Assembly: GCA_964016885.1 (NCBI GenBank)
Contig: OZ024755.1
Location: 38,192,001-38,256,000 of the forward strand
Source of the DNA: Eledone cirrhosa
Taxonomy: Eukaryota
Length of the DNA: 64,000 nucleotides
Reading direction: 5' to 3'
Shown: positions 1 through 64,000 of the stretch, in pieces
Numbering within the stretch: the stretch's first letter is position 1
Layout of the letters: every line of letters begins with the position of its first letter
Program-made: the position numbers and the translations under genes
Notes under the pieces: generated by a model
Told to the model about the DNA's origin: nothing
Seen by the model: the letters and a program-made list of their open reading frames with translations, nothing else
The model's database searches: none

Positions 1-199
1 GGCCTTGTGCCAAAAGTAGAAACAATTATTATTATTACAATATCATCTAAGGATCATAAGTGAAGTTCTGTGGCAAATACAACTTTGATAGGGAAGGAGT
101 TTTAACAAATTCCTGCCAAGTTCTTCATTAATTGAAATACAGTGTATGGTTATATATGGGGAAGGTAGATATGATTGGTAGTGACCCCCTTCTGGACAG

Positions 200-500
200 A
201 TGGAGTGAAGGGGTACATGAGGAGAGGTGGAGGGGGTACATGAAGAGATCTGGAGGGGGAGTACATGAAGAGAGGTGGAGGGAGTACAGGAAGATAGGTG
301 GAGGGAGGTGTTCGTGAAGAGAGATGGAGGGAGGGGTACATGAAGAGAGGTGGGGGAGGTGTTTGTGAAGGGAGGTGTACATGAAGAGAGGAGGGGAGGT
401 GTTCGTGAAGAGAGGTGGAGGAGGTGTTCATGAAGAGAGGTGAGATGGGGTGGGGGTTCATGGAGAGGGGTGGTGGGCTGTACATGGAGAAGGGGGGAGG
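200..500. repeat. Degenerate GA-rich minisatellite (gtacatgaagagaggtggaggg-like)
   Basis: Recurrent catgaagagagg motif with variable spacing. Confidence 0.75.
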
Positions 501-580
501 AGGCTATTTTCAAAATAACAAAGGTTTCATGAAATACTCCCTTGTTTAACAGCTGGATTTGGGTTAAAATGGAAAGTAGT

Positions 581-908
581 GAGGAATAGGGGTTAGTTTT
601 GTCTGACAGGGTGTAGGGCAGTGAAATAGGGGTTAGTTTTGCCTGACTCAATGCAAGGCAGTGAAATAGGGGTTAGTTTTGCCTGACTCAATGCAAGGCA
701 GTGAAATAGGGGTTAGTTTTGTCTGACTCAATGCAAGGCAGTGAAATAGGGGTTAGTTTTGTCTGACTCAATGCAAGGCAGTGAAATAGGGGTTAGTTTT
801 GTCTGACACAGTGTAGGGCAGTGAAATAGGGGTTAGTTTTGTCTGACTCAATGCAAGGCAGTGAAATAGGGGTTAGTTTTGTCTGACTCAATGCAAGGCA
901 GTGAAATA
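581..908. repeat. 40-bp minisatellite, about 8 copies
   Basis: gtgaaataggggttagttttgtctgactcaatgcaaggca recurs every 40 bp (621, 661, 701...). Confidence 0.95.
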
Positions 909-1119
909 AAAAAAGAAAGAAAAAGTCCCCCTCAACACTTGTGTGTACAGTAGAGAGTTTTTAGGGGTTTTTATTATATTGTTGTTGTATGTAATATCAA
1001 AAGAATGTTTATAGTCAGGCTGTAGAAGTGAAGATATTTTTATTGACCAGATGGCTGGCTGTTATTTACAGAGTCTCTCTACTGTCTGGCAGTAGATGGG
1101 GGAGGGGAGAGTGTTGTCT

Positions 1120-1370
1120 TAGTGTGTGGGTGTGTGAGAGAGAGAGAGAAAGAGTGTGCCTGTGTGTGTGTGAGAGAGAGTGTGTGTCTGTGTGAGAGAT
1201 TGTGTGTCTGTGTGTGTGTGTGAAAGAGAGAGTGTGTATGTGTGTGTGAGAGAGAGAGTGTGTATGTGAGAGAGTGTGTCTGTGTGTGTGTGTGAGAGAG
1301 AGAGTGTGTCTGTGTGAGAGAGAGAGAGTGTGTGAGAGAGATAGTGTGTGTGTGAATGTGTCTGTGTGTA
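1120..1370. repeat. Compound (GT)n/(GA)n microsatellite
   Basis: Direct reading. Confidence 0.9.
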
Positions 1371-1453
1371 TCCTGAACAATAGAAATTGACTGAATTGTC
1401 AAGATGAGGAAAGAGTGGGAAATACTGGGGCCTGAATGACCACTTCCTCTTTG

Positions 1454-1833
1454 CACTGGCTGTCTCTCTAGATTGGTCCCCACCCCACTGGCTGTCTCTC
1501 TAGATTGGTCCCCACCCCACTGGCTGTCCCTCTAGATTGGTCCCCACCCCACTGGTTGTCCCTCTAGATTGGTCCCCACCCCACTGGCTGTCCCTCTAGA
1601 TTGGTCCCCACCCCACTGGTTGTCTCTCTAGACCTCTGTTGTCTTTGGTCCCCACCCCAGTGGCTGCTTCTCTAGACCTCTGTTGTCTTTGGTCCCCACC
1701 CCACTGGCTGCCTCTTTAGACCTCTGTTGTCCTTGGTCCCCACCCCACTGGCTGCCTCTTTAGACCTCTGTTGTCCTTGGTCCCCACCCCACTGGCTGTC
1801 TCTCTAGACTTGTTGTCCTTGGTCCCCACCCCC
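1454..1833. repeat. Minisatellite, about 33-bp unit changing to about 45-bp unit
   Basis: cactggctgtctctctagattggtccccaccc; later units gain a cctctgttgtc insert. Confidence 0.9.
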
Positions 1834-1993
1834 TGCACTGCTGGGCCTGCTTGAGGAGGGCTCCCGTTGAGGTGGTGGTGGCTGTTGCAGCAGGTGTCTC
1901 TGTGGCACCACTCAGACTGGGGTATAGGGGCTGTCCTTTTGCCTCTCCCTTTCTTTCATTGCTTGATCCTTTCTTCTTTCTTTTCTCTTCCCT

Positions 1994-2622
1994 TTAGCCC
2001 TTTAGGATTTAAACCGGCCGGCCGTATCTGGCCAGAATTCTCTCACCTCTTTCTGTTCAAACTGTCCATAACCGGCTGCTTATACTGATGTTTAGGTATT
2101 GTTCTCAAAATAAATAACATCAATATCTCATAGATTTGATATTATGTGCGGTAACACCTTTACCATGAAAATACAATAGTATATATAGAGAAATGTAAAT
2201 GTTATGTGAGATATTATGCGAGGTAAAGCCTTTACTGTGACAATACAATAGTATATATAGAGTAATGTAAATGTTATGTGAGGTAATTATGTGAGATAAA
2301 GCCTTTACTGTGAAATTACAATAGTATATATAGAGTAATGTAAATGTTATGTGAGATAAAGCCTTTACTGTGAAATTACAATAGTATATATAGAGTAATG
2401 TAAATGTTATGTGAGATATTATGTGAGGTAAAGCCTTTACTGTGAAAATACAATAGTATATATAGAGTAATGTAAATGTTATGTGAGATATTATGTGAGG
2501 TAAAGACTTTACTGTGACAATACAATAGTATATATAGAGTAATGTAAATGTTATGTGAGATAAAGCCTTTACTGTGAAAATACAATAGTATATATAGAGT
2601 AATGTAAATGTTAAAGGGTTAA
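1994..2622 (+). mobile_element. piggyBac-like MITE (family A) with internal tandem amplification
   Basis: Ends ccctttag...taaagggTTAA; body matches the copy at 33145-33384; the 3' 60-75 bp segment is repeated about 7 times. Confidence 0.8.
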
Positions 2623-3002
2623 AAGTATGTTTTGTTTTTCTTAGCTACTGAATATCTACTTCTAAGTTGATTAATAAACTGATGTATTTGAAAAATATAG
2701 ATCTCCCTGAGCTCTCCCTCATGTTGACAAGGGTCGGACATAACTAAGGCAGTTCAGATGACCATAGTTTACTCAATCATCATCTTGAGTGTGGGGTGGG
2801 GCAAGTTTGGCAAGGGTGGGGCAAGGTTGGCATGGGTGGGGCAGCATATCTTGGTCTAAGACAGATTACCAGAGATAACGCTTATTTCTTCCATTATATT
2901 AAAACAAATGGAACTATAAAACCATCACCTTTCTCTCTCTCTATCTCTTTTCCTCCATATCTCTCTCTCCCTCTCACTTCCCTTCTTCTTTCTCTCTCTC
3001 TG

Positions 3003-4195
3003 GACCACAGTCTACTGGTCACAGTCTAATGACCACAGTGACCACAGTCTAATGACCACAGTGACCACAGTGACCACAGTCTAATGACCATAGTGACCAC
3101 AGTGACTACAGTCTAATGACCACAGTCTAATGACCATAGTGACCAGTCTAATGACCACAATGACCAAAGTCTAATGACCATAGTGACCAGTCTAATGACC
3201 ACAATGACCAGTGACCAAAGTCTAATGACCATAGTGACCAGTCTAATGACCACAGTGACCAAAGTCTAATGACCATAGTGACCAGTCTAATGACCACAAT
3301 GACCAGTGACCAAAGTCTAATGACCATAGTGACCACAGTCTAATGACCATAGTGACCACAGTCTAATGACCACACTGACCAAAGTCTAATGACCACAGTG
3401 ACCAGTCTAATGACCACAGTGACCAAAGTCTAATGACCATAGTGACCAGTCTAATGACCATAGTGGCCACAGTCTAATGACCATAGTGACCACAGTCTAA
3501 TGACCACAGTGACCAAAGTCTAATGACCACACTGAACAAAGTCTAATGACCACAGTGACCAGTCTAATGACCACAGTGACCAAAGTCTAATGACCATAGT
3601 GACCAGTCTAATGACCAATGACCACAGTCTAATGACCATAGTGACCACAGTCTAATGACCATAATGACCACAGTCTAATGACCATAATGACCACACTGAC
3701 CAAAGTCTAATGACCACAGTGACCAAAGTCTAATGACTATAGTGACCACAGTCTAATGACTATAGTGACCACAGTCTAATGACCACAGTGACCAAAGTCT
3801 AATGACCACAGTGACCAAAGTCTAATGACCACACTGACTACAGTATAATGACCACAGTGACCACAGTGTAATGACCATAGTGACCAGTCTAATGACACAG
3901 TGACCACAGTATAATGACACAGTGACCACAGTGTAATGACCATAGTGACCAGTCTAATGACACAGTGACCACAGTGTAATGACCATAGTGACCAGTCTAA
4001 TGACACAGTGACCACAGTATAATGACACAGTGACCACAGTGTAATGACCATAGTGACCAGTCTAATGACACAGTGACCACAGTATAATGACACAGTGACC
4101 ACAGTGTAATGACCATAGTGACCAGTCTAATGACACAGTGACCACAGTATAATGACCACAATGACTACAGTGACCACAGTAAAATGACCACAACC
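3003..4195. repeat. Degenerate gaccacagt / gaccacagtctaat minisatellite
   Basis: Mixed 9- and 14-bp units. Confidence 0.95.
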
Positions 4196-4324
4196 AGTAA
4201 AGGAATAAGAGAATAGAGGAATATGTCTCCTTCCATCCCAGTCATAGAGTTACATTCTGGAGATATTTCCTCCATATTGTTAACTGTAAATTGATAACAC
4301 TGCTGCAGTATTAATTACCTCCCC

Positions 4325-5620
4325 TCATACACACTGACACATATACACACTCGTACACACTGACACATATACACACTCATACACACTGACACATATACAC
4401 ACTCATACACACTGACACATATACACACTCATACACACTGACACATATACACACTCATACACACTGACACATATACACACTCATACACACTGACACATAT
4501 ACACACTCATACACACTGACACATATACACACTCATACACACTGACACATATACACACTCATACACACTGACACATATACACACTCATACACACTGACAC
4601 ATATACACACTCATACACACTGACACATATACACACTCATACACACATATCCCCACATACACACTGTCACATATACACACTCATACACACATATCCCCAC
4701 ATACACACTGACACATATACACACTCATACACACATATCCCCACATACACACTGACACATATGCACACTCATACACACATACACACTGGCACACATACAC
4801 ACTCATACACACATATCCCCACATACACACACTCACACATATACTCACTCACACATACACACACTCACACATACACTCACATATACACACTCATACACAC
4901 ATATCCCCACATACACACTGACACATATACACACTCATACACACATATCCCCACATACACACTGACACATTTACACACTCATACACACATACACACTGGC
5001 ACACATACACACTCATACACACATATCCCCACATACACACACTCACACATATACTCACTCACACATACACACACTCACACATACACTCACATACACACAT
5101 ATCCCCACATACACACTGACACATATACACACTCATACACACATATCCCCACATACACACTGACACATATACACACATACACACATATCCCCACATACAC
5201 ACTGACACATATACACACTCATACACACATATTCCCACATACACACTGACACATTTACACACTCATACACACATACACACTGGCACACATACACACTCAT
5301 ACACACATATCCCCACATACACACACTCACACATACCCTCACATATACTCACTCACACATACACACACTCACACATACACTCACATATACACACTCACAC
5401 ATACACTCACTCACACATACACTCACTCACACATACACACACATATACTCACTCACACATACACACACTCACACATACGCCCACATATACACACTCACAC
5501 ATACTCCCACATATACATACTCCCACACATACACACTCACACATACCCTCACACACATATTCACCCAATTACACATATGCACATACATATACACACTCAC
5601 ACATACACACACTTATACAT
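4325..5620. repeat. CA-rich 26-bp minisatellite decaying into (CA)n-like sequence
   Basis: tcatacacactgacacatatacacac repeats. Confidence 0.95.
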
Positions 5621-5934
5621 ACTCCCACACCTTTATGTAGGTAGCTTCTGCAGAAGAACTAAAGTGTTTTTCAATTGCATTCTTTGCATCTGTTTCTGTA
5701 GTTGGTGTCTTGTTTTGTGGTTAGGAGAGGAAAATAGTTTATATTCCTATAAACTATTTCTGGTTTACAATCCTCTCAAGTTGCTTTGGAATGGTGTTCA
5801 CTCTTCTGTCTAACTCATTATCTCCTTATTATCTTCCATTTTTAGATCGTCTGCATCATCATCTTCATTCCTCTCTTCATTTTCATCATCAGTGTCGTCT
5901 TCGCCACTCTCATCGTTTTCTTCATCATTCTCAT

Positions 5935-6690
5935 CATCGTATGTCCATTTTCCATGCTGGTATGGGTTGGACAGGTTGTGACGGTCTGAGACTTGGTGGG
6001 TCACATAAGCTACATACTCTGTATCTGGTTTACAATAGGTACACTGCATTGTTGCTGCTATGGGTTGGACAGGTTGTGACGGTCTGAGACTTGGTGGGTC
6101 ACAAAAGCTACATACTCTGTATCTGGTTTACAATAGGTACACTGCATTGTTGCTGGTATGGGTTGGACAGGTTGTGACGGTCTGAGACTTGGTGGGTCAC
6201 AAAAGCTACATACTCTGTATCTGGTTTACAATAGGTACACTGCATTGTTGCTGGTATGGGTTGGACAGGTTGTGACGGTCTGAGACTTGGTGGGTCACAT
6301 AAGCTACATACTGTGTATCTGGTTTACAATAGGTACACTGCATTGTTGCTGGTATGGGTTGGACAGGTTGTGACGGTCTGAGACTTGGTGGGTCACAAAA
6401 GCTACATACTCTGTATCTGGTTTACAATAGGTACACTGCATTGTTGCTGGTATGGGTTGGACAGGTTGTGATGGTCTGAGACTTGGTGGGTCACATAAGC
6501 TACATACTGTGTATCTGGTTTACAATAGGTACACTGCATTGTTGCTGGTATGGGTTGGACAGGTTGTGACGGTCTGAGACTTGGTGGGTCACATAAGCTA
6601 CATACTCTGTATCTGGTTTACAATAGGTACACTGCATTGTTGCTTGTAAATGATGACTGAATCAGTTGGCACCAGGAAGGAGATCTGACT
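5935..6690 (-). repeat. SINE remnant containing a 98-bp tandem array, 7 copies
   Basis: tgggttggacag at 5963, 6061, 6159...; preceded by the reverse-complement SINE tail catcatcgtatgtccattttccatgctgg. Confidence 0.85.
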
Positions 6691-7064
6691 ATAAACATTA
6701 CATTAGAAAATACTTCACGATGATTATGTAGCTTGTTATGGGGCTTGCAACACTACCCCCCACACACTTTATCAGGCAAAAGGGCTTGAAAATGCTTGTT
6801 ATTGTTTGGTAGTAATTATCTGCCAGTTAGTTGAACACATATGAGATATAACCCATCACCTCAACAACATCAGTGTGTGACATCTTAATACAAGCCATCA
6901 GTTCTGCCAACAAATGTATTCATTTTCTATTGATTGGTTCAGCTTTGACATAATGAATGTCTAACCACTCCCATGTTAAACAATAAATACTATTCAGACA
7001 CGATAAACTGATTGTAAATCTCACAACAAAAATAGTAAGAGCCTGCAAAATGTTGAAATAAGTT

Positions 7065-7500
7065 GGGAGTAGTTTCCCAATCATTCTCTACATTCATCAA
7101 TCTCTCATAGTAACATTTCCAGGCCTCTTTTTTTTTAGCATCAGTGGTGCTAAGTACACCAGCGTCATTTCTAACACATCTTTCCCCGACAACATCTCTA
7201 TTCACACTGACACCCTGAACATTGGCAAACTTTCTCTCTTCAGCCTATCTCTCACCTGTGAATACCTGACGTCTAGCTTCTCTTTTAGCTACCTGGTATC
7301 AATCTCTGCTTCTCCCATTTTTCCAGTCTTTTCATGCCTGTCTCTTGGCTTTAATGGCTCTATCTACTGTGTTGTTCCACCACCAGGTCACCCTCTGTCT
7401 GGCTGGTGCTTTACTCCATAGTCTTGTCAGTAGTTCACAAAAGGTTGTCATGTAAGAATTTCCAGTTGTCCTCCACACTATATATATCTAGCTCATCATC
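7065..7500 (-). mobile_element. RTE-type LINE fragment (region between endonuclease and RT)
   Basis: Translation DVVGERCVRNDAGVL...KKEAWKCYYERLMNVENDW, typical of RTE ORFs; disrupted. Confidence 0.75.
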
Positions 7501-7773
7501 CCTCTCATTCAGTGCATCCCGTAGGATGAAACATTTGTTAAGTTGTGTGTCTATCCAATTTAGATTAATTATAGAAGGCCCAGGAGGAATTCTAGTGAGG
7601 CAGTTATTTACATTTCCAATAGTTTTATCGTGAACACCATATCATCAATATCTGAATTAAGGTGATCAATATTGACATATATATCAGCCAATGGTGACCA
7701 GGAAGGCATCTGTAACTAGAGTTGATAAAACTATATTGATCTGAAATGAAGTTGGTTTTATGTGATAGGCTTT

Positions 7774-7890
7774 TTAACCCTTTTGGTTTTAAATGACCTG
7801 AAACTGCCCCTGGTTCTATGATTTAACTTATATTTAAAATGTTTATATTTATTTAAAAACCTTACAACATAATTTTATGTAAAATCATTT
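7774..7890 (-). mobile_element. piggyBac-like MITE (family B) terminal fragment
   Basis: TTAAcccttt terminus and tggttctatg motif resembling 44150-44215 in reverse. Confidence 0.5.
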
Positions 7891-8029
7891 AAGTTGTGTG
7901 TTTATCCAGTTGAGAATAAGTTTACTATATCCTTGCATATTGTAAGGGATGGTGCCAGGAGGAGCATTTGGCCATAAAACAGTGCCTCAAAAAGTACCCT
8001 TTTTTATTTTATTATAGGGGTGCATCAGG

Positions 8030-8910
8030 GATGTGTACTGTCCCTTTATATTCCTGTAGGTGGTGGATTTCATCATGGGGAAGTATGTATATGAGGGGTC
8101 CAGCATATAACTTCAAATGGGGACAGGAAAGACTCACAAACCTTCACTTCACTGATGATCTGGGACTCTTTAGTATTACATCAACTATAATGCAAGACAT
8201 GGCCACTAATCTTACCAATTGCAGCTCAAAGATTTGTCTTCATATCAACATTGAAAAGACCAAGGTGATACTTATTGTGGGGGCACAACAGCAACCAGTC
8301 CAGCTGGAAAACCAGACTCTGTATATGGTTGAAAGATTTGCATACCCTTGCTAAGGCTGGCAACTCAAGAACTGATGTGGAAAAGACACTTGGCAGCTGT
8401 GATTCAGTGCATGAAGCCGGTATGGCCCAACTCCTCAATCAACCAAGTCATGAAGCTCCACCTTTATACACCAATTGTTGTGCCAATGGTGACTTATGCC
8501 TCTTAAGACATAAAGAGTCTAAACAACTGTAGATGTCTTCTATAGGCATTGTCTTTGGACCATAATTACAATTTCTTGGCATCACCATATCTCAGATGGG
8601 GAGGTCATAGAAAGTGGAAAGGGGCCGAATAATCTATGGGATCTATCACTACACAATAGAGGGCGATGGTTAGCGATATACTAGGCATGCCCACGAAGAG
8701 ACCTGTTAAGATCTTTATGGAATGGAAACAAGAAAGGGTTTGTAGAAAGCAAGGCAAAGCCGTCAAGACCTGGTTGAGGTCTGTGGAAGAAGACCTGGCT
8801 TACATGGGGCCTAGACTGGGAGGAGGCCTATGACCATGCTTGAAACCATGCAGAATGGAGATCTCTCATTTCCCAAGTCTACATAAGGAGCAGAACTAAA
8901 AGAGAAGAAG
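8030..8910 (+). mobile_element. Decayed RTE-type LINE, RT core to C-terminus
   Basis: LTNLHFTDDLGL (YADD-like), LHINIEKTKVI and VERFAY motifs; frameshifts and stops. Confidence 0.75.
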
Positions 8911-9042
8911 CTCTATGTCTGTCTACATATTATTTGTTTCTTCTCCTCTCTTTACATTCAACATCATAGGTGGTTATATTTGTCTATGTTTGCATAAATA
9001 GTGTCCGTGCTGCTCTGTCGTTAGACTTGGGAAGATCTATAC

Positions 9043-9334
9043 CAGGTATGGGCAACCTTTTTCAAGAAGCGGGCCACATGAGATATGACTCATCATCAGG
9101 CGGGCCGCAAGCGCTAATTTACATTCGTGCCCACATTAAAAATAAAGGGCAGTAACTCAGGATGTTTTGATTTGTTTCTTCAGAATTCCTACACGTTGTT
9201 TTCCTCGATCGTAAAAATGATAGAAAGGTAAATTACGAGTGAAAAGTTTGGGTAAAAAAATCAGAAATATTTCACTTAGGTGACTTAAGTGAGCTATTCA
9301 GAGAGGTTCACGGGCCGTAGGTTGCCCATGACTG
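9043..9334. mobile_element. hAT (Charlie-like) MITE
   Basis: TIRs caggtatgggcaac / gttgcccatgactg; subterminal cgggcc motifs; TSD poorly preserved. Confidence 0.75.
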
Positions 9335-9759
9335 ACCTTACCATGACCTTACTAAAACAAAACACAAATAAAAAGAATTATTTTCTATAGAAGATTGCCT
9401 CAAAAAGCTTCATCCAATCCATGTTACATGGAAGCATCATCATCATCGTTTAACGTCCATCTTCCACGCTAGCATGGGTTAGACACAACCCTAAAACTGA
9501 TGATAATGATGATGATGGTGGTGGTGTTGCGCGCACACACACACACACACACATACACATACACATATATGCTTCTTATCATGACAGGAAACTTAATATA
9601 AAAGTTATGTTTAGATAATAAATAGAATATTTAGTTTTTTTTCTGTGTTTATGAAAACTGTAAAAGTTAAAAATTATTATATAATATAGGCAAGATTAGA
9701 TAAGGGATCAAATGCTGCAGGTGTTACTGCATATGGGTAATATTGAAAAAATATGTGTG

Positions 9760-9799
<40 letters not shown>

Positions 9800-9827
9800 A
9801 ACAAAAGATGGTTAAAGGAGTTCCATG

Positions 9828-9895
9828 TATTTTATTATGCGCATTTCAAAAACAAACATCATCATGCAATATTTGTGTTTTCATCAGATAAAACA
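9828..9895 (-). ncRNA. Type I hammerhead ribozyme motif, intact core
   Basis: UGUUUUAU-CUGAUGA-stem II-GAAA-UGCGCA-UA^AUAAAAUA. Confidence 0.85.
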
Positions 9896-9982
9896 GGAGG
9901 ACATGATATGAAGGCTAAAAAACACGTGGATAGTGCAGTTTTAAATCAACATATATATATATATATATACAATATATATATA

Positions 9983-10278
9983 TCATCATCATTTCATTTT
10001 ACGTCTGCTTTTTCCCTGAACTGCTGGCTTGATTTCTACAGCTGGATGCCCTTCCTAACACCAACCTCATTTACAGTGATTGCTGGGTGCTTTTTTGCCG
10101 TGGCACCTCCACGACCACTTTGCAGTGGAATGATAGGGACCCCAGTCCCTAGCATCTCATTTCTACAGCTGAGTAAACTGGGGCAATGTGAAATAAAGTC
10201 TCTTGCTCAAGGAAACAACACATCACCTGGTCTGAGAATTGACCTCACAACCTTTCGATTGCAAGGCCAATGCTCTAA
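9983..10278 (-). mobile_element. tRNA-headed SINE
   Basis: Matches the full copy at 42851-43190. Confidence 0.9.
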
Positions 10279-10313
10279 CCACTAAGCCATATGCCTCTAT
10301 ATATATATGTATG

Positions 10314-10363
<50 letters not shown>

Positions 10364-10400
10364 TTTTTAACAAATGGAAACTATATTTATAAAACCATAT

Positions 10401-10470
10401 TTATTTCATTATACATACTTCAAGGGCCACCAAAGCAGATTATGGTGCACTTTCATCAGATAAAATATAA
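10401..10470 (-). ncRNA. Degenerate type I hammerhead motif (GAAG instead of GAAA)
   Basis: UUAUAUUUUAU-CUGAUGA-AAGUGCACCA..UGGUGGCCCUU-GAAG-UAUGUA-UA^AUGAAAUAA. Confidence 0.7.
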
Positions 10471-10548
10471 TATAGATTAGTTTTATAAATAAATATTGAC
10501 ATACCCTGAAAAAATGCAACCTTTACGGTTTGAGTCTCCTGGATAGTC

Positions 10549-10664
10549 TTTTAATGTGGGCTCAAATGTAAATTAGCGCTTGCGGCCCATCTGATGATGA
10601 GTCATATCTCATGTGGCCCGCTTCTTGAAAAAGGTTGCCCAAACCTGGTATAGATCTTCCCAAG
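10549..10664 (-). repeat. Inverted local duplication of 9026-9141
   Basis: Reverse complement of the hAT MITE left end plus about 17 bp of its unique flank. Confidence 0.85.
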
Positions 10665-10782
10665 ACTATATATATATATATGGTCGTCAAGTATGAAATT
10701 TGTAGAAAAAAACATGACTATATGCCTCACTACAAATTTCATACTTGACCACCCAATATATATATATAACAAAATATTCTCT

Positions 10783-10844
<62 letters not shown>

Positions 10845-10879
10845 TAAATATATATATGTATATATATGTAGGTATATAT

Positions 10880-11605
10880 ATCATCATCATCATCATCATC
10901 ATAACTGTTTAATGTCCATTTTTCCACGCTAGCATGGGTTAGACAAGTTGCCTGCTATGAGAAATGCCAGGTCAGGTGACCATGTCTTGTTCATACAGAA
11001 CTGTTTCTAGCTTGGTTTCTACAGCTGGATGCCCTTCCTAATGCCAACCTCATTTACAGTGTAGGCTGGGTGCTTTTTGTTACGACCACTTTACAGTGTG
11101 GGCCGGAGGCTTTACTAGATGGATGCTTCAGATTGTCCTCCTGGCAGATGTATGGCAAGGTGGGTTGGGGTGGTGCATTCTATATATAAGCTTCATCTTC
11201 AGCCTGTGCCCGTGGGAAGACAGGCCTTCTGTATTACTGCAAATGCCAGAGATCTTGGTCATCATCTTTGAGAGGTGCAATTGGGCAAGATCAGCTTTTA
11301 TCACCTCATCCCAAGTCTTCCTGGGTCTCCCCACTCCAAGGCTTCCATCAACTTTGAGCACTCTGCACCTGTTTATACAGCTGTCATCCTTCATATACAT
11401 GTCCATACCAACACAACCTGCTCTCTTGCCCACTACATATCACTCCTCTTCTAGTTTCTTTCTCAGTTTATTTATGCCTTGCCATTCACGTTATATAACT
11501 ATTACACGTCCATTGGAGTATGTAAGGCTTCTACACTCAACATCCAGGTCTCACTACCATGTAACATTGCTGTTCAGATGCTCACATCATACAGTCTGCC
11601 TTTCA
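10880..11605 (-). mobile_element. RTE-type LINE 3' end with (GAT)n tail
   Basis: CINRCRVLKVDGSLGVGRPRKTWDEVIKADL; tail shared with the SINEs. Confidence 0.85.
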
Positions 11606-12310
11606 TGGTGACAGTGAGGGTGGGGATGATGGTGATGGTGATAGTGATGGTGATGGTGATGGTGATGGTGATGATAGTGATGGTGATGGTGATAGCAATG
11701 GTGATGGTGATGATAGTGATGGTGATGGTGATGGTGATAGCAATGGTGATGGTAATAGCAATGATGATGGTGATGGTGATGGTGATAGCAATGGTGGTGG
11801 TGCTGGTGATAGTGATGGTGATGGTGATGGTAGGAATGATGATGGTGATGATGGTGATGGTGATAGCAATGGTGATGGTGATGATAGTGATGGTGATAGC
11901 AATGGTGATGGTGATGGTGATGGTGATAGCAATGATGATGGTGATGGTGATAGCGATGGTGATGGTGATAGTGATAGCAATGGTGATGGTGATGGTGATA
12001 GCAATGGTGATGGTGATAGCAATGGTGATGGTGATGGTGATGGTAGGAATGATGATGGTGATGATGGTGATAATGGTGAGGATAGTAATGGTGGTGGTGG
12101 TGGTGGTGGTGGTGATAATGATAGTAATGGTGATGGTGGTGGTGATGATGGTGATAACAAATTAATTAATGGTGACAGTGATGATAGTGGAGTTAGGTGG
12201 TGGTGATGGTGATGATGGTGATAGTGATGTTATGGTGATGATGATGATGACAGTGGTAATGAGAGATATGATGACAGTGGTAATGACACTGGTGATGATG
12301 ATGATAGCAG
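11606..12310. repeat. (GAT/GGT)n degenerate trinucleotide tract
   Basis: Direct reading. Confidence 0.95.
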
Positions 12311-12686
12311 TAAAGAGAATATACTAATTTCAGGCTAGAAATATGATTATATCTGACTAACTGTAACATTATTTATGTTAAGTAGCTTATCTCTTTATCA
12401 TTTATTTCATCTGGAAAGAGGGGTTTACACTAATATATCTGTGTGTGTATATATATATATATTATTTAGACTGGGGGTGTCATCAACACCTAATACTTAA
12501 GTTTTTTTTAACTCTACTGTTTAGTTTATCAGTCTCGTTTTTGTCCAACTGCTAAAGTACAGGACATAAAAACACAGATGCCTTCACAAATATAAACATA
12601 GATATAGATGGACACACACATATATATATACGTACACATAACAGGTTTTTTTCTGTTATCATCTACCAAATTCTACTCACAAGATA

Positions 12687-13190
12687 TTGGCAATAGGTTG
12701 GGCAGCTTTCAACAAGAACAAGGAAGTACTAACATCGAAACGAGTTTCCTATCATTTGAAGGTTAAGATCTTTGATACTTACATCCTACCAGTTGTGTTA
12801 TATGGTCTTGACTGTGTTAATTGGATGACAAGGTCACTTCAGAAGCTCTTTACATTCCAGAACCACATCATGAGACTTATGACTGGTAAGCAGCTCAGTG
12901 AGCTGCTCAACATAAGATCAGTTACATCAATTGTCAAGTCAAGAGTACTCAAACTATACGGCCATATAAAGAGATCAACTCGTGGTGTGAGTAGGTTATA
13001 CCTGGAAGGAAGGTTGGCTGGTAAGAGAAGCAGAGGCCGGCAGCCAAACGATGGCTTGACAAAGTCAACTGATGGACTGGACTTGATCTTTACTCTTTGA
13101 ACTTTGCTGTTGGTGATCGAACTTTGTGGAGAGAGATATCACATGTTGATGTACAGTCTGCAACTGGCGGAGTTTAGCATCACAAGAGAG
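12687..13190 (+). mobile_element. RTE-type LINE C-terminal fragment
   Basis: LKVKIFDTYILPVVLYG...LKLYGHIKR...GKRSRGR motifs. Confidence 0.8.
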
Positions 13191-13628
13191 AAGACAATAG
13201 TGGAAGACACTTGGTTAATGTGGCACACAGTTGAACTGAACCTAGAATCACATGGTTGTGGAGCAACCTCCTTAACTACAGTCACACATGGACCTATATA
13301 TATATATATATCAGCATCACTGTTTCACGTCAGTTTTTCCATGCCGGCATGGGTTAGGCGGGTTGTCCTGTTGTAGGCAATGCCAGGTCAGGTGACCATG
13401 TCTTGCTCATATATATATATATATATAATATATATGTATATGTGTAATGGTAACACATTAGTCCGGCAAACCAAAAATGTGGATTCATGTCCCATGTACG
13501 TCAATACTCATCCTTTTTTTCCATCCAGAGGGTTTTTTTAAATCCTAACTAAGCAGACTAATTCTATTTAGTCAAATGCAACGTAAGCACATATTACTAC
13601 CTAATATATATATATACTGGTCAAACAT

Positions 13629-13695
<67 letters not shown>

Positions 13696-13698
<3 letters not shown>

Positions 13699-13990
13699 AT
13701 CGAAAGGTTGTGAGTTCAATTCTCAGACCGGGTGATGTGTTGTTTCCTTGAGCAAGACACTTTATTTCACATTGTTACAGTTTACTCAGCTGTAGAAATG
13801 AGATGATAGGGACTGGGGTCCCTATCATTCCACTGCAAAGTGGTCGTGGAGGTGCCACGGCAAAAAAAGCACCCAGCACTCACTGTAAATGAGGTTGGTG
13901 TTAGGAAGGGCATCCAGCTGTAGAAATCAAGCCAGAATCAGTTCCCGTCCCACCCTTGCAAGCAGGGAAAAGTGGACGTAAAAGGATGAT
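13696..13990 (+). mobile_element. tRNA-headed SINE, 5' truncated
   Basis: Matches 42888-43175. Confidence 0.9.
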
Positions 13991-14304
13991 ATATGTTTCA
14001 CCAAGTACAGATTGGACAGAGTATGGAATTTGAACTCAGAAGCACAAAGCAACTCATCTGACTTTAATAATTCTGTCAATCCATTACTGATACTCTTAAT
14101 CTTCTTCTAAGTTTAAATCCCACCCATCACCCACTTTAACACCATCACTCCCATCCATCTCAGTTGTCCTGAAATGGGTCAGCGAACATTGCTTTTCCCT
14201 CTCTCACTAAACAGTTAAAAATAAAATAATTTTTACAAGAATTTTGTTGGGTTTACAAAAATTGGGAGGTGTTGGTAAACAAACTAGAAGTAAGAAACAT
14301 CTCA

Positions 14305-14897
14305 TGTCTTGTGCTAAAGCAGGGGTTAGTCTTGTCAAGGACATGGTCAATGTCTTGTGTTAAAGCAGGGGTTAGTCTTGTCAAGGACATGGTCAATGTC
14401 TTGTGCTAAAGCAGGGGTTAGTCTTGTCAAGGACATGGTCAATGTCTTGTGCTAAAGCAGAGGTTAGTCTTGTCAAGGACATGGTCAATGTCTTGTGCTA
14501 AAGCAGGGGTTAGTCTTGTCAAGGACATAGTCAATGTCTTGTGCTAAAGCAGAGCTTAGTCTTGTCAAGGACATGGTCAATGTCTTGTGCTAAAGCAGGG
14601 ATTAGTCTTGTCAAGGACATGGTCAATGTCTTGTGCTAAAGCAGAGCTTAGTCTTGTCAAGGACATGGTCAATGTCTTGTGTTAAAGCAGGGGTTAGTCT
14701 TGTCAAGGACATGGTCAATGTCTTGTGCTAAAGCAGAGGTTAGTCTTGTCAAGGACATGGTCAATGTCTTGTGCTAAAGCAGAGCTTAGTCTTGTCAAGG
14801 ACATGGTCAATGTCTTGTGCTAAAGCAGGGGTTAGTCTTGTCAAGGACATGATCAATGTCTTGTGTTAAGTCTTGCTAAGAACATGGTCAATGTCTT
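14305..14897. repeat. 46-bp minisatellite, about 13 copies
   Basis: tgtcttgtgctaaagcaggggttagtcttgtcaaggacatggtcaa. Confidence 0.95.
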
Positions 14898-15352
14898 CAT
14901 TTTACCCTGTCCTCTTCCAACCCCCCTCCTTAACCTTTTATCTTCCATTCCCTCCCCCACCACCTTTATCTATGTCTTCTTTAGTTTACACCTTTCCTCT
15001 CCTTCCACAGTCATTTCCACTATTTTCAGCCTCCCTCAAATCTTTTTTTAAAATAATTTTTCATTTAATTTTGATTAATTTATTTTTTATTTTTATTTGT
15101 CTTCTAAATATTTAGAAGAAGATTGGAAGATGGTGGAGGTTGGGGTGGGGGTTAGATAATAACATGTTTAATTACACTATGTTATACTACAATTATATTA
15201 AAATATGTATATCTTAATTTGCTTCAGTTTCTTCGGTTTGTTTAATGTTGTGACCAGGAATGTTTGCCCCTCATTTATTTTGACACTAACAACAATTATG
15301 TACCCTAAATGTTCTAAATTACTAGGATTTTAGTAACATGTTTCGACATTCC

Positions 15353-15404
15353 TTATGCTCCGATGATTCCAGACTTCCCTCTGGAAGAAACAATTGTCAG
15401 CAAA
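15353..15404 (+). ncRNA. Type I hammerhead motif with CCGAUGA core
   Basis: UGCU-CCGAUGA-UUCCAGA(cuuccc)UCUGGAA-GAAA-CAAUUG-UC^AGCA. Confidence 0.75.
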
Positions 15405-15600
15405 TAAATGTTTTAAACTAAAATTTGATCGTTTAAACACTTTGTATCTCGTCTCTGTATAACACTTAAAAATTTGCATTGAGCCTTTTGTCATACCGGT
15501 AACGGGCTAGTACTTAGTACTAGCCTACATATTTATAGTTATATCAAACATATATAAAGATAAATATTCTTATTACTATATATATATATATATATATACG

Positions 15601-15706
15601 ATATTAATAAATGGAAACTATATTTATAAAACCATATTTATTTCATTATACATATGTATAATGAAATAAATATGGTTTTATAAATATAGTTTCCATTTAT
15701 TAATAT
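15601..15706. repeat. Perfect 106-bp palindrome
   Basis: 53-bp arms centred between 15653 and 15654. Confidence 0.95.
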
Positions 15707-15799
15707 AGTATATCTACTCCAAAAACTTGTCGAGTGCTTTATATCAGTTATAAAAATATTTACTTGTTGTATCCCAACAACTTTAAATAGAACTTTTGC

Positions 15800-15839
<40 letters not shown>

Positions 15840-16254
15840 ATCTGGTTTAGAATAGGTACACTGTGTATGAATATATATATATATGTGTGTGTGTGTCTGG
15901 GTTACAATAGGTACACCCTGCATGTCTTACAAGTGATTAAAAGAGTCGGCACCAGGAAACATTGACTCCCAAATATTAAGCCTGTCATGAGGCCCCCTCA
16001 AAAGAAGCCCCTGCTTTATAGCAAGGGCAATTACTTTTAAACACTTGTCTTTTACCTGTTTAGTAGGTTAGAACATAAAGTAGGTATATTATATACTGTG
16101 TCAACTGGAAACTGAATCTTGAGTATTCAGTTCCATTCACCCAGAACTTAAAGCCACCAGTATGTATAAGGTGTCTACAGAATGTAATGCTATACCCTTT
16201 ACATGCGTTAGGTCTGATATGAAATGGTTTAAAATAAAATAATATTAATTTAGG

Positions 16255-16745
16255 AAAATAATAATTGTTTCTAAGTTTGGCACAAGGCGAGCAATTATCC
16301 CAGTACATTACTGGTACTTTATTTTATCAACCCCGTAAGGATGAAAGGCAAAGTTAACCACAAAAATAATAATAATAGGTACAGGCATGGTTGTGGGCTA
16401 AGGAGTTTTGCTTTACAACCACATCATTCTAGGGTCAGTCCTACTGTGTGGCACCTTGGGCAAGTGTCTTCTACTATAGCCTCAGGTTGACCAATACCTT
16501 GCGAGTATAATTTGGTTGACAGAAACTGTGAAGAAGCCCAACCTGTATGTGTGTGTGTATATATATATATTTATCCAGTCCACATGGTAAATATGGTTGG
16601 TATTAGGAAGGGCATCCAGCCATAGAAACCAAGTCAGAAACAGTTCTGTATGTGTAAGGCAGTCATATGATGTGACTTGTCTCACAACAAGACAACTTGT
16701 CTAACCCATGCTAGTGGGGGAAATGGATGTTAGACGGTGATGATG
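16255..16745. mobile_element. Cluster of SINE remnants from different families
   Basis: actggtactttattttatcaaccccgtaaggatgaaaggc (minus), tRNA-like head with gcaagtgtcttctactatagcc (plus), and a ggaagggcatccagc...gatgat tail. Confidence 0.7.
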
Positions 16746-16811
16746 TGAGTCAGTGTTTATATTTATGTTTATATTCCAAAACTCAGCAGCTCAACAATTT
16801 TTAAAATTTTG

Positions 16812-17946
16812 TTTTTGGTGAGATATATTTCTTCTCTAGCACACTGCCCCCTAGTGGTGATATAATCAACTATATACCCCTTTTTTGGGTGGGATATCTT
16901 TCTTCTCTAGCACACTGCCCCCTAGTGGTAATATAATCAACTAAATACCCCATTCTTTGGTGAGATATCTTCTCTAGCTCACTGCCCCCTAGTGGTGATA
17001 TAATCAACTAAATACCCAATTTTTTGGTGGGATATCTTGTCTAGCTCACTGCCCCCTAGTGGTGATATAATCAACTAAATACCCATTTTTTGGTGGGATA
17101 TCTTTCTTCTCTAGCACACTGCCGCCTAGTGGTGATATAATCAACTAAATACCCAATTTTTGGGTGGGATATCTTGTCTATCTCACTGCCCCCTAGTGGT
17201 GATATAATCAACTAAATACCCCATTCTTTGGTGAGATATCTTCTCTAGCTCACTGCCCCCTAGTGGTGATATAATCAACTAAATACCCCTTTTTGGGGTG
17301 GGATATCTTGTCTAGCTCACTGCCCCCTAGTGGTGATATAATCAACTAAATACCCATTTTTTGGTGGGATATCTTGTCTATCTCACTGCCCCCTAGTGGT
17401 GATATAATCAACTAAATACCCCATTCTTTGGTGAGATATCTTGTCTAGCTCACTGCCCTCTAGTGGTGATATAATCAACTAAATACCCAATTTTTTGGTG
17501 GGATATCTTGTCTAGCTCACTGCCCCCTAGTGGTGATATAATCAACTAAATACCCCTTTTTGGGGTGGGATATCTTGTCTAGCTCACTGCCCCCTAGTGG
17601 TGATATAATCAACTAAATACCCATTTTTTGGTGGGATATCTTTCTTCTCTAGCACACTGCCCCCTAGTGGTGATATAATCAACTAAATACCCAATTTTTT
17701 GGTGGGATATCTTGTCTATCTCACTGCCTCCTAGTGGTGATATATTCAACTAAATACCCCATTCTTTGGTGAGATATCTTGTCTAGCTCACTGCCCCCTA
17801 GTGGTGATATAATCAACTAAATAACCCACTTTTGGTGAGATATCTTCTCTAGCTCACTGCCCCCTAGTGGTGATATAATCAACTAAATACCCCATCTTTT
17901 GGTGAGATATCTTGTTTAGCACACTGCCCCCTAGTGGTGATATAAT
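16812..17946. repeat. About 67-bp minisatellite, 17 copies, each with a CTCF-like motif
   Basis: cactgccccctagtgg at 16842, 16913, 16980...17922; the minus strand reads CCACTAGGGGGCAGTG. Confidence 0.95.
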
Positions 17947-18286
17947 GAGTTACTGGTTCTTCTTCACTGCTCAAAGGGGTTGTAGCTGGTGGTGGCAGGT
18001 GAAGCAAAAGAAACAAAAATGAAGAAACTGCTTGAGAAAAAGAAGTGTTTTGTTGTAACATCCTTCCTTGGCTGTTTTCTCATCTCTTGCTTTGTAATAT
18101 ATACACTACCACCACTACCACTGTATATATATATATATATATATATAGATAGTAACAAATTGAACGGAAACAAAACAGAGAGGCAGTACGAACAAAGGTT
18201 TATTAGTTTCACGCTATATATATATATATATAATGTATATATATATATAGAGAGAGAGAGAGACTACCACTGTATGTGTGTATATG

Positions 18287-18328
<42 letters not shown>

Positions 18329-18339
18329 CTACCACTGTA

Positions 18340-18387
<48 letters not shown>

Positions 18388-18388
<1 letters not shown>

Positions 18389-18843
18389 GCCCCCGTCAAA
18401 CCACACCCAACCCCATCCATACCGCCCCTTTCAATGTAAAGTTATGTTGGTACCACAACATCCAGCCCGAAACAAATGAGGTCGTGTAGGTGTCACAACA
18501 AAAAAACACACAGTCCACGCTGTAATGTGGCCGTGTAGGTAACACGGTAAAAACCTCCCACTTCCACACTGTAAATGTGGTTGGTGTTAGGAAGGGCATC
18601 CAGCTGTAGAAAACCCGCCAGACAGTCCACGCTGTAATGTGGCCGTGTAGGTAACACGGTAAAAACCTCCCAGTTCCACACTGTAAATGTGGTTGGTGTT
18701 AGGAAGGGCATCCAGCTGTAGAAAACCCGCCAGACAGTCCTATGCGAGCAAGACAACCACTCTTGCCTCAAGTGGGAAAACTCCCGTCCAAACCCATGCA
18801 AGCGTGGAACATGGACGTTAAACGATGATGATGATGATGATGA
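18388..18843 (+). mobile_element. RTE 3'UTR fragment with internal 112-bp duplication
   Basis: Matches 40460-40790, which follows an RTE ORF end. Confidence 0.85.
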
Positions 18844-19035
18844 TATATTGAATTCACAAGAATCAAAGATATGTTTAAAACATTCTTGTGAATTCTATAT
18901 AACTGCTCTGTAAAACAACTGATGTTCTTACATTGAGCTATTTATCTTACTGGTAATAGGGTAGTAGGAAATTACTGACCTTTCCTGTTTATAGTTGTTT
19001 ATAGTATAGTATATACATAACTATAAATAGTATCT

Positions 19036-19070
<35 letters not shown>

Positions 19071-19094
19071 CTACCACTATATATATATATATAT

Positions 19095-19422
19095 CATCAT
19101 TTTTCATCATTTCATTTTACATCCGCTTTTTCCCTGCTTGCAAGGGTGGGACGGGAACTGATTCTGGCTTGATTTCTACAGCTGGATGCCCTTCCTAACA
19201 CCAACCTCATTTACAGTCAGTGCTGGGTGCTTTTTTTTTGCCGTGGCACCTCCACGACCACTTTACAGTGGAATGATATGGACCCCAGTCCCTATCATCT
19301 CATTTCTACAGCTGAGTAAACTGGAGCAATGTGAAATAAAGTGTCTTGCTCAAGGAAACAACACATCACCCGGTCTGAGAATTGAACTCACAACCTTTCG
19401 ATTGCAAGGCCAATGTGCCTCC
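19095..19422 (-). mobile_element. tRNA-headed SINE
   Basis: Matches 42851-43190. Confidence 0.9.
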
Positions 19423-19561
19423 ATATATATATATATATATATATATATTTTATTTATTATTTATTATTGTTCTAATATATTTGATATATATTTATCCTTA
19501 TCGAGCCCTCTTTGGATTTTAGTCTTCAAATTTATTATTATTACTATATATATATATATAT

Positions 19562-19726
19562 ATTATTGCTTGATGATGTTTGTTTTTGAAATGCGCATAA
19601 TAAAATATATGGAACTCCTTTAACCATCTTTTGATCTTATATTATGCATACTCCAGTCCCACAAACTGTAGAGTGCTTCTTATCCGATATCTGCATTGCT
19701 TTATTGTACTACAATAAAACTCACCT

Positions 19727-19730
<4 letters not shown>
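19562..19730 (+). mobile_element. TA-flanked element: hammerhead 3' half plus 3' tail
   Basis: gaaatgcgcataataaaata as at 49163; ends aataaaactcacctccta(TA)n. Confidence 0.75.
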
Positions 19731-19807
<77 letters not shown>

Positions 19808-20079
19808 TACCACTATATATATATATATACTACCACTATATATATATATATACCACCACTACTACTGTATCTATATATATACACTACCACTATATAAATG
19901 TATATAGAGAGAGACTTCTACTGTATATATATATACAGTGGTAGTGGAAGTCTATTTAATATCATTGAATACTTACTCCAGGAAATTGTTGAGTGCTCTA
20001 AATCAGTTATAAACATTTATATTTATATTTGTCGGATTTCGAACAAATTAAATACCCCTTCTACTTATATATATATATA

Positions 20080-20600
20080 TCATCATCATCATCATTTTAC
20101 GTCCGCTTTTCCCTGCTTGCAAGGGTGGGACGGGTCTTATTCAGCACAGCATCTCTCCACTCGTCACGGTCCCTCGTCATCTCCACCGTGAGCTTCAATG
20201 ATCTGAGGTCTGTTCTCACTACTTCCGCCCATGTTTTTCGTGGTCTACCTCTACCACGTCTTCCTTCAACTGGCATTTCCTGGCACTTCTTCACCCATCG
20301 GTCATCCTCCATACGCATCACATGTCCATACCACCTCAGTCTCCTCTCCCGTACACTACATTCTATCCCTCTCAGAGAGTTTCTCTCTCAACACATTTAT
20401 GCTGGGTCGTTCACGCACATTTACACTGCACATCCAACGGAGCATGCTTGCCTCATTTCTCTCCGGCCGTCGCATATCCTCTGCAGTTGCTGCCCATGTC
20501 TCACTACCATGCAGCATCACGCTCATTACACAGGCATCATACAACCGGCCTTTCGTACGCAGGGAGAAACCCTTCTTCATCAACAGAGGAAGCAGCTCCC
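20080..20600 (-). mobile_element. RTE-type LINE 3' end
   Basis: KGRLYDACVMSVMLHGSETW...VEGRRGRGRPRKTWAEVVRTDL; (GAT)n tail. Confidence 0.9.
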
Positions 20601-20645
<45 letters not shown>

Positions 20646-20784
20646 AAGGGCAGTACCCCAGCATGGCCTCAGCCAGATGGCTGTAATAGGTAAAAGAGTA
20701 GAGAGGAGGGGGGGGGGGGCAGAGCTGAGGCTGACAGAAAATGTATTTTATGAGTTAGAGAGACTGAATATGTAATATGTAGCT

Positions 20785-21330
20785 TACATACACACACACA
20801 TACATGTGTGTATTCACACATACACACACACACACACACGTAGACACATACATGCGTGCATTCATACATACACATACACTCACGTTGACACATACATGCG
20901 TGCATTCACTCACACACACACACGTAGACACATACATGTGTGCATTCATACATACACACACACACACACGTAGACACATACATGTGTATTCATACATACA
21001 CACACACTCACGTAAACACATACATGTGTGCATTCACACACACACACACGTAGACACATACATGTGTGCATTCATACATACACACACGTAGACACATACA
21101 TGTGCATTCACACACACACACACGCGTAGACACAGATGCGCACTCACACACACATTCACACAGTTTGCTGTGCACTATGTACACTCTGTTAATATATGTA
21201 TGCATATATATGTGTGTGTGTGTATGTGTGATTGTGTGTGTGTATGTAAGTGTGTATGTGTAAGTGTGTGTAAGTGTATGTTTGTGTATGTAGTCATTGT
21301 AATGGTGTGTATATATTGTGTATGTATGTG
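20785..21330. repeat. CA- then TG-rich compound microsatellite
   Basis: Direct reading. Confidence 0.9.
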
Positions 21331-22450
21331 TATGTGACTATCAGTGTGTGTATGTGACTATCAGTGTGTGTATGTGACTATCAGTGTGTGTACGTGTGTA
21401 TCAGTGTGTGTATGTGAGTATCAGTGTGTGTATGTGACTATCCGTGTGTGTACGTGTGTATCAGTGTGTGTATGTGACTATCAGTGTGTGTACGTGACTA
21501 TCAGTGTGTGTACGTGACTATCAGTGTGTGTATGTGACTATCAGTGTGTGTATGTGAGTATCAGTGTGTGTATGTGACTACCAGTGTGTGTATGTGACTA
21601 CCAGTGTGTGTATGTGACTACCAGTGTGTGTATGTGACTATCAGTGTGTGTATGTGACTATCAGTGTGTGTATGTGACTATCAGTGTGTGTATGTGACTA
21701 TCAGTGTGTGTATGTGACTATCAGTGTGTGTATGTGACTATCAGTGTGTGTATGTGACTATCAGTGTGTGTATGTGACTATCAGTGTGTGTATGTGACTA
21801 TCAGTGTGTGTACGTGTGTATCAGTGTGTGTATGTGACTATCAGTGTGTGTATGTGACTATCAGTGTGTGTACGTGTGTATCAGTGTGTGTATGTGACTA
21901 TCAGTGTGTGTATGTGAGTATCAGTGTGTGTATGTGACTATCAGTGTGTGTACGTGTGTATCAGTGTGTGTATGTGAGTATCAGTGTGTGTATGTGACTA
22001 TCAGCGTGTGTACGTGTGTATCAGTGTGTGTATGTGACTATCAGTGTGTGTACGTGTGTATCAGTGTGTGTATGTGACTATCAGTGTGTGTACGTGTGTA
22101 TCAGTGTGTGTATGTGACTATCGGTGTGTGTACGTGTGTATCAGTGTGTGTATGTGACTATCAGTGTGTGTATGTGACTATCAGTGTGTGTATGTGAGTA
22201 TCAGTGTGTGTATGTGACTATCAGTGTGTGTATGTGACTATCAGTGTGTGTATGTGACTATCAGTGTGTGTATGTGACTATCAGTGTGTGTATGTGAGTA
22301 TCAGTGTGTGTATGTGACTATCAGTGTGTGTATGTGACTATCAGTGCGTGTACGTGTGTATCAGTGTGTGTATGTGACTATCAGTGTGTGTATGTAACTA
22401 TCAGTGTGTGTATGTGACTATCAGTGTGTGTATGTGACTATCAGTGTGTG
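21331..22450. repeat. 20-bp minisatellite, about 56 copies
   Basis: tatgtgactatcagtgtgtg in perfect 20-bp register. Confidence 0.98.
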
Positions 22451-22499
22451 TGGTGTTTGAAATTGTCAGTAATAATAAACCAGAAAGGATCTGCCTTAT

Positions 22500-23890
22500 T
22501 CACCTCCACTCCACCTCCACTTGACACCACTGCACTCCACCTCCACTCGAAACCTCCTCTACACCACACCACTGCACTCCACACCGCACCACTGCACTCC
22601 ACCTCCACTCTAAACCTCCTCTACACCGCACCACTGCACTCCACCTCCACTCCAAATCTCCTCCACACCATTTCACTCCACCCCCACTCCAAATCTCCTC
22701 CACACCACTGCACTCCACCTCCACTCCACACCACTGCACTCCACTTCACTCCACACCACTCCCCACCCACTCTACTTCCCCACTACAAACCAGAGTAAAT
22801 ATAAGGGAGCTGGCTTAGGGTTGAAAGCAGCATCTGTCTCCCCCACCCCTCTCTCTGTCTCCCCCACCCCTCTCTCTAACTCCCCACCCCTCTCTCTAAC
22901 TCCCCACCCCTCTCTCTATCTCCCCCACCCGTCTCTCTGTCCCCCCCCCCTCTCTATGCCCCCCTCTCTCTGTCTCCCCCACCCCTCTCTCTATCTCCCC
23001 CACCTCTCTCTCTGTCTCCCCCACCCCTCTCTCTATCTCCCCCACCCCTCAGACTCCCACATCCCACAGACACTCCCACGATCCACCCACCATCACCACC
23101 ACTACCACTATCACCACTACTACCACCACCACCACTACTATCATCACCACTACCACCACTACCACCACCACTACCACCACTACCACCACCACTACCACCA
23201 GTACCACTACCACCACTACTACTATCATCACCACCACCACCACCACCACCACCACCACTACCACCACTACCACTACAACCACTACCACCACCACCACTAC
23301 CACCACTACCACCACCACTACCACCACTACCACCACCACCACTACCACCACCACCACTACTACCACCACCACTACCACCACCACCACCACTACTATCATC
23401 ACCACCACCACCACCACCACCACCACCACCACCACCACCACCACCACCACTACCTCCACTACCACCACCACTACTACTACCAGTCATTCCCAGTGTTATC
23501 CTGTAGTAAAGAACTCTACGCACACTTGGGGATTTCCTGGATTACCGTTTTGGTTATTGTTGTAGTTATTGTTGTAGTTATTGTTACCACTACCACTACT
23601 ACCACTACGACTACTACCACTACTACCACTACGACTACTACCACTACTACCACTACTACCACTACTACTGCTGCTACTACTACGACTGCTATTATTGGTT
23701 TGTCCTCTTCTTCTTAACCTTAACATTTTTTACAACCAGTTGGAGCGGAGTACATCTTACAGTAGTAGTAGTGGTAACAGTGGTAGTGGTAACAGTGGTA
23801 GTGGTAACAGTGGTAGTAGTAACATTGGTAGTAGTAGTAGTAGTGGTAGTGGTAACTGTAGTAGTAGTAGTGGTGGTGGTGCTGGTGGTG
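22500..23890. repeat. Low-complexity block: CCA-rich, CT-rich, (CCA/CTA)n, (ACT)n, (AGT)n
   Basis: Direct reading. Confidence 0.9.
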
Positions 23891-24042
23891 CCGTTGAATC
23901 AGTTATGAAGTTAAAGCAATGGGTATTATCTATTTATTGATGGTAGACCATGCAACAGTTGATAGAATCACTATATAGGTGAGTGTATATACATATATAC
24001 ATACATACATACATACATATATATATACATATATATACATAC

Positions 24043-24084
<42 letters not shown>

Positions 24085-24435
24085 TGTATTTTTTTCTTTC
24101 TCTCTATCTTCCATTCTTTCTATTCTACAAATATACCGACTTAAACGTACACATATAGCAACACAAGCCCCTATATACATACATACACACACTGGGACAT
24201 GTCCCGGGCCCGGTGGAAGCACTTCTGGGTGGGGGAGGGAGGGGAGGGGCAAGTTGGTCAATTTAGTTGTAGAGATTAGTTTAGCTGGTATTAGCAAATA
24301 TCAACCAAGATATATATATAAAAAAAACTTGGACATGCGATAAACATAACATGTATATATATTGTAGTGTATATATAATAGATGTGTTTTGGTGGGAACC
24401 ATGGCTCCCCCACACCACTCCCAACGGCCCTCTAA

Positions 24436-24471
<36 letters not shown>

Positions 24472-24474
<3 letters not shown>

Positions 24475-24629
24475 GAAAGAGTATGATCCGACGGCAGAGC
24501 TCAAGCCGTCGAAACGGCTTGAGCTCTACCGTCGGGGTCATACTTTTTCCCATTTCCCACTCTACTACCCTAAGTGTTGAGTACTCTGATGCGTTATGGT
24601 CCATCTGGTTCCTTACCACAATTCTTTTG

Positions 24630-24632
<3 letters not shown>
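24472..24632 (+). mobile_element. TA-flanked fold-back element containing a hammerhead 3' half
   Basis: Arms 24474-24550; GAAACGGC...CCGUC^GGGGUCAUAC; same family as 47325-47535. Confidence 0.75.
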
Positions 24633-24676
<44 letters not shown>

Positions 24677-24724
24677 CATAAACAGGTACTCAAGTTTAGT
24701 TGGGTTCTGGTCCCCAATTTATTC

Positions 24725-24821
24725 ATATATATGTGTGTGTGTATCTCTGTCTCTATAGATATATAGATATGTGTGTGTGTGTATATATATGTATGTGTGT
24801 ATATCTATATATATATATATA

Positions 24822-24886
<65 letters not shown>

Positions 24887-24963
24887 GTGTGTGTGTGTAT
24901 ATATATGTGTGTGTGTGTGTGTATATATATATATGTGTATATATGTGTATGTATGTGTGTGTG

Positions 24964-24998
<35 letters not shown>

Positions 24999-25880
24999 AA
25001 AAGGTAAACGGAAACAACAGTAACAGTACAGTATATAGAAGGAATATATTTATATATCATCGTTTTTACGCTCGCTTTTCCACGCTTGCCTGACTTATTG
25101 TTTCTTTCTCTCTCTATATATAGACATTCTACTATAGACTAATGTAATATACACACATTCTACTGTACACTAATGTAATATACACACATAAATAATATAG
25201 ACAGACGTGTGAGTGTGTGTGTGTTCTTTTACACTTGGAATAAACTAAAAATGGGATATAGTTACTTTTTTAATTACTATATAATTCTCGAGTATAAATC
25301 TCACTTTTTGTACATTATCTATAACTTTGTGTAAATGTGTCTGTATATATGTATGTCTGTATGTATGTATGTCTGTATGTATGTATGTATGTATGTATGT
25401 ATGTGTGTATGTGTGTGTGTGTATCTACGTATGTATGCACGTATGTATGTATGTATGTATGTATGTATGTATGTATGTATGTATGTATGTATGTATGTAT
25501 GTATGTGTGTATCTACGTATGTATGTATTTATCTGTATGTATGTGTGCGTGTATGTATGTATGTACGTATGTGTGTATGCATGTATGTATGTACGTATGT
25601 ATGTATGCATGTACCTATGTATGTATTTATATATGTAGGTATGTATGTATGTATGTATGTATGTATGAATGTACGCATGCATGCATGCATGTATGTATGA
25701 ATGTATGCATGTATGTACGTATTTATATATGTATGTACGCATGTATCCGTGTACGTATGTATGCATGTATATATGTACGTATGTATATATATGTATGTAT
25801 GTATATATGTAGGTATGTATATATGTACGTATGTATATATATATGTACGTATGTATATATATGTATGTATCTGTATATAT
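24725..25880. repeat. (TA)/(TG) and (TATG)n microsatellites with a short unique spacer
   Basis: Direct reading. Confidence 0.9.
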
Positions 25881-26192
25881 AAAAATGAAAGTAAAAAGGT
25901 GAGATGTAGGGCCAACTTAACACCTTTGTCTCAGCACATCTCAGGTGTGACAAGATGGTGAAAACACCGCCGTAAAGAAGGGAAAATGGTAGGTTCCACA
26001 TCAGTATGACAATAAACAGATGTTTAGTGAGCAAATGGGGTCCCACGTGCTGGCCACCCCACAGCCCCGGGGGACAGAATGGAGAAGGCGTTTCCCTGGA
26101 TGATGTATTCCTCCTGACACGGTTCCTGATACACGTGTTCTGGCAGAAGTAAACGGCAACTGGCATAAACAGTTAGGGAAAGACTTGTCTTT

Positions 26193-26927
26193 GGTTATCT
26201 TCCATTGTAGGGTACAGTACCCCCCCCCCCCCTGGTGTGGTTATCTTCCATTGTAGGGTACAGTACCCCCCCCCCCCCTGGTGTGGTTATCTTCCATTGT
26301 AGGGTACAGTACCCCCCCCCTGGTGTGGTTATCTTCCATTGTAGGGTACAGTACCCCCCCCCCTGGTGTGGTTATCTTCCATTGTAGAGTACAGTACCCC
26401 CTCTGGTGTGGTTATCTTCCATTGTAGGGTACAGTACCCCCTCTGGTGTGGTTATCTTCCATTGTAGGGTACAGTACCCCCCCCCTGGTGTGGTTATCTT
26501 CCATTGTAGGGTACAGTACCCCCCCCCTGGTGTGGTTATCTTCCATTGTAGGGTACAGTACCCCCCCCCCTGGTGTGGTTATCTTCCATTGTAGAGTACA
26601 GTACCCCCTCTGGTGTGGTTATCTTCCATTGTAGGGTACAGTACCCCCTCTGGTGTGGTTATCTTCCATTGTAGGGCACAGTACCCCCTCTGGTGTGGTT
26701 ATCTTCCATTGTAGGGCACAGTACCCCCTCTGGTGTGGTTATCTTCCATTGTAGGGTACAGTACCCCCCCCCCTGGTGTGGTTATCTTCCATTGTAGGGC
26801 ACAGTACCCCCTCTGGTGTGGTTATCTTCCATTGTAGAGTACAGTACCCCCTAGGGTGTGGTTATCTTCCATTGTAGGGTACAGTACCCCCTAGGGTGTG
26901 GTTATCTTCCATTGTAGGGTACAGTAC
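26193..26927. repeat. 40-47-bp minisatellite, 18 copies, variable poly-C
   Basis: ggttatcttccattgtagggtacagtacc(c)ntggtgt. Confidence 0.95.
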
Positions 26928-27181
26928 TCCCCGGGTGTGTGACAGGCTCCAGTTGTGATGGGTAACCGGCGGCCACGTCTATGGTGACATCATTGAGGGC
27001 GGCCAAGGGTGGCGTCCCTATGTGGGTGTGTGACAGGCTCCAGTTGTGATGGGTAACCGGCGGCCACGTCTGTGGTGACATCATTGTGGGCGTGTGACAG
27101 GCTCCAGTTGTGATGGGGTAACCGGCGGCCACGTCTGTGGTGACATCATTGAGGGGGGCCAAGGACGCCGGTCTATCTACG
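26902..27181 (-). CDS. Candidate terminal coding exon of an unidentified gene
   Basis: Acceptor ctctcttgttgctacAG; GC/CpG-rich open frame VDRPASLAPLNDVTTDVAAGYP...YPSQLEPVTHPGSTVPYNGR*; no recognised homology. Confidence 0.45.
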
Positions 27182-27509
27182 CTGTAGCAACAAGAGAGTT
27201 GATGTAGACGAAACATTTATTTATTGACTTAGATTGTTATTTGTCTCTCACGACCCTCACATATTGATTCTTTGCTCGGTAACCACTTGTCGTTTCACAT
27301 GTAGACATAGAGGTAGAGAGAGTACAAAACAACCATTAATCTATCCCCCCCCCTTCTCTCTCTCTATATATATATATATAAGGAGTTGATGGACCCCACG
27401 ATATTTATCAATGCCAGGACCAGTTGTATCTCAGCGTACTCAATGGGCAATGTAATATATATATATATATTATATGTGTGTGTGTATATATATATACACA
27501 TATATGAAT

Positions 27510-27557
<48 letters not shown>

Positions 27558-27599
27558 TACAAAACAACCATCCATTAATCTATTTATCTCTCTCTCTCT

Positions 27600-27693
<94 letters not shown>

Positions 27694-27805
27694 TATAATC
27701 TAAGCTGCTTTTATTCCCAGGCTGTATTAAACCACTTAAAACTCCTGCTATATTATTATTATTAACTCTGTAAGTTCTAACAGAAGTGTGTGTGTAAGTG
27801 CTTGT

Positions 27806-27848
<43 letters not shown>

Positions 27849-27993
27849 AGCGTAGTTAAATGATGACGTATTTATAAACACTCACATACATAACGTACAT
27901 AACACATGCACACACGCACACACATGTGTGCGTGTAAGCGCGGTTAAATGATGATACATTCATAAACTCACGTAGACAACATACACACACATG

Positions 27994-28049
<56 letters not shown>

Positions 28050-28067
28050 GACACACATGTATGTATG

Positions 28068-28101
<34 letters not shown>

Positions 28102-28209
28102 GACATACACGTGTGTATATAGTTTTATTATCTGTTCATATAGAGTAGCTTTGCATATTCTTTATAGACTTTCAACACTGCATGGCCATTTGGACTGTTA
28201 CTTTCATTA

Positions 28210-28852
28210 TTGTGGTGGTGGTGGTGGTGTGGCGGTGGTGGTGGTGTGGTAGTGGTGGTGTGGTGGTGGTGTGGTAGTGGTGTGGCGGTGGTGGTGGTGT
28301 GGCGGTGATAGTGTGGTAGTGTTGGTGGTGTGGCGGTGGTAGTGTGTGCTTTACTGTTGTGGTTGTTGGTGCTGTTATTGTTGTTACTAGTGTTACTGTT
28401 AGTGTTGTTACTGTTGTGGTTGTTACTAGTGTTGTTAGTATTACTGTTATTGTTGTTACTAGTGTTACTGTTAGTATTGCTGTTAGTGTTGTTACTAGTG
28501 TTACTAGTGTTACTGTTAGTATTGCTGTTATTGTTGTTACTAGTGTTACTAGTGTTACTGTTAGTATTGCTGTTATTGTTGTTACTAGTGTTACTAGTGT
28601 TACTGTTAGTATTGCTGTTAGTGTTGTTACTGTTGTTACTAGTGTTACTGTTAGTATTGCTGTTATTGTTGTTACTAGTGTTACTAGTGTTACTGTTAGT
28701 ATTGCTGTTATTGTTGTTACTAGTGTTACTAGTGTTACTGTTAGTATTGCTGTTAGTGTTGTTACTGTTGTTACTAGTGTTACTGTTAGTATTGCTGTTA
28801 TTGTTGTTACTGTTGTTACTAGTGTTGTTACTGTTACTATTTTTATTGTTGT
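28210..28852. repeat. (GGT)n and GTT/ACT-based minisatellite
   Basis: Direct reading. Confidence 0.9.
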
Positions 28853-28924
28853 TATATTTGATTGGAAGTGACCTACTACATACAAACTAATCTATTCTTC
28901 AGATACTCCAGTTGTTTGATATGT

Positions 28925-29723
28925 CTGTGGTGTGGTGTGTGTCTGGTGTATGTCTGGTGTGTCTGGTGTGTTTGGCTGGTGTGTGGTGTGTTGAGTGTGT
29001 TTGGCTGGTGTGTGGTGTGTTGAGTGTGTTTGGCTGGTGTGTGGTGTGGTGTGTTGAGTGTTTGGCTGGTGTGTGGTGTATTTGGCTGGTGTGTGGTGTG
29101 TTGAGTGTGTTTGGCTGGTGTGTGGTGTGTTAAGTGTGTTTGGCTGGTGTGTGGTGTGTTAAGTGTGTTTGGCTGGCGTGTGTGTGTTTGGCTGGTGTGT
29201 GGTGTGGTGTGTTGAGTGTTTGGCTGGTGTGTGGTGTGTTTGGCTGGTGTGTGGTATGTTGAGTGTGTTTGGCTGGTGTGTGGTGTGTTGAGTGTGTTTG
29301 GCTGGGCTGGTGTGTGGTGTGGTGTGTTGAGTGTTTGGCTGGTGTGTGGTGTGTTTGGCTGGTGTGTGGTGTGTTGAGTGTGTTTGGCTGGTGTGTGGTG
29401 TGTTAAGTGTGTTTGGCTGGTGTGTGGTGTGTTAAGTGTGTTTGGCTGGTGTGTGGTGTGTTGAGTGTGTTTGGCTGGCGTGTGTGTGTTTGGCTGGTGT
29501 GTGGGATGTGTGCGCTGTGTTGAGTGTGTTTGGGTGATTTGTGTGTGTGTGGTGTGTTGAGTGTTTGGCTGGTGTGTGGTGTGTTTGGCTGGTGTGTGGT
29601 GTGTTAAGTGTGTTTGGCTGGTGTGTGGTGTGTTAAGTGTGTTTGGCTGGCGTGTGTGTGTTTGGCTGGTGTGTGGGGTGTGTGCGCTGTGTTGAGTGTG
29701 TTTGGGTGATTTGTGTGTGTGTG
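28925..29723. repeat. GT-rich minisatellite (gtgtttggctggtgtgtggtgtgttga)
   Basis: Direct reading. Confidence 0.9.
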
Positions 29724-29908
29724 GAGTATTGTTTTCACGGTAAAGGCTTTTACCTCCTATAATATCATAGCGAATCTATGAGATTTTGATATTATTTATT
29801 TTGAGAACAATACCTTACCATCAGTATGAGTGGCTAGTTACAAACGGTTTGAACAGAACAAGGTGAGAGAACTCGGGCCAGATACGGTTGGTTTAAATGC
29901 TAAAGGGG
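29724..29908 (-). mobile_element. piggyBac-like MITE family A, partial
   Basis: Reverse match to 33145-33384; ends tttaaatgctaaaggg. Confidence 0.75.
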
Positions 29909-30217
29909 TCTTCATCCTATTTTATAATCTATTGTCCAGCATCTCTGCACATCAGTCTTTATATTAACACTGGATTCTCAGTCAGTTTTAAACAAACACA
30001 TCACACACACACACATACACACACACACATACACGCCTGACACACACAGCACACACACACCTGACACAACACACACCAAACACAACACACACCAAACACA
30101 ACACATACACACCAAACACAACACATGCACACCTAACACAACACACGTACACTTAATATATTTTCAGCTTAAAGTCTGAGAGATCTGCTACATATGTCTT
30201 ACCATAGACTCGGAGCA

Positions 30218-30955
30218 ATGGAAGCCCTTATGAGTGAAATTGTGTAGGAAAGTATATGGAAGCCCTTATGAGTGAAATTGTGTTCGAAATTATATGGAAG
30301 CCCTGATGAGTGAAATTGTCAGTGGAAATTATATGGAAGTCCTTATGAGTGAAATTGTGTTGGAAAGTATATGGAAGCCCTTATGAGTGAAATTGTGTAG
30401 GAAAGTATATGGAAGCCCTTATGAGTGAAATTGTGTTCGAAATTATATGGAAGCCCTGATGAGTGAAATTGTCAGTGGAAATTATATGGAAGCCCTTATG
30501 AGTGAAATTGTGTTGGAAAGTATATGGAAGCCCTTATGAGTGAAATTGTGTAGGAAAGTATATGGAAGCCCTTATGAGTGAAATTGTGTTCGAAATTATA
30601 TGGAAGCCCTGATGAGTGAAATTGTCAGTGGAAATTATATGGAAGCCCTTATGAGTGAAATTGTGTTGGAAAGTATATGGAAGCCCTTATGAGTGAAATT
30701 GTGTAGGAAAGTATATGGAAGCCCTTATGAGTGAAATTGTGTTCGAAATTATATGGAAGCCCTGATGAGTGAAATTGTCAGTGGAAATTATATGGAAGCC
30801 CTTATGAGTGAAATTGTGTTGGAAAGTATATGGAAGCCCTTATGAGTGAAATTGTGTAGGAAAGTATATGGAAGCCCTTATGAGTGAAATTGTGTTGGAA
30901 ATTATAGGAAGCCCTTATGAGTGAAATTGTCAGTGGAAATTATATGGAAGTCCTT
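30218..30955. repeat. 38/39-bp minisatellite with a 153-bp higher-order period
   Basis: Variant tgtgtagg at 30241, 30394, 30547, 30700, 30853. Confidence 0.95.
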
Positions 30956-30974
30956 CAGATAGATAGTACCTGTA

Positions 30975-31885
30975 ATCCTGGTGATGTGTTGTTCTTCAGC
31001 AAGACACTTTATTTCACATTGCTCCAGTCCACTGTGTCCTTCAGCAAGACACTTTATTTCATGTTGCTCCAGTCCACTGTGTCCTTCAGCAAGACACTTT
31101 ATTTCATGTTGCTCCAGTCCACTGTGTCCTTCAGCAAGACACTTTATTTCATGTTGCTCCAGTCCACTGTATCCTTCAGCAAGACACTTTATTTCATGTT
31201 GCTCCAGTCTACTGTGTCCTTCAGCAAGACACTTTATTTCATGTTGCTCCAGTCTACTGTGTCCTTCAGCAAGACACTTTATTTCATGTTGCTCCAGTCT
31301 ACTGTGTCCTTCAGCAAGACACTTTATTTCATGTTGCTCCAGTCCACTGTGTCCTTCAGCAAGACACTTTATTTCATGTTGCTCCAGTCCACTGTGTCCT
31401 TCAGCAAGACACTTTATTTCATGTTGCTCCAGTCCACTGTATCCTTCAGCAAGACACTTTATTTCATGTTGCTCCAGTCTACTGTGTCCTTCAGCAAGAC
31501 ACTTTATTTCATGTTGCTCCAGTCTACTGTGTCCTTCAGCAAGACACTTTATTTCATGTTGCTCCAGTCTACTGTGTCCTTCAGCAAGACACTTTATTTC
31601 ATGTTGCTCCAGTCTACTGTGTCCTTCAGCAAGACACTTTATTTCACATTGCTCCAGTCCACTGTGTCCTTCAGCAAGACACTTTATTTCATGTTGCTGC
31701 AGTCCACTCAGTTGTAGAAATAAGTTATGATGTCACCAGTGCCAGGCTGTATTGGCCATTGTCTTTCCATTGGATAACATGAGTGGCATGGAGAGGGCGG
31801 GGCTGGTGTGTATGGGTGACTGTTGGTCTTCCACGAAAACATCTTGCCGGTCTTGTGCTTCGGAGAAGTACTTTCTAGGTGAAAA
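30975..31885 (+). mobile_element. SINE whose 45-bp core segment is amplified 16 times (30991-31710)
   Basis: Unit tccttcagcaagacactttatttcatgttgctccagtccactgtg matches the SINE core at 42937-42980; the sequence resumes in SINE register after the array. Confidence 0.85.
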
Positions 31886-31932
31886 GGGTGTCTTTATCCT
31901 ATCCTTGTTATTCTGATTCAGCTTAGGAATTA

Positions 31933-32306
31933 CCGTATTTCCCGGGGCTGAACACACTTCATTCTCGAGGACCCACCCTAATTTTGACAACCAAAAATTT
32001 GGAAAAAAAAAAATTGTTTCTACTTTTGGCACAAGGCCAGAAATTAACCCAGTACATAACTGGTACTTTATTTTATCGACCCCGTAAGGATGAAAGACAA
32101 AGTTAACCTTGGCGGGATTTGAACTCAGAATGGCAAGGGCCGTAACTCTATGCGTCAAAACATGGCGTCCGACCCTCTACCGATACTGCCAATTCACCGC
32201 CCCTTTGAAAAAAATAATAAACAACTTTCGGCCTCTAGGATTCATGGTAGATTTTTGAGACTTATCTTAGGAAAGAGCTAGCGTCTTTGGCACCGTGGAA
32301 ATACGG
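31933..32306. mobile_element. Tc2/pogo-type MITE interrupted by a SINE (about 32010-32205)
   Basis: TA|ccgtatttcc...ggaaatacgg|TA; related partial copy at 42701-42811. Confidence 0.8.
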
Positions 32307-33144
32307 TAATTAAATGGCCCACATGTTTGTGGAATACTCAGCCATACATTCATTGGATTCTCATTTGATCAAAGAAGTGAATGTTGTAGGTATTATCCTA
32401 TCACTGATAGTGTGTATATATATGTGTGTATATGGTTTCATTTGTGTGTATATATGTATGTGTGTGGATGTGAGTGTGTATGTGTGTGTGTGATTGTAAA
32501 TGAGGGAAATTGTGCGAGTGTGCATGTGTGAGTGGTTGTAAATGAGGGAAAGTTTGAGGTTTTGTGTGTATATCTGGCAGAGGAAATACTTTATTTGCAT
32601 GTGTGTTTGTGTGACTGTGTGTATGTGTGCATGTGTGTGTGCATGTAAGTGTGTGTGTGTGTGTGTGGTTGTAAATGAGGGAGAGTGTGTGCATGTGTGG
32701 GTGTGTGGTTGTGTGTGTGGTTGTAAATAAAGGAGAGTGCCAGGTTTTGTGTATCTGTGGCAGGGGAAATACTACAAGGTCATTCAGAAAAAAACCCAGC
32801 TTTTTGTTGCTGTCACCCCCCCCCCCCCCCCCCACCTTCCACTTTACTTCTATTCATTCATATATTTACAGAAAGGCTGTTACACAAGTCCCTATTGTAA
32901 TGGTTGTATTCCTTTAAGGTGACCTGAGTAGGTCTAGGCTTATCATTATTGAGGGATCCAGTTATCATTGATATAATTTATGTTGTCTCCTTACTGGCAT
33001 TGTGTGTGTGTCCCCAGTACACTATGTGGCATTAGGAAGGGCATCCAGTTGTAAAAGCCATGCCCAAATAGGGAACAGTAGTAAGAAACTGTGAGGAGAG
33101 CTGGACAGCAGTCTTAGAGAAGAACCCCCTCCCCTTTTACCCCT

Positions 33145-33384
33145 TTAACCCTTTAGCATTTAAACCAGCCATATCCGGCCAGAATTCTCTCACCTCTTTC
33201 TTTTCAAACTGGCCATAACTGGCCATTCATACTGATGTTAAGGTATGGTTCTCAAAATAAATAATAGCAAAATAATAACAAAATCTCATAGATTCAATAT
33301 TATGTGAGAGAATTCTGTGAAGTAAAGCCTTTACCATGAAAATATAATAGTATATATAGAGTAATGTAAATGGTAAAGGGTTAA
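33145..33384 (+). mobile_element. piggyBac-like MITE family A, complete
   Basis: TTAA-ccctttagcattt...aaatggtaaaggg-TTAA. Confidence 0.9.
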
Positions 33385-33489
33385 TGCATGTGTAAAATGG
33401 ACCCATCATATACAGCAGGTGTAATTATATAGTCTTTTACTGGTTTCACTTATTAGAATGTTTAGGCAATGACTTAAAGGGATTTATAT

Positions 33490-33684
33490 TATTCTATATA
33501 TACTATTATATTTTTGTGGTAAAGGCTTTACTTCTCATAATATCGAATCTATGAGATTTTTATATTATTTATTTTGAGAACAATACCTTAATGTCAACAT
33601 GAGCAGCCGGTTACGGCCGGTTTGAATAGAAGGAGGTGAGAAAATTCTGGCTGGATACGGCTGGTTTAAATGCTAAAGGGTTAA
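33490..33684 (-). mobile_element. piggyBac-like MITE family A, inverted partial copy
   Basis: Reverse match to the preceding copy; ends aaagggTTAA. Confidence 0.85.
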
Positions 33685-34261
33685 GCAAGTGTTTCGGTGT
33701 GGAACCCTTAATATGAGCAAGATGTGTTCATGTGACAATGTCTGGTCACAAACTGTAACGACCTGTCACAGATTTTATGATCTGAGTCAAATCCTATTGA
33801 AAATCTCTGCTCTCTCAGATGGATCAAATGGAATATGTCTCCTTCACACAGTCTATTTCTATGGTAGAACACTCTGCCTAACACTCACACTTCTCACAGT
33901 GTACTGGACACTGTTTATAGTAGCATGAACACCAAAGAAATAACCTTGTTCCCTTATATAGATGATGATGATGGTGATGATATGTATATTTAATTATTGA
34001 CATTAGTACCACTATTTTACAGAATGGGCTATGGGCTTTTCATCATGATATCAGCGCTACCACTTTACAGGGGGCTTTGTATGTGTATAATATATTTCTC
34101 CACATCTCTCTCTCCCTCTCTACAGTATTTCTGTAGACAAGGTAAAGGAAAGAAGAGTGCTCTATGTATAGTACAGAGCTATTTAATTATGTAATAAACA
34201 ACACAATATAATTATTCCATTACCAAAGGTAAGAAACGTCCAGCCTGTTCATCAGATAAAG

Positions 34262-34850
34262 TAATAATTGTTTCTACTTTAGGCACAAGGACAGCAATTA
34301 CCCAGTACATTACTGGTACTTTATTTTATCAACCCTGTAAGGATGAAAGGCAAAGTTAACCTCGGCGGGACTTGAACTCAGATCGTAAAGGGACGTAACT
34401 ATGCTAGAAAGCATGGCGTCCAAAGTAATAATAATTATTATTATTACTCAGCTGTAGAAATGAGATGATAGGGACTGGGGTCCCTATCATTCCACTGCAA
34501 AGTGGTCGTGGAGGTGCCACGGCAAAAAAGCACCCAGCACTCACTGTAAATGAGGTTGGTGTTAGGAAGGGCATCCAGCTGTAGAAATCAAGCCAGAATC
34601 AGTTCCCGTCCCACCCTTGCAAGCAGGGAAAAATGGACGTAAAATGATGATGATGATGATGATGATATATATATATAATTGTTTCTACTTTTGGCACAAG
34701 GCCAGCAATTATCCTGAGATACTTTATTTTATTGACCCTGTAAGGATGAAAGGCAAAGTTAATCTCGGCAGGATTTGAACTCAGACCCTAAAGAGCCGTA
34801 ACTCTATGCTGCAAAGCATGGTGTCAGACCCTCTACCGATACTGCCAATC
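34262..34850. mobile_element. Cluster of three SINE copies
   Basis: Two minus-strand ggatgaaaggcaaagttaa-type copies flank a plus-strand truncated tRNA-SINE (34446-34665). Confidence 0.85.
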
Positions 34851-34994
34851 CACGTTGATGGACCCAGTACATTTATCAATGCCAGGACTGGTTGTATCTC
34901 AGCGTACTCCGAGGGCAATATAAGATACACTCCCAGAGTATACACATAGTTATTCACTTCAATACAACACACGTAAAACGGGTGCTTATAATAG

Positions 34995-35110
34995 TTCCTG
35001 GACTCGAGTTTTGGCTGCACTTTATGCAGCAGTAAGGGGAACTGCACCATCCGTCTGCATATATTATGCAACAATGCACAATCGGCTTGTGCAGCTTCAT
35101 CAGCGGGTAT
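34995..35110 (-). ncRNA. Degenerate type I hammerhead with long stem II (G12 changed to A)
   Basis: ACCCG-CUGAUGA-AGCUGCAC...GUGCAGCC-AAAA-CUCGAG-UC^CAGG. Confidence 0.7.
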
Positions 35111-35460
35111 CGGCTTGTGCAGCTTCATCAGCGGGTATCGGCTTGTGCACTTCACTTCATCAGCGGGTATCGGCTTGTGCAGCTTCATCAGCGAGTATCG
35201 GCTTGTGCAGCTTCATCAGCGGGTATCGGCTTGTGCACTTCACTTCATCAGCGGGTATCGGCTTGTGCAGCTTCATCAGCGAGTATCGGCTTGTGCAGCT
35301 TCATCAGCGGGTATCGGCTTGTGCACTTCACTTCATCAGCGGGTATCGGCTTGTGCAGCTTCATCAGCGGGTATCGGCTTGTGCAGCTTCATCAGCGGGT
35401 ATCGGCTTGTGCAGCTTCATCAGCGGGTATCGGCTTGTGCAGCTTCATCAGCGGGTATCG
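35081..35460. repeat. 28/32-bp minisatellite, 13 copies, made of the hammerhead 5' half
   Basis: tcatcag at 35097, 35125, 35157...35445. Confidence 0.95.
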
Positions 35461-35718
35461 CCTAATCAATAACCAATCGATCGACAGAATCCAAACCCCA
35501 GCCCATGCCGGTCATGATTGTTTGTGACAACCGACACGGTAAAGGGACTAGCAACTGGAACCCGATACAACTCTGTCCCCCAACCAGCCACCGATTTACA
35601 AACTTTACGTGGTGGCGGGAGAATAGAAAACCAATCTTTTCGTTCCCGTCAAAAGCCCTCAGCCAACGTGTCTTAATAAGAAGTGAAAGGATGGATATTA
35701 GAAATAGCAGTCCACATC

Positions 35719-35763
<45 letters not shown>

Positions 35764-35901
35764 TCCACCTGGCATCTTACTGCAAAGTAGGGTCTCCTTC
35801 TGATATTGCAACTTTTCCATTAAAATACATTAAAACCTCACAAACCAAAATGCAGAGAGCATCCAGAGTGATCTGCCGATCTTTACACATGTTTTCCTCG
35901 G

Positions 35902-36152
35902 AAGGAGACCTTACTTTTGGGATTGCCCTCGTATAAAATAACTGCACGAAATTTGCACTTGACGGTAGCGTTCAACGGGAGCTCCATTCTCAATGGCTGC
36001 CAAGCCAAGATTGAGCATCCCAGGGAAGCGCGCGCATGCTTGTTTGGGAGTGAAGGAAACACCAATCACAACAGTGTTGCCAACAGCCGTACGAACAGTT
36101 TCTCTGCGTCCCCATCGCTTTGGAGACCTTACTTTTGGGATTACCCTCGTAT
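35902..36152 (-). mobile_element. mariner 5' end interrupted at a TA by a second TIR of the same family
   Basis: TIR tacgagggtaatcccaaaagtaaggtctcc occurs twice; transposase-like start MELPLNATVKCKFRAVI. Confidence 0.8.
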
Positions 36153-36161
36153 ATATCGATG

Positions 36162-36195
<34 letters not shown>

Positions 36196-36199
<4 letters not shown>

Positions 36200-36316
36200 C
36201 GGCGATGAATTAGTTTTGCGAGGTTTTTTATATGAAATCGTGTGTCGAAACAAATATTGTTATACTTGGGGAGGGTCATATTTGTGTAATATGACCCTCC
36301 CCAAGTATAACAATAT
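36196..36316 (-). mobile_element. TA-flanked fold-back mini-element
   Basis: 29-bp perfect arms 36254-36282 and 36288-36316 plus a one-sided tail. Confidence 0.7.
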
Positions 36317-36599
36317 ATATATATATATATGGTCCACCTGGTATCTTACCACACCCTCTCTCATATATGTTATTCAAACATACATATGTGTGTGTGTTGG
36401 CCATGTAAAGAGATGATCTGTGATTAAGAATCAGGTCAAAATTCCCTGACTAATTTATATATTATATTCACACACAGATATATTTATATATTCATCCAGC
36501 TTGGATATTCTCCGACCTTCATTCAAGCTGCCCTTACCCACACTTGTAGTACTGACTGCATCACAGCCCACTACCCTACCCCCCACCACCACACACACA

Positions 36600-37480
36600 C
36601 TCACCTACCACCCGCCTACCTTTCCCCCCACCTACCACCCACTTATCTTACCACTACATCGCTGCATCCTTCATTGTTTCTGGACCCTCTTCTCTGACCC
36701 AGTCACTTCTCACGTCTTTCCCAACCCACCAGGGCTGGTGCTACCATATAGGAAAACTAGGCATCCACCTAGGGCGCTGGTTTCAGGGAGTACATTTCTC
36801 GAAATAAACAAGTTTGATAAATAAATAAATTTTTTTTCATTTTTATTTCATACAGAGACAAACAAATGTTAAAAAATTTTTATTTTTATTTTTTGTTTAT
36901 GAATTTTGAAATTGATATTTTCCTAGGGTAGGGGAAGGGTGCTAGATCTGGTGTTGCTTAGGGTGCCAGTCTAGCACTGGCCCTGCAACTCACCCATCAT
37001 TGCCTTTAAGTGTGTCCATAATCTCCATGATCTTTTTGTGCACAGATCCTTCTCCCCCTCCCCTAGGACCCCTTTGCCTCCCGCTCTTGTTCTCACCTGT
37101 ACTGTAACATCTGCGTCTACACTCTCACAGTGTACTCTCACAGTGTACGACCAATTCCTTTTGCACTCACCACTCCTTCACTTGCACCAACGTTGTCTAC
37201 GCTCTGCGGTGGTCCCTTTGTGGGTCTATCTACATCGGACAGACAGGCCGGCATCTGGCAGACTGATTCACCGAACACCTTGGGGGACATACAACGAGAT
37301 AAAGACACTTCTGTCACTCATCACTTCTGTTTCCCTAACCACTCTATTCAGCTACTCGCTACCTCAGACCTCCTTTTACTCCACGGATCCACAGCCACTC
37401 ACACCAGGACCGAGTAGAACTTAATTTTCTGTCTCGGAACCTTTTTTCCATATAGACTCAATTCCCTGACCCCACAGTTC
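36600..37480 (+). mobile_element. Decayed Penelope-like retroelement (RT C-terminal region and GIY-YIG endonuclease)
   Basis: TYHP...SDPVTSHVFPNPP / IIAFKCVHNLHDLFVH / SFTCTNVVYALRWSLCGSIYIGQTGRHLAD*FTEH / LIFCLGTFFPYRLN; stops and frameshifts. Confidence 0.9.
36730..36985. mobile_element. hAT-type MITE inserted in the Penelope remnant
   Basis: TIRs cagggctggtgcta / tagcactggccctg; 8-bp TSD caacccac / caactcac. Confidence 0.85.
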
Positions 37481-37767
37481 CTTTAATGTCCCTTGACCAT
37501 TGTTCTCACACACAACCACAAGCACACATATATATATATACACACACAACCACAAGCACACATATATATATATACACACACAACCACAAGCACACATATA
37601 TATATATACACACACAACCACAAGCACACATATATATACACACACAACTCTCCACCCACCACACAATACACACCCTCATTTACAACATCAGTGAGTGTGT
37701 GTATGTGTGTGTGTGTGTGTATGCCATTCCACACATTATCTTGTCCTCTCTTGTTAATTTTCTTCAG

Positions 37768-37798
<31 letters not shown>

Positions 37799-38181
37799 GT
37801 GTGTGTGTGTGTGTGTGTATACATGTATATCTACATATATATACATATATATATATATTAGAGAGGGACAGAGAGAGAGAGAGATATCTTCAAAGTTGGT
37901 ATGTGTGACATTTCCTCTTGTTTTCTAATTTGGTTATATTACTATCAGATTGTATTGTTTTAAATTACCCCCCCTTATCTCATTGTATTGTGATATGTAC
38001 ACCCTGGGTGTGTGTCTATACTATTGTATTTATATATATATATATATATATATCATCATCATCATCGTAACCATTGGGAGACAAGAATGGCCAGAGTTGG
38101 CCATATCTTTCTCTGCTCCGCCGAGGACCATAAATTTGGTTAAGGATTTTACAGCTGGATTCCCTTCCTAACACCAACCAC

Positions 38182-38220
<39 letters not shown>

Positions 38221-38261
38221 CAGAAGGGATATTCAATTTGCTGGTAATTCAACAAATATAA

Positions 38262-38705
38262 ATGTGCGTAATATATATGTGTGTAATATATATATATATG
38301 TATGTGTGTGTGTGCGTAATATATATGTGTGTAATATATATATATGTGTGTAATATATATATGTGTGTGTGTGTAATATATATGTGTGTAATATATATAT
38401 ATATATGTGTGTAATATATATATGTGTGTGTGTGTGTGTGTAATATATATGTGTGTAATATATATATATATGTATGTGTGTGTGCGTAATATATATGTGT
38501 GTAATATATATATATATGTATGTGTGTGTGTGCGTAATATATATGTGTGTAATATATATATATATATGTGTGTAATATATATGTGTGTGTGTGTGTGTGC
38601 GTAATATATATGTGTGTAATATATATATATATGTATGTGTGTGTGTGCGTAATATATATGTGTGTAATATATATATATATATGTGTGTGTAATATATATG
38701 TGTAT
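38262..38705. repeat. gtgtaatatatat-type compound microsatellite
   Basis: Direct reading. Confidence 0.9.
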
Positions 38706-38957
38706 TCAAAATATTACACAAAAACATATATTATTTAGCGAAATTACTGACACCAAAAATTATGAATATAATAAATAATTGTTTCTACTTTTGGCACAAG
38801 GCCAGCAAATACCCAGTACATTACTGGTACTTTATTTTATCGACCCCGTAAGGATGAAAATATATATATGTGTGTGTGTGTAATATATATGTGTGTAATA
38901 TATATATATGTGTGTAATAATAACATTAAGAAAGATGCTGTGATTACATAAATCGTT

Positions 38958-39050
38958 TATTCATTATAATTATTTCAAAGGTTCCCTTATTCAATCCAAA
39001 ATGAACTATTTGTTTGTTGCTGGTATGGGAACGATATCTTCAGATGAAAT
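38958..39050 (-). ncRNA. Type I hammerhead motif, CUGAAGA core, decayed stem II base
   Basis: UUCAU-CUGAAGA-..GUUCCC...GGGAAC..-GAAA-UAAUUA-UA^AUGAA. Confidence 0.6.
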
Positions 39051-39837
39051 ATTCGTGTATGTGATATGCTGCAGACAAAAAGCATGTTCTTCTTCTTGTA
39101 TGCCGAGCAAGCATATATATAAACAACACTGTCTTTCAAAATGGCGATCGAGGTTTTCATTCTGTTCTCTTCAATGTTTTAAAGACAGCATTGCTTCCGA
39201 ACCTGTAGCCTGTTATTTTGGACTTCATACAGCTTATGCTGAACCCTTTTACAACAACATTATAGGCAAACTACTTTCCTCTGAAGAGTCTCAACAGGTA
39301 CAATTTTACATAAACCTTATTACATAAACCATACATTATTTCTACATAAACCATATATAAACCTAAGAATACAAATACTACCCTTGATGGTGAAACACTG
39401 CGTAAGGAATAAAACTGTTAAGAATCTTATTTTCTCCATCATATATTTCTGTTTATATAATAATGTATATATATATATAAGTATTGAAGTTTCCGTTGAA
39501 AATTGAAAAAGTCATAGGAGTGAAGAGTGCTCTATGTAAGTACCAGAGCTAAATCTGGATGTACATTATTTTTCAACTTATATTATATACGTATTTGTCA
39601 CACATACACTATTATGCTTGCCCTCATATACACACTTACGCACACACACATTTTCACTATACACATGCATTTGTACAAACACACATATGTACATTTGTGA
39701 GTGAATATAAACACATTTATACACATACCCTAACTATATTTCCTTATTTTTTTATATATCTCTTGCTTTGTTTTTTTTTTGCCCGTTAAACTCTTGCCTT
39801 TCTTGAGGAGATTTTTCAAATATTTCACTATGTTTTG

Positions 39838-39915
39838 AATTGCCTTGTCCGATGAACGAATGAGGACGTTTTTCGTATTCGTCTTATTTGGGAAACCTCT
39901 GGTAATGAGGTAATT
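39838..39915 (+). ncRNA. Type I hammerhead motif with CCGAUGA core
   Basis: AAUUGCCUUGU-CCGAUGA-stem II-GAAA-CC(ucu)GG-UA^AUGAGGUAAUU; 11-bp stem I including GU pairs. Confidence 0.75.
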
Positions 39916-39949
39916 ATATTGTATTGTATTTATTATATACTATTATATA

Positions 39950-40790
39950 CTATTAGCCGCTAAAGGGTTCTCCCTAAAAATGAAAGGCAGGCTGTATGAT
40001 GCCTGCATACGAACAGCAATGTTGCATGGCAGTGAGACCTGGGCATTGTGTGCAGAGGATATACGCAGACTAGAGAGGAAGCTTGCATGCTCTGCTGGAT
40101 GTGTAATAGTAATATACGTGAACGGCAAAGCATAAACGAACTAAGGGAAAAATTAGAAATAAGAGGGATCAGATGTTGTTTACTCGAGAGAAGGCTACGT
40201 TGGTATGGTCACGTGATGCGCATGAAAGACAACAGCTGTATAAAAAAGTGCAGGGCAATAAAAATAGATGGTAGCCACGGAGTATGCAGACCCAGAAAAA
40301 CCTGGGATGACTTGATAAATTCCGACCTCACACACTTACACCTATCCAAGACAATGTCACTGGACCGAGATCTTTGGCGGTACTCAGTAATAGAGAAGAC
40401 CCGCCTTACCTAAATACAAAGTAAAACCTACTACAGTCAGTAGGCACCTCTAACAAAATACACCCCCGTCCCACTACCCCCACCCCATCCACACCACCCC
40501 TTTCAATGTAAAGTTATGTTGGTACCAACATTCAGGCCGAAACAAATGAGGTCATGTAGGTGTCATGACAAAAAACACACAGTCCACGCTGTAATGTGGC
40601 CGTGTAGGTAACATGGTAAAAACCTCCCAGTTCCACACTGCAAATGTGGTTGGTGTTAGGAAGGGCATCCAGCTGTAGATGCCCTTCCTATGCGAGCAAG
40701 ACAACCACTCTTGCCTTAAGTGGGAAAACTCCCGTCCAAACCCATGCAAGTGTGGAATATGGACGTTAAACGATGATGATGATGATGATA
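39950..40790 (+). mobile_element. RTE-type LINE 3' end with long 3'UTR
   Basis: LERRLRWYGHVMRM...RPRKTWDD; stop at 40413; (GAT)n tail. Confidence 0.9.
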
Positions 40791-40834
40791 TCAATGATAT
40801 TAATAAATGGAAACTATATTTATAAAACCATATT

Positions 40835-40894
40835 TATTCTATTATATATATTTCAAGGTACCAAAACTTTGGTACGCTCTCATCAGATGAAATA
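40835..40894 (-). ncRNA. Type I hammerhead ribozyme motif, intact core
   Basis: UAUUUCAU-CUGAUGA-GAGcGUACCAA(aguu)UUGGUACCUU-GAAA-UAUAUA-UA^AUAGAAUA. Confidence 0.85.
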
Positions 40895-41070
40895 CAAAGT
40901 CTGTTTTATAAATATTGACATATCCAGGGACGAGATCTTAACGGCTCTAGTTTTTCCTGGATATTGTTGAATTACCAACAAATTAAATATCCCTTTTGCT
41001 TATATATATATATATATGACTACCTTGATTAAATCTTAACCATTTAACATCTCAGAGTATGTCATGTATC

Positions 41071-41133
41071 ATTATATTTTGTCTGATGAGGACGTACTGT
41101 TGTACATCCGAAATATGTATAATAAAATGTAAT
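41071..41133 (+). ncRNA. Type I hammerhead ribozyme motif, intact core
   Basis: AUUAUAUUUUGU-CUGAUGA-GGACGUAC(uguu)GUACAUCC-GAAA-UAUGUA-UA^AUAAAAUGUAAU. Confidence 0.9.
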
Positions 41134-41166
41134 TGATCAAAATAACATCTATTTTATTAATACTTA

Positions 41167-41204
<38 letters not shown>

Positions 41205-41211
<7 letters not shown>

Positions 41212-41518
41212 TAGAAAATGAGTTTTTTTTTCCAAAATGAAAAAAAACGAGATGTCCTACACGAGTGAAAGTATAAGGTAAAAAGATGAAATCGAAAATG
41301 CAACTGGAGTCTTTCTAAGAATATTTATTCGATTCCTTTACTTGTTTTACAGTTCTTATGCTTTTCTTGCAGATGCGAGAAAAACCACAAAATCTCAATC
41401 TCAATTTTACGTTTGAAAAGCATAAGAACTGTGAAAGCGGTAAAGGAACCAAATAAATATTCTTAAAAAGACTCCAGTTGCATTTTCGATTTCATATATT
41501 TTCCTTATATTTTCATTC
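41205..41518 (-). mobile_element. Fold-back element with about 104-bp imperfect arms
   Basis: Arms 41263-41366 and 41415-41518; one-sided tail next to (TA)n. Confidence 0.8.
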
Positions 41519-41519
41519 A

Positions 41520-41944
41520 TTCATCATTTTACTACCGCTTTTCCCTGCTTGCAAGGGTGGGACTTGTCCTGTTGTGGGCAGTGTCCGGTCGGCTGACATT
41601 CTCTTGCTCATACTGGAACTGATTCTGGCTTGATTTCTACAGCTGGATGCCCTTCCTAACACCAACCTCATTTACAGTGAGTGCTGGGTGCTTTTTTCTC
41701 ATGGCGCCTGCACGTCCACTTTATAGTGAGTGCTGGGTGCTTTTCTGTCGTGAGACCTCCACGACCACTTTGCAGTGGAATGATAGGGACCCCAGTCCTA
41801 TCATCTCATTTCTACAGTTGAGTAAACTGGAGCAATGTGAAATAAAGTGTCTTGCTCAAGGAAACAACACATCACCCGGTCCGAGAATTGAACTCACAGC
41901 CTCTCAATTGCAAGCCCAATGCTCTAACCACTAAGCCATGCACC

Positions 41945-41945
<1 letters not shown>
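41520..41945 (-). mobile_element. tRNA-headed SINE
   Basis: Matches 42851-43190, with extra internal segments. Confidence 0.9.
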
Positions 41946-42039
<94 letters not shown>

Positions 42040-42089
42040 TGTGTAAAGGTTTCTCTAATGTCTGTCCTTCCCCCATTCCCTGTCTGTAG

Positions 42090-42183
42090 GGAAGAACTAT
42101 CTAAAGCTATCAACTTACTTAGACAATTACAATATCATGTCAGCATAGAAAACCAAGAACATCAACTCTTTGTGTATATTTAA
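42090..42183 (+). CDS. Weak candidate terminal exon
   Basis: ctaat branch point, pyrimidine tract and tgtAG; EELSKAINLLRQLQYHVSIENQEHQLFVYI*; ATTAAA at 42215. Confidence 0.25.
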
Positions 42184-42850
42184 TTAAGTGCTCAGTATAT
42201 TCATTGAAGCGATAATTAAAGAGAAAATACTTTATTTCTATAACATGTTGCTCAGGTACACTCAACTGAGAGTACCAGCATATGCTGGGGTGTTAATCCT
42301 GCATTAGAGCATGCAGAACTGATTCTGGTTTCTATGCCCTTTCTAATGCCAACTACATTTACAGTGTGTACTGGGCATTGTTTGCCATGACATATATATT
42401 TCACCATCATCATCATCACACATCCATTCTTTCATGCAAGCATGGGTTAGGCAAGTTGTCCTGTTGGGGGCAATGTTAGGTCAGGGGACCATGCCTTGCT
42501 TAGACAGAGCTGATTTTGGTTTGGTTTCTACGGCTGGATGCCCTTCCTAACACCAACCTCATTTACAGTGAATACTGGGTGTTTTTTGTTGTGACACCTA
42601 CACGACCACTTTACAGTGTGGGCTGGGTTCTTTTCATTATCATAGTTACAAGACAGTGGGAGGGTGGTGTTGGGAGGGGCATACTGTGTATATAAATATA
42701 TACCATATTTCCAGGCACCGAAGACACTCTGTCCTCGAGGACGCACCCTAAGGATGCATGGTAGATTTTTGAGAATTATTTTAGGTAAAAAGTAGCGTCT
42801 TCGAAGCCGTGTGGTGGTGGGGGGGGATGGTATGTATATATATATATGTA

Positions 42851-43190
42851 TGGAGGCACATGGCTTAGTGGTTAGAGCATTGGCCTTGCAATCGAAAGGT
42901 TGTGAGTTCAATTCTCAGACTGGGTGATGTGTTGTTTCCTTGAGCAAGACACTTTATTTCACATTGCTCCAGTTTACTCAGCTGTAGAAATGAGATGATA
43001 GGGACTGGGGTCCCTATCATTCCACTGCAAAGTGGTTGTGGAGGTGCCACGGCAAAAAAGCCTCCAGCACTCACTGTAAATGAGGTTGGTGTTAGGAAGG
43101 GCATCCAACTGTAGAAATCAAGCCAGAATCAGTTCTCATCCCACCCTTGCAAGCAGGGAAAAGTGGACGTAAAATGATGATGATGATGAT
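42851..43190 (+). mobile_element. Full-length tRNA-derived SINE
   Basis: Pol III A box TGGCTTAGTGG, B box GAGTTCAATTC, internal hairpin atgatagggac/gtccctatcat, RTE-like (GAT)n tail. Confidence 0.92.
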
Positions 43191-43320
43191 GATATATATA
43201 TACATATATATATATATAATACATATATATATATACACACAAGACAAACTTATAGGAACACTCCCACGTGCATACATATATATATACACATACATATATA
43301 TACACATACATATGTACATT

Positions 43321-43381
<61 letters not shown>

Positions 43382-43622
43382 ATATATATAAGCCATCATA
43401 ACTAAACTTCACAATCATCTGATTTATCCTTTACAGTCAATGAAACCAGTACACTTATTTACCCTTGTCCCTCCCCACTTCCTCCCTGCTGCTATGTAAG
43501 GACCCTTCAGTATATCTTGATAATGCTATTGTCACCTGTTTATCTGCACTCAACCTCATTTTAACAAGGTTACTTTTGTTTTGATGTGGATAGGAAGGAG
43601 TATTTCTGTTCATGCAAATACC

Positions 43623-43855
43623 TTGACCCTTTAGCATTATAACCGGCTCTATCTGGCCAGAATTCTCTCACTTGTTTCTGTTCAAACCAACTGTAACTGG
43701 CTATTCATACTGATGTTAAGGTATTGTTCTCAAAATACATAATAACAAAATCTTATAGATTCTTATTCGTGTGAGATAAATACGTGAGGTAAAGCCTTTA
43801 CTGTGAAAATATTATAATATATATATATATAGTAATGTAAATAGTAATGGGTTAA
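43623..43855 (+). mobile_element. piggyBac-like MITE family A
   Basis: ccctttagcatt...gggTTAA; matches 33145-33384. Confidence 0.85.
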
Positions 43856-43959
43856 CATATATGTCTATATGTATATATTTCTCTAGGACAGTTTATGATC
43901 CTACATAAATAATGCAATTTTTATCATTTGGGGAATTCTTTCTCTCTCTCTCTCTCTCT

Positions 43960-45336
43960 TTAACCCTTTAATGACCACGTTTTTAAAGAAGTACCCTCTA
44001 TTTTAATTAATTAATTTAAGAATTTTGAGGGGTTTACTAAAATTATTAATTATTTCATTACTAAGACAGTAACTTAATGTAAAATTCTTATTGAAAATTA
44101 TGTTGGAAGATTTTAATTTAATTTGGAAACCTTTAAAATGGGTGATTTTATTTCATAGAACTAGAGCTTTAGAATTTTGGCCTGGTTGGTAACTAAAGGG
44201 TTACAACTAGAGCTGGTTTTGGCCTGGTTGGTAACTAAAGGGTTAGAACCAGAGCTGGTTTGGGCCTGGTTGGTAACTAAAGGGTTACAACTAGAGCTGG
44301 TTTTGGCCTGGTTGGTAACTAAAGGGTTAGAACCAGAGCTGGTTTTGGCCTGGTTGGTAACTAAAGGGTTACAACTAGAGCTGGTTTTGGCCTGGTTGGT
44401 AACTAAAGGGTTAGAACCAGAGCTGGTTTGGGCGGTTGGTAACTAAAGGGTTAGAACCAGAGCTGGTTTTGGCCTGGTTGGTAACTAAAGGGTTAGAACT
44501 AGAGCTGGTTTTGGCCTGGTTGGTAACTAAAGGGTTACAACTAGAGCTGGTTTTGGCCTGGTTGGTAACTAAAGGGTTAGAACCAGAGCTGGTTTTGGCC
44601 TGGTTGGTAACTAAAGGGTTAGAACTAGAGCTGGTTTTGGCCTGGTTGGTAACTAAAGGGTTAGAACTAGAGCTGGTTTTGGCCTGGTTGGTAACTAAAG
44701 GGTTACAACTAGAGCTGGTTTTGGCCTGGTTGGTAACTAAAGGGTTAGAACCAGAGCTGGTTTTGGCCTGGTTGGTAACTAAAGGGTTAGAACTAGAGCT
44801 GGTTTTGGCCTGGTTGGTAACTAAAGGGTTAGAACTAGAGCTGGTTTTGGCCTGGTTGGTAACTAAAGGGTTACAACTAGAGCTGGTTTTGGCCTGGTTG
44901 GTAACTAAAGGGTTAGAACCAGAGCTGGTTTTGGCCTGGTTGGTAACTAAAGGGTTAGAACTAGAGCTGGTTTTGGCCTGGTTGGTAACTAAAGGGTTAG
45001 AACCAGAGCTGGTTTGGGCCTGGTTGGTAACTAAAGGGTTAGAACTAGAGCTGCTTTTGGCCTGGTTGGTAACTAAAGGGTTAGAACCAGAGCTGGTTTT
45101 GGCCTGGTTGGTAACTAAAGGGTTAGAACCAGAGCTGGTTTTGGCCTGGTTGGTAACTAAAGGGTTAGAACTAGAGCTGGTTTTGGCCTGGTTGGTAACT
45201 AAAGGGTTAGAACTAGAGCTGGTTTTGGCCTGGTTGGTAACTAAAGGGTTAGAACTAGAGCTGCTTTTGGCCTGGTTGGTAACTAAAGGGTTAGAACTAG
45301 AGCTGGTTTTGGCCTGGTTGGTAACTAAAGGGTTAA
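43960..45336 (+). mobile_element. piggyBac-like MITE family B with its terminal 42 bp amplified about 28 times (44176-45336)
   Basis: TTAAccctttaatgacc at left; unit gaactagagctggttttggcctggttggtaactaaagggtta; last unit ends aaagggTTAA. Confidence 0.85.
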
Positions 45337-45987
45337 ATTCTCTATAATCAATCCTTCACTTTTGAAAAAAGATTTTAAAATTTATTTTAAAATCTTGGAA
45401 ATTTATGAGTAATAATTATAAAATTAATTATTTATTTGCATCCTTATTAAAGATAGATAAATATAATTGGAGGAATAACTTTATTTTTATTCTTTTGTCA
45501 GTGCTTTATGGTCATATATAGACAGTAGTTGTTTAGGAGGTTATTATAATTATTCAAATTATCCATACCCCTAAACTGTAACACCTTCTCATTAATGGGT
45601 TAGCAGTGGAAGACAAGCTGTAACTACTTTGACCCAATATAGAAATTGCATGTTGCTTTTCCTGACTCCTGTTTGCAACTTCTTTTGTGGTTGTGTTTAA
45701 ATAAAAAGGATTCAGTTATAATCTTAATCATTTCCAATAGAGTCTACCAAAGTTCTGGAACTATAGATATCATAGCAATGTGTTTATATGCTTGAAAAGA
45801 ACAAGATAACCATTTCTTTTAAAGCACTCTTAATTGACTGATAACATATGTAGCATCTAATAGGTATTTGGATAGAAGCCAATGAACGGAGGGCATAGAA
45901 AACTCTGTACATATTTAGAACATGAGGAAGTAATTTTTGTTTTTACTTAAGATGTCATCAACCTGTGTTTCTTTTTACACAATGCAG

Positions 45988-46041
45988 GTATTCATAGAAT
46001 TAGTAAAATGGCTATCACTTAACATATTCAACCATTTGCTG
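45988..46041 (+). CDS. Weak candidate 54-nt exon
   Basis: tttctttttacacaatgcAG acceptor; VFIELVKWLSLNIFNHLL; weak GTTTGT donor. Confidence 0.2.
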
Positions 46042-46249
46042 GTTTGTATTGTGTTGTGTGTGTGTGCATGTAATAGTACGGGCTGCAAATTTTGAGCCTT
46101 GAGCAAATTTCAGTAGATATGTTACATCCAATCTTTCATGCCAGTTTTTAGTAAAATACTGTGACCTATCTAAAAGTATATATAAAAGTATATCATCATC
46201 ATCTTCGTTTAACGTCCATCTTCCACGTCAGCATGGGTTAGACGGTATG

Positions 46250-46298
<49 letters not shown>

Positions 46299-46371
46299 TG
46301 ACTCTTAGCATCCTGTAATGTTTTAGCAGAAAATATCTAAAAACTGGTTTACCTCAAATCTTTACAGTATT

Positions 46372-46915
46372 ATTGGCAGTATCGGTAGAGAGTTGGACGC
46401 CATGCTTTCTAGTATAATTACGTCCCTTTATGGTCTGAGTTCAAATCCTGCTGAGGTTAACTTTGCCTTTCATCCTTACGGGGTCAATAAAATAAAGTAC
46501 CAGTAATCATCATCATCATCATCATCATCACCGTTTTGCGTCCGTTCTTCCACGCTAGCATGGGTTAGATGGGTTGTCCTGTTGTGGGCAGTGTCCGGTC
46601 GACTGACCATGCCTTGCTCATACAGGAACTGATTTGGCTTGATTTCTACAGCTGGATGCCCTTCCTAACACCAACCTCATTTACAGTGAGTGCTGGGTGC
46701 TTTTTTTCCCGTGGCACCTCCATGACCACTTTACAGTGGAATGATAGGGACACCAGTCCCTATCATCTCATTTCTACAGCTGAGTAAACTGCAGCAATGT
46801 GAAATAAAGTGTCTTGCTCAAGGAAGCAACACATCACCCGGTCTGAGAATTGAACTCACAGCCTTTCGATTGCAAGTACTGGGTAATTGCTGGCCTTGTG
46901 CCAAAAGTAGAAACA
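46372..46915. mobile_element. Nested SINEs: plus-strand SINE interrupted by a minus-strand tRNA-SINE (46507-46875)
   Basis: Outer SINE resumes at gtactgggtaattgctggcc; flanking agtatta duplication; host repeat matches 55081-55195. Confidence 0.8.
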
Positions 46916-47292
46916 AGTATTACCAGTGGATAGATTGTGTGTAAACATTTACAGTATTAGACTAAAGACTTAAGTTCTTAGTTTGGTGCAGTTATAGTGT
47001 TATTTTGTACTTTGCGAATGTCTTGCAGATTTGGTACTCTTTCCAGTGGGTGACTTTTCCCCTCCCCCAAAATTGCTAGCCTTGTGCCTAAATCAGAAAC
47101 ATTTATTATTCCTGTCTAATTATGTTCATATATTGATGCTTAGCATAGTTAGTCCCATTAACCAGTGTCTTTACAGTGTGGGCTGGGTGCTTTTTCTTGT
47201 GACTCCTACACGACCACTTTACAGTACACGTATGTGTATCTATAATCTATTATATATGTATTGATATATATTTGTGTGTGTGTGTGTGTATT

Positions 47293-47324
<32 letters not shown>

Positions 47325-47326
<2 letters not shown>

Positions 47327-47533
47327 GGAGAAAGTATGACCCCCGACGGCAGAGCTCAAGCTGTTTCGACAGCTATTTCTGGACTAAAGTGACTTTAGTT
47401 CAGAAATAGCCATCGAAACAGCTTGATCTCTGCAGTCGGGGTCATACTTTCTCCTATTACCCACTCTACTACCCTAAGTATTGTGTACTCTGGTGCGTTA
47501 TGGTCCATCTGGTTCCTTACCACAACTCTTTCG

Positions 47534-47535
<2 letters not shown>
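47325..47535 (+). mobile_element. TA-flanked fold-back element with hammerhead stem II and 3' half
   Basis: About 65-bp arms 47325-47456; same tail as 24551-24632. Confidence 0.8.
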
Positions 47536-47582
<47 letters not shown>

Positions 47583-47653
47583 TATATAAATATATAAGCT
47601 AATAAACCTTTGTTCGTACTGCCTCTCTGTTTTGTTTCCGTTCAACTTTTTAC

Positions 47654-47693
<40 letters not shown>

Positions 47694-48224
47694 ATGTGTG
47701 AATGTATGTATATATATATATATACACACACACGTGTGAGTGTGTATATATATATCATCATCATCATCATCATATGTCCCTGCTTGCAAGGGTGGGACGG
47801 GTCTTATTCAGCACAGCATCTCTCCACTCGTCACGGTCCCTCGTCATCTCCACCGTGAGCTTCAATGATCTATATACACACACACACACGTGTATGTGTG
47901 TATGTGTATTTATATATGTGTGAAAGGTCCCCAGGTGTTGTCGCAACACCTTTCTAAGAGAGGGAAACTCTGTAAAAAAACTGCAGCTTCAGAAGCATCC
48001 GATGATGTTGACCAGTTCTCCTTTTCGGGTAATGTTTTCGATGCTCAGTGAGTGGGATTGGTCGAGTGCAAGACCTTTCCCCACTTAGTAAACCTTTAAA
48101 GCACAGGCATTGCTTGTTCAGGATCTGTTACAGGTTTGTGGGGCTGGCCATAGCCTAAAAGTGCACCATTTTCTGTAATCTGACAAACGATTGCAATACT
48201 CTTGGCAGAGTTTGCAGCCACCAT

Positions 48225-48742
48225 ATCATCATCATCAACGTTTAACGTCCGTGTTCCACGCTTGCATGGGCTTGGACGGGGGTTTTCCCATTTGAGGCAA
48301 GAGTGATTGTCTTGCTTGCATAGGACTGTCTGGCAGGTTTTCTACAGCTGGATGCCCTTCCTAACACCAACCACATTTACAGTGTGGGGCTGGGAGGTTT
48401 TTACCGTGTTGCCTACACGGCCACATTACAGCGTGGACTGTCTGGCGGGTTTTCTACAGCTGGATGCCCTTCCTAACACCAACCACATTTACAGTGTGGG
48501 ACTGGGAGGTTTTTACCGTGTTGCCTACACGGCCACATTACAGCGTGGACTGTCTGGCGGGTTTTCTACAGCTGGATGCCCTTCCTAACACCAACCACAT
48601 TTACAGTGTGGGGCTGGGAGGTTTTTACCGTGTTGCCTACACGGCCACATTACAGCGTGGACTGTGTGTTTTTTTGTCGTGACACCTACACGATCTCATT
48701 TGTTTCGGCCTGGATGTTGTGGTACCAACATAACTTTACATT
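48225..48742 (-). mobile_element. RTE 3'UTR fragment with a 112-bp unit in three copies
   Basis: Reverse match to 40500-40790. Confidence 0.85.
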
Positions 48743-49111
48743 GATATATATATATATACCCGAATTACTTGATCGTTTTTTTTGGCTATGCAAATGATTG
48801 TTTAACCATCGTCTCAGTGTGTTTGGCCTTTAACGTTTGTTATAGCTCTGGTTAATCTGAATCATTGAGCACTTGCTACACATCTCGGAGGTTGTTTTTC
48901 ATTATTTCGTGGGCCGAAATGCGAATCTCTATAATTTATGTTTGTTTTTATATATATATATATATAATGTAGGAGGTGAGTTTTATTGTAGTACAATAAA
49001 GCAATGCAGATATCGGATAAGAAGCACTCTACAGTCTGTAGGACTGGAGTATATGTTGATTTAAAACTGCACTATCCACAAGTGTTTTTTAACCTTCATA
49101 TCATGTCCTCC

Positions 49112-49182
49112 TATTTTATCTGATGAAAACACAAATGTTATTGCATGATGATATTTGTTTTTGAAATGCGCATAATAAAATA
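49112..49182 (+). ncRNA. Type I hammerhead ribozyme motif, intact core
   Basis: UAUUUUAU-CUGAUGA-long stem II-GAAA-UGCGCA-UA^AUAAAAUA. Confidence 0.9.
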
Positions 49183-49212
49183 CATGGAACTCATTTAACC
49201 ATCTTTTGATCT

Positions 49213-49250
<38 letters not shown>

Positions 49251-49675
49251 CATCATCTATTGTTTATCCATGATTAACTTAGTTGTTGCTCCTTGTGTAA
49301 CAGTGGAGACAATAGGATTAGCATGTGTGTCTCCTTGTCCTCACCCCTGGGTTCCCATCTCTACTACCCTATCAATCATCTACAGTTGAAAGAAATGTCC
49401 AATTGATACTTAGTTAATCAATGTTCTCTGACCTACACCTGATTATTTATTTATTCATTGCTATCAAATGATACATGTTTGTATGTGTATGTATGTGTAA
49501 GTATGTGTATATATATATATATATGTATATGTGTATATATATGTGTATGTGTGTGCGTGTATGTATAAATATGTGTTTGAGTATGTGTGTGTATGTATAA
49601 ATACACACACATATATAAATATATACACACACATACATATATAAACACACATATATATATATATGTATGTGTGTG

Positions 49676-49720
<45 letters not shown>

Positions 49721-49883
49721 ATGTATCATCATCGTTTATCGTCCATTTTCCACGCTAGCATGGGTTAGACAGGTTGTCCCATTAGAGGCAAGTCAAGTCA
49801 GTTGACCATGTCTTGTTCATACAGAACTATTTCTGGCTTGGTTTCTATGGCCGATTGCCCTTCTTAATGCCAACCACATTTAC

Positions 49884-50290
49884 AATAGAGAAGACCCGCC
49901 TTACCTAAATACAAAGTAAAACCTACTACAGTCAGTAGGCACCTCTAACAAAATACACCCCCGTCCCACTACCCCCACCCCATCCACACCACCCCTTTCA
50001 ATGTAAAGTTATGTTGGTACCAACATCCAGGCCGAAACAAATGAGGTCGTGTAGGTGTCACGACAAAAAACACACAGTCCACGCTGTAATGTGGCCGTGT
50101 AGGTAACACGGTAAAAACCTCCCAGTTCCACACTGTAAATGTGGTTGGTGTTAGGAAGGGCATCCAGCTGTAGAAAACCCGCCAGACAGTCCTATGCGAG
50201 CAAGACAACCACTCTTGCCTCAAGTGGGAAAACTCCCGTCCAAACCCATGCAAGCGTGGAACATGGACGTTAAACGATGATGATGATGAT
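49884..50290 (+). mobile_element. RTE 3'UTR fragment
   Basis: Near-identical to 40388-40790. Confidence 0.9.
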
Positions 50291-50296
50291 GATATA

Positions 50297-50626
50297 TATT
50301 TAAAAGAATAGAGGTGTAACACACGAGTTATGATATATTGGTAAAAGGAAAAGAAAATCCTGACAAATTGTTCCCAGTGAAAAATAGTTTAATTAGGAAT
50401 AAGTAAAAATTAGTAATAAGTATTGGTTAGTATTCAGTTTTGGTTTTAAATCACGGGCGCTCTATCTCAAAATTATTTTTGAAAAGCATTAGAAATGCGC
50501 AACCGGTAAAAACTTAAAACCAAAACTGAATACTAACCAATACTTATTACTAATTTTTACTTATTCCTAATTAAACTATTTTTCACTGGGAACAATTTGT
50601 CAGCATTTTCTTTTCCTTTTACCAAT
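50297..50626 (-). mobile_element. Fold-back element, 113-bp arms, 64-bp loop
   Basis: Arms 50337-50449 and 50514-50626. Confidence 0.9.
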
Positions 50627-50972
50627 CATCATCATTTTCATCATTTCATTTTACGTCCGCTTTTCCCTGCTTGCACGGGTGGGACGGGAACTGATTCTGG
50701 CTTGATTTCTACAGCTGGATGCCCTTCCTAACACCAACCTCATTTACAGTGAGTGCTGGGTGCTTTTTTGCCATGGCACCTCCACGACCACTTTGCAGTG
50801 GAATGATAGGGACCCCAGTCCCTATCATCTCATTTCTACAGCTGAGTAAACTGGAGCAATGTGAAATAAAGTGTCTTGCTCAAGGAAACAACACATCACC
50901 CGGTCTGAGAATTGAACTCACAACCTTTTGATTGCAAGGACAATGCTCTAACCACTAAACCATGTGCCTCCA
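50627..50972 (-). mobile_element. Full-length tRNA-headed SINE
   Basis: Reverse match to 42851-43190. Confidence 0.9.
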
Positions 50973-51384
50973 TCTAAACCATGTGCCTCCATATATATAT
51001 ATATATATATCATCATCATCTAACATTTTTCCATAATTGGCTTGGGGGCTGTCCCTTGTGGAACAGTGGAGACAATAGGATTAGAATGTGTGTTGTATCT
51101 GTGTGTGTACACATGACAGACAGACAGACAGTAATTAAGTTATAATTTCTCTCCTATCAATCAATTCCCTTTAATCCTATTGTTTCCACTCTACCATTAA
51201 ACATCCTTTACTGACCATCTTTTTTTCCAGCTGAAATTGAAACCAAATCATTATTTACAATGAGACACATATCTGATAACTTAATAACTCTACTTATAAC
51301 TAATCAACAAAGATTGGTGGGGTTTAGCTGGTTTAACCCCTTCTTAACCATATTTATAATGAAATACACCGAATCTTGTTTTCA

Positions 51385-52022
51385 ATCATCATCATCATTG
51401 TTTTACGTCCATTCTTCCATGCTAGCATGGGTTAGACAGGTTGTCCTGTTGTGGACAATGCTAGGTCAGGTGACCATGTCTTGCTTATACAGAACTGATT
51501 TTGGCTCGATTTCTACAGCTGGGTGCCCTTCCTAATGCCAACCTCATTTTCAGTGAGTACTGGGTGTTTTTTTGTTTTGACACCACTTTACAGTGAGGAC
51601 TGGGTGCTTTTTGTTTTGACACCTACATGACCACTTTACAGTGCGTACTGGGTGCTTTTTGTTGTGACACCTACTTGACCACTTTGTAGTGCGTATTGGG
51701 TGCTTTTTCTTTTGACACCTACATGACCACTTTACAGCGTGGACTGGGTGCTTTTTGTTTTGACACCTACATGACCACTTTACAGTGTGGACTGGGTGCT
51801 TTTTGTTTTGCCACCTACATGACCACTTTACAGTGTGGACTGGGTGCTTTTTGTTGTGACACCTACATGACCACTTTGCAGTGCGTATTGGGTGGTTTTG
51901 TTTTGACACCTACATGACCACTTTACAGTGTGGACTGGGTGCTTTTTGTTTTGACACCAACACAACCACTTTACAGTGTGGACTGGGTGCTTTTTGTTTT
52001 TGTCATTACACCTACACAACCA
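51385..52022 (-). mobile_element. SINE/RTE tail with a 48-bp internal unit amplified about 9 times
   Basis: gacacctacatgaccactttacagtgtggactgggtgctttttgtttt. Confidence 0.85.
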
Positions 52023-52898
52023 TTTTATGCTGGATGCTTTTTATCGTGATAGGGAGCTTTTTTAAAAATAATAATGGGTTGATAGTTGTATATATAGTGT
52101 TGTTAGTGGTATATAGTGTTGTTAGAGGTTAGAATAGTTATATAATAGTAATGTAAAGATAGACACCAGAAGGCTATGCCACTGTTATTCATGGTTATAA
52201 TGAGTGATCTTTTACCAATATGTCAATTAGGATTTCGGTGAGAGAGAGAAGGATCTAGAACGTAACAGCTGGTCTGCCACAGAAACATGAGCAGAATATT
52301 GATTTCTAATTGGAAGTTGGGGCAAAAGTTGATTAAATCAACCCCAGTACTTAACTGATACTTTATTTTACCGACCTTAGAATGAAAAATGGCAAAGTTG
52401 ACCTTGGCAGGATTTGAACTCTGAATGTAAGAAGTCAGAATAAATACCACAATAGCATTTTATCTAATGCTCTACCAATTCTGCCAATTCACCACCCTTT
52501 ACATGAACATAATAGTGAAACATGATTTATTAATATATAGATATGTATATACTATATACATTGTCTGTGTATATATATATATATATACACCCAGTTTAGA
52601 ATGTGAAGACTATGGCTTAGTGGTTAGAGAATGGATTCACAATCGTGAGGTTGTGAGTTTGAATTCTGGACCGGGAAATGTGTTATGTCCTTGAGCAAGG
52701 TACTTTATTTCACGTTGCTCTTTCTACCAGGAGTTGCGACCAGTAGATAGGATCAGAGTTAAGGTTTATGTGAGGTGGTGTTTTGTTAGTATTGGCATGG
52801 GAAATAGTCTTCCTTAGAGAACAAAGTAGAACAGAAAAAAGATTTACACACACACACACACACTATCTCTATATATATATATATGCTTACAAACATAT

Positions 52899-52948
<50 letters not shown>

Positions 52949-53067
52949 TCTCTCTATATATATATATATGCTTACAAACATATATTTACACACACACACA
53001 CACACACACTCTCTCTATATATATATATGCTTACAAACATATATTTACACACACACACACACACACA

Positions 53068-53113
<46 letters not shown>

Positions 53114-53159
53114 GCTTACAAACATATATTTACACACACACACGCTCTCTCTTTCTCCC

Positions 53160-53196
<37 letters not shown>

Positions 53197-53559
53197 ATAC
53201 TTACTAACATATATAAACACATATGTCTTTAGTATTATCACTTGTACTGTCACTCTATAAATATAAGACACTGTACTATTTTCCTAAACATTTGCAGCTG
53301 TTTTCTCTACCTACTAAACACTGCTCCCTTACCCCCCCCCCCCCCCCCGTCTATATTTATTATTTTACACTGTTGTTGTTTTCATGTGTTTTTTGTTGTT
53401 TCTTTTGACCGGGTGGGGTTCTATTCCCTGTCAACCATTCCAGATCCCCCCCTCCCCAACAACAACAACAACAACTACCAATACTGACAAAATGTATTTT
53501 CTTCCCATCTGTTTTTTCTTCCTTTTTATTCATGTATATTTCTGGAGTTGTACTTGTCT

Positions 53560-54695
53560 TGCAAGTGACTTCCCCTGAGACTGACTTCATCTGAGACTGT
53601 GACTTCACCTGAGACTGTGACTTCACCTGAGACTGTGACTTGATCTGAGACTGTAAGTGACTTGATCTGAGACTGTGACTTCATCTGAGACTGTAAGTGA
53701 CTTCATCTGAGACTGTGACTTCATCTGAGACTGTGACTTGATCTGAGACTGTAAGTGACTTCATCTGAGACTGTAAGTGACTTCATCTGAGACTGTGACT
53801 TCATCTGAGACTGTGACTTGATCTGAGACTGTGACTTCACCTGAGACTGTAAGTGACTTCACCTGAGACTGTGACTTGATCTGAGACTGTGACTTCACCT
53901 GAGACTGTGACTTCACCTGAGACTGTGACTTCATCTGAGACTGTGACTTCATCTGAGACTGTAAGTGACTTCATCTGAGACTGTAAGTGACTTCATCTGA
54001 GACTGCAAGTGACTTCATCTGAGACTGTAAGTGACTTCACCTGAGACTGTGACTTAACCTGAGACTGTGACTTAACCTGAGACTGTGACTTGATCTGAGA
54101 CTGTAAGTGACTTCATCTGAGACTGCAAGTGACTTCATCTGAGACTGCAAGTGACTTCATCTGAGACTGTAAGTGACTTCATCTGAGACTGCAAGTGACT
54201 TCATCTGAGACTGCAAGTGACTTCATCTGAGACTGTAAGTAACTTCATCTGGGACTGCAAGTGACTTCATCTGAGACTGCAAGTGACTTCATCTGGGACT
54301 GCAAGTAACTTCATCTGGGACTGCAAGTGACTTCATCTGAGACTGCAAGTGACTTCATCTGGGACTGCAAGTGACTTCATCTGAGACTGCAAGTGACTTC
54401 ATCTGAGACTGTAAGTGACTTCATCTGAGACTGCAAGTGACTTCATCTGAGACTGCAAGTGACTTCATCTGAGACTGCAAGTGACTTCATCTGAGACTGC
54501 AAGTGACTTCATCTGAGACTGTAAGTGACTTCATCTGAGACTGCAAGTGACTTCATCTGAGACTGCAAGTGACTTCATCTGAGACTGTAAGTGACTTCAT
54601 CTGAGACTGTAAGTGACTTCATCTGAGACTGTAAGTGACTTCATCTGAGACTGTAAATGACTTCATCTGAGACTGTAAGTGACTTCATCTGAGAC
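53560..54695. repeat. 18/22-bp minisatellite
   Basis: gtgacttcatctgagact with or without gtaa/gcaa. Confidence 0.95.
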
Positions 54696-56148
54696 CCTAT
54701 GTTGAAACAAAAGCAATTACGACATGGAAAAGTCATGTTTAGACCTTCAATTTAATCTAATCTGGCCGAGTTTACACTCACAAATAAGAACCAGGGCCGC
54801 CCCTAGGAGCATTGGATTTGGTGTACTTCATATTTGTTTCGGTTGCTGAATACAACCAGGGGTCACTGCTTCTCCTGAAGGTCAATAGTTCTCTTCTAAC
54901 TCGAGCGGGAGCGCCTTTCCATTGTCAATTTGCATTGATCATCTGCAAAGCCACATTGTTCTCAGAACCACTACACCAGTCTTTTGATGTGTGCAGCTGG
55001 AACTACTGCCACCCATTGATTTGGCAGGGTTTTTTTTGTTTTTTTTTTCAAAACACCCATAAAAACTGATAACTTCCAATATCCTGTAATGATTTATCAG
55101 AAAATATCTAAAAACATGTTTATTAGTTCAAATGTTTATTGTATCTTTACTGGTGGATAGATTGTGAAAATTTGCAGTATTAGAATACAGACTAATTAAT
55201 AATGTGATGCAGCCATATAAGGTTTGTTCCCAAAATAAGGGAACTCATGTTTTATTTAAATGTATATTAGATGTACACAAAGTTATCTCGTTCAAAATAT
55301 GGCCCTTGGGAAGTCACACAGTGGTTCAAATGTGTTTTCCATTGATTGTAACAGTACCAGAAGACATTTTCTTTGAGTGTCCTTAGCTCATTGGTTACAA
55401 ATTTTTTGTATGTTTTCCACAGTCCCAATATGATGACCCTTCAAACTTGGTTACAATTTGGGTAAGAAGTAGAAATCTCACTTATGATTGCTTTGGTACT
55501 TTTCAAGAATGCCTTACTTATGTGGTTTTATGTGGTACATGCAGGACATTAGAAATTAAATTCAGTTTACACATATCAGTAAAACTGTCAGTGACCATGC
55601 TGCAGTGCAAGGAGCATTGTGACACTAAGAAAATGATAAATGAAAATAAGATTTTGACAGTTTTTATGTGTAGTTTTGAAATGCCAAACTGATTCTTCCA
55701 TGATGTAATTGCAAATCATTGACAACTCACACCTATTCAAGTTTAGCTGGCTTTTTTATGAGGTTACATCCCATGGGAACAGGGTCAGACCTAGTGAAAG
55801 GAGAGGGGCCAAATGCCCTGCCTCTTCCCCATCAAACAGAGCCCATTTGTCTGAACAGGACCCCCTTATTTTTTCTTCCTCTTTCTTTCTCTGCTTATGT
55901 GCATGTATATATATATATATATATATAAATTTAAATTCAGCGAGAATCACATTTAGGTGGGTAGAAAGAACGAAACGTAATGCAAATTCAGGGTCATGCT
56001 GGCTAAAAAACTAGAGCTATAAACATAGGTTATAAACGCCATACAAACCAAGATGGCGGTCAAGAAGGCATTAACCGCCTAAGCCAAAAAACAAGTCAAG
56101 CTAAACAGGTCAGACAAAATAAAAGACATAATCATACATGTATATATA

Positions 56149-56480
56149 TATTTAAAAGAATAGAGGTGTAACACACAAGTTATGATATATTGGTAAACGG
56201 AAAAGAAAATGCTGACAAATTGTTCACAGTGAAAAATAGTTTAATTAGGAATAAGTGAAAATTAGTAATAGTATTGGTTAGTATTCAGTTTTGGTTTTAA
56301 GTTTTACCGGTTGCGCATTTCTAATGCTTTTCAAAAATAATTTTGAGATAGAGCGCCCGTGACTTAAAACCAAAACTGAATACTAACCAATACTTATTAC
56401 TAATTTTCACTTATTCCTAATTAAACTATTTTTCACTGGGAACAATTTGTCAGCATTTTCTTTTCCGTTTACCAATATAT
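56149..56480 (-). mobile_element. Fold-back element, same family as 50297-50626, with the loop in opposite orientation
   Basis: Arms 56185-56301 and 56363-56480. Confidence 0.9.
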
Positions 56481-56556
56481 ATATATATACACACATATAT
56501 ATATATATATTATTCAAAATATTAACAAATGAAACATATTCTCATAATATATATAT

Positions 56557-56594
<38 letters not shown>

Positions 56595-56844
56595 GTTCAT
56601 ACACGGAACAAATATAAAGATGGAAACGTGTGTATGTTGTTATATCCTGCATGTGTGTATGTATGTTATATCCAACATGTGTGTATGTATGTTATATCCT
56701 AGATGTATATATGTTGTTATATCCTACATTTGTGTATGTATGTTATATCGTGAACTGCTACAGCCCCAGGGGCCCTGTATTGATTCATGTTCACACCACG
56801 ACTTATTTGAAGGACATTTTAGAGCTGGGACAACCGTTTCACCA

Positions 56845-56965
56845 CGATCTGAGTTCAAATCCCGCCGAGGTTAACTTTGCCTTTCATCCTTACGGGGTCG
56901 ATAAAATAAAGTACCAGTAATGCACTGGGATAATTGCTGGCCTTGTGCCAAAAAGTAGAAACAAC
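56845..56965 (+). mobile_element. SINE 3' part
   Basis: gagttcaaatcccgccgagg...ggccttgtgccaaaaagtagaaac; same tail at positions 1-35. Confidence 0.85.
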
Positions 56966-57303
56966 TATCCATGTAAACACCACATGTAGTATTTGGCAGA
57001 AAATTGGATTTAGAACTGCTCACGCATACATTAATTGCATGTTAAAATAATCATTTACACACATGCGCACACGCACACACAAATAAGTGAGGCAAGAGGC
57101 TATAGTTCAAATTTTCTTTATTGAAACGTAATTGTAGGTAAAATTATGTGGGTAACATAAAACCCAATGGTGGGGCAGAGGTGGGGTGAGAAGCAGAACA
57201 TAAGGTTTGGTCAAGTTTTAATGGGGGGGGGGGGCTTTGTTGGTGTGGTTTTCACTAAATATTGCTGTAACTTGAATCCTTGTGGACTAACTTAATCCTT
57301 AAT

Positions 57304-57339
<36 letters not shown>

Positions 57340-57352
57340 CATCATCATCACT

Positions 57353-57880
57353 GTTGGCTGGCTGGTTGGTTGGTTGGTTGGTTGGCTGGTTGGTTGGTGG
57401 CTGGATGGATGGATGGTTGGTGGCTAGCTGGTTGGTTGGTTGGTGGCTAGCTGGTTGGTTGGTTGGTGGCTGGGTGGGTGGCTGGTTGGCTGGCTGGCTG
57501 GATGGTTGGAGGTGGCTGGTTGGTGGCTAGCTGGCTGGCTAGCTGGCTGGCTGGCAGGATGGTGGCTGGTTGGTGGGTGGCTGGCAGGATGGTGGCTGGT
57601 TGGTGGCTAGCTGGCTGGCTGGCTGGATGGTTGGCTGGCTGGCTGGCAGGATGGTGGCTGGTTTGCTGGTTGGTGGCTGGCTGGTTGCTGGTTGGTGGCT
57701 GGCTGGCTGGCTAGCTGGCTGGCAGGATGGTGGCTGGTTGGTGGGTGGCTGGTTGGTGGCTAGCTGGCTGGCTGGCGGGATGGTGGGTGGCTGGTTGGTT
57801 GGTTGGTGGCTAGCTGGCTGGCTGGCTGGTTGGTGGATGGCTGGCTGGTTGGCTGGCTGGTGGCTGGCTGGCTGGTTGGT
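57353..57880. repeat. (GGCT/GGTT)n degenerate tetranucleotide tract
   Basis: Direct reading. Confidence 0.95.
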
Positions 57881-58261
57881 ATATATGGGATGACTGCTGT
57901 CTTGATAAACAGAATGTTCCCATACTGAAAGACACCCGACCCATCCTTCAAATACTATAAACAATTCTTATTCATTGATAAACTGTGAAATATATGTCTC
58001 AGCTTGTTTATCAGCCTCAGACCTCTCTGTCAACTTTAACCCTTTGCCCCACGTTGGTAATGGGTAGGAAGGGTGGTGTTGGGTAGTCTAGGAGTGGTGG
58101 TGTTGGGTAGTCTAGGAGGGGGTGTGTTGGGTAGTCTAGGGCTGGGGGGGGGTATTCTAGTTACATTCCTCTCCTAATAGAATTCTTTCTGGAAATATCC
58201 CAGTCCTAAGATGTTATTTCTCATCTCTGTCTTTCATGTCACTACTGTATATGTTGTTTAG

Positions 58262-58858
58262 CCCCCCCCCCCCCCCCCCCCCCACAACCATCATCACCAC
58301 CACCACCACCATCGCCACCACCACCACCATCGCCACCACCATCATGATCATCACCATCATCTCCACCACCACTAATATCATCATCATCACCACTACTATC
58401 ATCATCATCATCACCACCACCATCATCATCACCACCACCACTACTATCACCATCATCACCACCACCACCATCATGATCATAATCACCATCACCACTACTA
58501 TCACCATCAACATCACCACCACTACCACCACCACTACCACCACTACCACCACCACCACTACCACCACCACCACTACTACCACCACCACTACCACCACCAC
58601 CACTATCATCACCACCACTACCACCATCACCACCACCATCACCACCACCATCACCGCCGCCTCCACCACCACTACTATCATCATCACCACTATCATCACC
58701 ATCACCACCACTATCACCACCACCACTACCATCACCACCATCACCGCCACCACTATCATCACTATCACCACCACCACTATCACCACCACCACCACTATCA
58801 CCACCACTATCACCACCACTATCACCACCACTATCACCACCACCACCACCTTCATCAT
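58262..58858. repeat. Poly-C and (CCA/TCA/CTA)n tract
   Basis: Direct reading. Confidence 0.95.
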
Positions 58859-59094
58859 ACTGTTACTTTCCATGTTGGAAGAGTAGGCAGGTTTATCACA
58901 GTGTAGGTGTAGACTGGATGAGGTAGGGAAGTTCACCTCATACTTCCATGTTGGGGCCTACTTACAACTCAACTATTCCATTACATCATGTAGACTTTCT
59001 CACTTGCAGATGCACAAACTTTGTACGCATTGCAGTCAGACTGATAAATGTGCCTACAAGTTGCTTTTTTCCCCTCTCTCTCTCTCTCTCTCGC

Positions 59095-59125
<31 letters not shown>

Positions 59126-59135
59126 CTCTCTCTCT

Positions 59136-59233
<98 letters not shown>

Positions 59234-59293
59234 CTCTCTCTCTATATATATAATATATAGAGAGGTGTGTGTATATATATATATATATATATA

Positions 59294-59668
59294 TCATCAT
59301 CATCATCATCGTTTAACGTCCATATTCCACGCTTGCATGGGTTTGGACGGGAGTTTTCCCACTTGAGGCAAGAGTGCTTGTCATTGCTCGCGTAGGACTG
59401 TCTGGCGGGTTTTCTACAGCTGGATGCCCTTCCTAACACCAACCACATTTACAGTGTGGACTGGGAGGTTTTTACCGTGTTACCTACACGGCCACATTAC
59501 AGCATGGACTGTGTGTTTTTTTGTCGTGACACCTACACGACCTCATTTGTTTAGGACTGGATGTTGTGGTTCCAACATAACTTTACATTGAAAGGGGTGG
59601 TGTAGATGGGGTGGGGGTAGTGGGACGGGGGTGTATTTTGTTAGAGGTGCCTACTGACTGTAGTAGGT
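59294..59668 (-). mobile_element. RTE 3'UTR fragment inside TA/CT microsatellite
   Basis: Reverse match to 40428-40790. Confidence 0.9.
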
Positions 59669-59756
59669 ATATATATATATATATATATATATAGTATATA
59701 TATATATATGTATATATATATATAGTATATATATGTATATATATATATATAGTATA

Positions 59757-59795
<39 letters not shown>

Positions 59796-59874
59796 TATAT
59801 ATATATATGTGTATATATATATATATGTGTATACACACCTCTCTCTCTCTACATATATACACCTCTCTCTCTCT

Positions 59875-59935
<61 letters not shown>

Positions 59936-59996
59936 TTCTCTCTCTATATATATATATAATATATATATATATACACCTCTCTCTCTATATATATAT

Positions 59997-60029
<33 letters not shown>

Positions 60030-60032
60030 CAC

Positions 60033-60118
<86 letters not shown>

Positions 60119-60594
60119 CCCTCTGTCTCTAAATGTATATATGTATACACCTCTCTCTCTCTCTACACCTGTCCCTCTACCCTCTCTCTCTCTCTACCCT
60201 CCTCTCTCTCTACACCTATATCTCTACCCACCCCTCTCTCTACAGCTATATCTCTACCCACCCCTCTCTATGTATTGAGAAACCCCCATCTAATCCACAA
60301 ACACCCTAAACTGACAACAACCTTATCAGAATTATTGAATATAACCAATCTATTTGAAGTTGGAACATTTCCCTCAATTATTAAAGCAAACCTAATCAAT
60401 ATTTCTCTTGTTTCCATTGATTGCATTCTATAGACAAGGATTTACAATGATGGGTGGTCTCGGGGGGGGGGGGGGGGTCATGCGGTCTAGGGGGGGTGTT
60501 TTGTGGTGGTAGGTTGCTATGATAGTTCCACTTTTATTTTCTATTTTACCATTTCTTCTGTTTATTCTTTACTGCATTCTATCAAGTAATGTTA

Positions 60595-60870
60595 CTCGGA
60601 AGCTCGGAGACCAGAGAGTCGCTCCATGTAGAGGTCACAGCTCCAATATTATGGACGTGTGATTAGAATGTCTCAGGATAGAATTGCTGGACAGATCTTA
60701 TGGGCAATACTAACCGGCAGGAAACCCAAGGGTAAACTCCAAGCAAAATGGTTGGAGATGGACGTTAAACAATGATGATGATGATGGTTGCTTCTGATAG
60801 GACCCTCTGGAAGGAGTGATTGAGGATTCTGCCCCCAGACCCTCTCAGGAATAAGTGGACAAAAAAGCAA
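60595..60870 (+). mobile_element. RTE (Expander-like) LINE 3' fragment
   Basis: YYGRVIRMSQDRIAGQIL...GRKPKGK..KWL; matches 62045-62330 in reverse. Confidence 0.7.
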
Positions 60871-61005
60871 TAGTATTCTTTACTGTTTTCATTGTTTCAA
60901 AGGTTTCCAAACTTTTTCATCCTCGTGGTAACTTTTTACCTCGTGGTAACTTTTCAAAAGTAAATTTACCCCTACCATGTTTTGTTCAGTAATTTTACTT
61001 TACAT

Positions 61006-61203
61006 CATATGGGAACTGATTTTGACTTGCTTTCTACAGTTGGTGTTAGGAAGGGCATCCAGCTGTAGAAATCAAGCCAAAATCAGTTCCCGTATGAGCA
61101 AGACATGGTCACCTGACCTAGCATTGCCCACAACAGGACAACCTGTCTAAACCATGCTAACGTGAAAGAATGGACATAAAATGGTGATGATGATGATGAT
61201 GAC
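61006..61203 (+). mobile_element. SINE tail with an inverted 5' duplication
   Basis: 38-bp arms 61006-61043 and 61059-61096. Confidence 0.8.
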
Positions 61204-62039
61204 CTCTACCATAACACAGCAACTGACAGAGAGGACATTTTGAAATATTGCTTTTAATATTATTATTTATTGGCAGAATCATTAAAGTGCTGACCAAAAT
61301 GTTTTTCAGTATTTAGTTATGGCTCTTTATCTTCTGGGTTCAATTCCCATCAAGGTCAACTTTGCCTGTTAGTATATGTTATTACTATGTATATAAGGGA
61401 TTCAAACACTGCCTCCTCTTATAAAAAAGGGGTCACACTTCTGTCTGGGGTTGCAACTGACATAGTATCAGCAATGAAAATAAAAATGAAAACATGCTTT
61501 CCTTGGTCCAGCCTGGAAAATTGACTTTTTCAACTTTTTGTTTTAATACTGTTCTTTTTGGTATCTCCTTGGCAACACAAAGGAAGAAAGAAATTGTATA
61601 TATACTCATCACCCTTTTACACAAAAATGTGATGTGAAAAAGCAGCATGTACAACATCTCAGTTGAAAATATATGGTACATTGTAAATAGTGTATATAAG
61701 TTAAGGTGTAGCTTATATACGAGTCTTTGAAGAGGTTTAATAAACTTTGTAACTTTATAAATTGTTAATCAATTGAAATTTCATGTTATAGTGAAATTTA
61801 TATAAATCTTTTTGATAGCAAATTACATGAAACCACCCTTAGTTCTATGATACAAAACTGTATTTGAAAGTGTTTATATTTATCTATAAACCTTTCATGA
61901 TTTTATATAAGAACTTTTAAGATGTGTTCCAAATACAGGAAGTGGTGTAACTAAATCCTTTAAAAATGATTTGAAAATCATTGGCAATGTCTTTTATTTT
62001 AAAATATGGTAAGGAAAAGGTTAAGGTTTTTATCTTCTT

Positions 62040-62560
62040 CTCTTCTTTGACCACTTATTCCTGAGAGGGCCATGGGCGCAGAACCCTAAACACTCCTTCC
62101 AGCAGGTCCTGACAGAAACAACCATCTCCAACTGATCCAGCTGGATCCCCAATTGAGACCTTCCAAGCTCATGGATGTTATCCAACCATCTTACTCAGGG
62201 TCTACACTAGCGTCTTCTGCCGTTTGGTTTTGTTCGTAAAATCAGTCCAGCAGTTCTTTCTTGAGACATTCTAACCACGTGCCCTTAGTATAGGAACTCT
62301 GATCTCTCAAATTGAATGGGATCTAGTCCATAACACATCCTGACTTGTGAGCATCCCCACTCCCGCCTGTGCAGTCATTTCTGGCACCCACCTGAATAGT
62401 GGAGTTTCCATCTTCCATCCAAATCTACAGTATCAGGGCCACAGAACTTTGTTGAGGAAACCCTGAAACTGGTAGCATCTAGCCTCCTCCACTAGTTCCT
62501 GCTCCTTACCTCTAAGGGTTGTGATGTTCCAGGTTCCAATTTTCAAGATTTACTCTCTTC
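62040..62560 (-). mobile_element. Internally deleted RTE (Expander-like) LINE
   Basis: AP-endonuclease start LKIGTWNITTLRGKEQELVEE joined within about 250 bp to the C-terminal GHVVRMSQER...RWLDNI. Confidence 0.8.
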
Positions 62561-63066
62561 TGGACCCTCTTTGGTGTTTTGGGATATGCAATGTTTGTGT
62601 GTCCATCCCACGCCTCCTAGTACAGGTTGCAGGCCCATCGCCAGTTTTTGCGGCATAAAATGGAGACTGCAATATATTTTTCAAACAGACCCCTCTACCT
62701 AAGGCCTGACTGTGGCCCTTGTTAACCCACATGAAGGACGATGTGGTATGGTTCTTTCTTGTTTTCCTCATCATATTGCAGTTTTGTTTTAGTGGTCTTA
62801 TTCATGCCAGTCAGCAATTTGGATCTTTGTCAAACCCGTGAAGACTAGGCTTGTAGAAGTGCCCTATAATCACCTCATAGTTTTTATATTTATCTAAAAG
62901 CCTTCCATCCTAATGAGAACTTTATTTTTATTAAGTCTCTTCAATTTTTCAATGTCTTTCATTAGAAATATAAGAAAAGCATTAAATATGTAGAGGTGGC
63001 CTTGGGTGGGTTGGTTGCTATTAAAACAGAGATCAGCCAATCTAATGAGAGTTTCTTTTATTTTAG

Positions 63067-63230
63067 CACAACTGGAGGAAAAGGGAAATGTTTGAATGTC
63101 CATGCCACAAGGAATGGTACCAAGGATGACGATGAAAACTGTGATAATAGTGTCTTATACAAGAAAGTACAAAGTGGAGGGGACATACCTATTTGGGGTT
63201 TGCAAAAACCAGCACCAGAGAAACCAAAGG
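63067..63230 (+). CDS. Candidate internal coding exon (164 nt) of an unidentified gene
   Basis: ctaat branch point, tttcttttattttAG acceptor, G|GTAAGA donor; only one open frame TTGGKGKCLNVHATRNGTKDDDENCDNSVLYKKVQSGGDIPIWGLQKPAPEKPK. Confidence 0.55.
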
Positions 63231-63712
63231 GTAAGATTTCTTTAAAAATTGCATCCTTAATAGGTATTTGCTTTTTATATTTATGTAAAAAAAAAAAAAA
63301 GAAGTATTTACTGTTTTGTACTGATTTTGTAATGACATTTTAATTAGTAATATCATTGATATTACTATTTTAATTAGTAATATCAATGATATTTTAATTA
63401 GTAAACAATGATCTACTCTTGTGAAGGCCACAGCATCTTAATGTGGTCTCACAGTAATAATGTTATGGGTTTGACTCCCAGGCCAAGCATTTCATTTGTG
63501 TTTTTGAGAAAGACTCTTCATTTCACATTGCTCCATTCCACTCAGAAGATAAATTAGTACCAGCAGCCTCAGGGAATTAACCGTGTGATGGAGAGGAGTC
63601 TCATCTTCCACTCTCACTTATTTAACACCAATGAAACTAGCATCACTCTCATGAGCATCTGGACTCAGAAAAGACTTTAACTTAGTATACTGTTACTTTT
63701 GTTACTCTGTAT

Positions 63713-63777
<65 letters not shown>

Positions 63778-64000
63778 GAAGGAGTTGTGGTAAGGCATGC
63801 AAACACTGATTGCGTAGGACTTACCTCGCCCTCAAACCCCCTAACGACCCGGGTGGGTAGACAATGGCTGAAACATCCCACTTGCCGAATAAGATAGGGG
63901 AAACCCCAGCTGACATAGGTAGATGTACCTCTTTTCTTTTCCTCTCTGTTTCCATTCTTCCCCCTGTCTCACCCTATCACTTCCTTCCACTCCCAATCTT

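Follow-up and report, generated by a model that had tools for sequence, protein, structure and literature searches.

The window analyzed here, a 64,000-nt stretch of the Eledone cirrhosa genome (contig OZ024755.1), carries islands that are very probably the hammerhead-bearing 3′ ends of several families of Penelope-like retrotransposons, left by reverse transcription that was probably primed at nicked (TA)n and halted early. Such elements were traced as the source for three families of the Hydra clade and, at one locus, for a fourth; the same origin is likely for the remaining families.

Hammerhead Motifs in the Window

Each of the 15 sites listed in the original prediction parses as a type I hammerhead, whether as a motif, a core variant, or a 3′ half. 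Ten repeat families, F1-F10, account for these sites, in keeping with the proposal of several families, and each family has further copies across the 3.0-Gb genome (Table 1; the map of family references was used at the listed sites only, as reference flanks attract unrelated repeats). The order of core, GAAA, and site is that of type I in all 15 sites. The permuted order of type-SGC hammerheads, namely, site, GAAA, CUGAnGA (Eckert et al. 2023, PMC10085705), was found in 0/15 listed sites, and the long F7 copies also complete as type I. One F2-group insertion in the table, at 15600..15802, was absent from the original list.

The exact core CUGAnGA ... GAAA ... UH is present at 9828, 49112, 40835, 41071, and 38958. 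Sites 9828, 41071, and 49112 are intact as predicted, and 40835, which had been placed with them, has an intact core but a single mismatch in stem I. The group described as variant or decayed proved to be mixed. Decay is genuine at 10401 (A15.1 to G in that copy), at 34995 (G12 to A with a stem I change, in a family that keeps the 5′ core in 13/13 copies and GAAA in the majority), and at 41407 (damage to stems I and III). Site 38958, however, is intact, CUGAAGA being a normal core here accompanied by a long stem II, and 15353, 39838, 50471, and 56301 carry family-wide variants. The sites read as half motifs are indeed 3′ halves, 19570 of the F1 motif and 24510 and 47412 of the F7 motif, and all six palindromes named for stem III (UGCGCA, UAUAUA, CAAUUG, CUCGAG, UAAUUA, CCGG) were found.

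Table 1. Hammerhead-bearing insertions, motifs, and predicted cuts mapped in the window.
Positions	Strand	Feature	Details
9798..9954	-	F1 stub, 3′ end without tail, adjoins (TA)n	intact hammerhead 9827-9896, stem III UGCGCA
3′ of H17 at 9836	-	F1 predicted cut in 9798..9954	
10370..10541	-	F2-group stub	decayed motif 10401-10468, A15.1 to G
15279..15576	+	F5 stub, (TA)n adjoins 3′ end	motif 15351-15407, family-wide U4C, stem III CAAUUG, site UC
15600..15802	.	F2-group head-to-head insertion	fold-back at stem III palindrome ~15654, one-sided tail
19563..19729	+	F1 3′ half-hammerhead and full tail	half 19578-19608, (TA)n both sides
24474..24630	.	F7 head-to-head stub, one-sided tail	3′ half-hammerhead 24504-24539 (+)
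34854..35571	-	F9 partial non-autonomous unit	decayed motif 34994-35110
35081-35460	-	28-bp x 13 array inside F9 unit	amplifies CUGAUGA half
38919..39121	-	stub of F4, an older family (identity 82-90%)	motif 38956-39052, CUGAAGA core, long stem II, stem III UAAUUA
39479..39937	.	F8 insertion	inverted tail adjoining (TA)n at 39478; sense arm 39727-39937
39838-39915	+	F8 motif	U4C core, 11-bp stem I, stem III CC-UCU-GG
40790..41000	.	F2 insertion	- arm with motif 40834-40895, fused to final 37 nt of tail on +, adjoining (TA)n
41017..41172	+	F3 stub flanked by (TA)n tracts	intact motif 41072-41132
41211..41518	.	F10 head-to-head insertion	decayed U3-A8 motif 41407-41448 (+)
47326..47534	.	F7 head-to-head stub, one-sided tail	halves 47408-47443 (+), 47339-47374 (-)
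48967..49219	.	F1 insertion	inverted tail 48967-49053 fused to sense hammerhead arm
49111-49183	+	F1 intact motif in 48967..49219	predicted cut 3′ of H17 at 49174
50303..50626	.	F6 head-to-head insertion	motif 50473-50514 (+), U3-A8 and A13C, stem III CCGG
56155..56480	.	F6 head-to-head insertion, one-sided tail	motif 56299-56340 (-), U3-A8 and A13C

A strict type I descriptor matched the window three times (9887-, 41083+, 49120+), against 0 in 60/60 block shuffles and a mean of 0.03 over 60 whole-window shuffles. A second descriptor, tuned only once motifs had been seen, gave six matches, the mean over 40 shuffles being 0.025. CTGATGA words at 9099, at 10591, and in the 30218-30955 minisatellite failed both descriptors. 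The Rfam search suggested with the original prediction came back negative: a hammerhead was absent from the window at the gathering threshold, and at E<=10 none was among the best 150 of 340 matches, in which microsatellite matches to miRNA models dominate. This result, together with the modest folding z-scores of the motifs (-2.4 to +0.1) and the many window CTGAnGA words that lack stems, might suggest chance matches in AT-rich low-complexity DNA. We regard that reading as refuted, since a 400-kb genome sample holds 25 intact motifs versus 0-1 in 10 shuffles and since stem I pairing across subfamilies lies far above its null. The sample extrapolates to ~1.2-2.8 x 10^5 intact motifs genome-wide, in line with the large ribozyme population that had been proposed as possible. 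The proposed density of one motif per 5 kb applies to the window when halves and decayed copies are included, whereas intact motifs occur once per 16 kb in the genome sample.

Stem Pairing across Subfamilies

Stem I, which played no part in the parse, has at least 3 pairs in 18/30 subfamilies. When the 3′ strands were dealt among subfamilies, the expectation was 3.1 +/- 1.6 (maximum 9 in 2000). Each stem I position shows 3-5 pair types across subfamilies, so that pairing is kept while sequence differs, as originally claimed; the core, H17, and the C3-G8/U3-A8 pair are likewise retained across subfamilies with differing stems. At the level of sequence, the stem I pairing argues for selection on the fold. 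In every full motif, the computed stem III energy is unfavorable for the monomer (+0.4 to +6.0 kcal/mol) and favorable for the dimer (-2.1 to -10.7), the dimer duplexes being weak in F2, F3, and F4 (-2.2 to -3.2). The exception is F7, which has a full stem III.

Connection to Penelope-like Open Reading Frames

Full-length F1 consists of a pseudo-LTR, a leader, an 808-aa RT/GIY-YIG ORF, a ~1 kb 3′ UTR, the hammerhead, and a tail, ~3.6 kb in all. Its RT/EN is enclosed by inverted pairs, the window copy is a 99.4% match, and frames of 808-809 aa are open at three loci (L080, L084, L096). The protein contains DKT, a CxCX5C linker, and CxxC plus CxH around E and N, with no CCHH; it has RLRWIA (RWI) in place of RWK and a low-complexity insert of ~70 aa. 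Neither the F1 protein nor its alignment had a Pfam match, and the endonuclease is read from motifs. A PDB sequence search with the protein was empty; a low-confidence protein model (pLDDT 55) has matches to reverse transcriptases, telomerase RT among them, at E about 3e-6. F2 leads into an RT/GIY-YIG ORF fragment at one locus (L064), where the linker, CxxC, and CxH are seen, and F8 leads into an ORF fragment at three loci, with continuity along 2 kb at 85% and with a partly broken linker and CxxC. Judged by these motifs and by visual comparison against the published alignment, F1, F2, and F8 are the 3′ ends of Hydra-clade Penelope-like retrotransposons, with an RT and, at the C terminus, a GIY-YIG.

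For F6, Pfam reports a different GIY-YIG domain (E 1.5e-5) at one locus, L210, in a 146-aa fragment from which no RT was recovered. This domain is C-terminal, carries CxxC and histidines, and precedes a stop and a 3′ UTR, in which it is like that of Neptune-type elements. ORF links for F3, F4, F5, F7, and F10 were not found in the copies examined; F5 copies have 1160 nt or more of upstream sequence in common, in which no ORF was seen. Two candidate links were rejected. A 52-nt F7 stub follows an L227-type endonuclease domain in 10/14 loci as a nested passenger in a microsatellite-like 3′ UTR, and the endonuclease ORF at L133, considered for F3, belongs to a downstream F2-group motif. The adjacent RT/GIY-YIG ORFs thus support the proposed pseudo-LTR derivation for the traced families, with GIY-YIG alone at the single F6 locus.

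Architecture of the Insertions

The insertions are 5′-truncated and often consist of two arms head to head. Each tested family has two fixed 3′ ends, one bearing a 30-100-nt tail and the other lacking it, and TA usually adjoins both. Among copies outside those picked by the family's own query, TA follows the 3′ end in 17/18 F1, 56/58 F7, 7/11 F2, 4/7 F8, and 3/3 F3 copies. A (TA)5 tract lies within 250 nt of 12/15 window motifs versus 43% of random window positions. The predicted TA targeting is upheld. Long inverted, TA-flanked arms at 41407, 47412, 50471, and 56301 could also be taken for MITE-like DNA transposons at TA, with the hammerhead likeness incidental. Arm length, however, differs per insertion, the tail is one-sided, many copies are one-armed, and long copies run on into RT/GIY-YIG ORFs, which largely refutes this reading and leaves it highly improbable. 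The hallmarks of Penelope-like insertion are all found: 5′ truncation, partial tandem, an inverted 5′ copy, and a one-sided tail.

The 5′ ends are not enriched at the predicted cleavage site (0/18, 0/11, 1/58, 0/7, and 0/3), so the DNA holds no direct trace of cutting, and the cDNA mostly reads past the site. The exceptions are a single upstream repeat of F1 whose start is at 0 (L220) and three F6 starts at +3 to +5, for which only 12 starts upstream of +40 were counted because a reference with a TA run gave >600 spurious rows. In F1, 9/18 unselected arms stop at -121 to -126, the modal stub being ~270 nt from this preferred stop, which is used by 31/83 copies when selected ones are included. 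A capped transcription start at F1 -124 was rejected, as there is no constant extra G and the copy at L075 runs past. A tail-to-leader junction is present in 4/5 leader-bearing F1 copies.

F9 is an 835-nt ORF-less head-to-tail unit (longest stop-free frame, 88 codons) with one type I hammerhead per unit, in partial tandems, and with tail-to-leader junctions in 11/16 loci, one of them the query's own. It resembles a retrozyme and is the only family seen as a defined non-autonomous unit. One might extend this to most islands, as independent non-autonomous retrozymes that are transcribed as short units, cleave, circularize, and reinsert whole; the preferred F1 stop, two F1 loci with one junction in common, and the ORF-less upstream stretch of F5 would fit. 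Yet F1, F2, F8, and F6 lead into ORFs, 52/83 F1 copies run beyond the preferred stop, F7 arm junctions are scattered over 14-76 nt, and no window site has a whole-motif tandem array. We therefore consider this quite unlikely. With arm junctions varying by insertion and F1, F2, and F8 running into ORFs, the islands are better read as truncated insertion products, and the original description as non-autonomous mini-elements is not supported in general.

Relation to Known Systems

The surprise implied by the original prediction was too high. Hydra-clade elements with canonical hammerheads and (TA)n insertion are published, with an octopus family listed (Hydra-1_Obim; Craig et al. 2021, PMC8557442), and solitary minimal motifs, thousands in each genome and probably derived from truncated elements, have been reported (Cervera and de la Pena 2014, PMC4209133). 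Because class, target preference, and occurrence in octopus are already published, what we add lies in scale and detail and does not amount to a new system. As in the Hydra clade, we find a C-terminal GIY-YIG without CCHH, DKT, the CxCX5C linker, CxxC and CxH, a type I hammerhead in sense orientation close to the 3′ end, (TA)n insertion, an inverted 5′-truncated copy, and a one-sided tail (PMC8557442). The families are distinct from Hydra-1_oBim, being set apart by hammerheads unlike its listed motif. F1 also departs from the clade description, in which elements are "generally <3 kb" and carry RWK, by its length, RWI, and insert; tails reach ~100 nt versus 30-40 bp for Penelope-like insertions, and U4C occurs in the Hydra family F8, whereas the Hydra motifs listed are all CUGAnGA (PMC8557442).

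The type I order, long stem II, and short palindromic stem III match metazoan Penelope-like minimal hammerheads (PMC4209133; Lunse et al. via PMC6765202), as do the many divergent families per genome, the mainly single truncated copies, the opposite-strand pairs, and the U3-A8 variant (PMC4209133). Published cleavage of minimal motifs like these is weak in vitro, and ~2,000-9,000 motifs per genome were reported there, compared to our far larger estimate. That scale has a precedent in the ~120,000 hammerheads of axolotl (Li, Clavereau and Pollet 2026, 10.64898/2026.07.22.740005). F9 shares with animal non-LTR retrozymes its non-coding nature, one type I hammerhead per unit, and head-to-tail junctions (Cervera and de la Pena 2020, PMC7229834), but its unit is 835 nt rather than ~300 and forms partial tandems rather than long arrays. 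The other traced families, unlike these retrozymes, are ends of coding elements.

Proposed Mechanism

In the sequence of events that we envisage, (TA)n would be nicked by the element protein, and both DNA ends would prime on UA-rich RNA patches, one at the tail end and the other immediately upstream of a hairpin motif conserved in the tail. Joining of the resulting two short cDNAs via their 5′ ends would follow. Published work suggests that, through the palindromic stem III, two hammerheads of a tandem transcript may pair as a dimer and release unit-length RNA, which may be circularized; dimer cutting and circularization would explain the head-to-tail junctions. The non-coding F9 unit would borrow this machinery in trans. 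The single window copies are most likely inert by-products, because no same-strand partner of its own family adjoins any of them. One difficulty is that, for arms that overlap, the same RNA stretch must serve as template twice, an outcome that simple twin priming does not provide.

Core Variants and Their Implications

What the hammerhead does in Penelope-like elements that carry an endonuclease is described as unclear (PMC8557442), and the core variants bear on this question. U4C is the majority form in F5 and F8 (CCGAnGA in 15/18 copies of the family at 15353; CCGATGA in 13/20 copies of that at 39838), and a U3-A8 core is found in F6, F7, and F10. At both F6 sites, 50471 and 56301, the core is UUGAAAA, and F6-type copies carry GCAA (A13C) in 25/27 cases at 94-100% identity; sister families retain GAAA. 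Longer F7 copies hold the whole motif in six arms at five loci, three with TTGAnAA and three with a mismatched CTGAGAA, and it folds as a three-way junction. Our literature search found no published report of an A13C hammerhead variant, and it found U4C only as a viroid variant with reduced activity in vitro (PMC3088659).

We suggest, with considerable doubt, that F6 (A13C on U3-A8) and F5 and F8 (U4C) are young families with altered catalytic cores that were widely amplified after the change. They would then be either undescribed active natural hammerhead variants or families in which cutting is dispensable and the palindromic fold is an RNA pairing device that brings two templates to both ends of the nicked (TA)n target. 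A general version of the latter, in which the motif no longer needs to cut and is kept as a dimerization or template-positioning fold bringing two templates or priming sites to two DNA ends, giving two-armed insertions, seems unlikely. The amplified A13C copies, the U4C majorities, the passage of cDNA through the cleavage site, and one Hydra-type family with no intact motif within 1.5 kb after its endonuclease speak for it. Conservation of the core, H17, and the C3-G8/U3-A8 pair, however, exceeds what dimerization needs, GAAA persists in the F6 sister families, and read-through is equally explained by religated circles.

For annotation, >10^5 ribozyme-like motifs are predicted in this genome, and the window copies are invisible to Rfam. 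Young near-identical families, open 808-aa frames, defined ends, a common tail motif, and family-wide core variants are well suited to a panel of cleavage assays and to a transposition system in vitro. Whether the altered cores are active or cutting is dispensable, the genome offers a graded natural mutant series of at least 20 subfamilies with which the purpose of the Penelope hammerhead may be probed.

Hammerhead motifs in the window and across the genome

The original prediction listed 15 sites as type I hammerhead mini-elements in (TA)n, and all 15 parse as type I hammerheads, as core variants or as 3′ halves. With a strict type I descriptor the window had 3 matches and 60 block shuffles had none, and a looser one, composed after the motifs had been seen, gave 6 matches against a mean of 0.025 in the shuffles. 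The Rfam search of the window reported no hammerhead, either at threshold or among the matches listed at relaxed E-value, and the folding z-scores of the motifs are modest. The proposed TA association was borne out, with 12 of the 15 motifs within 250 nt of a (TA)5 compared with 43% of random positions; micro- and minisatellites are abundant in the window (199 tandem-repeat rows).

The sites sort into ten families, F1–F10, whose candidate counts (see the table) come from first-look genome searches and are lower bounds, not copy numbers. The best matches of F1 and F3 are 98–100% identical, and the F4 matches 82–90%. When 40 stretches of 10 kb at round coordinates were scanned with the looser, tuned descriptor, 25 motifs were found against 0–1 in 10 shuffles. 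A (TA)5 lies within 240 nt downstream of 22 of these 25 (background, 21%); one appears to be a chance match, and some are both arms of a single insertion. Extrapolation to the 3.0-Gb genome suggests 1.2–2.8 × 10^5 motifs, as counted with a descriptor that missed the F4 copy of the window and is unable to match F6 (GCAA), F7, and 2-nt stem III types. Clustering of core-bearing repeats with no pairing filter gave a good parse in 27 of 102 clusters. Additional hammerhead subfamilies carry stem III CTAG, GTAC, CTAATTAG, CCACTGG, CCGCCGG, or 2-nt types (CG, AT).

Hammerhead families, further features, and look-alikes (window positions unless a locus of the same genome, L, is named)
Feature	Position (strand)	Genome candidates	Remarks
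F1	9828, 19570, 49112	at least 858	
F2	10401, 40835	at least 1272	
F3	41071	at least 555	
F4	38958	at least 1088	
F5	15353	at least 2140	
F6	50471, 56301	at least 54	
F7	24510, 47412	at least 1544	
F8	39838	at least 2184	
F9	34995	at least 2301	
F10	41407		motif region ∼80% identical to F6; relatives in other retrieved loci
F9-derived minisatellite	35081–35460		28 bp × 13, built from stem I, CUGAUGA, and stem II start; remainder of motif in last unit only
F8-like remnant	34124–34262 (−)		absent from original prediction; CTGATGA, part of stem II, stem III, and tail kept; GAAA deleted
Long F7 insertion	63776–64000 + L027:1–760		crosses window end; complete U3-A8 hammerhead
F2-group fragment	56510–56574 (−)		additional; between TA tracts; begins in stem III
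tRNA-like matches	42859–42922 (+), 13433–13503 (+)		at Rfam threshold; the first, probably the head of a tRNA-derived SINE, is similar to repeats near 10240–10300 and 19350–19420
GC-richer short repeat	9030–9130, 10540–10660		two copies; CTGATGA and GAAA without hammerhead stems; we take it to resemble a DNA-transposon MITE
38/153-bp minisatellite	30218–30955		rejected: two bases between CTGATGA and GAAA leave no space for stem II
LINE-type RT open frame	L134:2257–4872 (−)		within TA tract of an F7 insertion
Fragment resembling L134 frame (by eye)	∼39945–40160		after the 39838 stub
Further Penelope-like endonuclease family	L225:1315–2139, L227:805–1410		in L227 followed by CTGAAGA motif, stem III GAAC, which clusters with 12 copies

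Ribozyme fold and core variants

Stem I pairing across subfamilies was found in 18 of 30, against a strand-swap null of 3.1 ± 1.6. N7 is variable. Stem III is fully or almost fully self-complementary, with a computed energy that is unfavorable for the monomer and favorable for the dimer, in agreement with the hammerhead dimer model as outlined in PMC4209133.

The label "decayed" fits 10401, 34995, and 41407, which show true copy-level decay, but not 15353, 39838, 50471, and 56301, which represent family-wide states. U4C is the family state in F5 and F8; F6 and F10 have U3-A8, as do half of the long F7 arms; and A13C is present in 25 of 27 F6-type copies, with GAAA retained in 8 sister-family copies. 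The U3-A8 core is described for Penelope-like elements in PMC4209133 and U4C for a viroid in PMC3088659; in the literature searched, we found no published report of an A13C hammerhead.

Coding sequence upstream of the hammerheads

The expected neighboring RT/GIY-YIG frame was recovered for F1, F2, and F8 and, in the single locus L210, a GIY-YIG domain for F6; none was found for F3, F4, F5, F7, F9, or F10 among the loci examined. Inverted F1 pairs spaced 1–4 kb enclose RT and endonuclease sequence, and three F1 loci hold open frames of 808–809 aa. A genome search with the F1 protein returned 103,458 candidates, of which the 86 scored are 89–100% identical. The protein had no match among Pfam and PDB sequences; a low-confidence structure model matched reverse transcriptases, with telomerase RT within the first ten, and homologues are 33–38% identical. 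The F1 protein has DKT, CxxC, CxH, and a linker of the form CxCX5C, with no CCHH, the combination given as diagnostic of the Hydra clade in Craig et al. 2021 (PMC8557442), and, judged by eye, it agrees closely with the available Hydra-1_Obim sequence along the alignment.

Related ORFs accompany F2 in L064 (∼50% identical to F1) and F8 in three loci (∼36%), and F6 lies downstream of a different GIY-YIG domain. Among the loci examined, F3 has no ORF of its own and is joined to the F2 group through intermediate motifs, and no ORF link was found for F4, F5, F7, or F10. F9 is an 835-nt unit without an ORF, its 3′ end being joined to its own start in 11 of 16 loci. A further Hydra-type family (L228–L241) has a mostly microsatellite 3′ UTR with an inherited F7 half-hammerhead stub in 10 of 14 loci and no intact hammerhead in the 1.5 kb downstream of the endonuclease.

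Insertion structure and proposed mechanism

End statistics were taken from copies not selected by the family's own query, with offsets relative to the predicted cleavage site. Each of five families has two 3′-end classes, at about +48/+147 (F1), +54/+140 (F2), +18/+98 (F7), +33/+120 (F8), and +48/+150 (F3), and TA follows most 3′ ends. Near the tail start of F1, F2, F3, F8, and F9 is the motif CTC-N8-30-GAG-Y-R-C-K, which was defined post hoc from the tails and occurs in 0–25 of 2000 shuffles per tail; it was not found in the F4, F5, F6, and F7 copies examined. In the supplement of PMC8557442, a coral Hydra element has a matching string at its 3′ end.

Copies read through the cleavage site, with 5′ ends rarely located there (0/18 for F1, 0/11 for F2, 1/58 for F7, 0/7 for F8, and 0/3 for F3); as exceptions, three F6 copies start at +3 to +5, and a single upstream repeat of F1 begins at 0. 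An ATAT patch holds the preferred F1 arm stop, at about −123; for F7 the favored stops lie at −29 to −43, in stem and loop II. The head-to-head arms at 49112 and 40835 do not overlap, the outcome expected of twin priming, and those at 15654, 47412, 50471, and 56301 do. The tail is fused directly to the leader in 4 of 5 leader-bearing F1 copies.

The copies themselves show the structure of the element, its pair of 3′ ends, the neighboring TA, arms joined head to head, and cDNA that extends across the cleavage site. We infer a route in which (TA)n would be nicked, reverse transcription would be primed from both DNA ends, and the short cDNAs would then be joined. Tandem transcripts may be cleaved as hammerhead dimers, and the templates may be circular. 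No window copy has a same-strand partner from its own family, and these copies are probably inert.

Relation to known elements

The class itself is already known. Craig et al. 2021 (PMC8557442), the only work on cephalopod or octopus hammerheads that we found, describe hammerhead-bearing Hydra-clade elements that lie in (TA)n and list one family from octopus. Cervera and de la Pena 2014 (PMC4209133) report that a genome may hold solo minimal motifs in the thousands, and published accounts derive retrozymes from Penelope-like elements. The present analysis adds a family catalogue, an estimate of scale, and the family-wide core variants.

What the first reader, a model, noticed from the sequence alone, without database searches (positions are those of the whole stretch)
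34995..35460. Minisatellite made of 13 copies of a hammerhead catalytic 5' half
Seen on the minus strand: each 28/32-bp unit is stem I 5' strand + CUGAUGA + stem II 5' strand (GCUGCAC). A single downstream 3' half supplies GUGCAGCC-AAAA-CUCGAG-UC. Three 32-bp variants give an 88-bp higher-order period. The G12-to-A change and the stem I mismatch sit at inferred CpGs, so this copy is probably dead in cis. Inference: a transcript would display many core strands able to pair with intact 3' halves of sister elements, a natural split or multivalent ribozyme arrangement.
Basis: partly seen in the sequence, partly recalled or inferred. Interest (0 to 1): 0.78.

Follow-up and report, generated by a model that had tools for sequence, protein, structure and literature searches.

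The report
Minisatellite inside a dead hammerhead retrozyme
One decayed copy of a common jumping repeat, whose self-cutting RNA motif carries a mutation known to cripple such motifs, has had a 28-base piece covering half of that motif copied 13 times in a row, most likely by an ordinary one-off DNA slippage rather than to serve as a multi-part ribozyme.

Summary
The predicted family motif GCCGAAACTCGAGTCCGGG exists (76 exact copies of a 22-mer containing it). The host is a 5'-truncated copy of an ~845-bp non-coding repeat with a fixed 3' end, (TA)n targets, head-to-tail partial tandems and a Penelope-type hammerhead: likely a non-autonomous Penelope-like element (non-LTR retrozyme). G12-to-A and the stem I mismatch are CpG decay, seen in sister copies too. 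The functional reading is unsupported. The array is a singleton in a 3-Gb genome. It sits between 6/7-nt direct repeats, the textbook minisatellite seed. It spread units with a broken helix II. It lies in a window with 11 such arrays. Chance predicts about one such array per family. A CTGATGA-containing array of the same size sits in an unrelated transposon. Predicted trans binding is micromolar. No RNA run was available. The scan noted other hammerhead retrozyme families in this genome, but not this one.

The parts
34854..35725 (-). 5'-truncated copy of an ~845-bp non-coding hammerhead-bearing repeat (Penelope-type non-autonomous element / non-LTR retrozyme); lacks about the first 300 bp of the monomer and about the last 10 bp
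   Evidence: 29 differences from the family majority in 527 covered positions
35081..35460 (-). Minisatellite, 13 units (10 x 28 bp, 3 x 32 bp), 88-bp higher-order period; unit = stem I 5' strand + CUGAUGA + helix II 5' strand + spacer
   Evidence: unique in genome; junction pieces in short-read contigs
35457..35463 (-). Left seed repeat AGGCGAT (6 of 7 identical to the right seed, 28 bp apart in unamplified copies)
   Evidence: sequence
35081..35087 (-). Right seed repeat AGCCGAT, the form found at every internal junction
   Evidence: sequence
35089..35107 (-). Last (original) hammerhead 5' half: stem I strand CCCG, CUGAUGA, extra A, helix II strand GCUGCAC; carries two changes from the family majority (35093, 35089) shared by all 28-bp units
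35021..35080 (-). Long loop II insert of the family hammerhead
34997..35020 (-). Single hammerhead 3' half: helix II strand, AAAA instead of GAAA (G12-to-A at 35012), 2-bp palindromic helix III, GUC site (C17 at 35001), stem I strand with mismatch at 34999
35723..35761 (.). (TA)n tract at the 5' junction of the element, the family's usual target
34680..34853 (-). Unrelated high-copy SINE-like repeat abutting the 3' end of the element (not part of the ribozyme; SINE label recalled, boundary approximate)
   Evidence: very high read depth

Best explanation
This is a single-locus minisatellite inside a decayed copy of a hammerhead-bearing repeat family, likely a non-autonomous Penelope-type retroelement, and it most likely arose by neutral slippage after the copy inserted and began to decay. 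Steps: (1) shown: an ~845-bp non-coding monomer with a type I hammerhead about 170 bp from its fixed 3' end is dispersed in the genome as 5'-truncated copies and head-to-tail partial tandems at (TA)n tracts; (2) inferred: it was moved by the RT/endonuclease of an unidentified Penelope-like partner, and its hammerhead, with a 2-bp palindromic helix III, would cut as a dimer; (3) shown: this copy accumulated CpG-type changes, among them G12-to-A and a stem I mismatch; (4) inferred: a 28-bp stretch bounded by two 6/7-identical 7-mers was duplicated by slippage or unequal exchange; (5) shown: amplification came after two private substitutions, since all 28-bp units share them; then a 32-bp variant and a point variant arose and were re-amplified as an 88-bp block. 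The unit covers the ribozyme's 5' half likely because the seed repeats happen to bracket it.
For: Singleton: a tandem pattern on the helix II side matched 6 of 6 times at this locus, and a pattern shared by all three subfamilies seen matched 8 of 8 times here. Tandem patterns at three other element positions, including the 3' half, matched 0 times. No TRF array (period >=10) was found inside 181 element pieces (79,673 bp) in 138 other loci. Background: 11 complex minisatellites in this 64-kb window and 11 in 479,660 bp of 60 other loci, several inside dispersed repeats. With 2,309 first-look candidates as copy number, 0.78 arrays covering this 19-nt stretch are expected at the 60-locus density and 5.8 at this window's density (rough). 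Natural control: a 31-bp x14 array containing CTGATGA lies in a terminal-inverted-repeat element with no hammerhead 3' half evident by eye in the following 400 bp (L068). The seed fits the 5-10 bp direct-repeat model, and 23% of human minisatellites derive from transposons (PMC3389668 passages). Decay is ordinary: G12-to-A in 11 of the first 100 listed of 338 CpG-degenerate 3' halves, and together with the same stem I change in 3 of those 100. 3 of 13 units have lost the base of helix II.
Against: The unit boundaries bracket exactly stem I strand + core + helix II strand. 10 of 13 units can still pair helix II with a family 3' half, 8 with a perfect stem I strand and 2 with a wobble. This copy's helix II changes keep or improve pairing (C-G to U-A, U.G to C-G), although both sides of the first are CpG-type. 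Arrays are not common in this family (0 in 79,673 bp against about 1.8 expected), so the chance estimate may be generous. The order of G12-to-A relative to amplification is not dated. No autonomous partner was found. Expression is untested.
Confidence: 0.9

Rival explanations
1. The array is transcribed and acts as a multivalent enzyme strand of a split hammerhead, pairing through stems I and II with 3' halves of sister elements (especially 5'-truncated ones) and cutting them in trans; two units could serve two substrates joined through the palindromic helix III.
For: 20 of 60 intact-3'-half copies lack their 5' half. A single unit co-folded with one such 3' half (L090) gives helix II P 0.96-1.0 and stem I P 0.55-0.71. 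Natural split hammerheads exist and trans action was proposed (PMC2920678 part 1 of 2). Penelope hammerheads are thought to work as dimers (PMC4209133).
Against: With two other partners (L075, L044) the hammerhead pairing is minor (stem I P 0.00-0.17). With the whole array RNA, over 8 of 8 partners tested: dG -6.8 to -8.4 kcal/mol (Kd about 1-15 micromolar), helix II P 0.00-0.18, helix III P <=0.005. Even intact Penelope minimal hammerheads cut weakly in vitro, and 1 of 9 retrozyme dimers cut in another study. The array is a singleton and includes broken units. The copy lacks the monomer's 5' third.
Confidence: 0.03
2. The array was made during retrotransposition, by repeated template jumping of the reverse transcriptase on a structured RNA, not by later genomic slippage.
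For: The family shows insertion-time rearrangements: inverted pieces and partial tandems (L028, L050) and 5' truncations clustered inside loop II.
Against: All 28-bp units share a CpG-type change and a second change absent from 29 of 29 close copies, which points to amplification after genomic decay. Units differ by only two variant events, while the flanks differ from the majority at 29 of 527 positions. No sister copy carries the array.
Confidence: 0.05
3. The array is largely an assembly artefact.
For: No listed contig spans the whole array, as expected for short-read contigs over a tandem repeat.
Against: Perfect junction-spanning contigs of 44-58 bp, one covering a 32-bp variant, in runs X1, X2 and X3 (one sample); ordered 88-bp higher-order structure.
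Confidence: 0.02

Closest known systems
Animal non-LTR retrozymes / non-autonomous Penelope-like elements (PMC7229834 passages; 10.64898/2026.07.22.740005 parts 1-3 of 5)
   Same: Non-coding monomer (reported range 51-972 bp) with one type I hammerhead, found as monomers and head-to-tail tandems.
   Different: Mostly 5'-truncated dispersed copies and 1.x-mers rather than long arrays in the loci seen; circular RNA and partner not shown. In retrozymes the whole monomer with a complete ribozyme is repeated; here the 28-bp array repeats half a ribozyme.
Hammerhead variants of Penelope-like elements (PMC4209133 parts 1-2 of 4)
   Same: Type I order, 4-bp helix I, 7-bp helix II, an extra nucleotide after A9, small palindromic helix III suited to dimers.
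   Different: Long (about 70 nt) loop II and an extra C or A before G12; this copy has G12-to-A; not found attached to an RT/GIY-YIG ORF.
Transposon-derived single-locus minisatellites seeded by short direct repeats (PMC3389668 passages)
   Same: One locus, unit taken from inside a dispersed repeat, bounded by a 7-nt near-identical direct repeat, later variant units re-amplified.
   Different: The unit happens to be a hammerhead 5' half; no such case appeared in the listings.
Split hammerheads of mammalian lectin mRNA 3' UTRs (PMC2920678 part 1 of 2) and two-strand I/II-format laboratory hammerheads (recalled, not from a call)
   Same: Enzyme and substrate segments separated; the strand split proposed here (core strand against GAAA/cleavage strand) is the I/II format.
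   Different: The lectin ribozymes are intact, lie in mRNAs and keep tertiary contacts; here no transcript, conservation or tertiary contact is shown.

Membership tests
Type I hammerhead (family copies) | Core CUGANGA ... GAAA ... UH in type I order | tested here: met
   Alignment A1, 67 rows; 76 exact 3' halves
Type I hammerhead (family copies) | Helices I, II, III pair, with covariation | tested here: met
   95.5% of 871 cells paired; G-C/A-U exchange in 13 of 67 rows at one helix II pair (essentially one subfamily event); slid controls 16-53%. Rows were picked with a pattern resembling the motif (67 of 103 matches aligned), so conservation is partly built in
Type I hammerhead (family copies) | Reaches Rfam Hammerhead_1 gathering score | tested here: not met
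   L002: 18 bits against 34, E 0.087, best hit, full-length alignment; long loop II. Array region: HH9 13.8 against 52
Type I hammerhead (this copy) | Invariant G12 general base | tested here: not met
   A at 35012
Type I hammerhead | Self-cleavage | not testable with these tools
   needs in vitro assay
Non-autonomous Penelope-like element / non-LTR retrozyme | Non-coding monomer with one hammerhead in head-to-tail tandems | tested here: met
   Period 840-845 bp; 21 of 30 loci picked by the monomer's 5' end have a 3' piece directly upstream and 23 of 30 hold a full monomer; longest frames in 4 copies about 100 aa or less
Non-autonomous Penelope-like element / non-LTR retrozyme | Fixed 3' end, 5' truncation, microsatellite target, inverted 5' pieces | tested here: met
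   53 of 60 central copies end at monomer position 847-850, starts vary; (TA)n junctions; inverted pieces in L028, L050
Non-autonomous Penelope-like element / non-LTR retrozyme | Homology to the pseudo-LTR of an autonomous RT/GIY-YIG element | tested here: inconclusive
   No linked ORF in 60 loci of 8 kb or 30 loci of 3 kb (one search's ORF list was cut); no genome-wide partner search run
Non-autonomous Penelope-like element / non-LTR retrozyme | Expressed as linear or circular RNA | not testable with these tools
   no RNA holder listed
Transposon-derived minisatellite | Tandem unit taken from inside a dispersed repeat, flanked by a 5-10 bp direct repeat, single locus | tested here: met
Natural split / trans-acting hammerhead | Conserved or recurrent arrangement | tested here: not met
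   single locus in this genome; orthologues in other species not available
Natural split / trans-acting hammerhead | Transcription and trans cleavage | not testable with these tools
   only folding estimates

The most novel reading that the evidence does not exclude
A slippage event accidentally built a natural multivalent enzyme strand: read-through RNA of the array pairs with the orphan 3' halves that a third of the sampled intact copies consist of, two units completing the palindromic double hammerhead, and cuts family-bearing transcripts in trans, a ribozyme-based brake on a retroelement family.
Probability: 0.03. Interest if true: 0.75.

Novelty: new member of a known kind. Interest (0 to 1): 0.17.

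Why it matters
As it most likely stands, little: it is a clean example of a transposon-derived minisatellite and adds one more hammerhead retrozyme family to a genome rich in them. It is also a caution that genome scans for ribozyme cores will pick up slippage products. If trans cleavage were real, it would be a natural multi-copy enzyme strand of a split hammerhead and a direct test of whether genomic hammerheads act in trans, a question left open for the lectin mRNA ribozymes. The in vitro test is cheap.

Tried and rejected
Rfam on the whole window returned mainly miRNA models on simple repeats among the 150 of 212 rows shown, and only sub-threshold hammerhead hits on the array. Sequencing-run search: no RNA holder listed; not used as evidence. 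Reads laid on 34600-36000 were swamped by neighbouring high-copy repeats; the RAD-seq runs X8 and X9 had no cover inside the array, which shows nothing. The one contig of organism B that skips 348 bp (X4) has the family-type letters, so it is read as a sister copy, not the pre-amplification orthologue. Pfam on 98 stop-free segments of the window: no hit at curated cut-off, 5 weak hits; short exons would be missed, so an intronic position is not excluded. The promoter scan is bacterial and uninformative. RT-like and GIY-YIG-like ORF pieces (labels by eye) near L073, L095, L102 and L107 were seen; L102 was read in full and is a separate neighbouring insertion, and the others are not contiguous with the monomer. 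Earlier scan notes by sequence, by place and by words returned nothing for this family. Supplements of the cited papers were not read; they may list this family's relatives. Tandem-pattern searches cover only periods of about 18-50 bp and exact degenerate matches.

Full report
Observation. On the minus strand, 35460-35081 holds 13 units, each with the stem I strand, CTGATGA and the helix II strand; ten are 28 bp and three are 32 bp, spaced to give an 88-bp period. One 3' half follows 60 bases later, with AAAA where hammerheads have GAAA and CAGG where stem I needs CGGG. Short-read contigs from one sample hold perfect junction-spanning pieces of 44-58 bp, so the array is real; none spans it whole.

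The host element. A search of the own genome (3.0 Gb) with the last unit and 3' half gave 2,309 first-look candidates, 40 scored, the 39 other places at 90-94% identity. The element is a monomer of 840-845 bp with no long reading frame in the four copies translated. Of 60 copies fetched from the 76, 53 end at the same 3' position, starts vary, and 40 reach the ribozyme's 5' half. Of 30 loci picked by the monomer's 5' end, 23 hold a full monomer and 21 have a 3' piece directly upstream, head to tail. Junctions lie in (TA)n tracts, and some copies have inverted pieces. A 91-nt GT-AG intron-like stretch opens the monomer in 26 of 30. Partial tandems, inverted 5' copies, microsatellite targets and 5' UTR introns are described for Penelope-like elements (10.1101/2021.04.23.441226, passages). 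Non-coding hammerhead monomers of 51-972 bp are described as non-LTR retrozymes derived from them (10.64898/2026.07.22.740005, parts 1-3 of 5; PMC7229834, passages). No autonomous partner was found in the loci examined. The genome looks octopus-like from its repeats; that label is recalled, not from a call.

The ribozyme. In 67 aligned copies (67 of 103 pattern matches) the three helices pair in 95.5% of cells, and one helix II pair switches G-C to A-U in 13 rows, essentially one subfamily. The 4-bp helix I, 7-bp helix II, extra base after A9 and tiny palindromic helix III match the Penelope hammerhead variants thought to work as dimers, which cut weakly in vitro (PMC4209133, parts 1-2 of 4). 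Rfam's type I model aligns full length but below its cut-off (18 against 34 bits). The window copy differs from the family majority at 29 of 527 positions, 8 of them CpG-type, including G12 (35012) and the stem I base (34999). G12-to-A slows hammerheads from more than 500-fold to about a million-fold (PMC2553840, passages). The same change is in 11 of the first 100 listed 3' halves, and in 3 of them together with the same stem I change. 'Dead in cis' is therefore likely and ordinary.

Origin of the array. In unamplified copies the unit is bounded by AGGCGAT and AGCCGAT, 28 bp apart; every internal junction has the second form. This is the short-direct-repeat seed described for transposon-derived minisatellites (PMC3389668, passages). 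All 28-bp units share two substitutions found in the window copy and not in the majority (35093, CpG-type; 35089, absent from 29 of 29), so amplification followed decay. A later TGAAG slip made the 32-bp unit, which separates the core from helix II, and it was copied three times.

Is the position more than chance? Two tandem patterns on the 5' half match only here (6 of 6; 8 of 8). Patterns at three other positions match nowhere, and 181 element pieces in 138 other loci contain no array (about 1.8 expected at background, which counts slightly against the estimate). Complex minisatellites are common: 11 in this window, 11 in 479,660 bp elsewhere, some plainly cut from other repeats. A rough count gives 0.78 expected arrays over this 19-nt stretch in the family at the lower density and 5.8 at this window's density. 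One of the 11 background arrays, 31 bp x14 in L068, also contains CTGATGA, inside a terminal-inverted-repeat element with no ribozyme context evident. A single hit on the 5' half needs no selection.

The trans idea. It is physically possible. 20 of 60 intact 3' halves have no 5' half of their own. One unit co-folds with one of three tested partners in the hammerhead register, and poorly with the other two. With the whole array RNA and eight partners, predicted binding is -6.8 to -8.4 kcal/mol, helix II forms with probability at most 0.18 and helix III at most 0.005; these models ignore the core's non-canonical pairs and dimer formation. Natural split hammerheads are known and trans action was suggested (PMC2920678, part 1 of 2). 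The copy lacks the monomer's first 300 bp or so, so any RNA would likely come from read-through (inference). Expression could not be tested. I found no report of an array of half-ribozymes in the listings of five searches.

Verdict. Correct observation, known kinds of parts: a neutral minisatellite in a dead retrozyme copy (0.9), with a small chance (0.03) of a working multivalent split ribozyme. Earlier scan notes describe other hammerhead retrozyme families in this genome, none this family or this array.

Noticed in passing
L068 (G000:C6:94246300-94254300), about 3030-3475 bases downstream of the hammerhead in element orientation: 31-bp x14 minisatellite containing CTGATGA inside a short element with terminal inverted repeats (hAT-like by recall); no hammerhead 3' half evident. 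Natural control for the finding.
   Followed up: partly
L097-L126, first ~130 bases of the monomer: 91-nt GT-AG intron-like stretch at the monomer's 5' end, signals intact in 26 of 30 copies, recalling the retained 5' introns of Penelope elements.
   Followed up: partly
Alignment A1, columns 16, 20, 96, 100: At least three subfamilies: helix II pair G-C or A-U; base before GAAA C or A, facing an invariant-looking extra A. A 1x1 extension at the core side of helix II whose effect on cleavage is untested.
   Followed up: partly
L037, L040, L059, L079, L083, L090, L091, L093, L095: 5' truncation hotspot at an ATATAT stretch inside loop II (9 of 60 loci have a piece starting at monomer position 627-632), making orphan 3' halves; suggests microhomology with the (TA)n target.
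   Followed up: partly
window 30990-31708; L044; L085: Other minisatellites cut from dispersed repeats (45 bp x16, 45 bp x6, 118 bp x8); the window unit occurs in 4 of 60 other loci.
   Followed up: partly
window 1-64000: Complex minisatellites are about 7.5 times denser here (11 in 64 kb) than in the 60 sampled loci; the window lies about 7 Mb from the end of a 45-Mb contig.
   Followed up: no
L024, L027, L043, L047, L052, L071, L075, L082, L112, L113, L126: Several other type I hammerhead-like motifs of unrelated repeat families were picked up by a generic descriptor.
   Followed up: no
L073, L095, L102, L107: Fragments of Penelope-like RT or GIY-YIG ORFs (by eye) within 1-3 kb of family copies, apparently separate insertions at shared (TA)n targets.
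   Followed up: partly
L014 and L019 (G000:C4, 27 kb apart): Two copies share about 800 bp of upstream flank: a local segmental duplication.
   Followed up: no

Follow-up and report, generated by a model that had tools for sequence, protein, structure and literature searches.

How did two neighbouring hairpins that share their arms and a one-sided tail come to carry their loops in opposite orientations? The window analysed here, 64 000 nucleotides of Eledone cirrhosa DNA, holds two such structures at positions 50,297–56,480, which we call copies A and B (Table 1; q denotes a position on the coordinates of a long copy of the element). That these are real hairpins with opposite loops, as the original prediction had it, was confirmed: each has a left tail about 38 nt long, two arms of 113–114 nt and a loop of 61–64 nt. 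Except for a single T of a T-run and one junction base, the A loop is the reverse complement of the B loop. The loop boundaries are not strictly identical (150|213 in A, 212|151 in B); alternatively, both copies have one junction that differs by one substitution. The final bases of the A tail merge into a TA repeat. The copies lie 5.9 kb apart and their flanks are unrelated, which rules out a segmental duplication as their source. Likewise, a single composite insertion that captured a 5.5-kb spacer was discarded, as A and B possess separate left tails and separate flanks. A simple inversion between A and B was rejected on anatomy as well: with breakpoints in the arms, both tails would have ended up on one copy and the other would lack a tail. 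A search for an exon between A and B found no long frame in the candidate region.

Table 1. Parts of copies A and B in the window, as read on the Penelope-like family.
Feature	Window positions	Strand	Remarks
Copy A one-sided tail, 3′ extension of Penelope-like element	50299..50336	-	about 34–38 nt
Copy A tail-side (short) arm	50337..50449	-	q39–150; S2 plus one private substitution
Copy A loop, S2 type	50450..50513	+	extra length of tail-less arm, q213 down to q151
Copy A tail-less inverted arm	50514..50626	+	subfamily S2
Copy B one-sided tail	56151..56188	-	
Copy B tail-side arm	56189..56301	-	q39–151; subfamily S1
Copy B loop, S1 type	56302..56362	-	extra length of tail-side arm, q152–212
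Copy B tail-less inverted (short) arm	56363..56476	+	S1/S2 mosaic

Similarity searches, each with 40 scored candidates, returned 92 and 97 matches to the hairpins; this is a repeat family and not a chance match. As its long relatives run on into a reverse transcriptase (RT) gene that has a GIY-YIG endonuclease (EN) at its C-terminal end, A and B are almost certainly 5′-truncated copies of a Penelope-like retrotransposon, each composed of one arm that bears the tail and an inverted one that lacks it. The RT was recognized in long copy L042 (RVT_1, PF00078, E 5.8e-07), and the RT translation of a long copy contains a DKG motif. GIY-YIG was recognized in long copy L047 (PF01541, E 6e-07); reading the translation by eye, we found the CCHH residues (two Cys between GIY and YIG, two His downstream) and a C-X4-C-X2-C linker upstream. 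RT and EN follow one another in this order on one strand, and stops or frameshifts break every long copy examined. From the ORF strand in the long copies, the sense strand of the element in copy A is the minus strand. Insertions of the family are flanked by TA repeats, which would mask a target-site duplication of the kind expected for MITEs and foldback DNA transposons. Judged by domain layout (C-terminal EN, CX2-5CxxC linker, TA-repeat targets), the element would belong to the Neptune/Nematis type; the Atlas neighbours of its RT are unnamed animal RT clusters. A tandem-plus-inverted arrangement was seen in one copy (L076), and no complete pLTR-ORF-pLTR unit was found within 8-kb stretches of long copies.

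Endonuclease-bearing Penelope-like elements with an inverted pseudo-LTR and an optional tail are described in PMC3846280, PMC8557442 and PMC11167929. The Eledone family resembles them in having an RT with DKG and, after it, a CCHH-bearing GIY-YIG that is preceded by a CX2-5CxxC linker, in heavy 5′ truncation, in the inverted truncated arm with a one-sided tail of 30–40 nt, and in TA-repeat targets and a palindrome at many inverted junctions. In contrast to the canonical Penelope clades, whose pLTR typically holds a hammerhead ribozyme, none was found in the long copies examined: an Rfam scan of L034 (380–4800) detected no hammerhead, the 5′ ends of the copies being incomplete, and a hammerhead core pattern gave one unconvincing match across five copies with likewise incomplete 5′ ends. 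Otherwise, Rfam returned sub-threshold matches to simple repeats only. Element class and inverted-arm-plus-tail anatomy are already known, and the addition made here is modest; loop-orientation counts, same-junction isomers and exchange between neighbours are absent from the passages of these three accounts that were compared.

To see how the loop is defined, we turn to a survey of 78 hairpins, in which a segmental-duplicate pair (L084/L085 on C5) was entered once. The tail was on a single side in 77 of these, and the tail-less arm ended at q35 in 72. Scoring of the flip:flop ratio in the 77 tailed hairpins gave a longer tail arm in 28, a shorter one in 34 and equal arms in 15; the corresponding ratio was 6:10:11 in the set not selected for junction likeness. 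The descriptive claim of loops in both orientations with respect to the tail is therefore right, and it holds across the family. Constancy of the loop boundaries did not hold, since they differ widely between the 78 copies. The longer arm ended at q213–234 in 24/28 hairpins of the set not selected for junction likeness, and a 13-nt palindrome lies at q221–233, near which long arms mostly stop. The loop is very probably the stretch by which one arm outruns the other and, being an arm-length difference, it can take either orientation relative to the tail.

Individual junctions recur. Junction 213|226, with a 3-nt overlap, is present in six exact copies on C2, C3 and C8, with the tail on the short side in two, on the long side in three and without a side call in one. 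Five exact copies of junction 138|229 (4-nt overlap) were found on four chromosomes and in several subfamilies, four of them long-side and one short-side. Both recurrent microhomology junctions arise on unlinked chromosomes in either orientation. An overlap of at least 2 nt was seen at 22/33 simple asymmetric junctions, compared with ∼16% for random joins, in an enriched sample of which six junctions belong to one class.

We then compared the arms with each other, omitting nine of the 78 hairpins in which one arm was too short. Both arms had an identical five-site haplotype in 52/69 hairpins, compared with a mean of 16.8 and a maximum of 26 in 2000 shuffles. At the level of the family, this upholds the earlier proposal that both arms were regenerated from one template at insertion. 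The accompanying suggestion of later homogenization as a general process is not borne out: of 105 variants private to one hairpin, 99 reside in a single arm, which dates the co-variation to insertion, and the six that both arms share belong, without exception, to a single older copy. Intermediate haplotypes also exist (L096, L221).

The subfamilies differ at four arm sites; A is of type S2, and the long arm of B is of type S1. The original prediction of co-varying arms in A and B was right for the two sites it cited, which match within and differ between the copies, but missed two others (arm positions about 38 and 82), at which the two arms of B differ from each other and the right one has the A-type base. 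The arms differ pairwise at one site in A (left/right) and two in B; between copies, A-right/B-right differ at two, A-left/B-right at three, A-right/B-left at four and A-left/B-left at five. In both copies, the loop is of the same subfamily type as the arm that it continues. The long arms of A and B differ at the four subfamily sites, the T-run and a tail site, and each matches a separate abundant subfamily. Hence, A and B are not isomers of one template. The outer 90 nt of the tail-less arm of A have 225 exact genome matches, and the tail, tail-side arm and loop of B are jointly 99–100% identical to long copies. The outer 90 nt of B's tail-less arm match exactly at two places, B itself and one site on C23.

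Why, then, do two copies of different subfamilies have nearly the same junction? Genome-wide counts were made with exact patterns, which miss mutated copies, because the similarity search was incomplete (with B as query, A was absent among the 40 scored candidates). The 30-mer spanning the A/B junction occurs exactly twice in 3.0 Gb, in A and in B, and its reversed control not at all. Two control junctions without overlap were single-copy, which makes two copies of the A/B junction 5.9 kb apart unusual. In addition, the short arm of B has A-type alleles at two of the four sites. The explanation we favour for the near-identical junction, at roughly even odds, is that A locally converted B. Such a tract must be patchy, because B keeps the S1 T-run, the S1 junction base and S1 alleles at two of the four arm sites.

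Our account of the locus, which joins truncated Penelope-like hairpins, a loop set by arm length and local A-to-B conversion, is on the whole somewhat favoured. The endonuclease would nick both strands of a TA repeat, and two cDNAs from one RNA source would be initiated at the pair of sites that delimit the tail; the Penelope-like protein of PMC11167929 cuts and extends both strands, and it starts at two such sites. The cDNAs would usually halt near the palindrome and be joined head to head, often via 2–4 nt of microhomology, with either strand as the longer one. More speculatively, B may at first have been a longer S1 hairpin that broke near its apex; repair from A in inverted register, with correction in patches, could have brought in the junction along with some of the short arm. 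Unspaced inverted repeats are preferred targets of homology-directed repair according to PMC3300023.

A possible second case of such exchange is L010, where a young S1 copy and an adjoining older S2 copy have about 115 nt of centre in common, including the junction and private substitutions, in inverted register as in A/B. These copies are about 100 bp apart, a distance at which polishing errors are plausible. L010 is the only one of seven loci with neighbouring fold-back pairs elsewhere that has a common centre (the others are L015, L135, L170, L197, L207 and L257), in a count that leaves out L036, L123, L125, L261 and L263, where the second piece is a lone arm with no junction. The prediction that a mixed arm always has a donor neighbour failed in three of four cases, as L016, L013 and L082 have mixed arms without an S2 neighbour within about 10 kb. 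If neighbouring hairpins do overwrite each other's centres, shared junctions would be useless for inferring the descent of copies.

Several other explanations were weighed against this account. The A/B match could be a coincidence of independent insertions from different subfamilies whose arms ended on mild hot spots one base apart. Each junction reads mutation-free on its own subfamily, each long arm is native to its subfamily (S2 in A, S1 in B), the flanks are unrelated, ends at q213 (L056, L096) and q150–156 (L143, L062, L173) recur, the former with unrelated partners, and the pair was picked as an oddity out of many windows. However, 3 Gb hold no third exact copy of this junction class, hairpins seldom lie within 5 kb of one another (2/40 windows), and a rough estimate, assuming 1,000–3,000 hairpins, gives < 0.1 such pairs per genome; coincidence would also leave the A-type alleles in B's short arm to be accounted for, and we consider it unlikely. 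Slightly less credence goes to an assembly or polishing artefact, in which reads of one hairpin were placed on the other to yield the common centre and B's mixed arm. The site-by-site alternation of S1 and S2 in that arm resembles majority votes over mixed reads, its pattern recurs once on C23, and such structures trouble assemblies (PMC8557442). Against this, the copies have unique flanks at their 5.9-kb distance, A has no reciprocal S1 alleles, and opposite loops are found on unlinked chromosomes across the family, independently of this locus. Moreover, polishing rarely replaces a 60-nt loop. Short-read contigs of four runs compared with copy A gave a family-wide signal only, with no junction-bridging piece among the matches listed, a result that speaks neither for nor against an artefact.

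The joining step, though not the identity of the family, has a further rival: symmetric hairpins centred on q221–233 might be shortened in one arm, or have their spacer inverted when the polymerase switches templates, and orientation would then be set after retrotransposition. Symmetric 233|233 hairpins are indeed common, five copies (L014, L017, L023, L055, L062) keep the apex although an inner segment is missing from one of their arms, and a later one-sided deletion is indistinguishable in sequence from joining at insertion. Template-switch inversion with arm homogenization is documented in yeast, at one locus over time and with spacers of 2–5 bp (PMC8604942). The Eledone loops are like these in lying inverted between inverted arms but differ in that orientation varies between separate insertions. 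In addition, that process predicts private variants in both arms, whereas 99 of the 105 are in a single arm; the loops of A and B match the subfamily of the arm they continue, and very young copies (98–100% identical to long copies) are already asymmetric. We hold this origin of the loops to be possible but doubtful. That a multimeric Penelope complex with RNAs of two subfamilies left true flip/flop isomers in shared register 5.9 kb apart in one event is quite improbable; if true, same-junction isomer pairs would document directly, in the genome, the way inverted ends are built. Least probable are true isomers from a hairpin-primed intermediate, its tail resolved to either end, that inserted twice nearby. 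The junction class is private to neighbours A and B, and PMC8557442 allows a tail at either end, perhaps via resolution of an intermediate, but one template cannot give both long arms, and the rest of the genome shows no spread of the A/B hairpin as a unit.

The original analogy with flip/flop isomers made by hairpin-primed replication is accordingly not sustained for a Penelope-like element with varied boundaries and, in A and B, different subfamilies. In parvoviruses such as AAV, the asymmetric inner part of a terminal palindrome occurs in both orientations while the outside is fixed; both isomers arise from one template with fixed boundaries, and a Rep-type initiator is encoded. The Eledone hairpins share the inner part in either orientation within a fixed outside, but are chromosomal retrotransposon fragments whose boundaries vary from copy to copy, with different templates for A and B, and their element encodes RT and GIY-YIG, not Rep. 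MITEs and foldback DNA transposons are short, non-coding palindromic repeats of high copy number, which applies here too, but they form a fixed unit with symmetric termini. Unlike them, the Eledone family has a one-sided tail and asymmetric termini, arms whose length varies and sequence that runs on into an RT gene, and the A/B junction, found only twice, has not spread with its hairpin as a fixed unit.

How Penelope-like elements make inverted ends and a one-sided tail is an open question (PMC8557442, PMC11167929), for which this family offers countable marks: a single source for both arms, a fixed tail-less end, one microhomology junction whose tail can be on either side, and long arms that mostly stop near the palindrome. 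The either-side symmetry is easier to reconcile with head-to-head joining of two equivalent cDNAs than with a single fold-back that begins at the tail end.

Among the matches listed in a DNA-similarity search with copy B, one of the two tailed hairpins in the window, many copies matched only its tail, one arm and the loop (at 99%) and then continued. These long copies extend > 4 kb into an open reading frame that encodes a reverse transcriptase (PF00078, E = 5.8e-07) and, C-terminal to it, a GIY-YIG domain (PF01541, E = 6e-07); every long copy examined was broken. Their translations contain a DKG motif, GIY and YIG motifs that enclose two cysteines and are followed by two histidines, and a C-X4-C-X2-C linker, i.e. 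the layout described for Neptune/Nematis-type Penelope-like elements (PMC8557442), the likeness being one of domain layout. No hammerhead was found in an Rfam scan of long copy L034 (380-4800) or with a core pattern in five copies, which have incomplete 5′ ends and gave one unconvincing match. Both the element class and its anatomy, an inverted truncated arm with a one-sided tail of 30-40 nt, are already published (PMC3846280, PMC8557442), and the family itself may already be in the library of PMC8557442.

To map the hairpins, we placed 78 distinct examples, drawn from 210 loci, on an actual long copy, whose positions are denoted q. The tail was one-sided in 77 of these 78 short hairpins, whereas two longer insertions (L138 and L167) have a tail at both ends; the tail-less arm ended at q35 in 72 of the 78. 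In every mapped hairpin, a tail arm reaching position a is joined to an inverted arm reaching position b (junction a|b). The segment separating a from b forms the loop, whose direction reveals the longer arm. Among the 77 tailed hairpins, the tail arm was longer in 28, shorter in 34 and within 2 nt of the inverted arm in 15; in a subset chosen solely by exact arm match (n = 27), these numbers were 6, 10 and 11 respectively. The longer arm of the exact-match hairpins stopped at q213-234 in 24/28, at, or just short of, a 13-nt palindrome (q221-233). Isomers of the same junction were seen on unlinked chromosomes and spanned subfamilies. Specifically, junction 213|226 has six exact copies (two with a short-side tail, three with a long-side tail and one with no side assigned) and junction 138|229 has five (one and four respectively), both with 3-4 nt of microhomology. 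Overlaps of ≥ 2 nt were present at 22 of 33 simple asymmetric junctions, compared with ∼16% for random ones, in a sample enriched by the queries used; 16 other junctions carried extra bases. The flip/flop arrangement is thus probably a general by-product of the family's joining step. The junctions of L014, L017, L023, L055, L062, L120 and L155 show a small local fold-back or a re-copied piece of q196-233, pointing to possible repeated template jumps near the apex.

The original prediction held that each hairpin was regenerated from one template or homogenised afterwards. The former holds family-wide: one five-site haplotype was present in both arms of 52/69 hairpins (shuffled mean 16.8, maximum 26), and arms differed on average by 2.7 within copies vs. 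5.2 between them. Homogenization does not emerge as a general process, as 99 hairpin-private variants were confined to a single arm and only six, all from one older copy, were in both. Together, the haplotype match and the single-armed private variants indicate that both arms begin from one source and afterwards diverge; B is among the 17 hairpins without matching arm haplotypes.

Read from the sequence, insertion involves a TA-repeat target and two fixed outer ends separated by the tail length; the two arms share one source, their inner ends vary, and the joins show microhomology and occur in both orientations. A Penelope-like protein can cut both strands of AT-rich DNA and extend them, with reverse transcription beginning at two sites delimiting the tail (PMC11167929). 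From this report and the symmetry of the hairpins, opposite nicks would prime two cDNAs, which would then be joined head to head, and either of which may end up longer. Were the tail end simply to fold back once, only the tail-long form would be expected and the fixed tail-less end would go unaccounted for; PMC3846280 nevertheless prefers self-priming, for which the q221-233 palindrome would suit as a stopping or folding point. That loops arise later, by one-sided deletion or template-switch inversion (PMC8604942), we consider rather unlikely. A literature search for Penelope retrotransposons and flip/flop listed no paper that was on the subject by its title; our counts should be useful for the open question of the joining mechanism.

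Positions and structure of copies A and B and of other features
Feature	Position	Description
Copy A	window 50299-50626	left tail ∼38 nt, arms 113-114 nt, loop 61-64 nt
Copy B	window 56151-56476	left tail ∼38 nt, arms 113-114 nt, loop 61-64 nt
Repeats directly bordering A	window 50000-50290, 50627-50975	two short interspersed repeats, tail-to-tail, both terminating in ATG/CAT repeats
Expanded unit	window 51560-52020	∼40-nt unit tandemly expanded within short interspersed repeat
Tandem array between A and B	window 53577-54700	18- and 22-nt units, mixed grading to pure 22-nt
Mixed arm haplotype	window 56363-56476; L082 1463-1689	alternating S1/S2, two occurrences
L010	895-1834 (chromosome G000:C1, ∼25.458 Mb)	two hairpins, outer arms differing despite identical centre
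L138; L167	2249-5758; 3314-4650	longer insertions
L084; L085	chromosome G000:C5, 35.336 and 35.353 Mb	two identical hairpins with common flanks, spaced 16.6 kb

Except for one T in a T-run and one junction base, the loop of B is the reverse complement of that of A, and the flanks of the two copies are unrelated. Pairwise, the arms differ at one position inside A, two inside B and two to five across copies. The two diagnostic sites originally cited as distinguishing A from B are correct, and there the arms of each copy match; at two further, overlooked sites, the arms of B differ and its right arm agrees with A. Copy A is pure S2, an abundant subfamily, an A arm having 225 exact matches in the genome (3.0 Gb for all genome-wide counts), while the tail, long arm and loop of B belong to another abundant subfamily, S1, and its short arm is an S1/S2 mixture present only twice. 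Since a single template cannot yield both S1 and S2, the proposal that A and B are isomers of one replicating hairpin had to be abandoned. The mixed arm haplotype retains the G or C allele at most substitution sites, which might reflect GC-biased heteroduplex repair or a consensus tie-break.

The junction pattern shared by A and B occurs only there in 3 Gb. Its microhomology does not exceed 1 nt, and each of two overlap-free control junctions was single-copy. We see an even chance that the B junction came from local gene conversion with A as donor. A precedent may be L010, in which a young S1 copy and a neighbouring older S2 copy have an identical ∼115-nt centre, including private substitutions, in inverted register; no other locus points as plainly to local overwriting or to a polishing error, and we tentatively read it as overwriting. 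Conversion is also in line with the attraction of homology-directed repair to unspaced inverted repeats (PMC3300023). On the other hand, A and B can be taken for two distinct junctions a single base apart, neither needing a mutation, and B has kept S1 bases not only in its loop but also at two arm sites and the junction itself. Moreover, mixed arms had no neighbour in three of the four cases checked, and the centre was shared in only one of seven other neighbour pairs. Of the other accounts of the A/B match, in descending order of probability, chance is unlikely, an assembly artefact a little more doubtful, and a shared intermediate improbable. L084 and L085 reflect either a segmental duplication in tandem or haplotypes that were not collapsed. 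At copy A, the right-hand bordering repeat adjoins the arm at the place normally held by a TA run.
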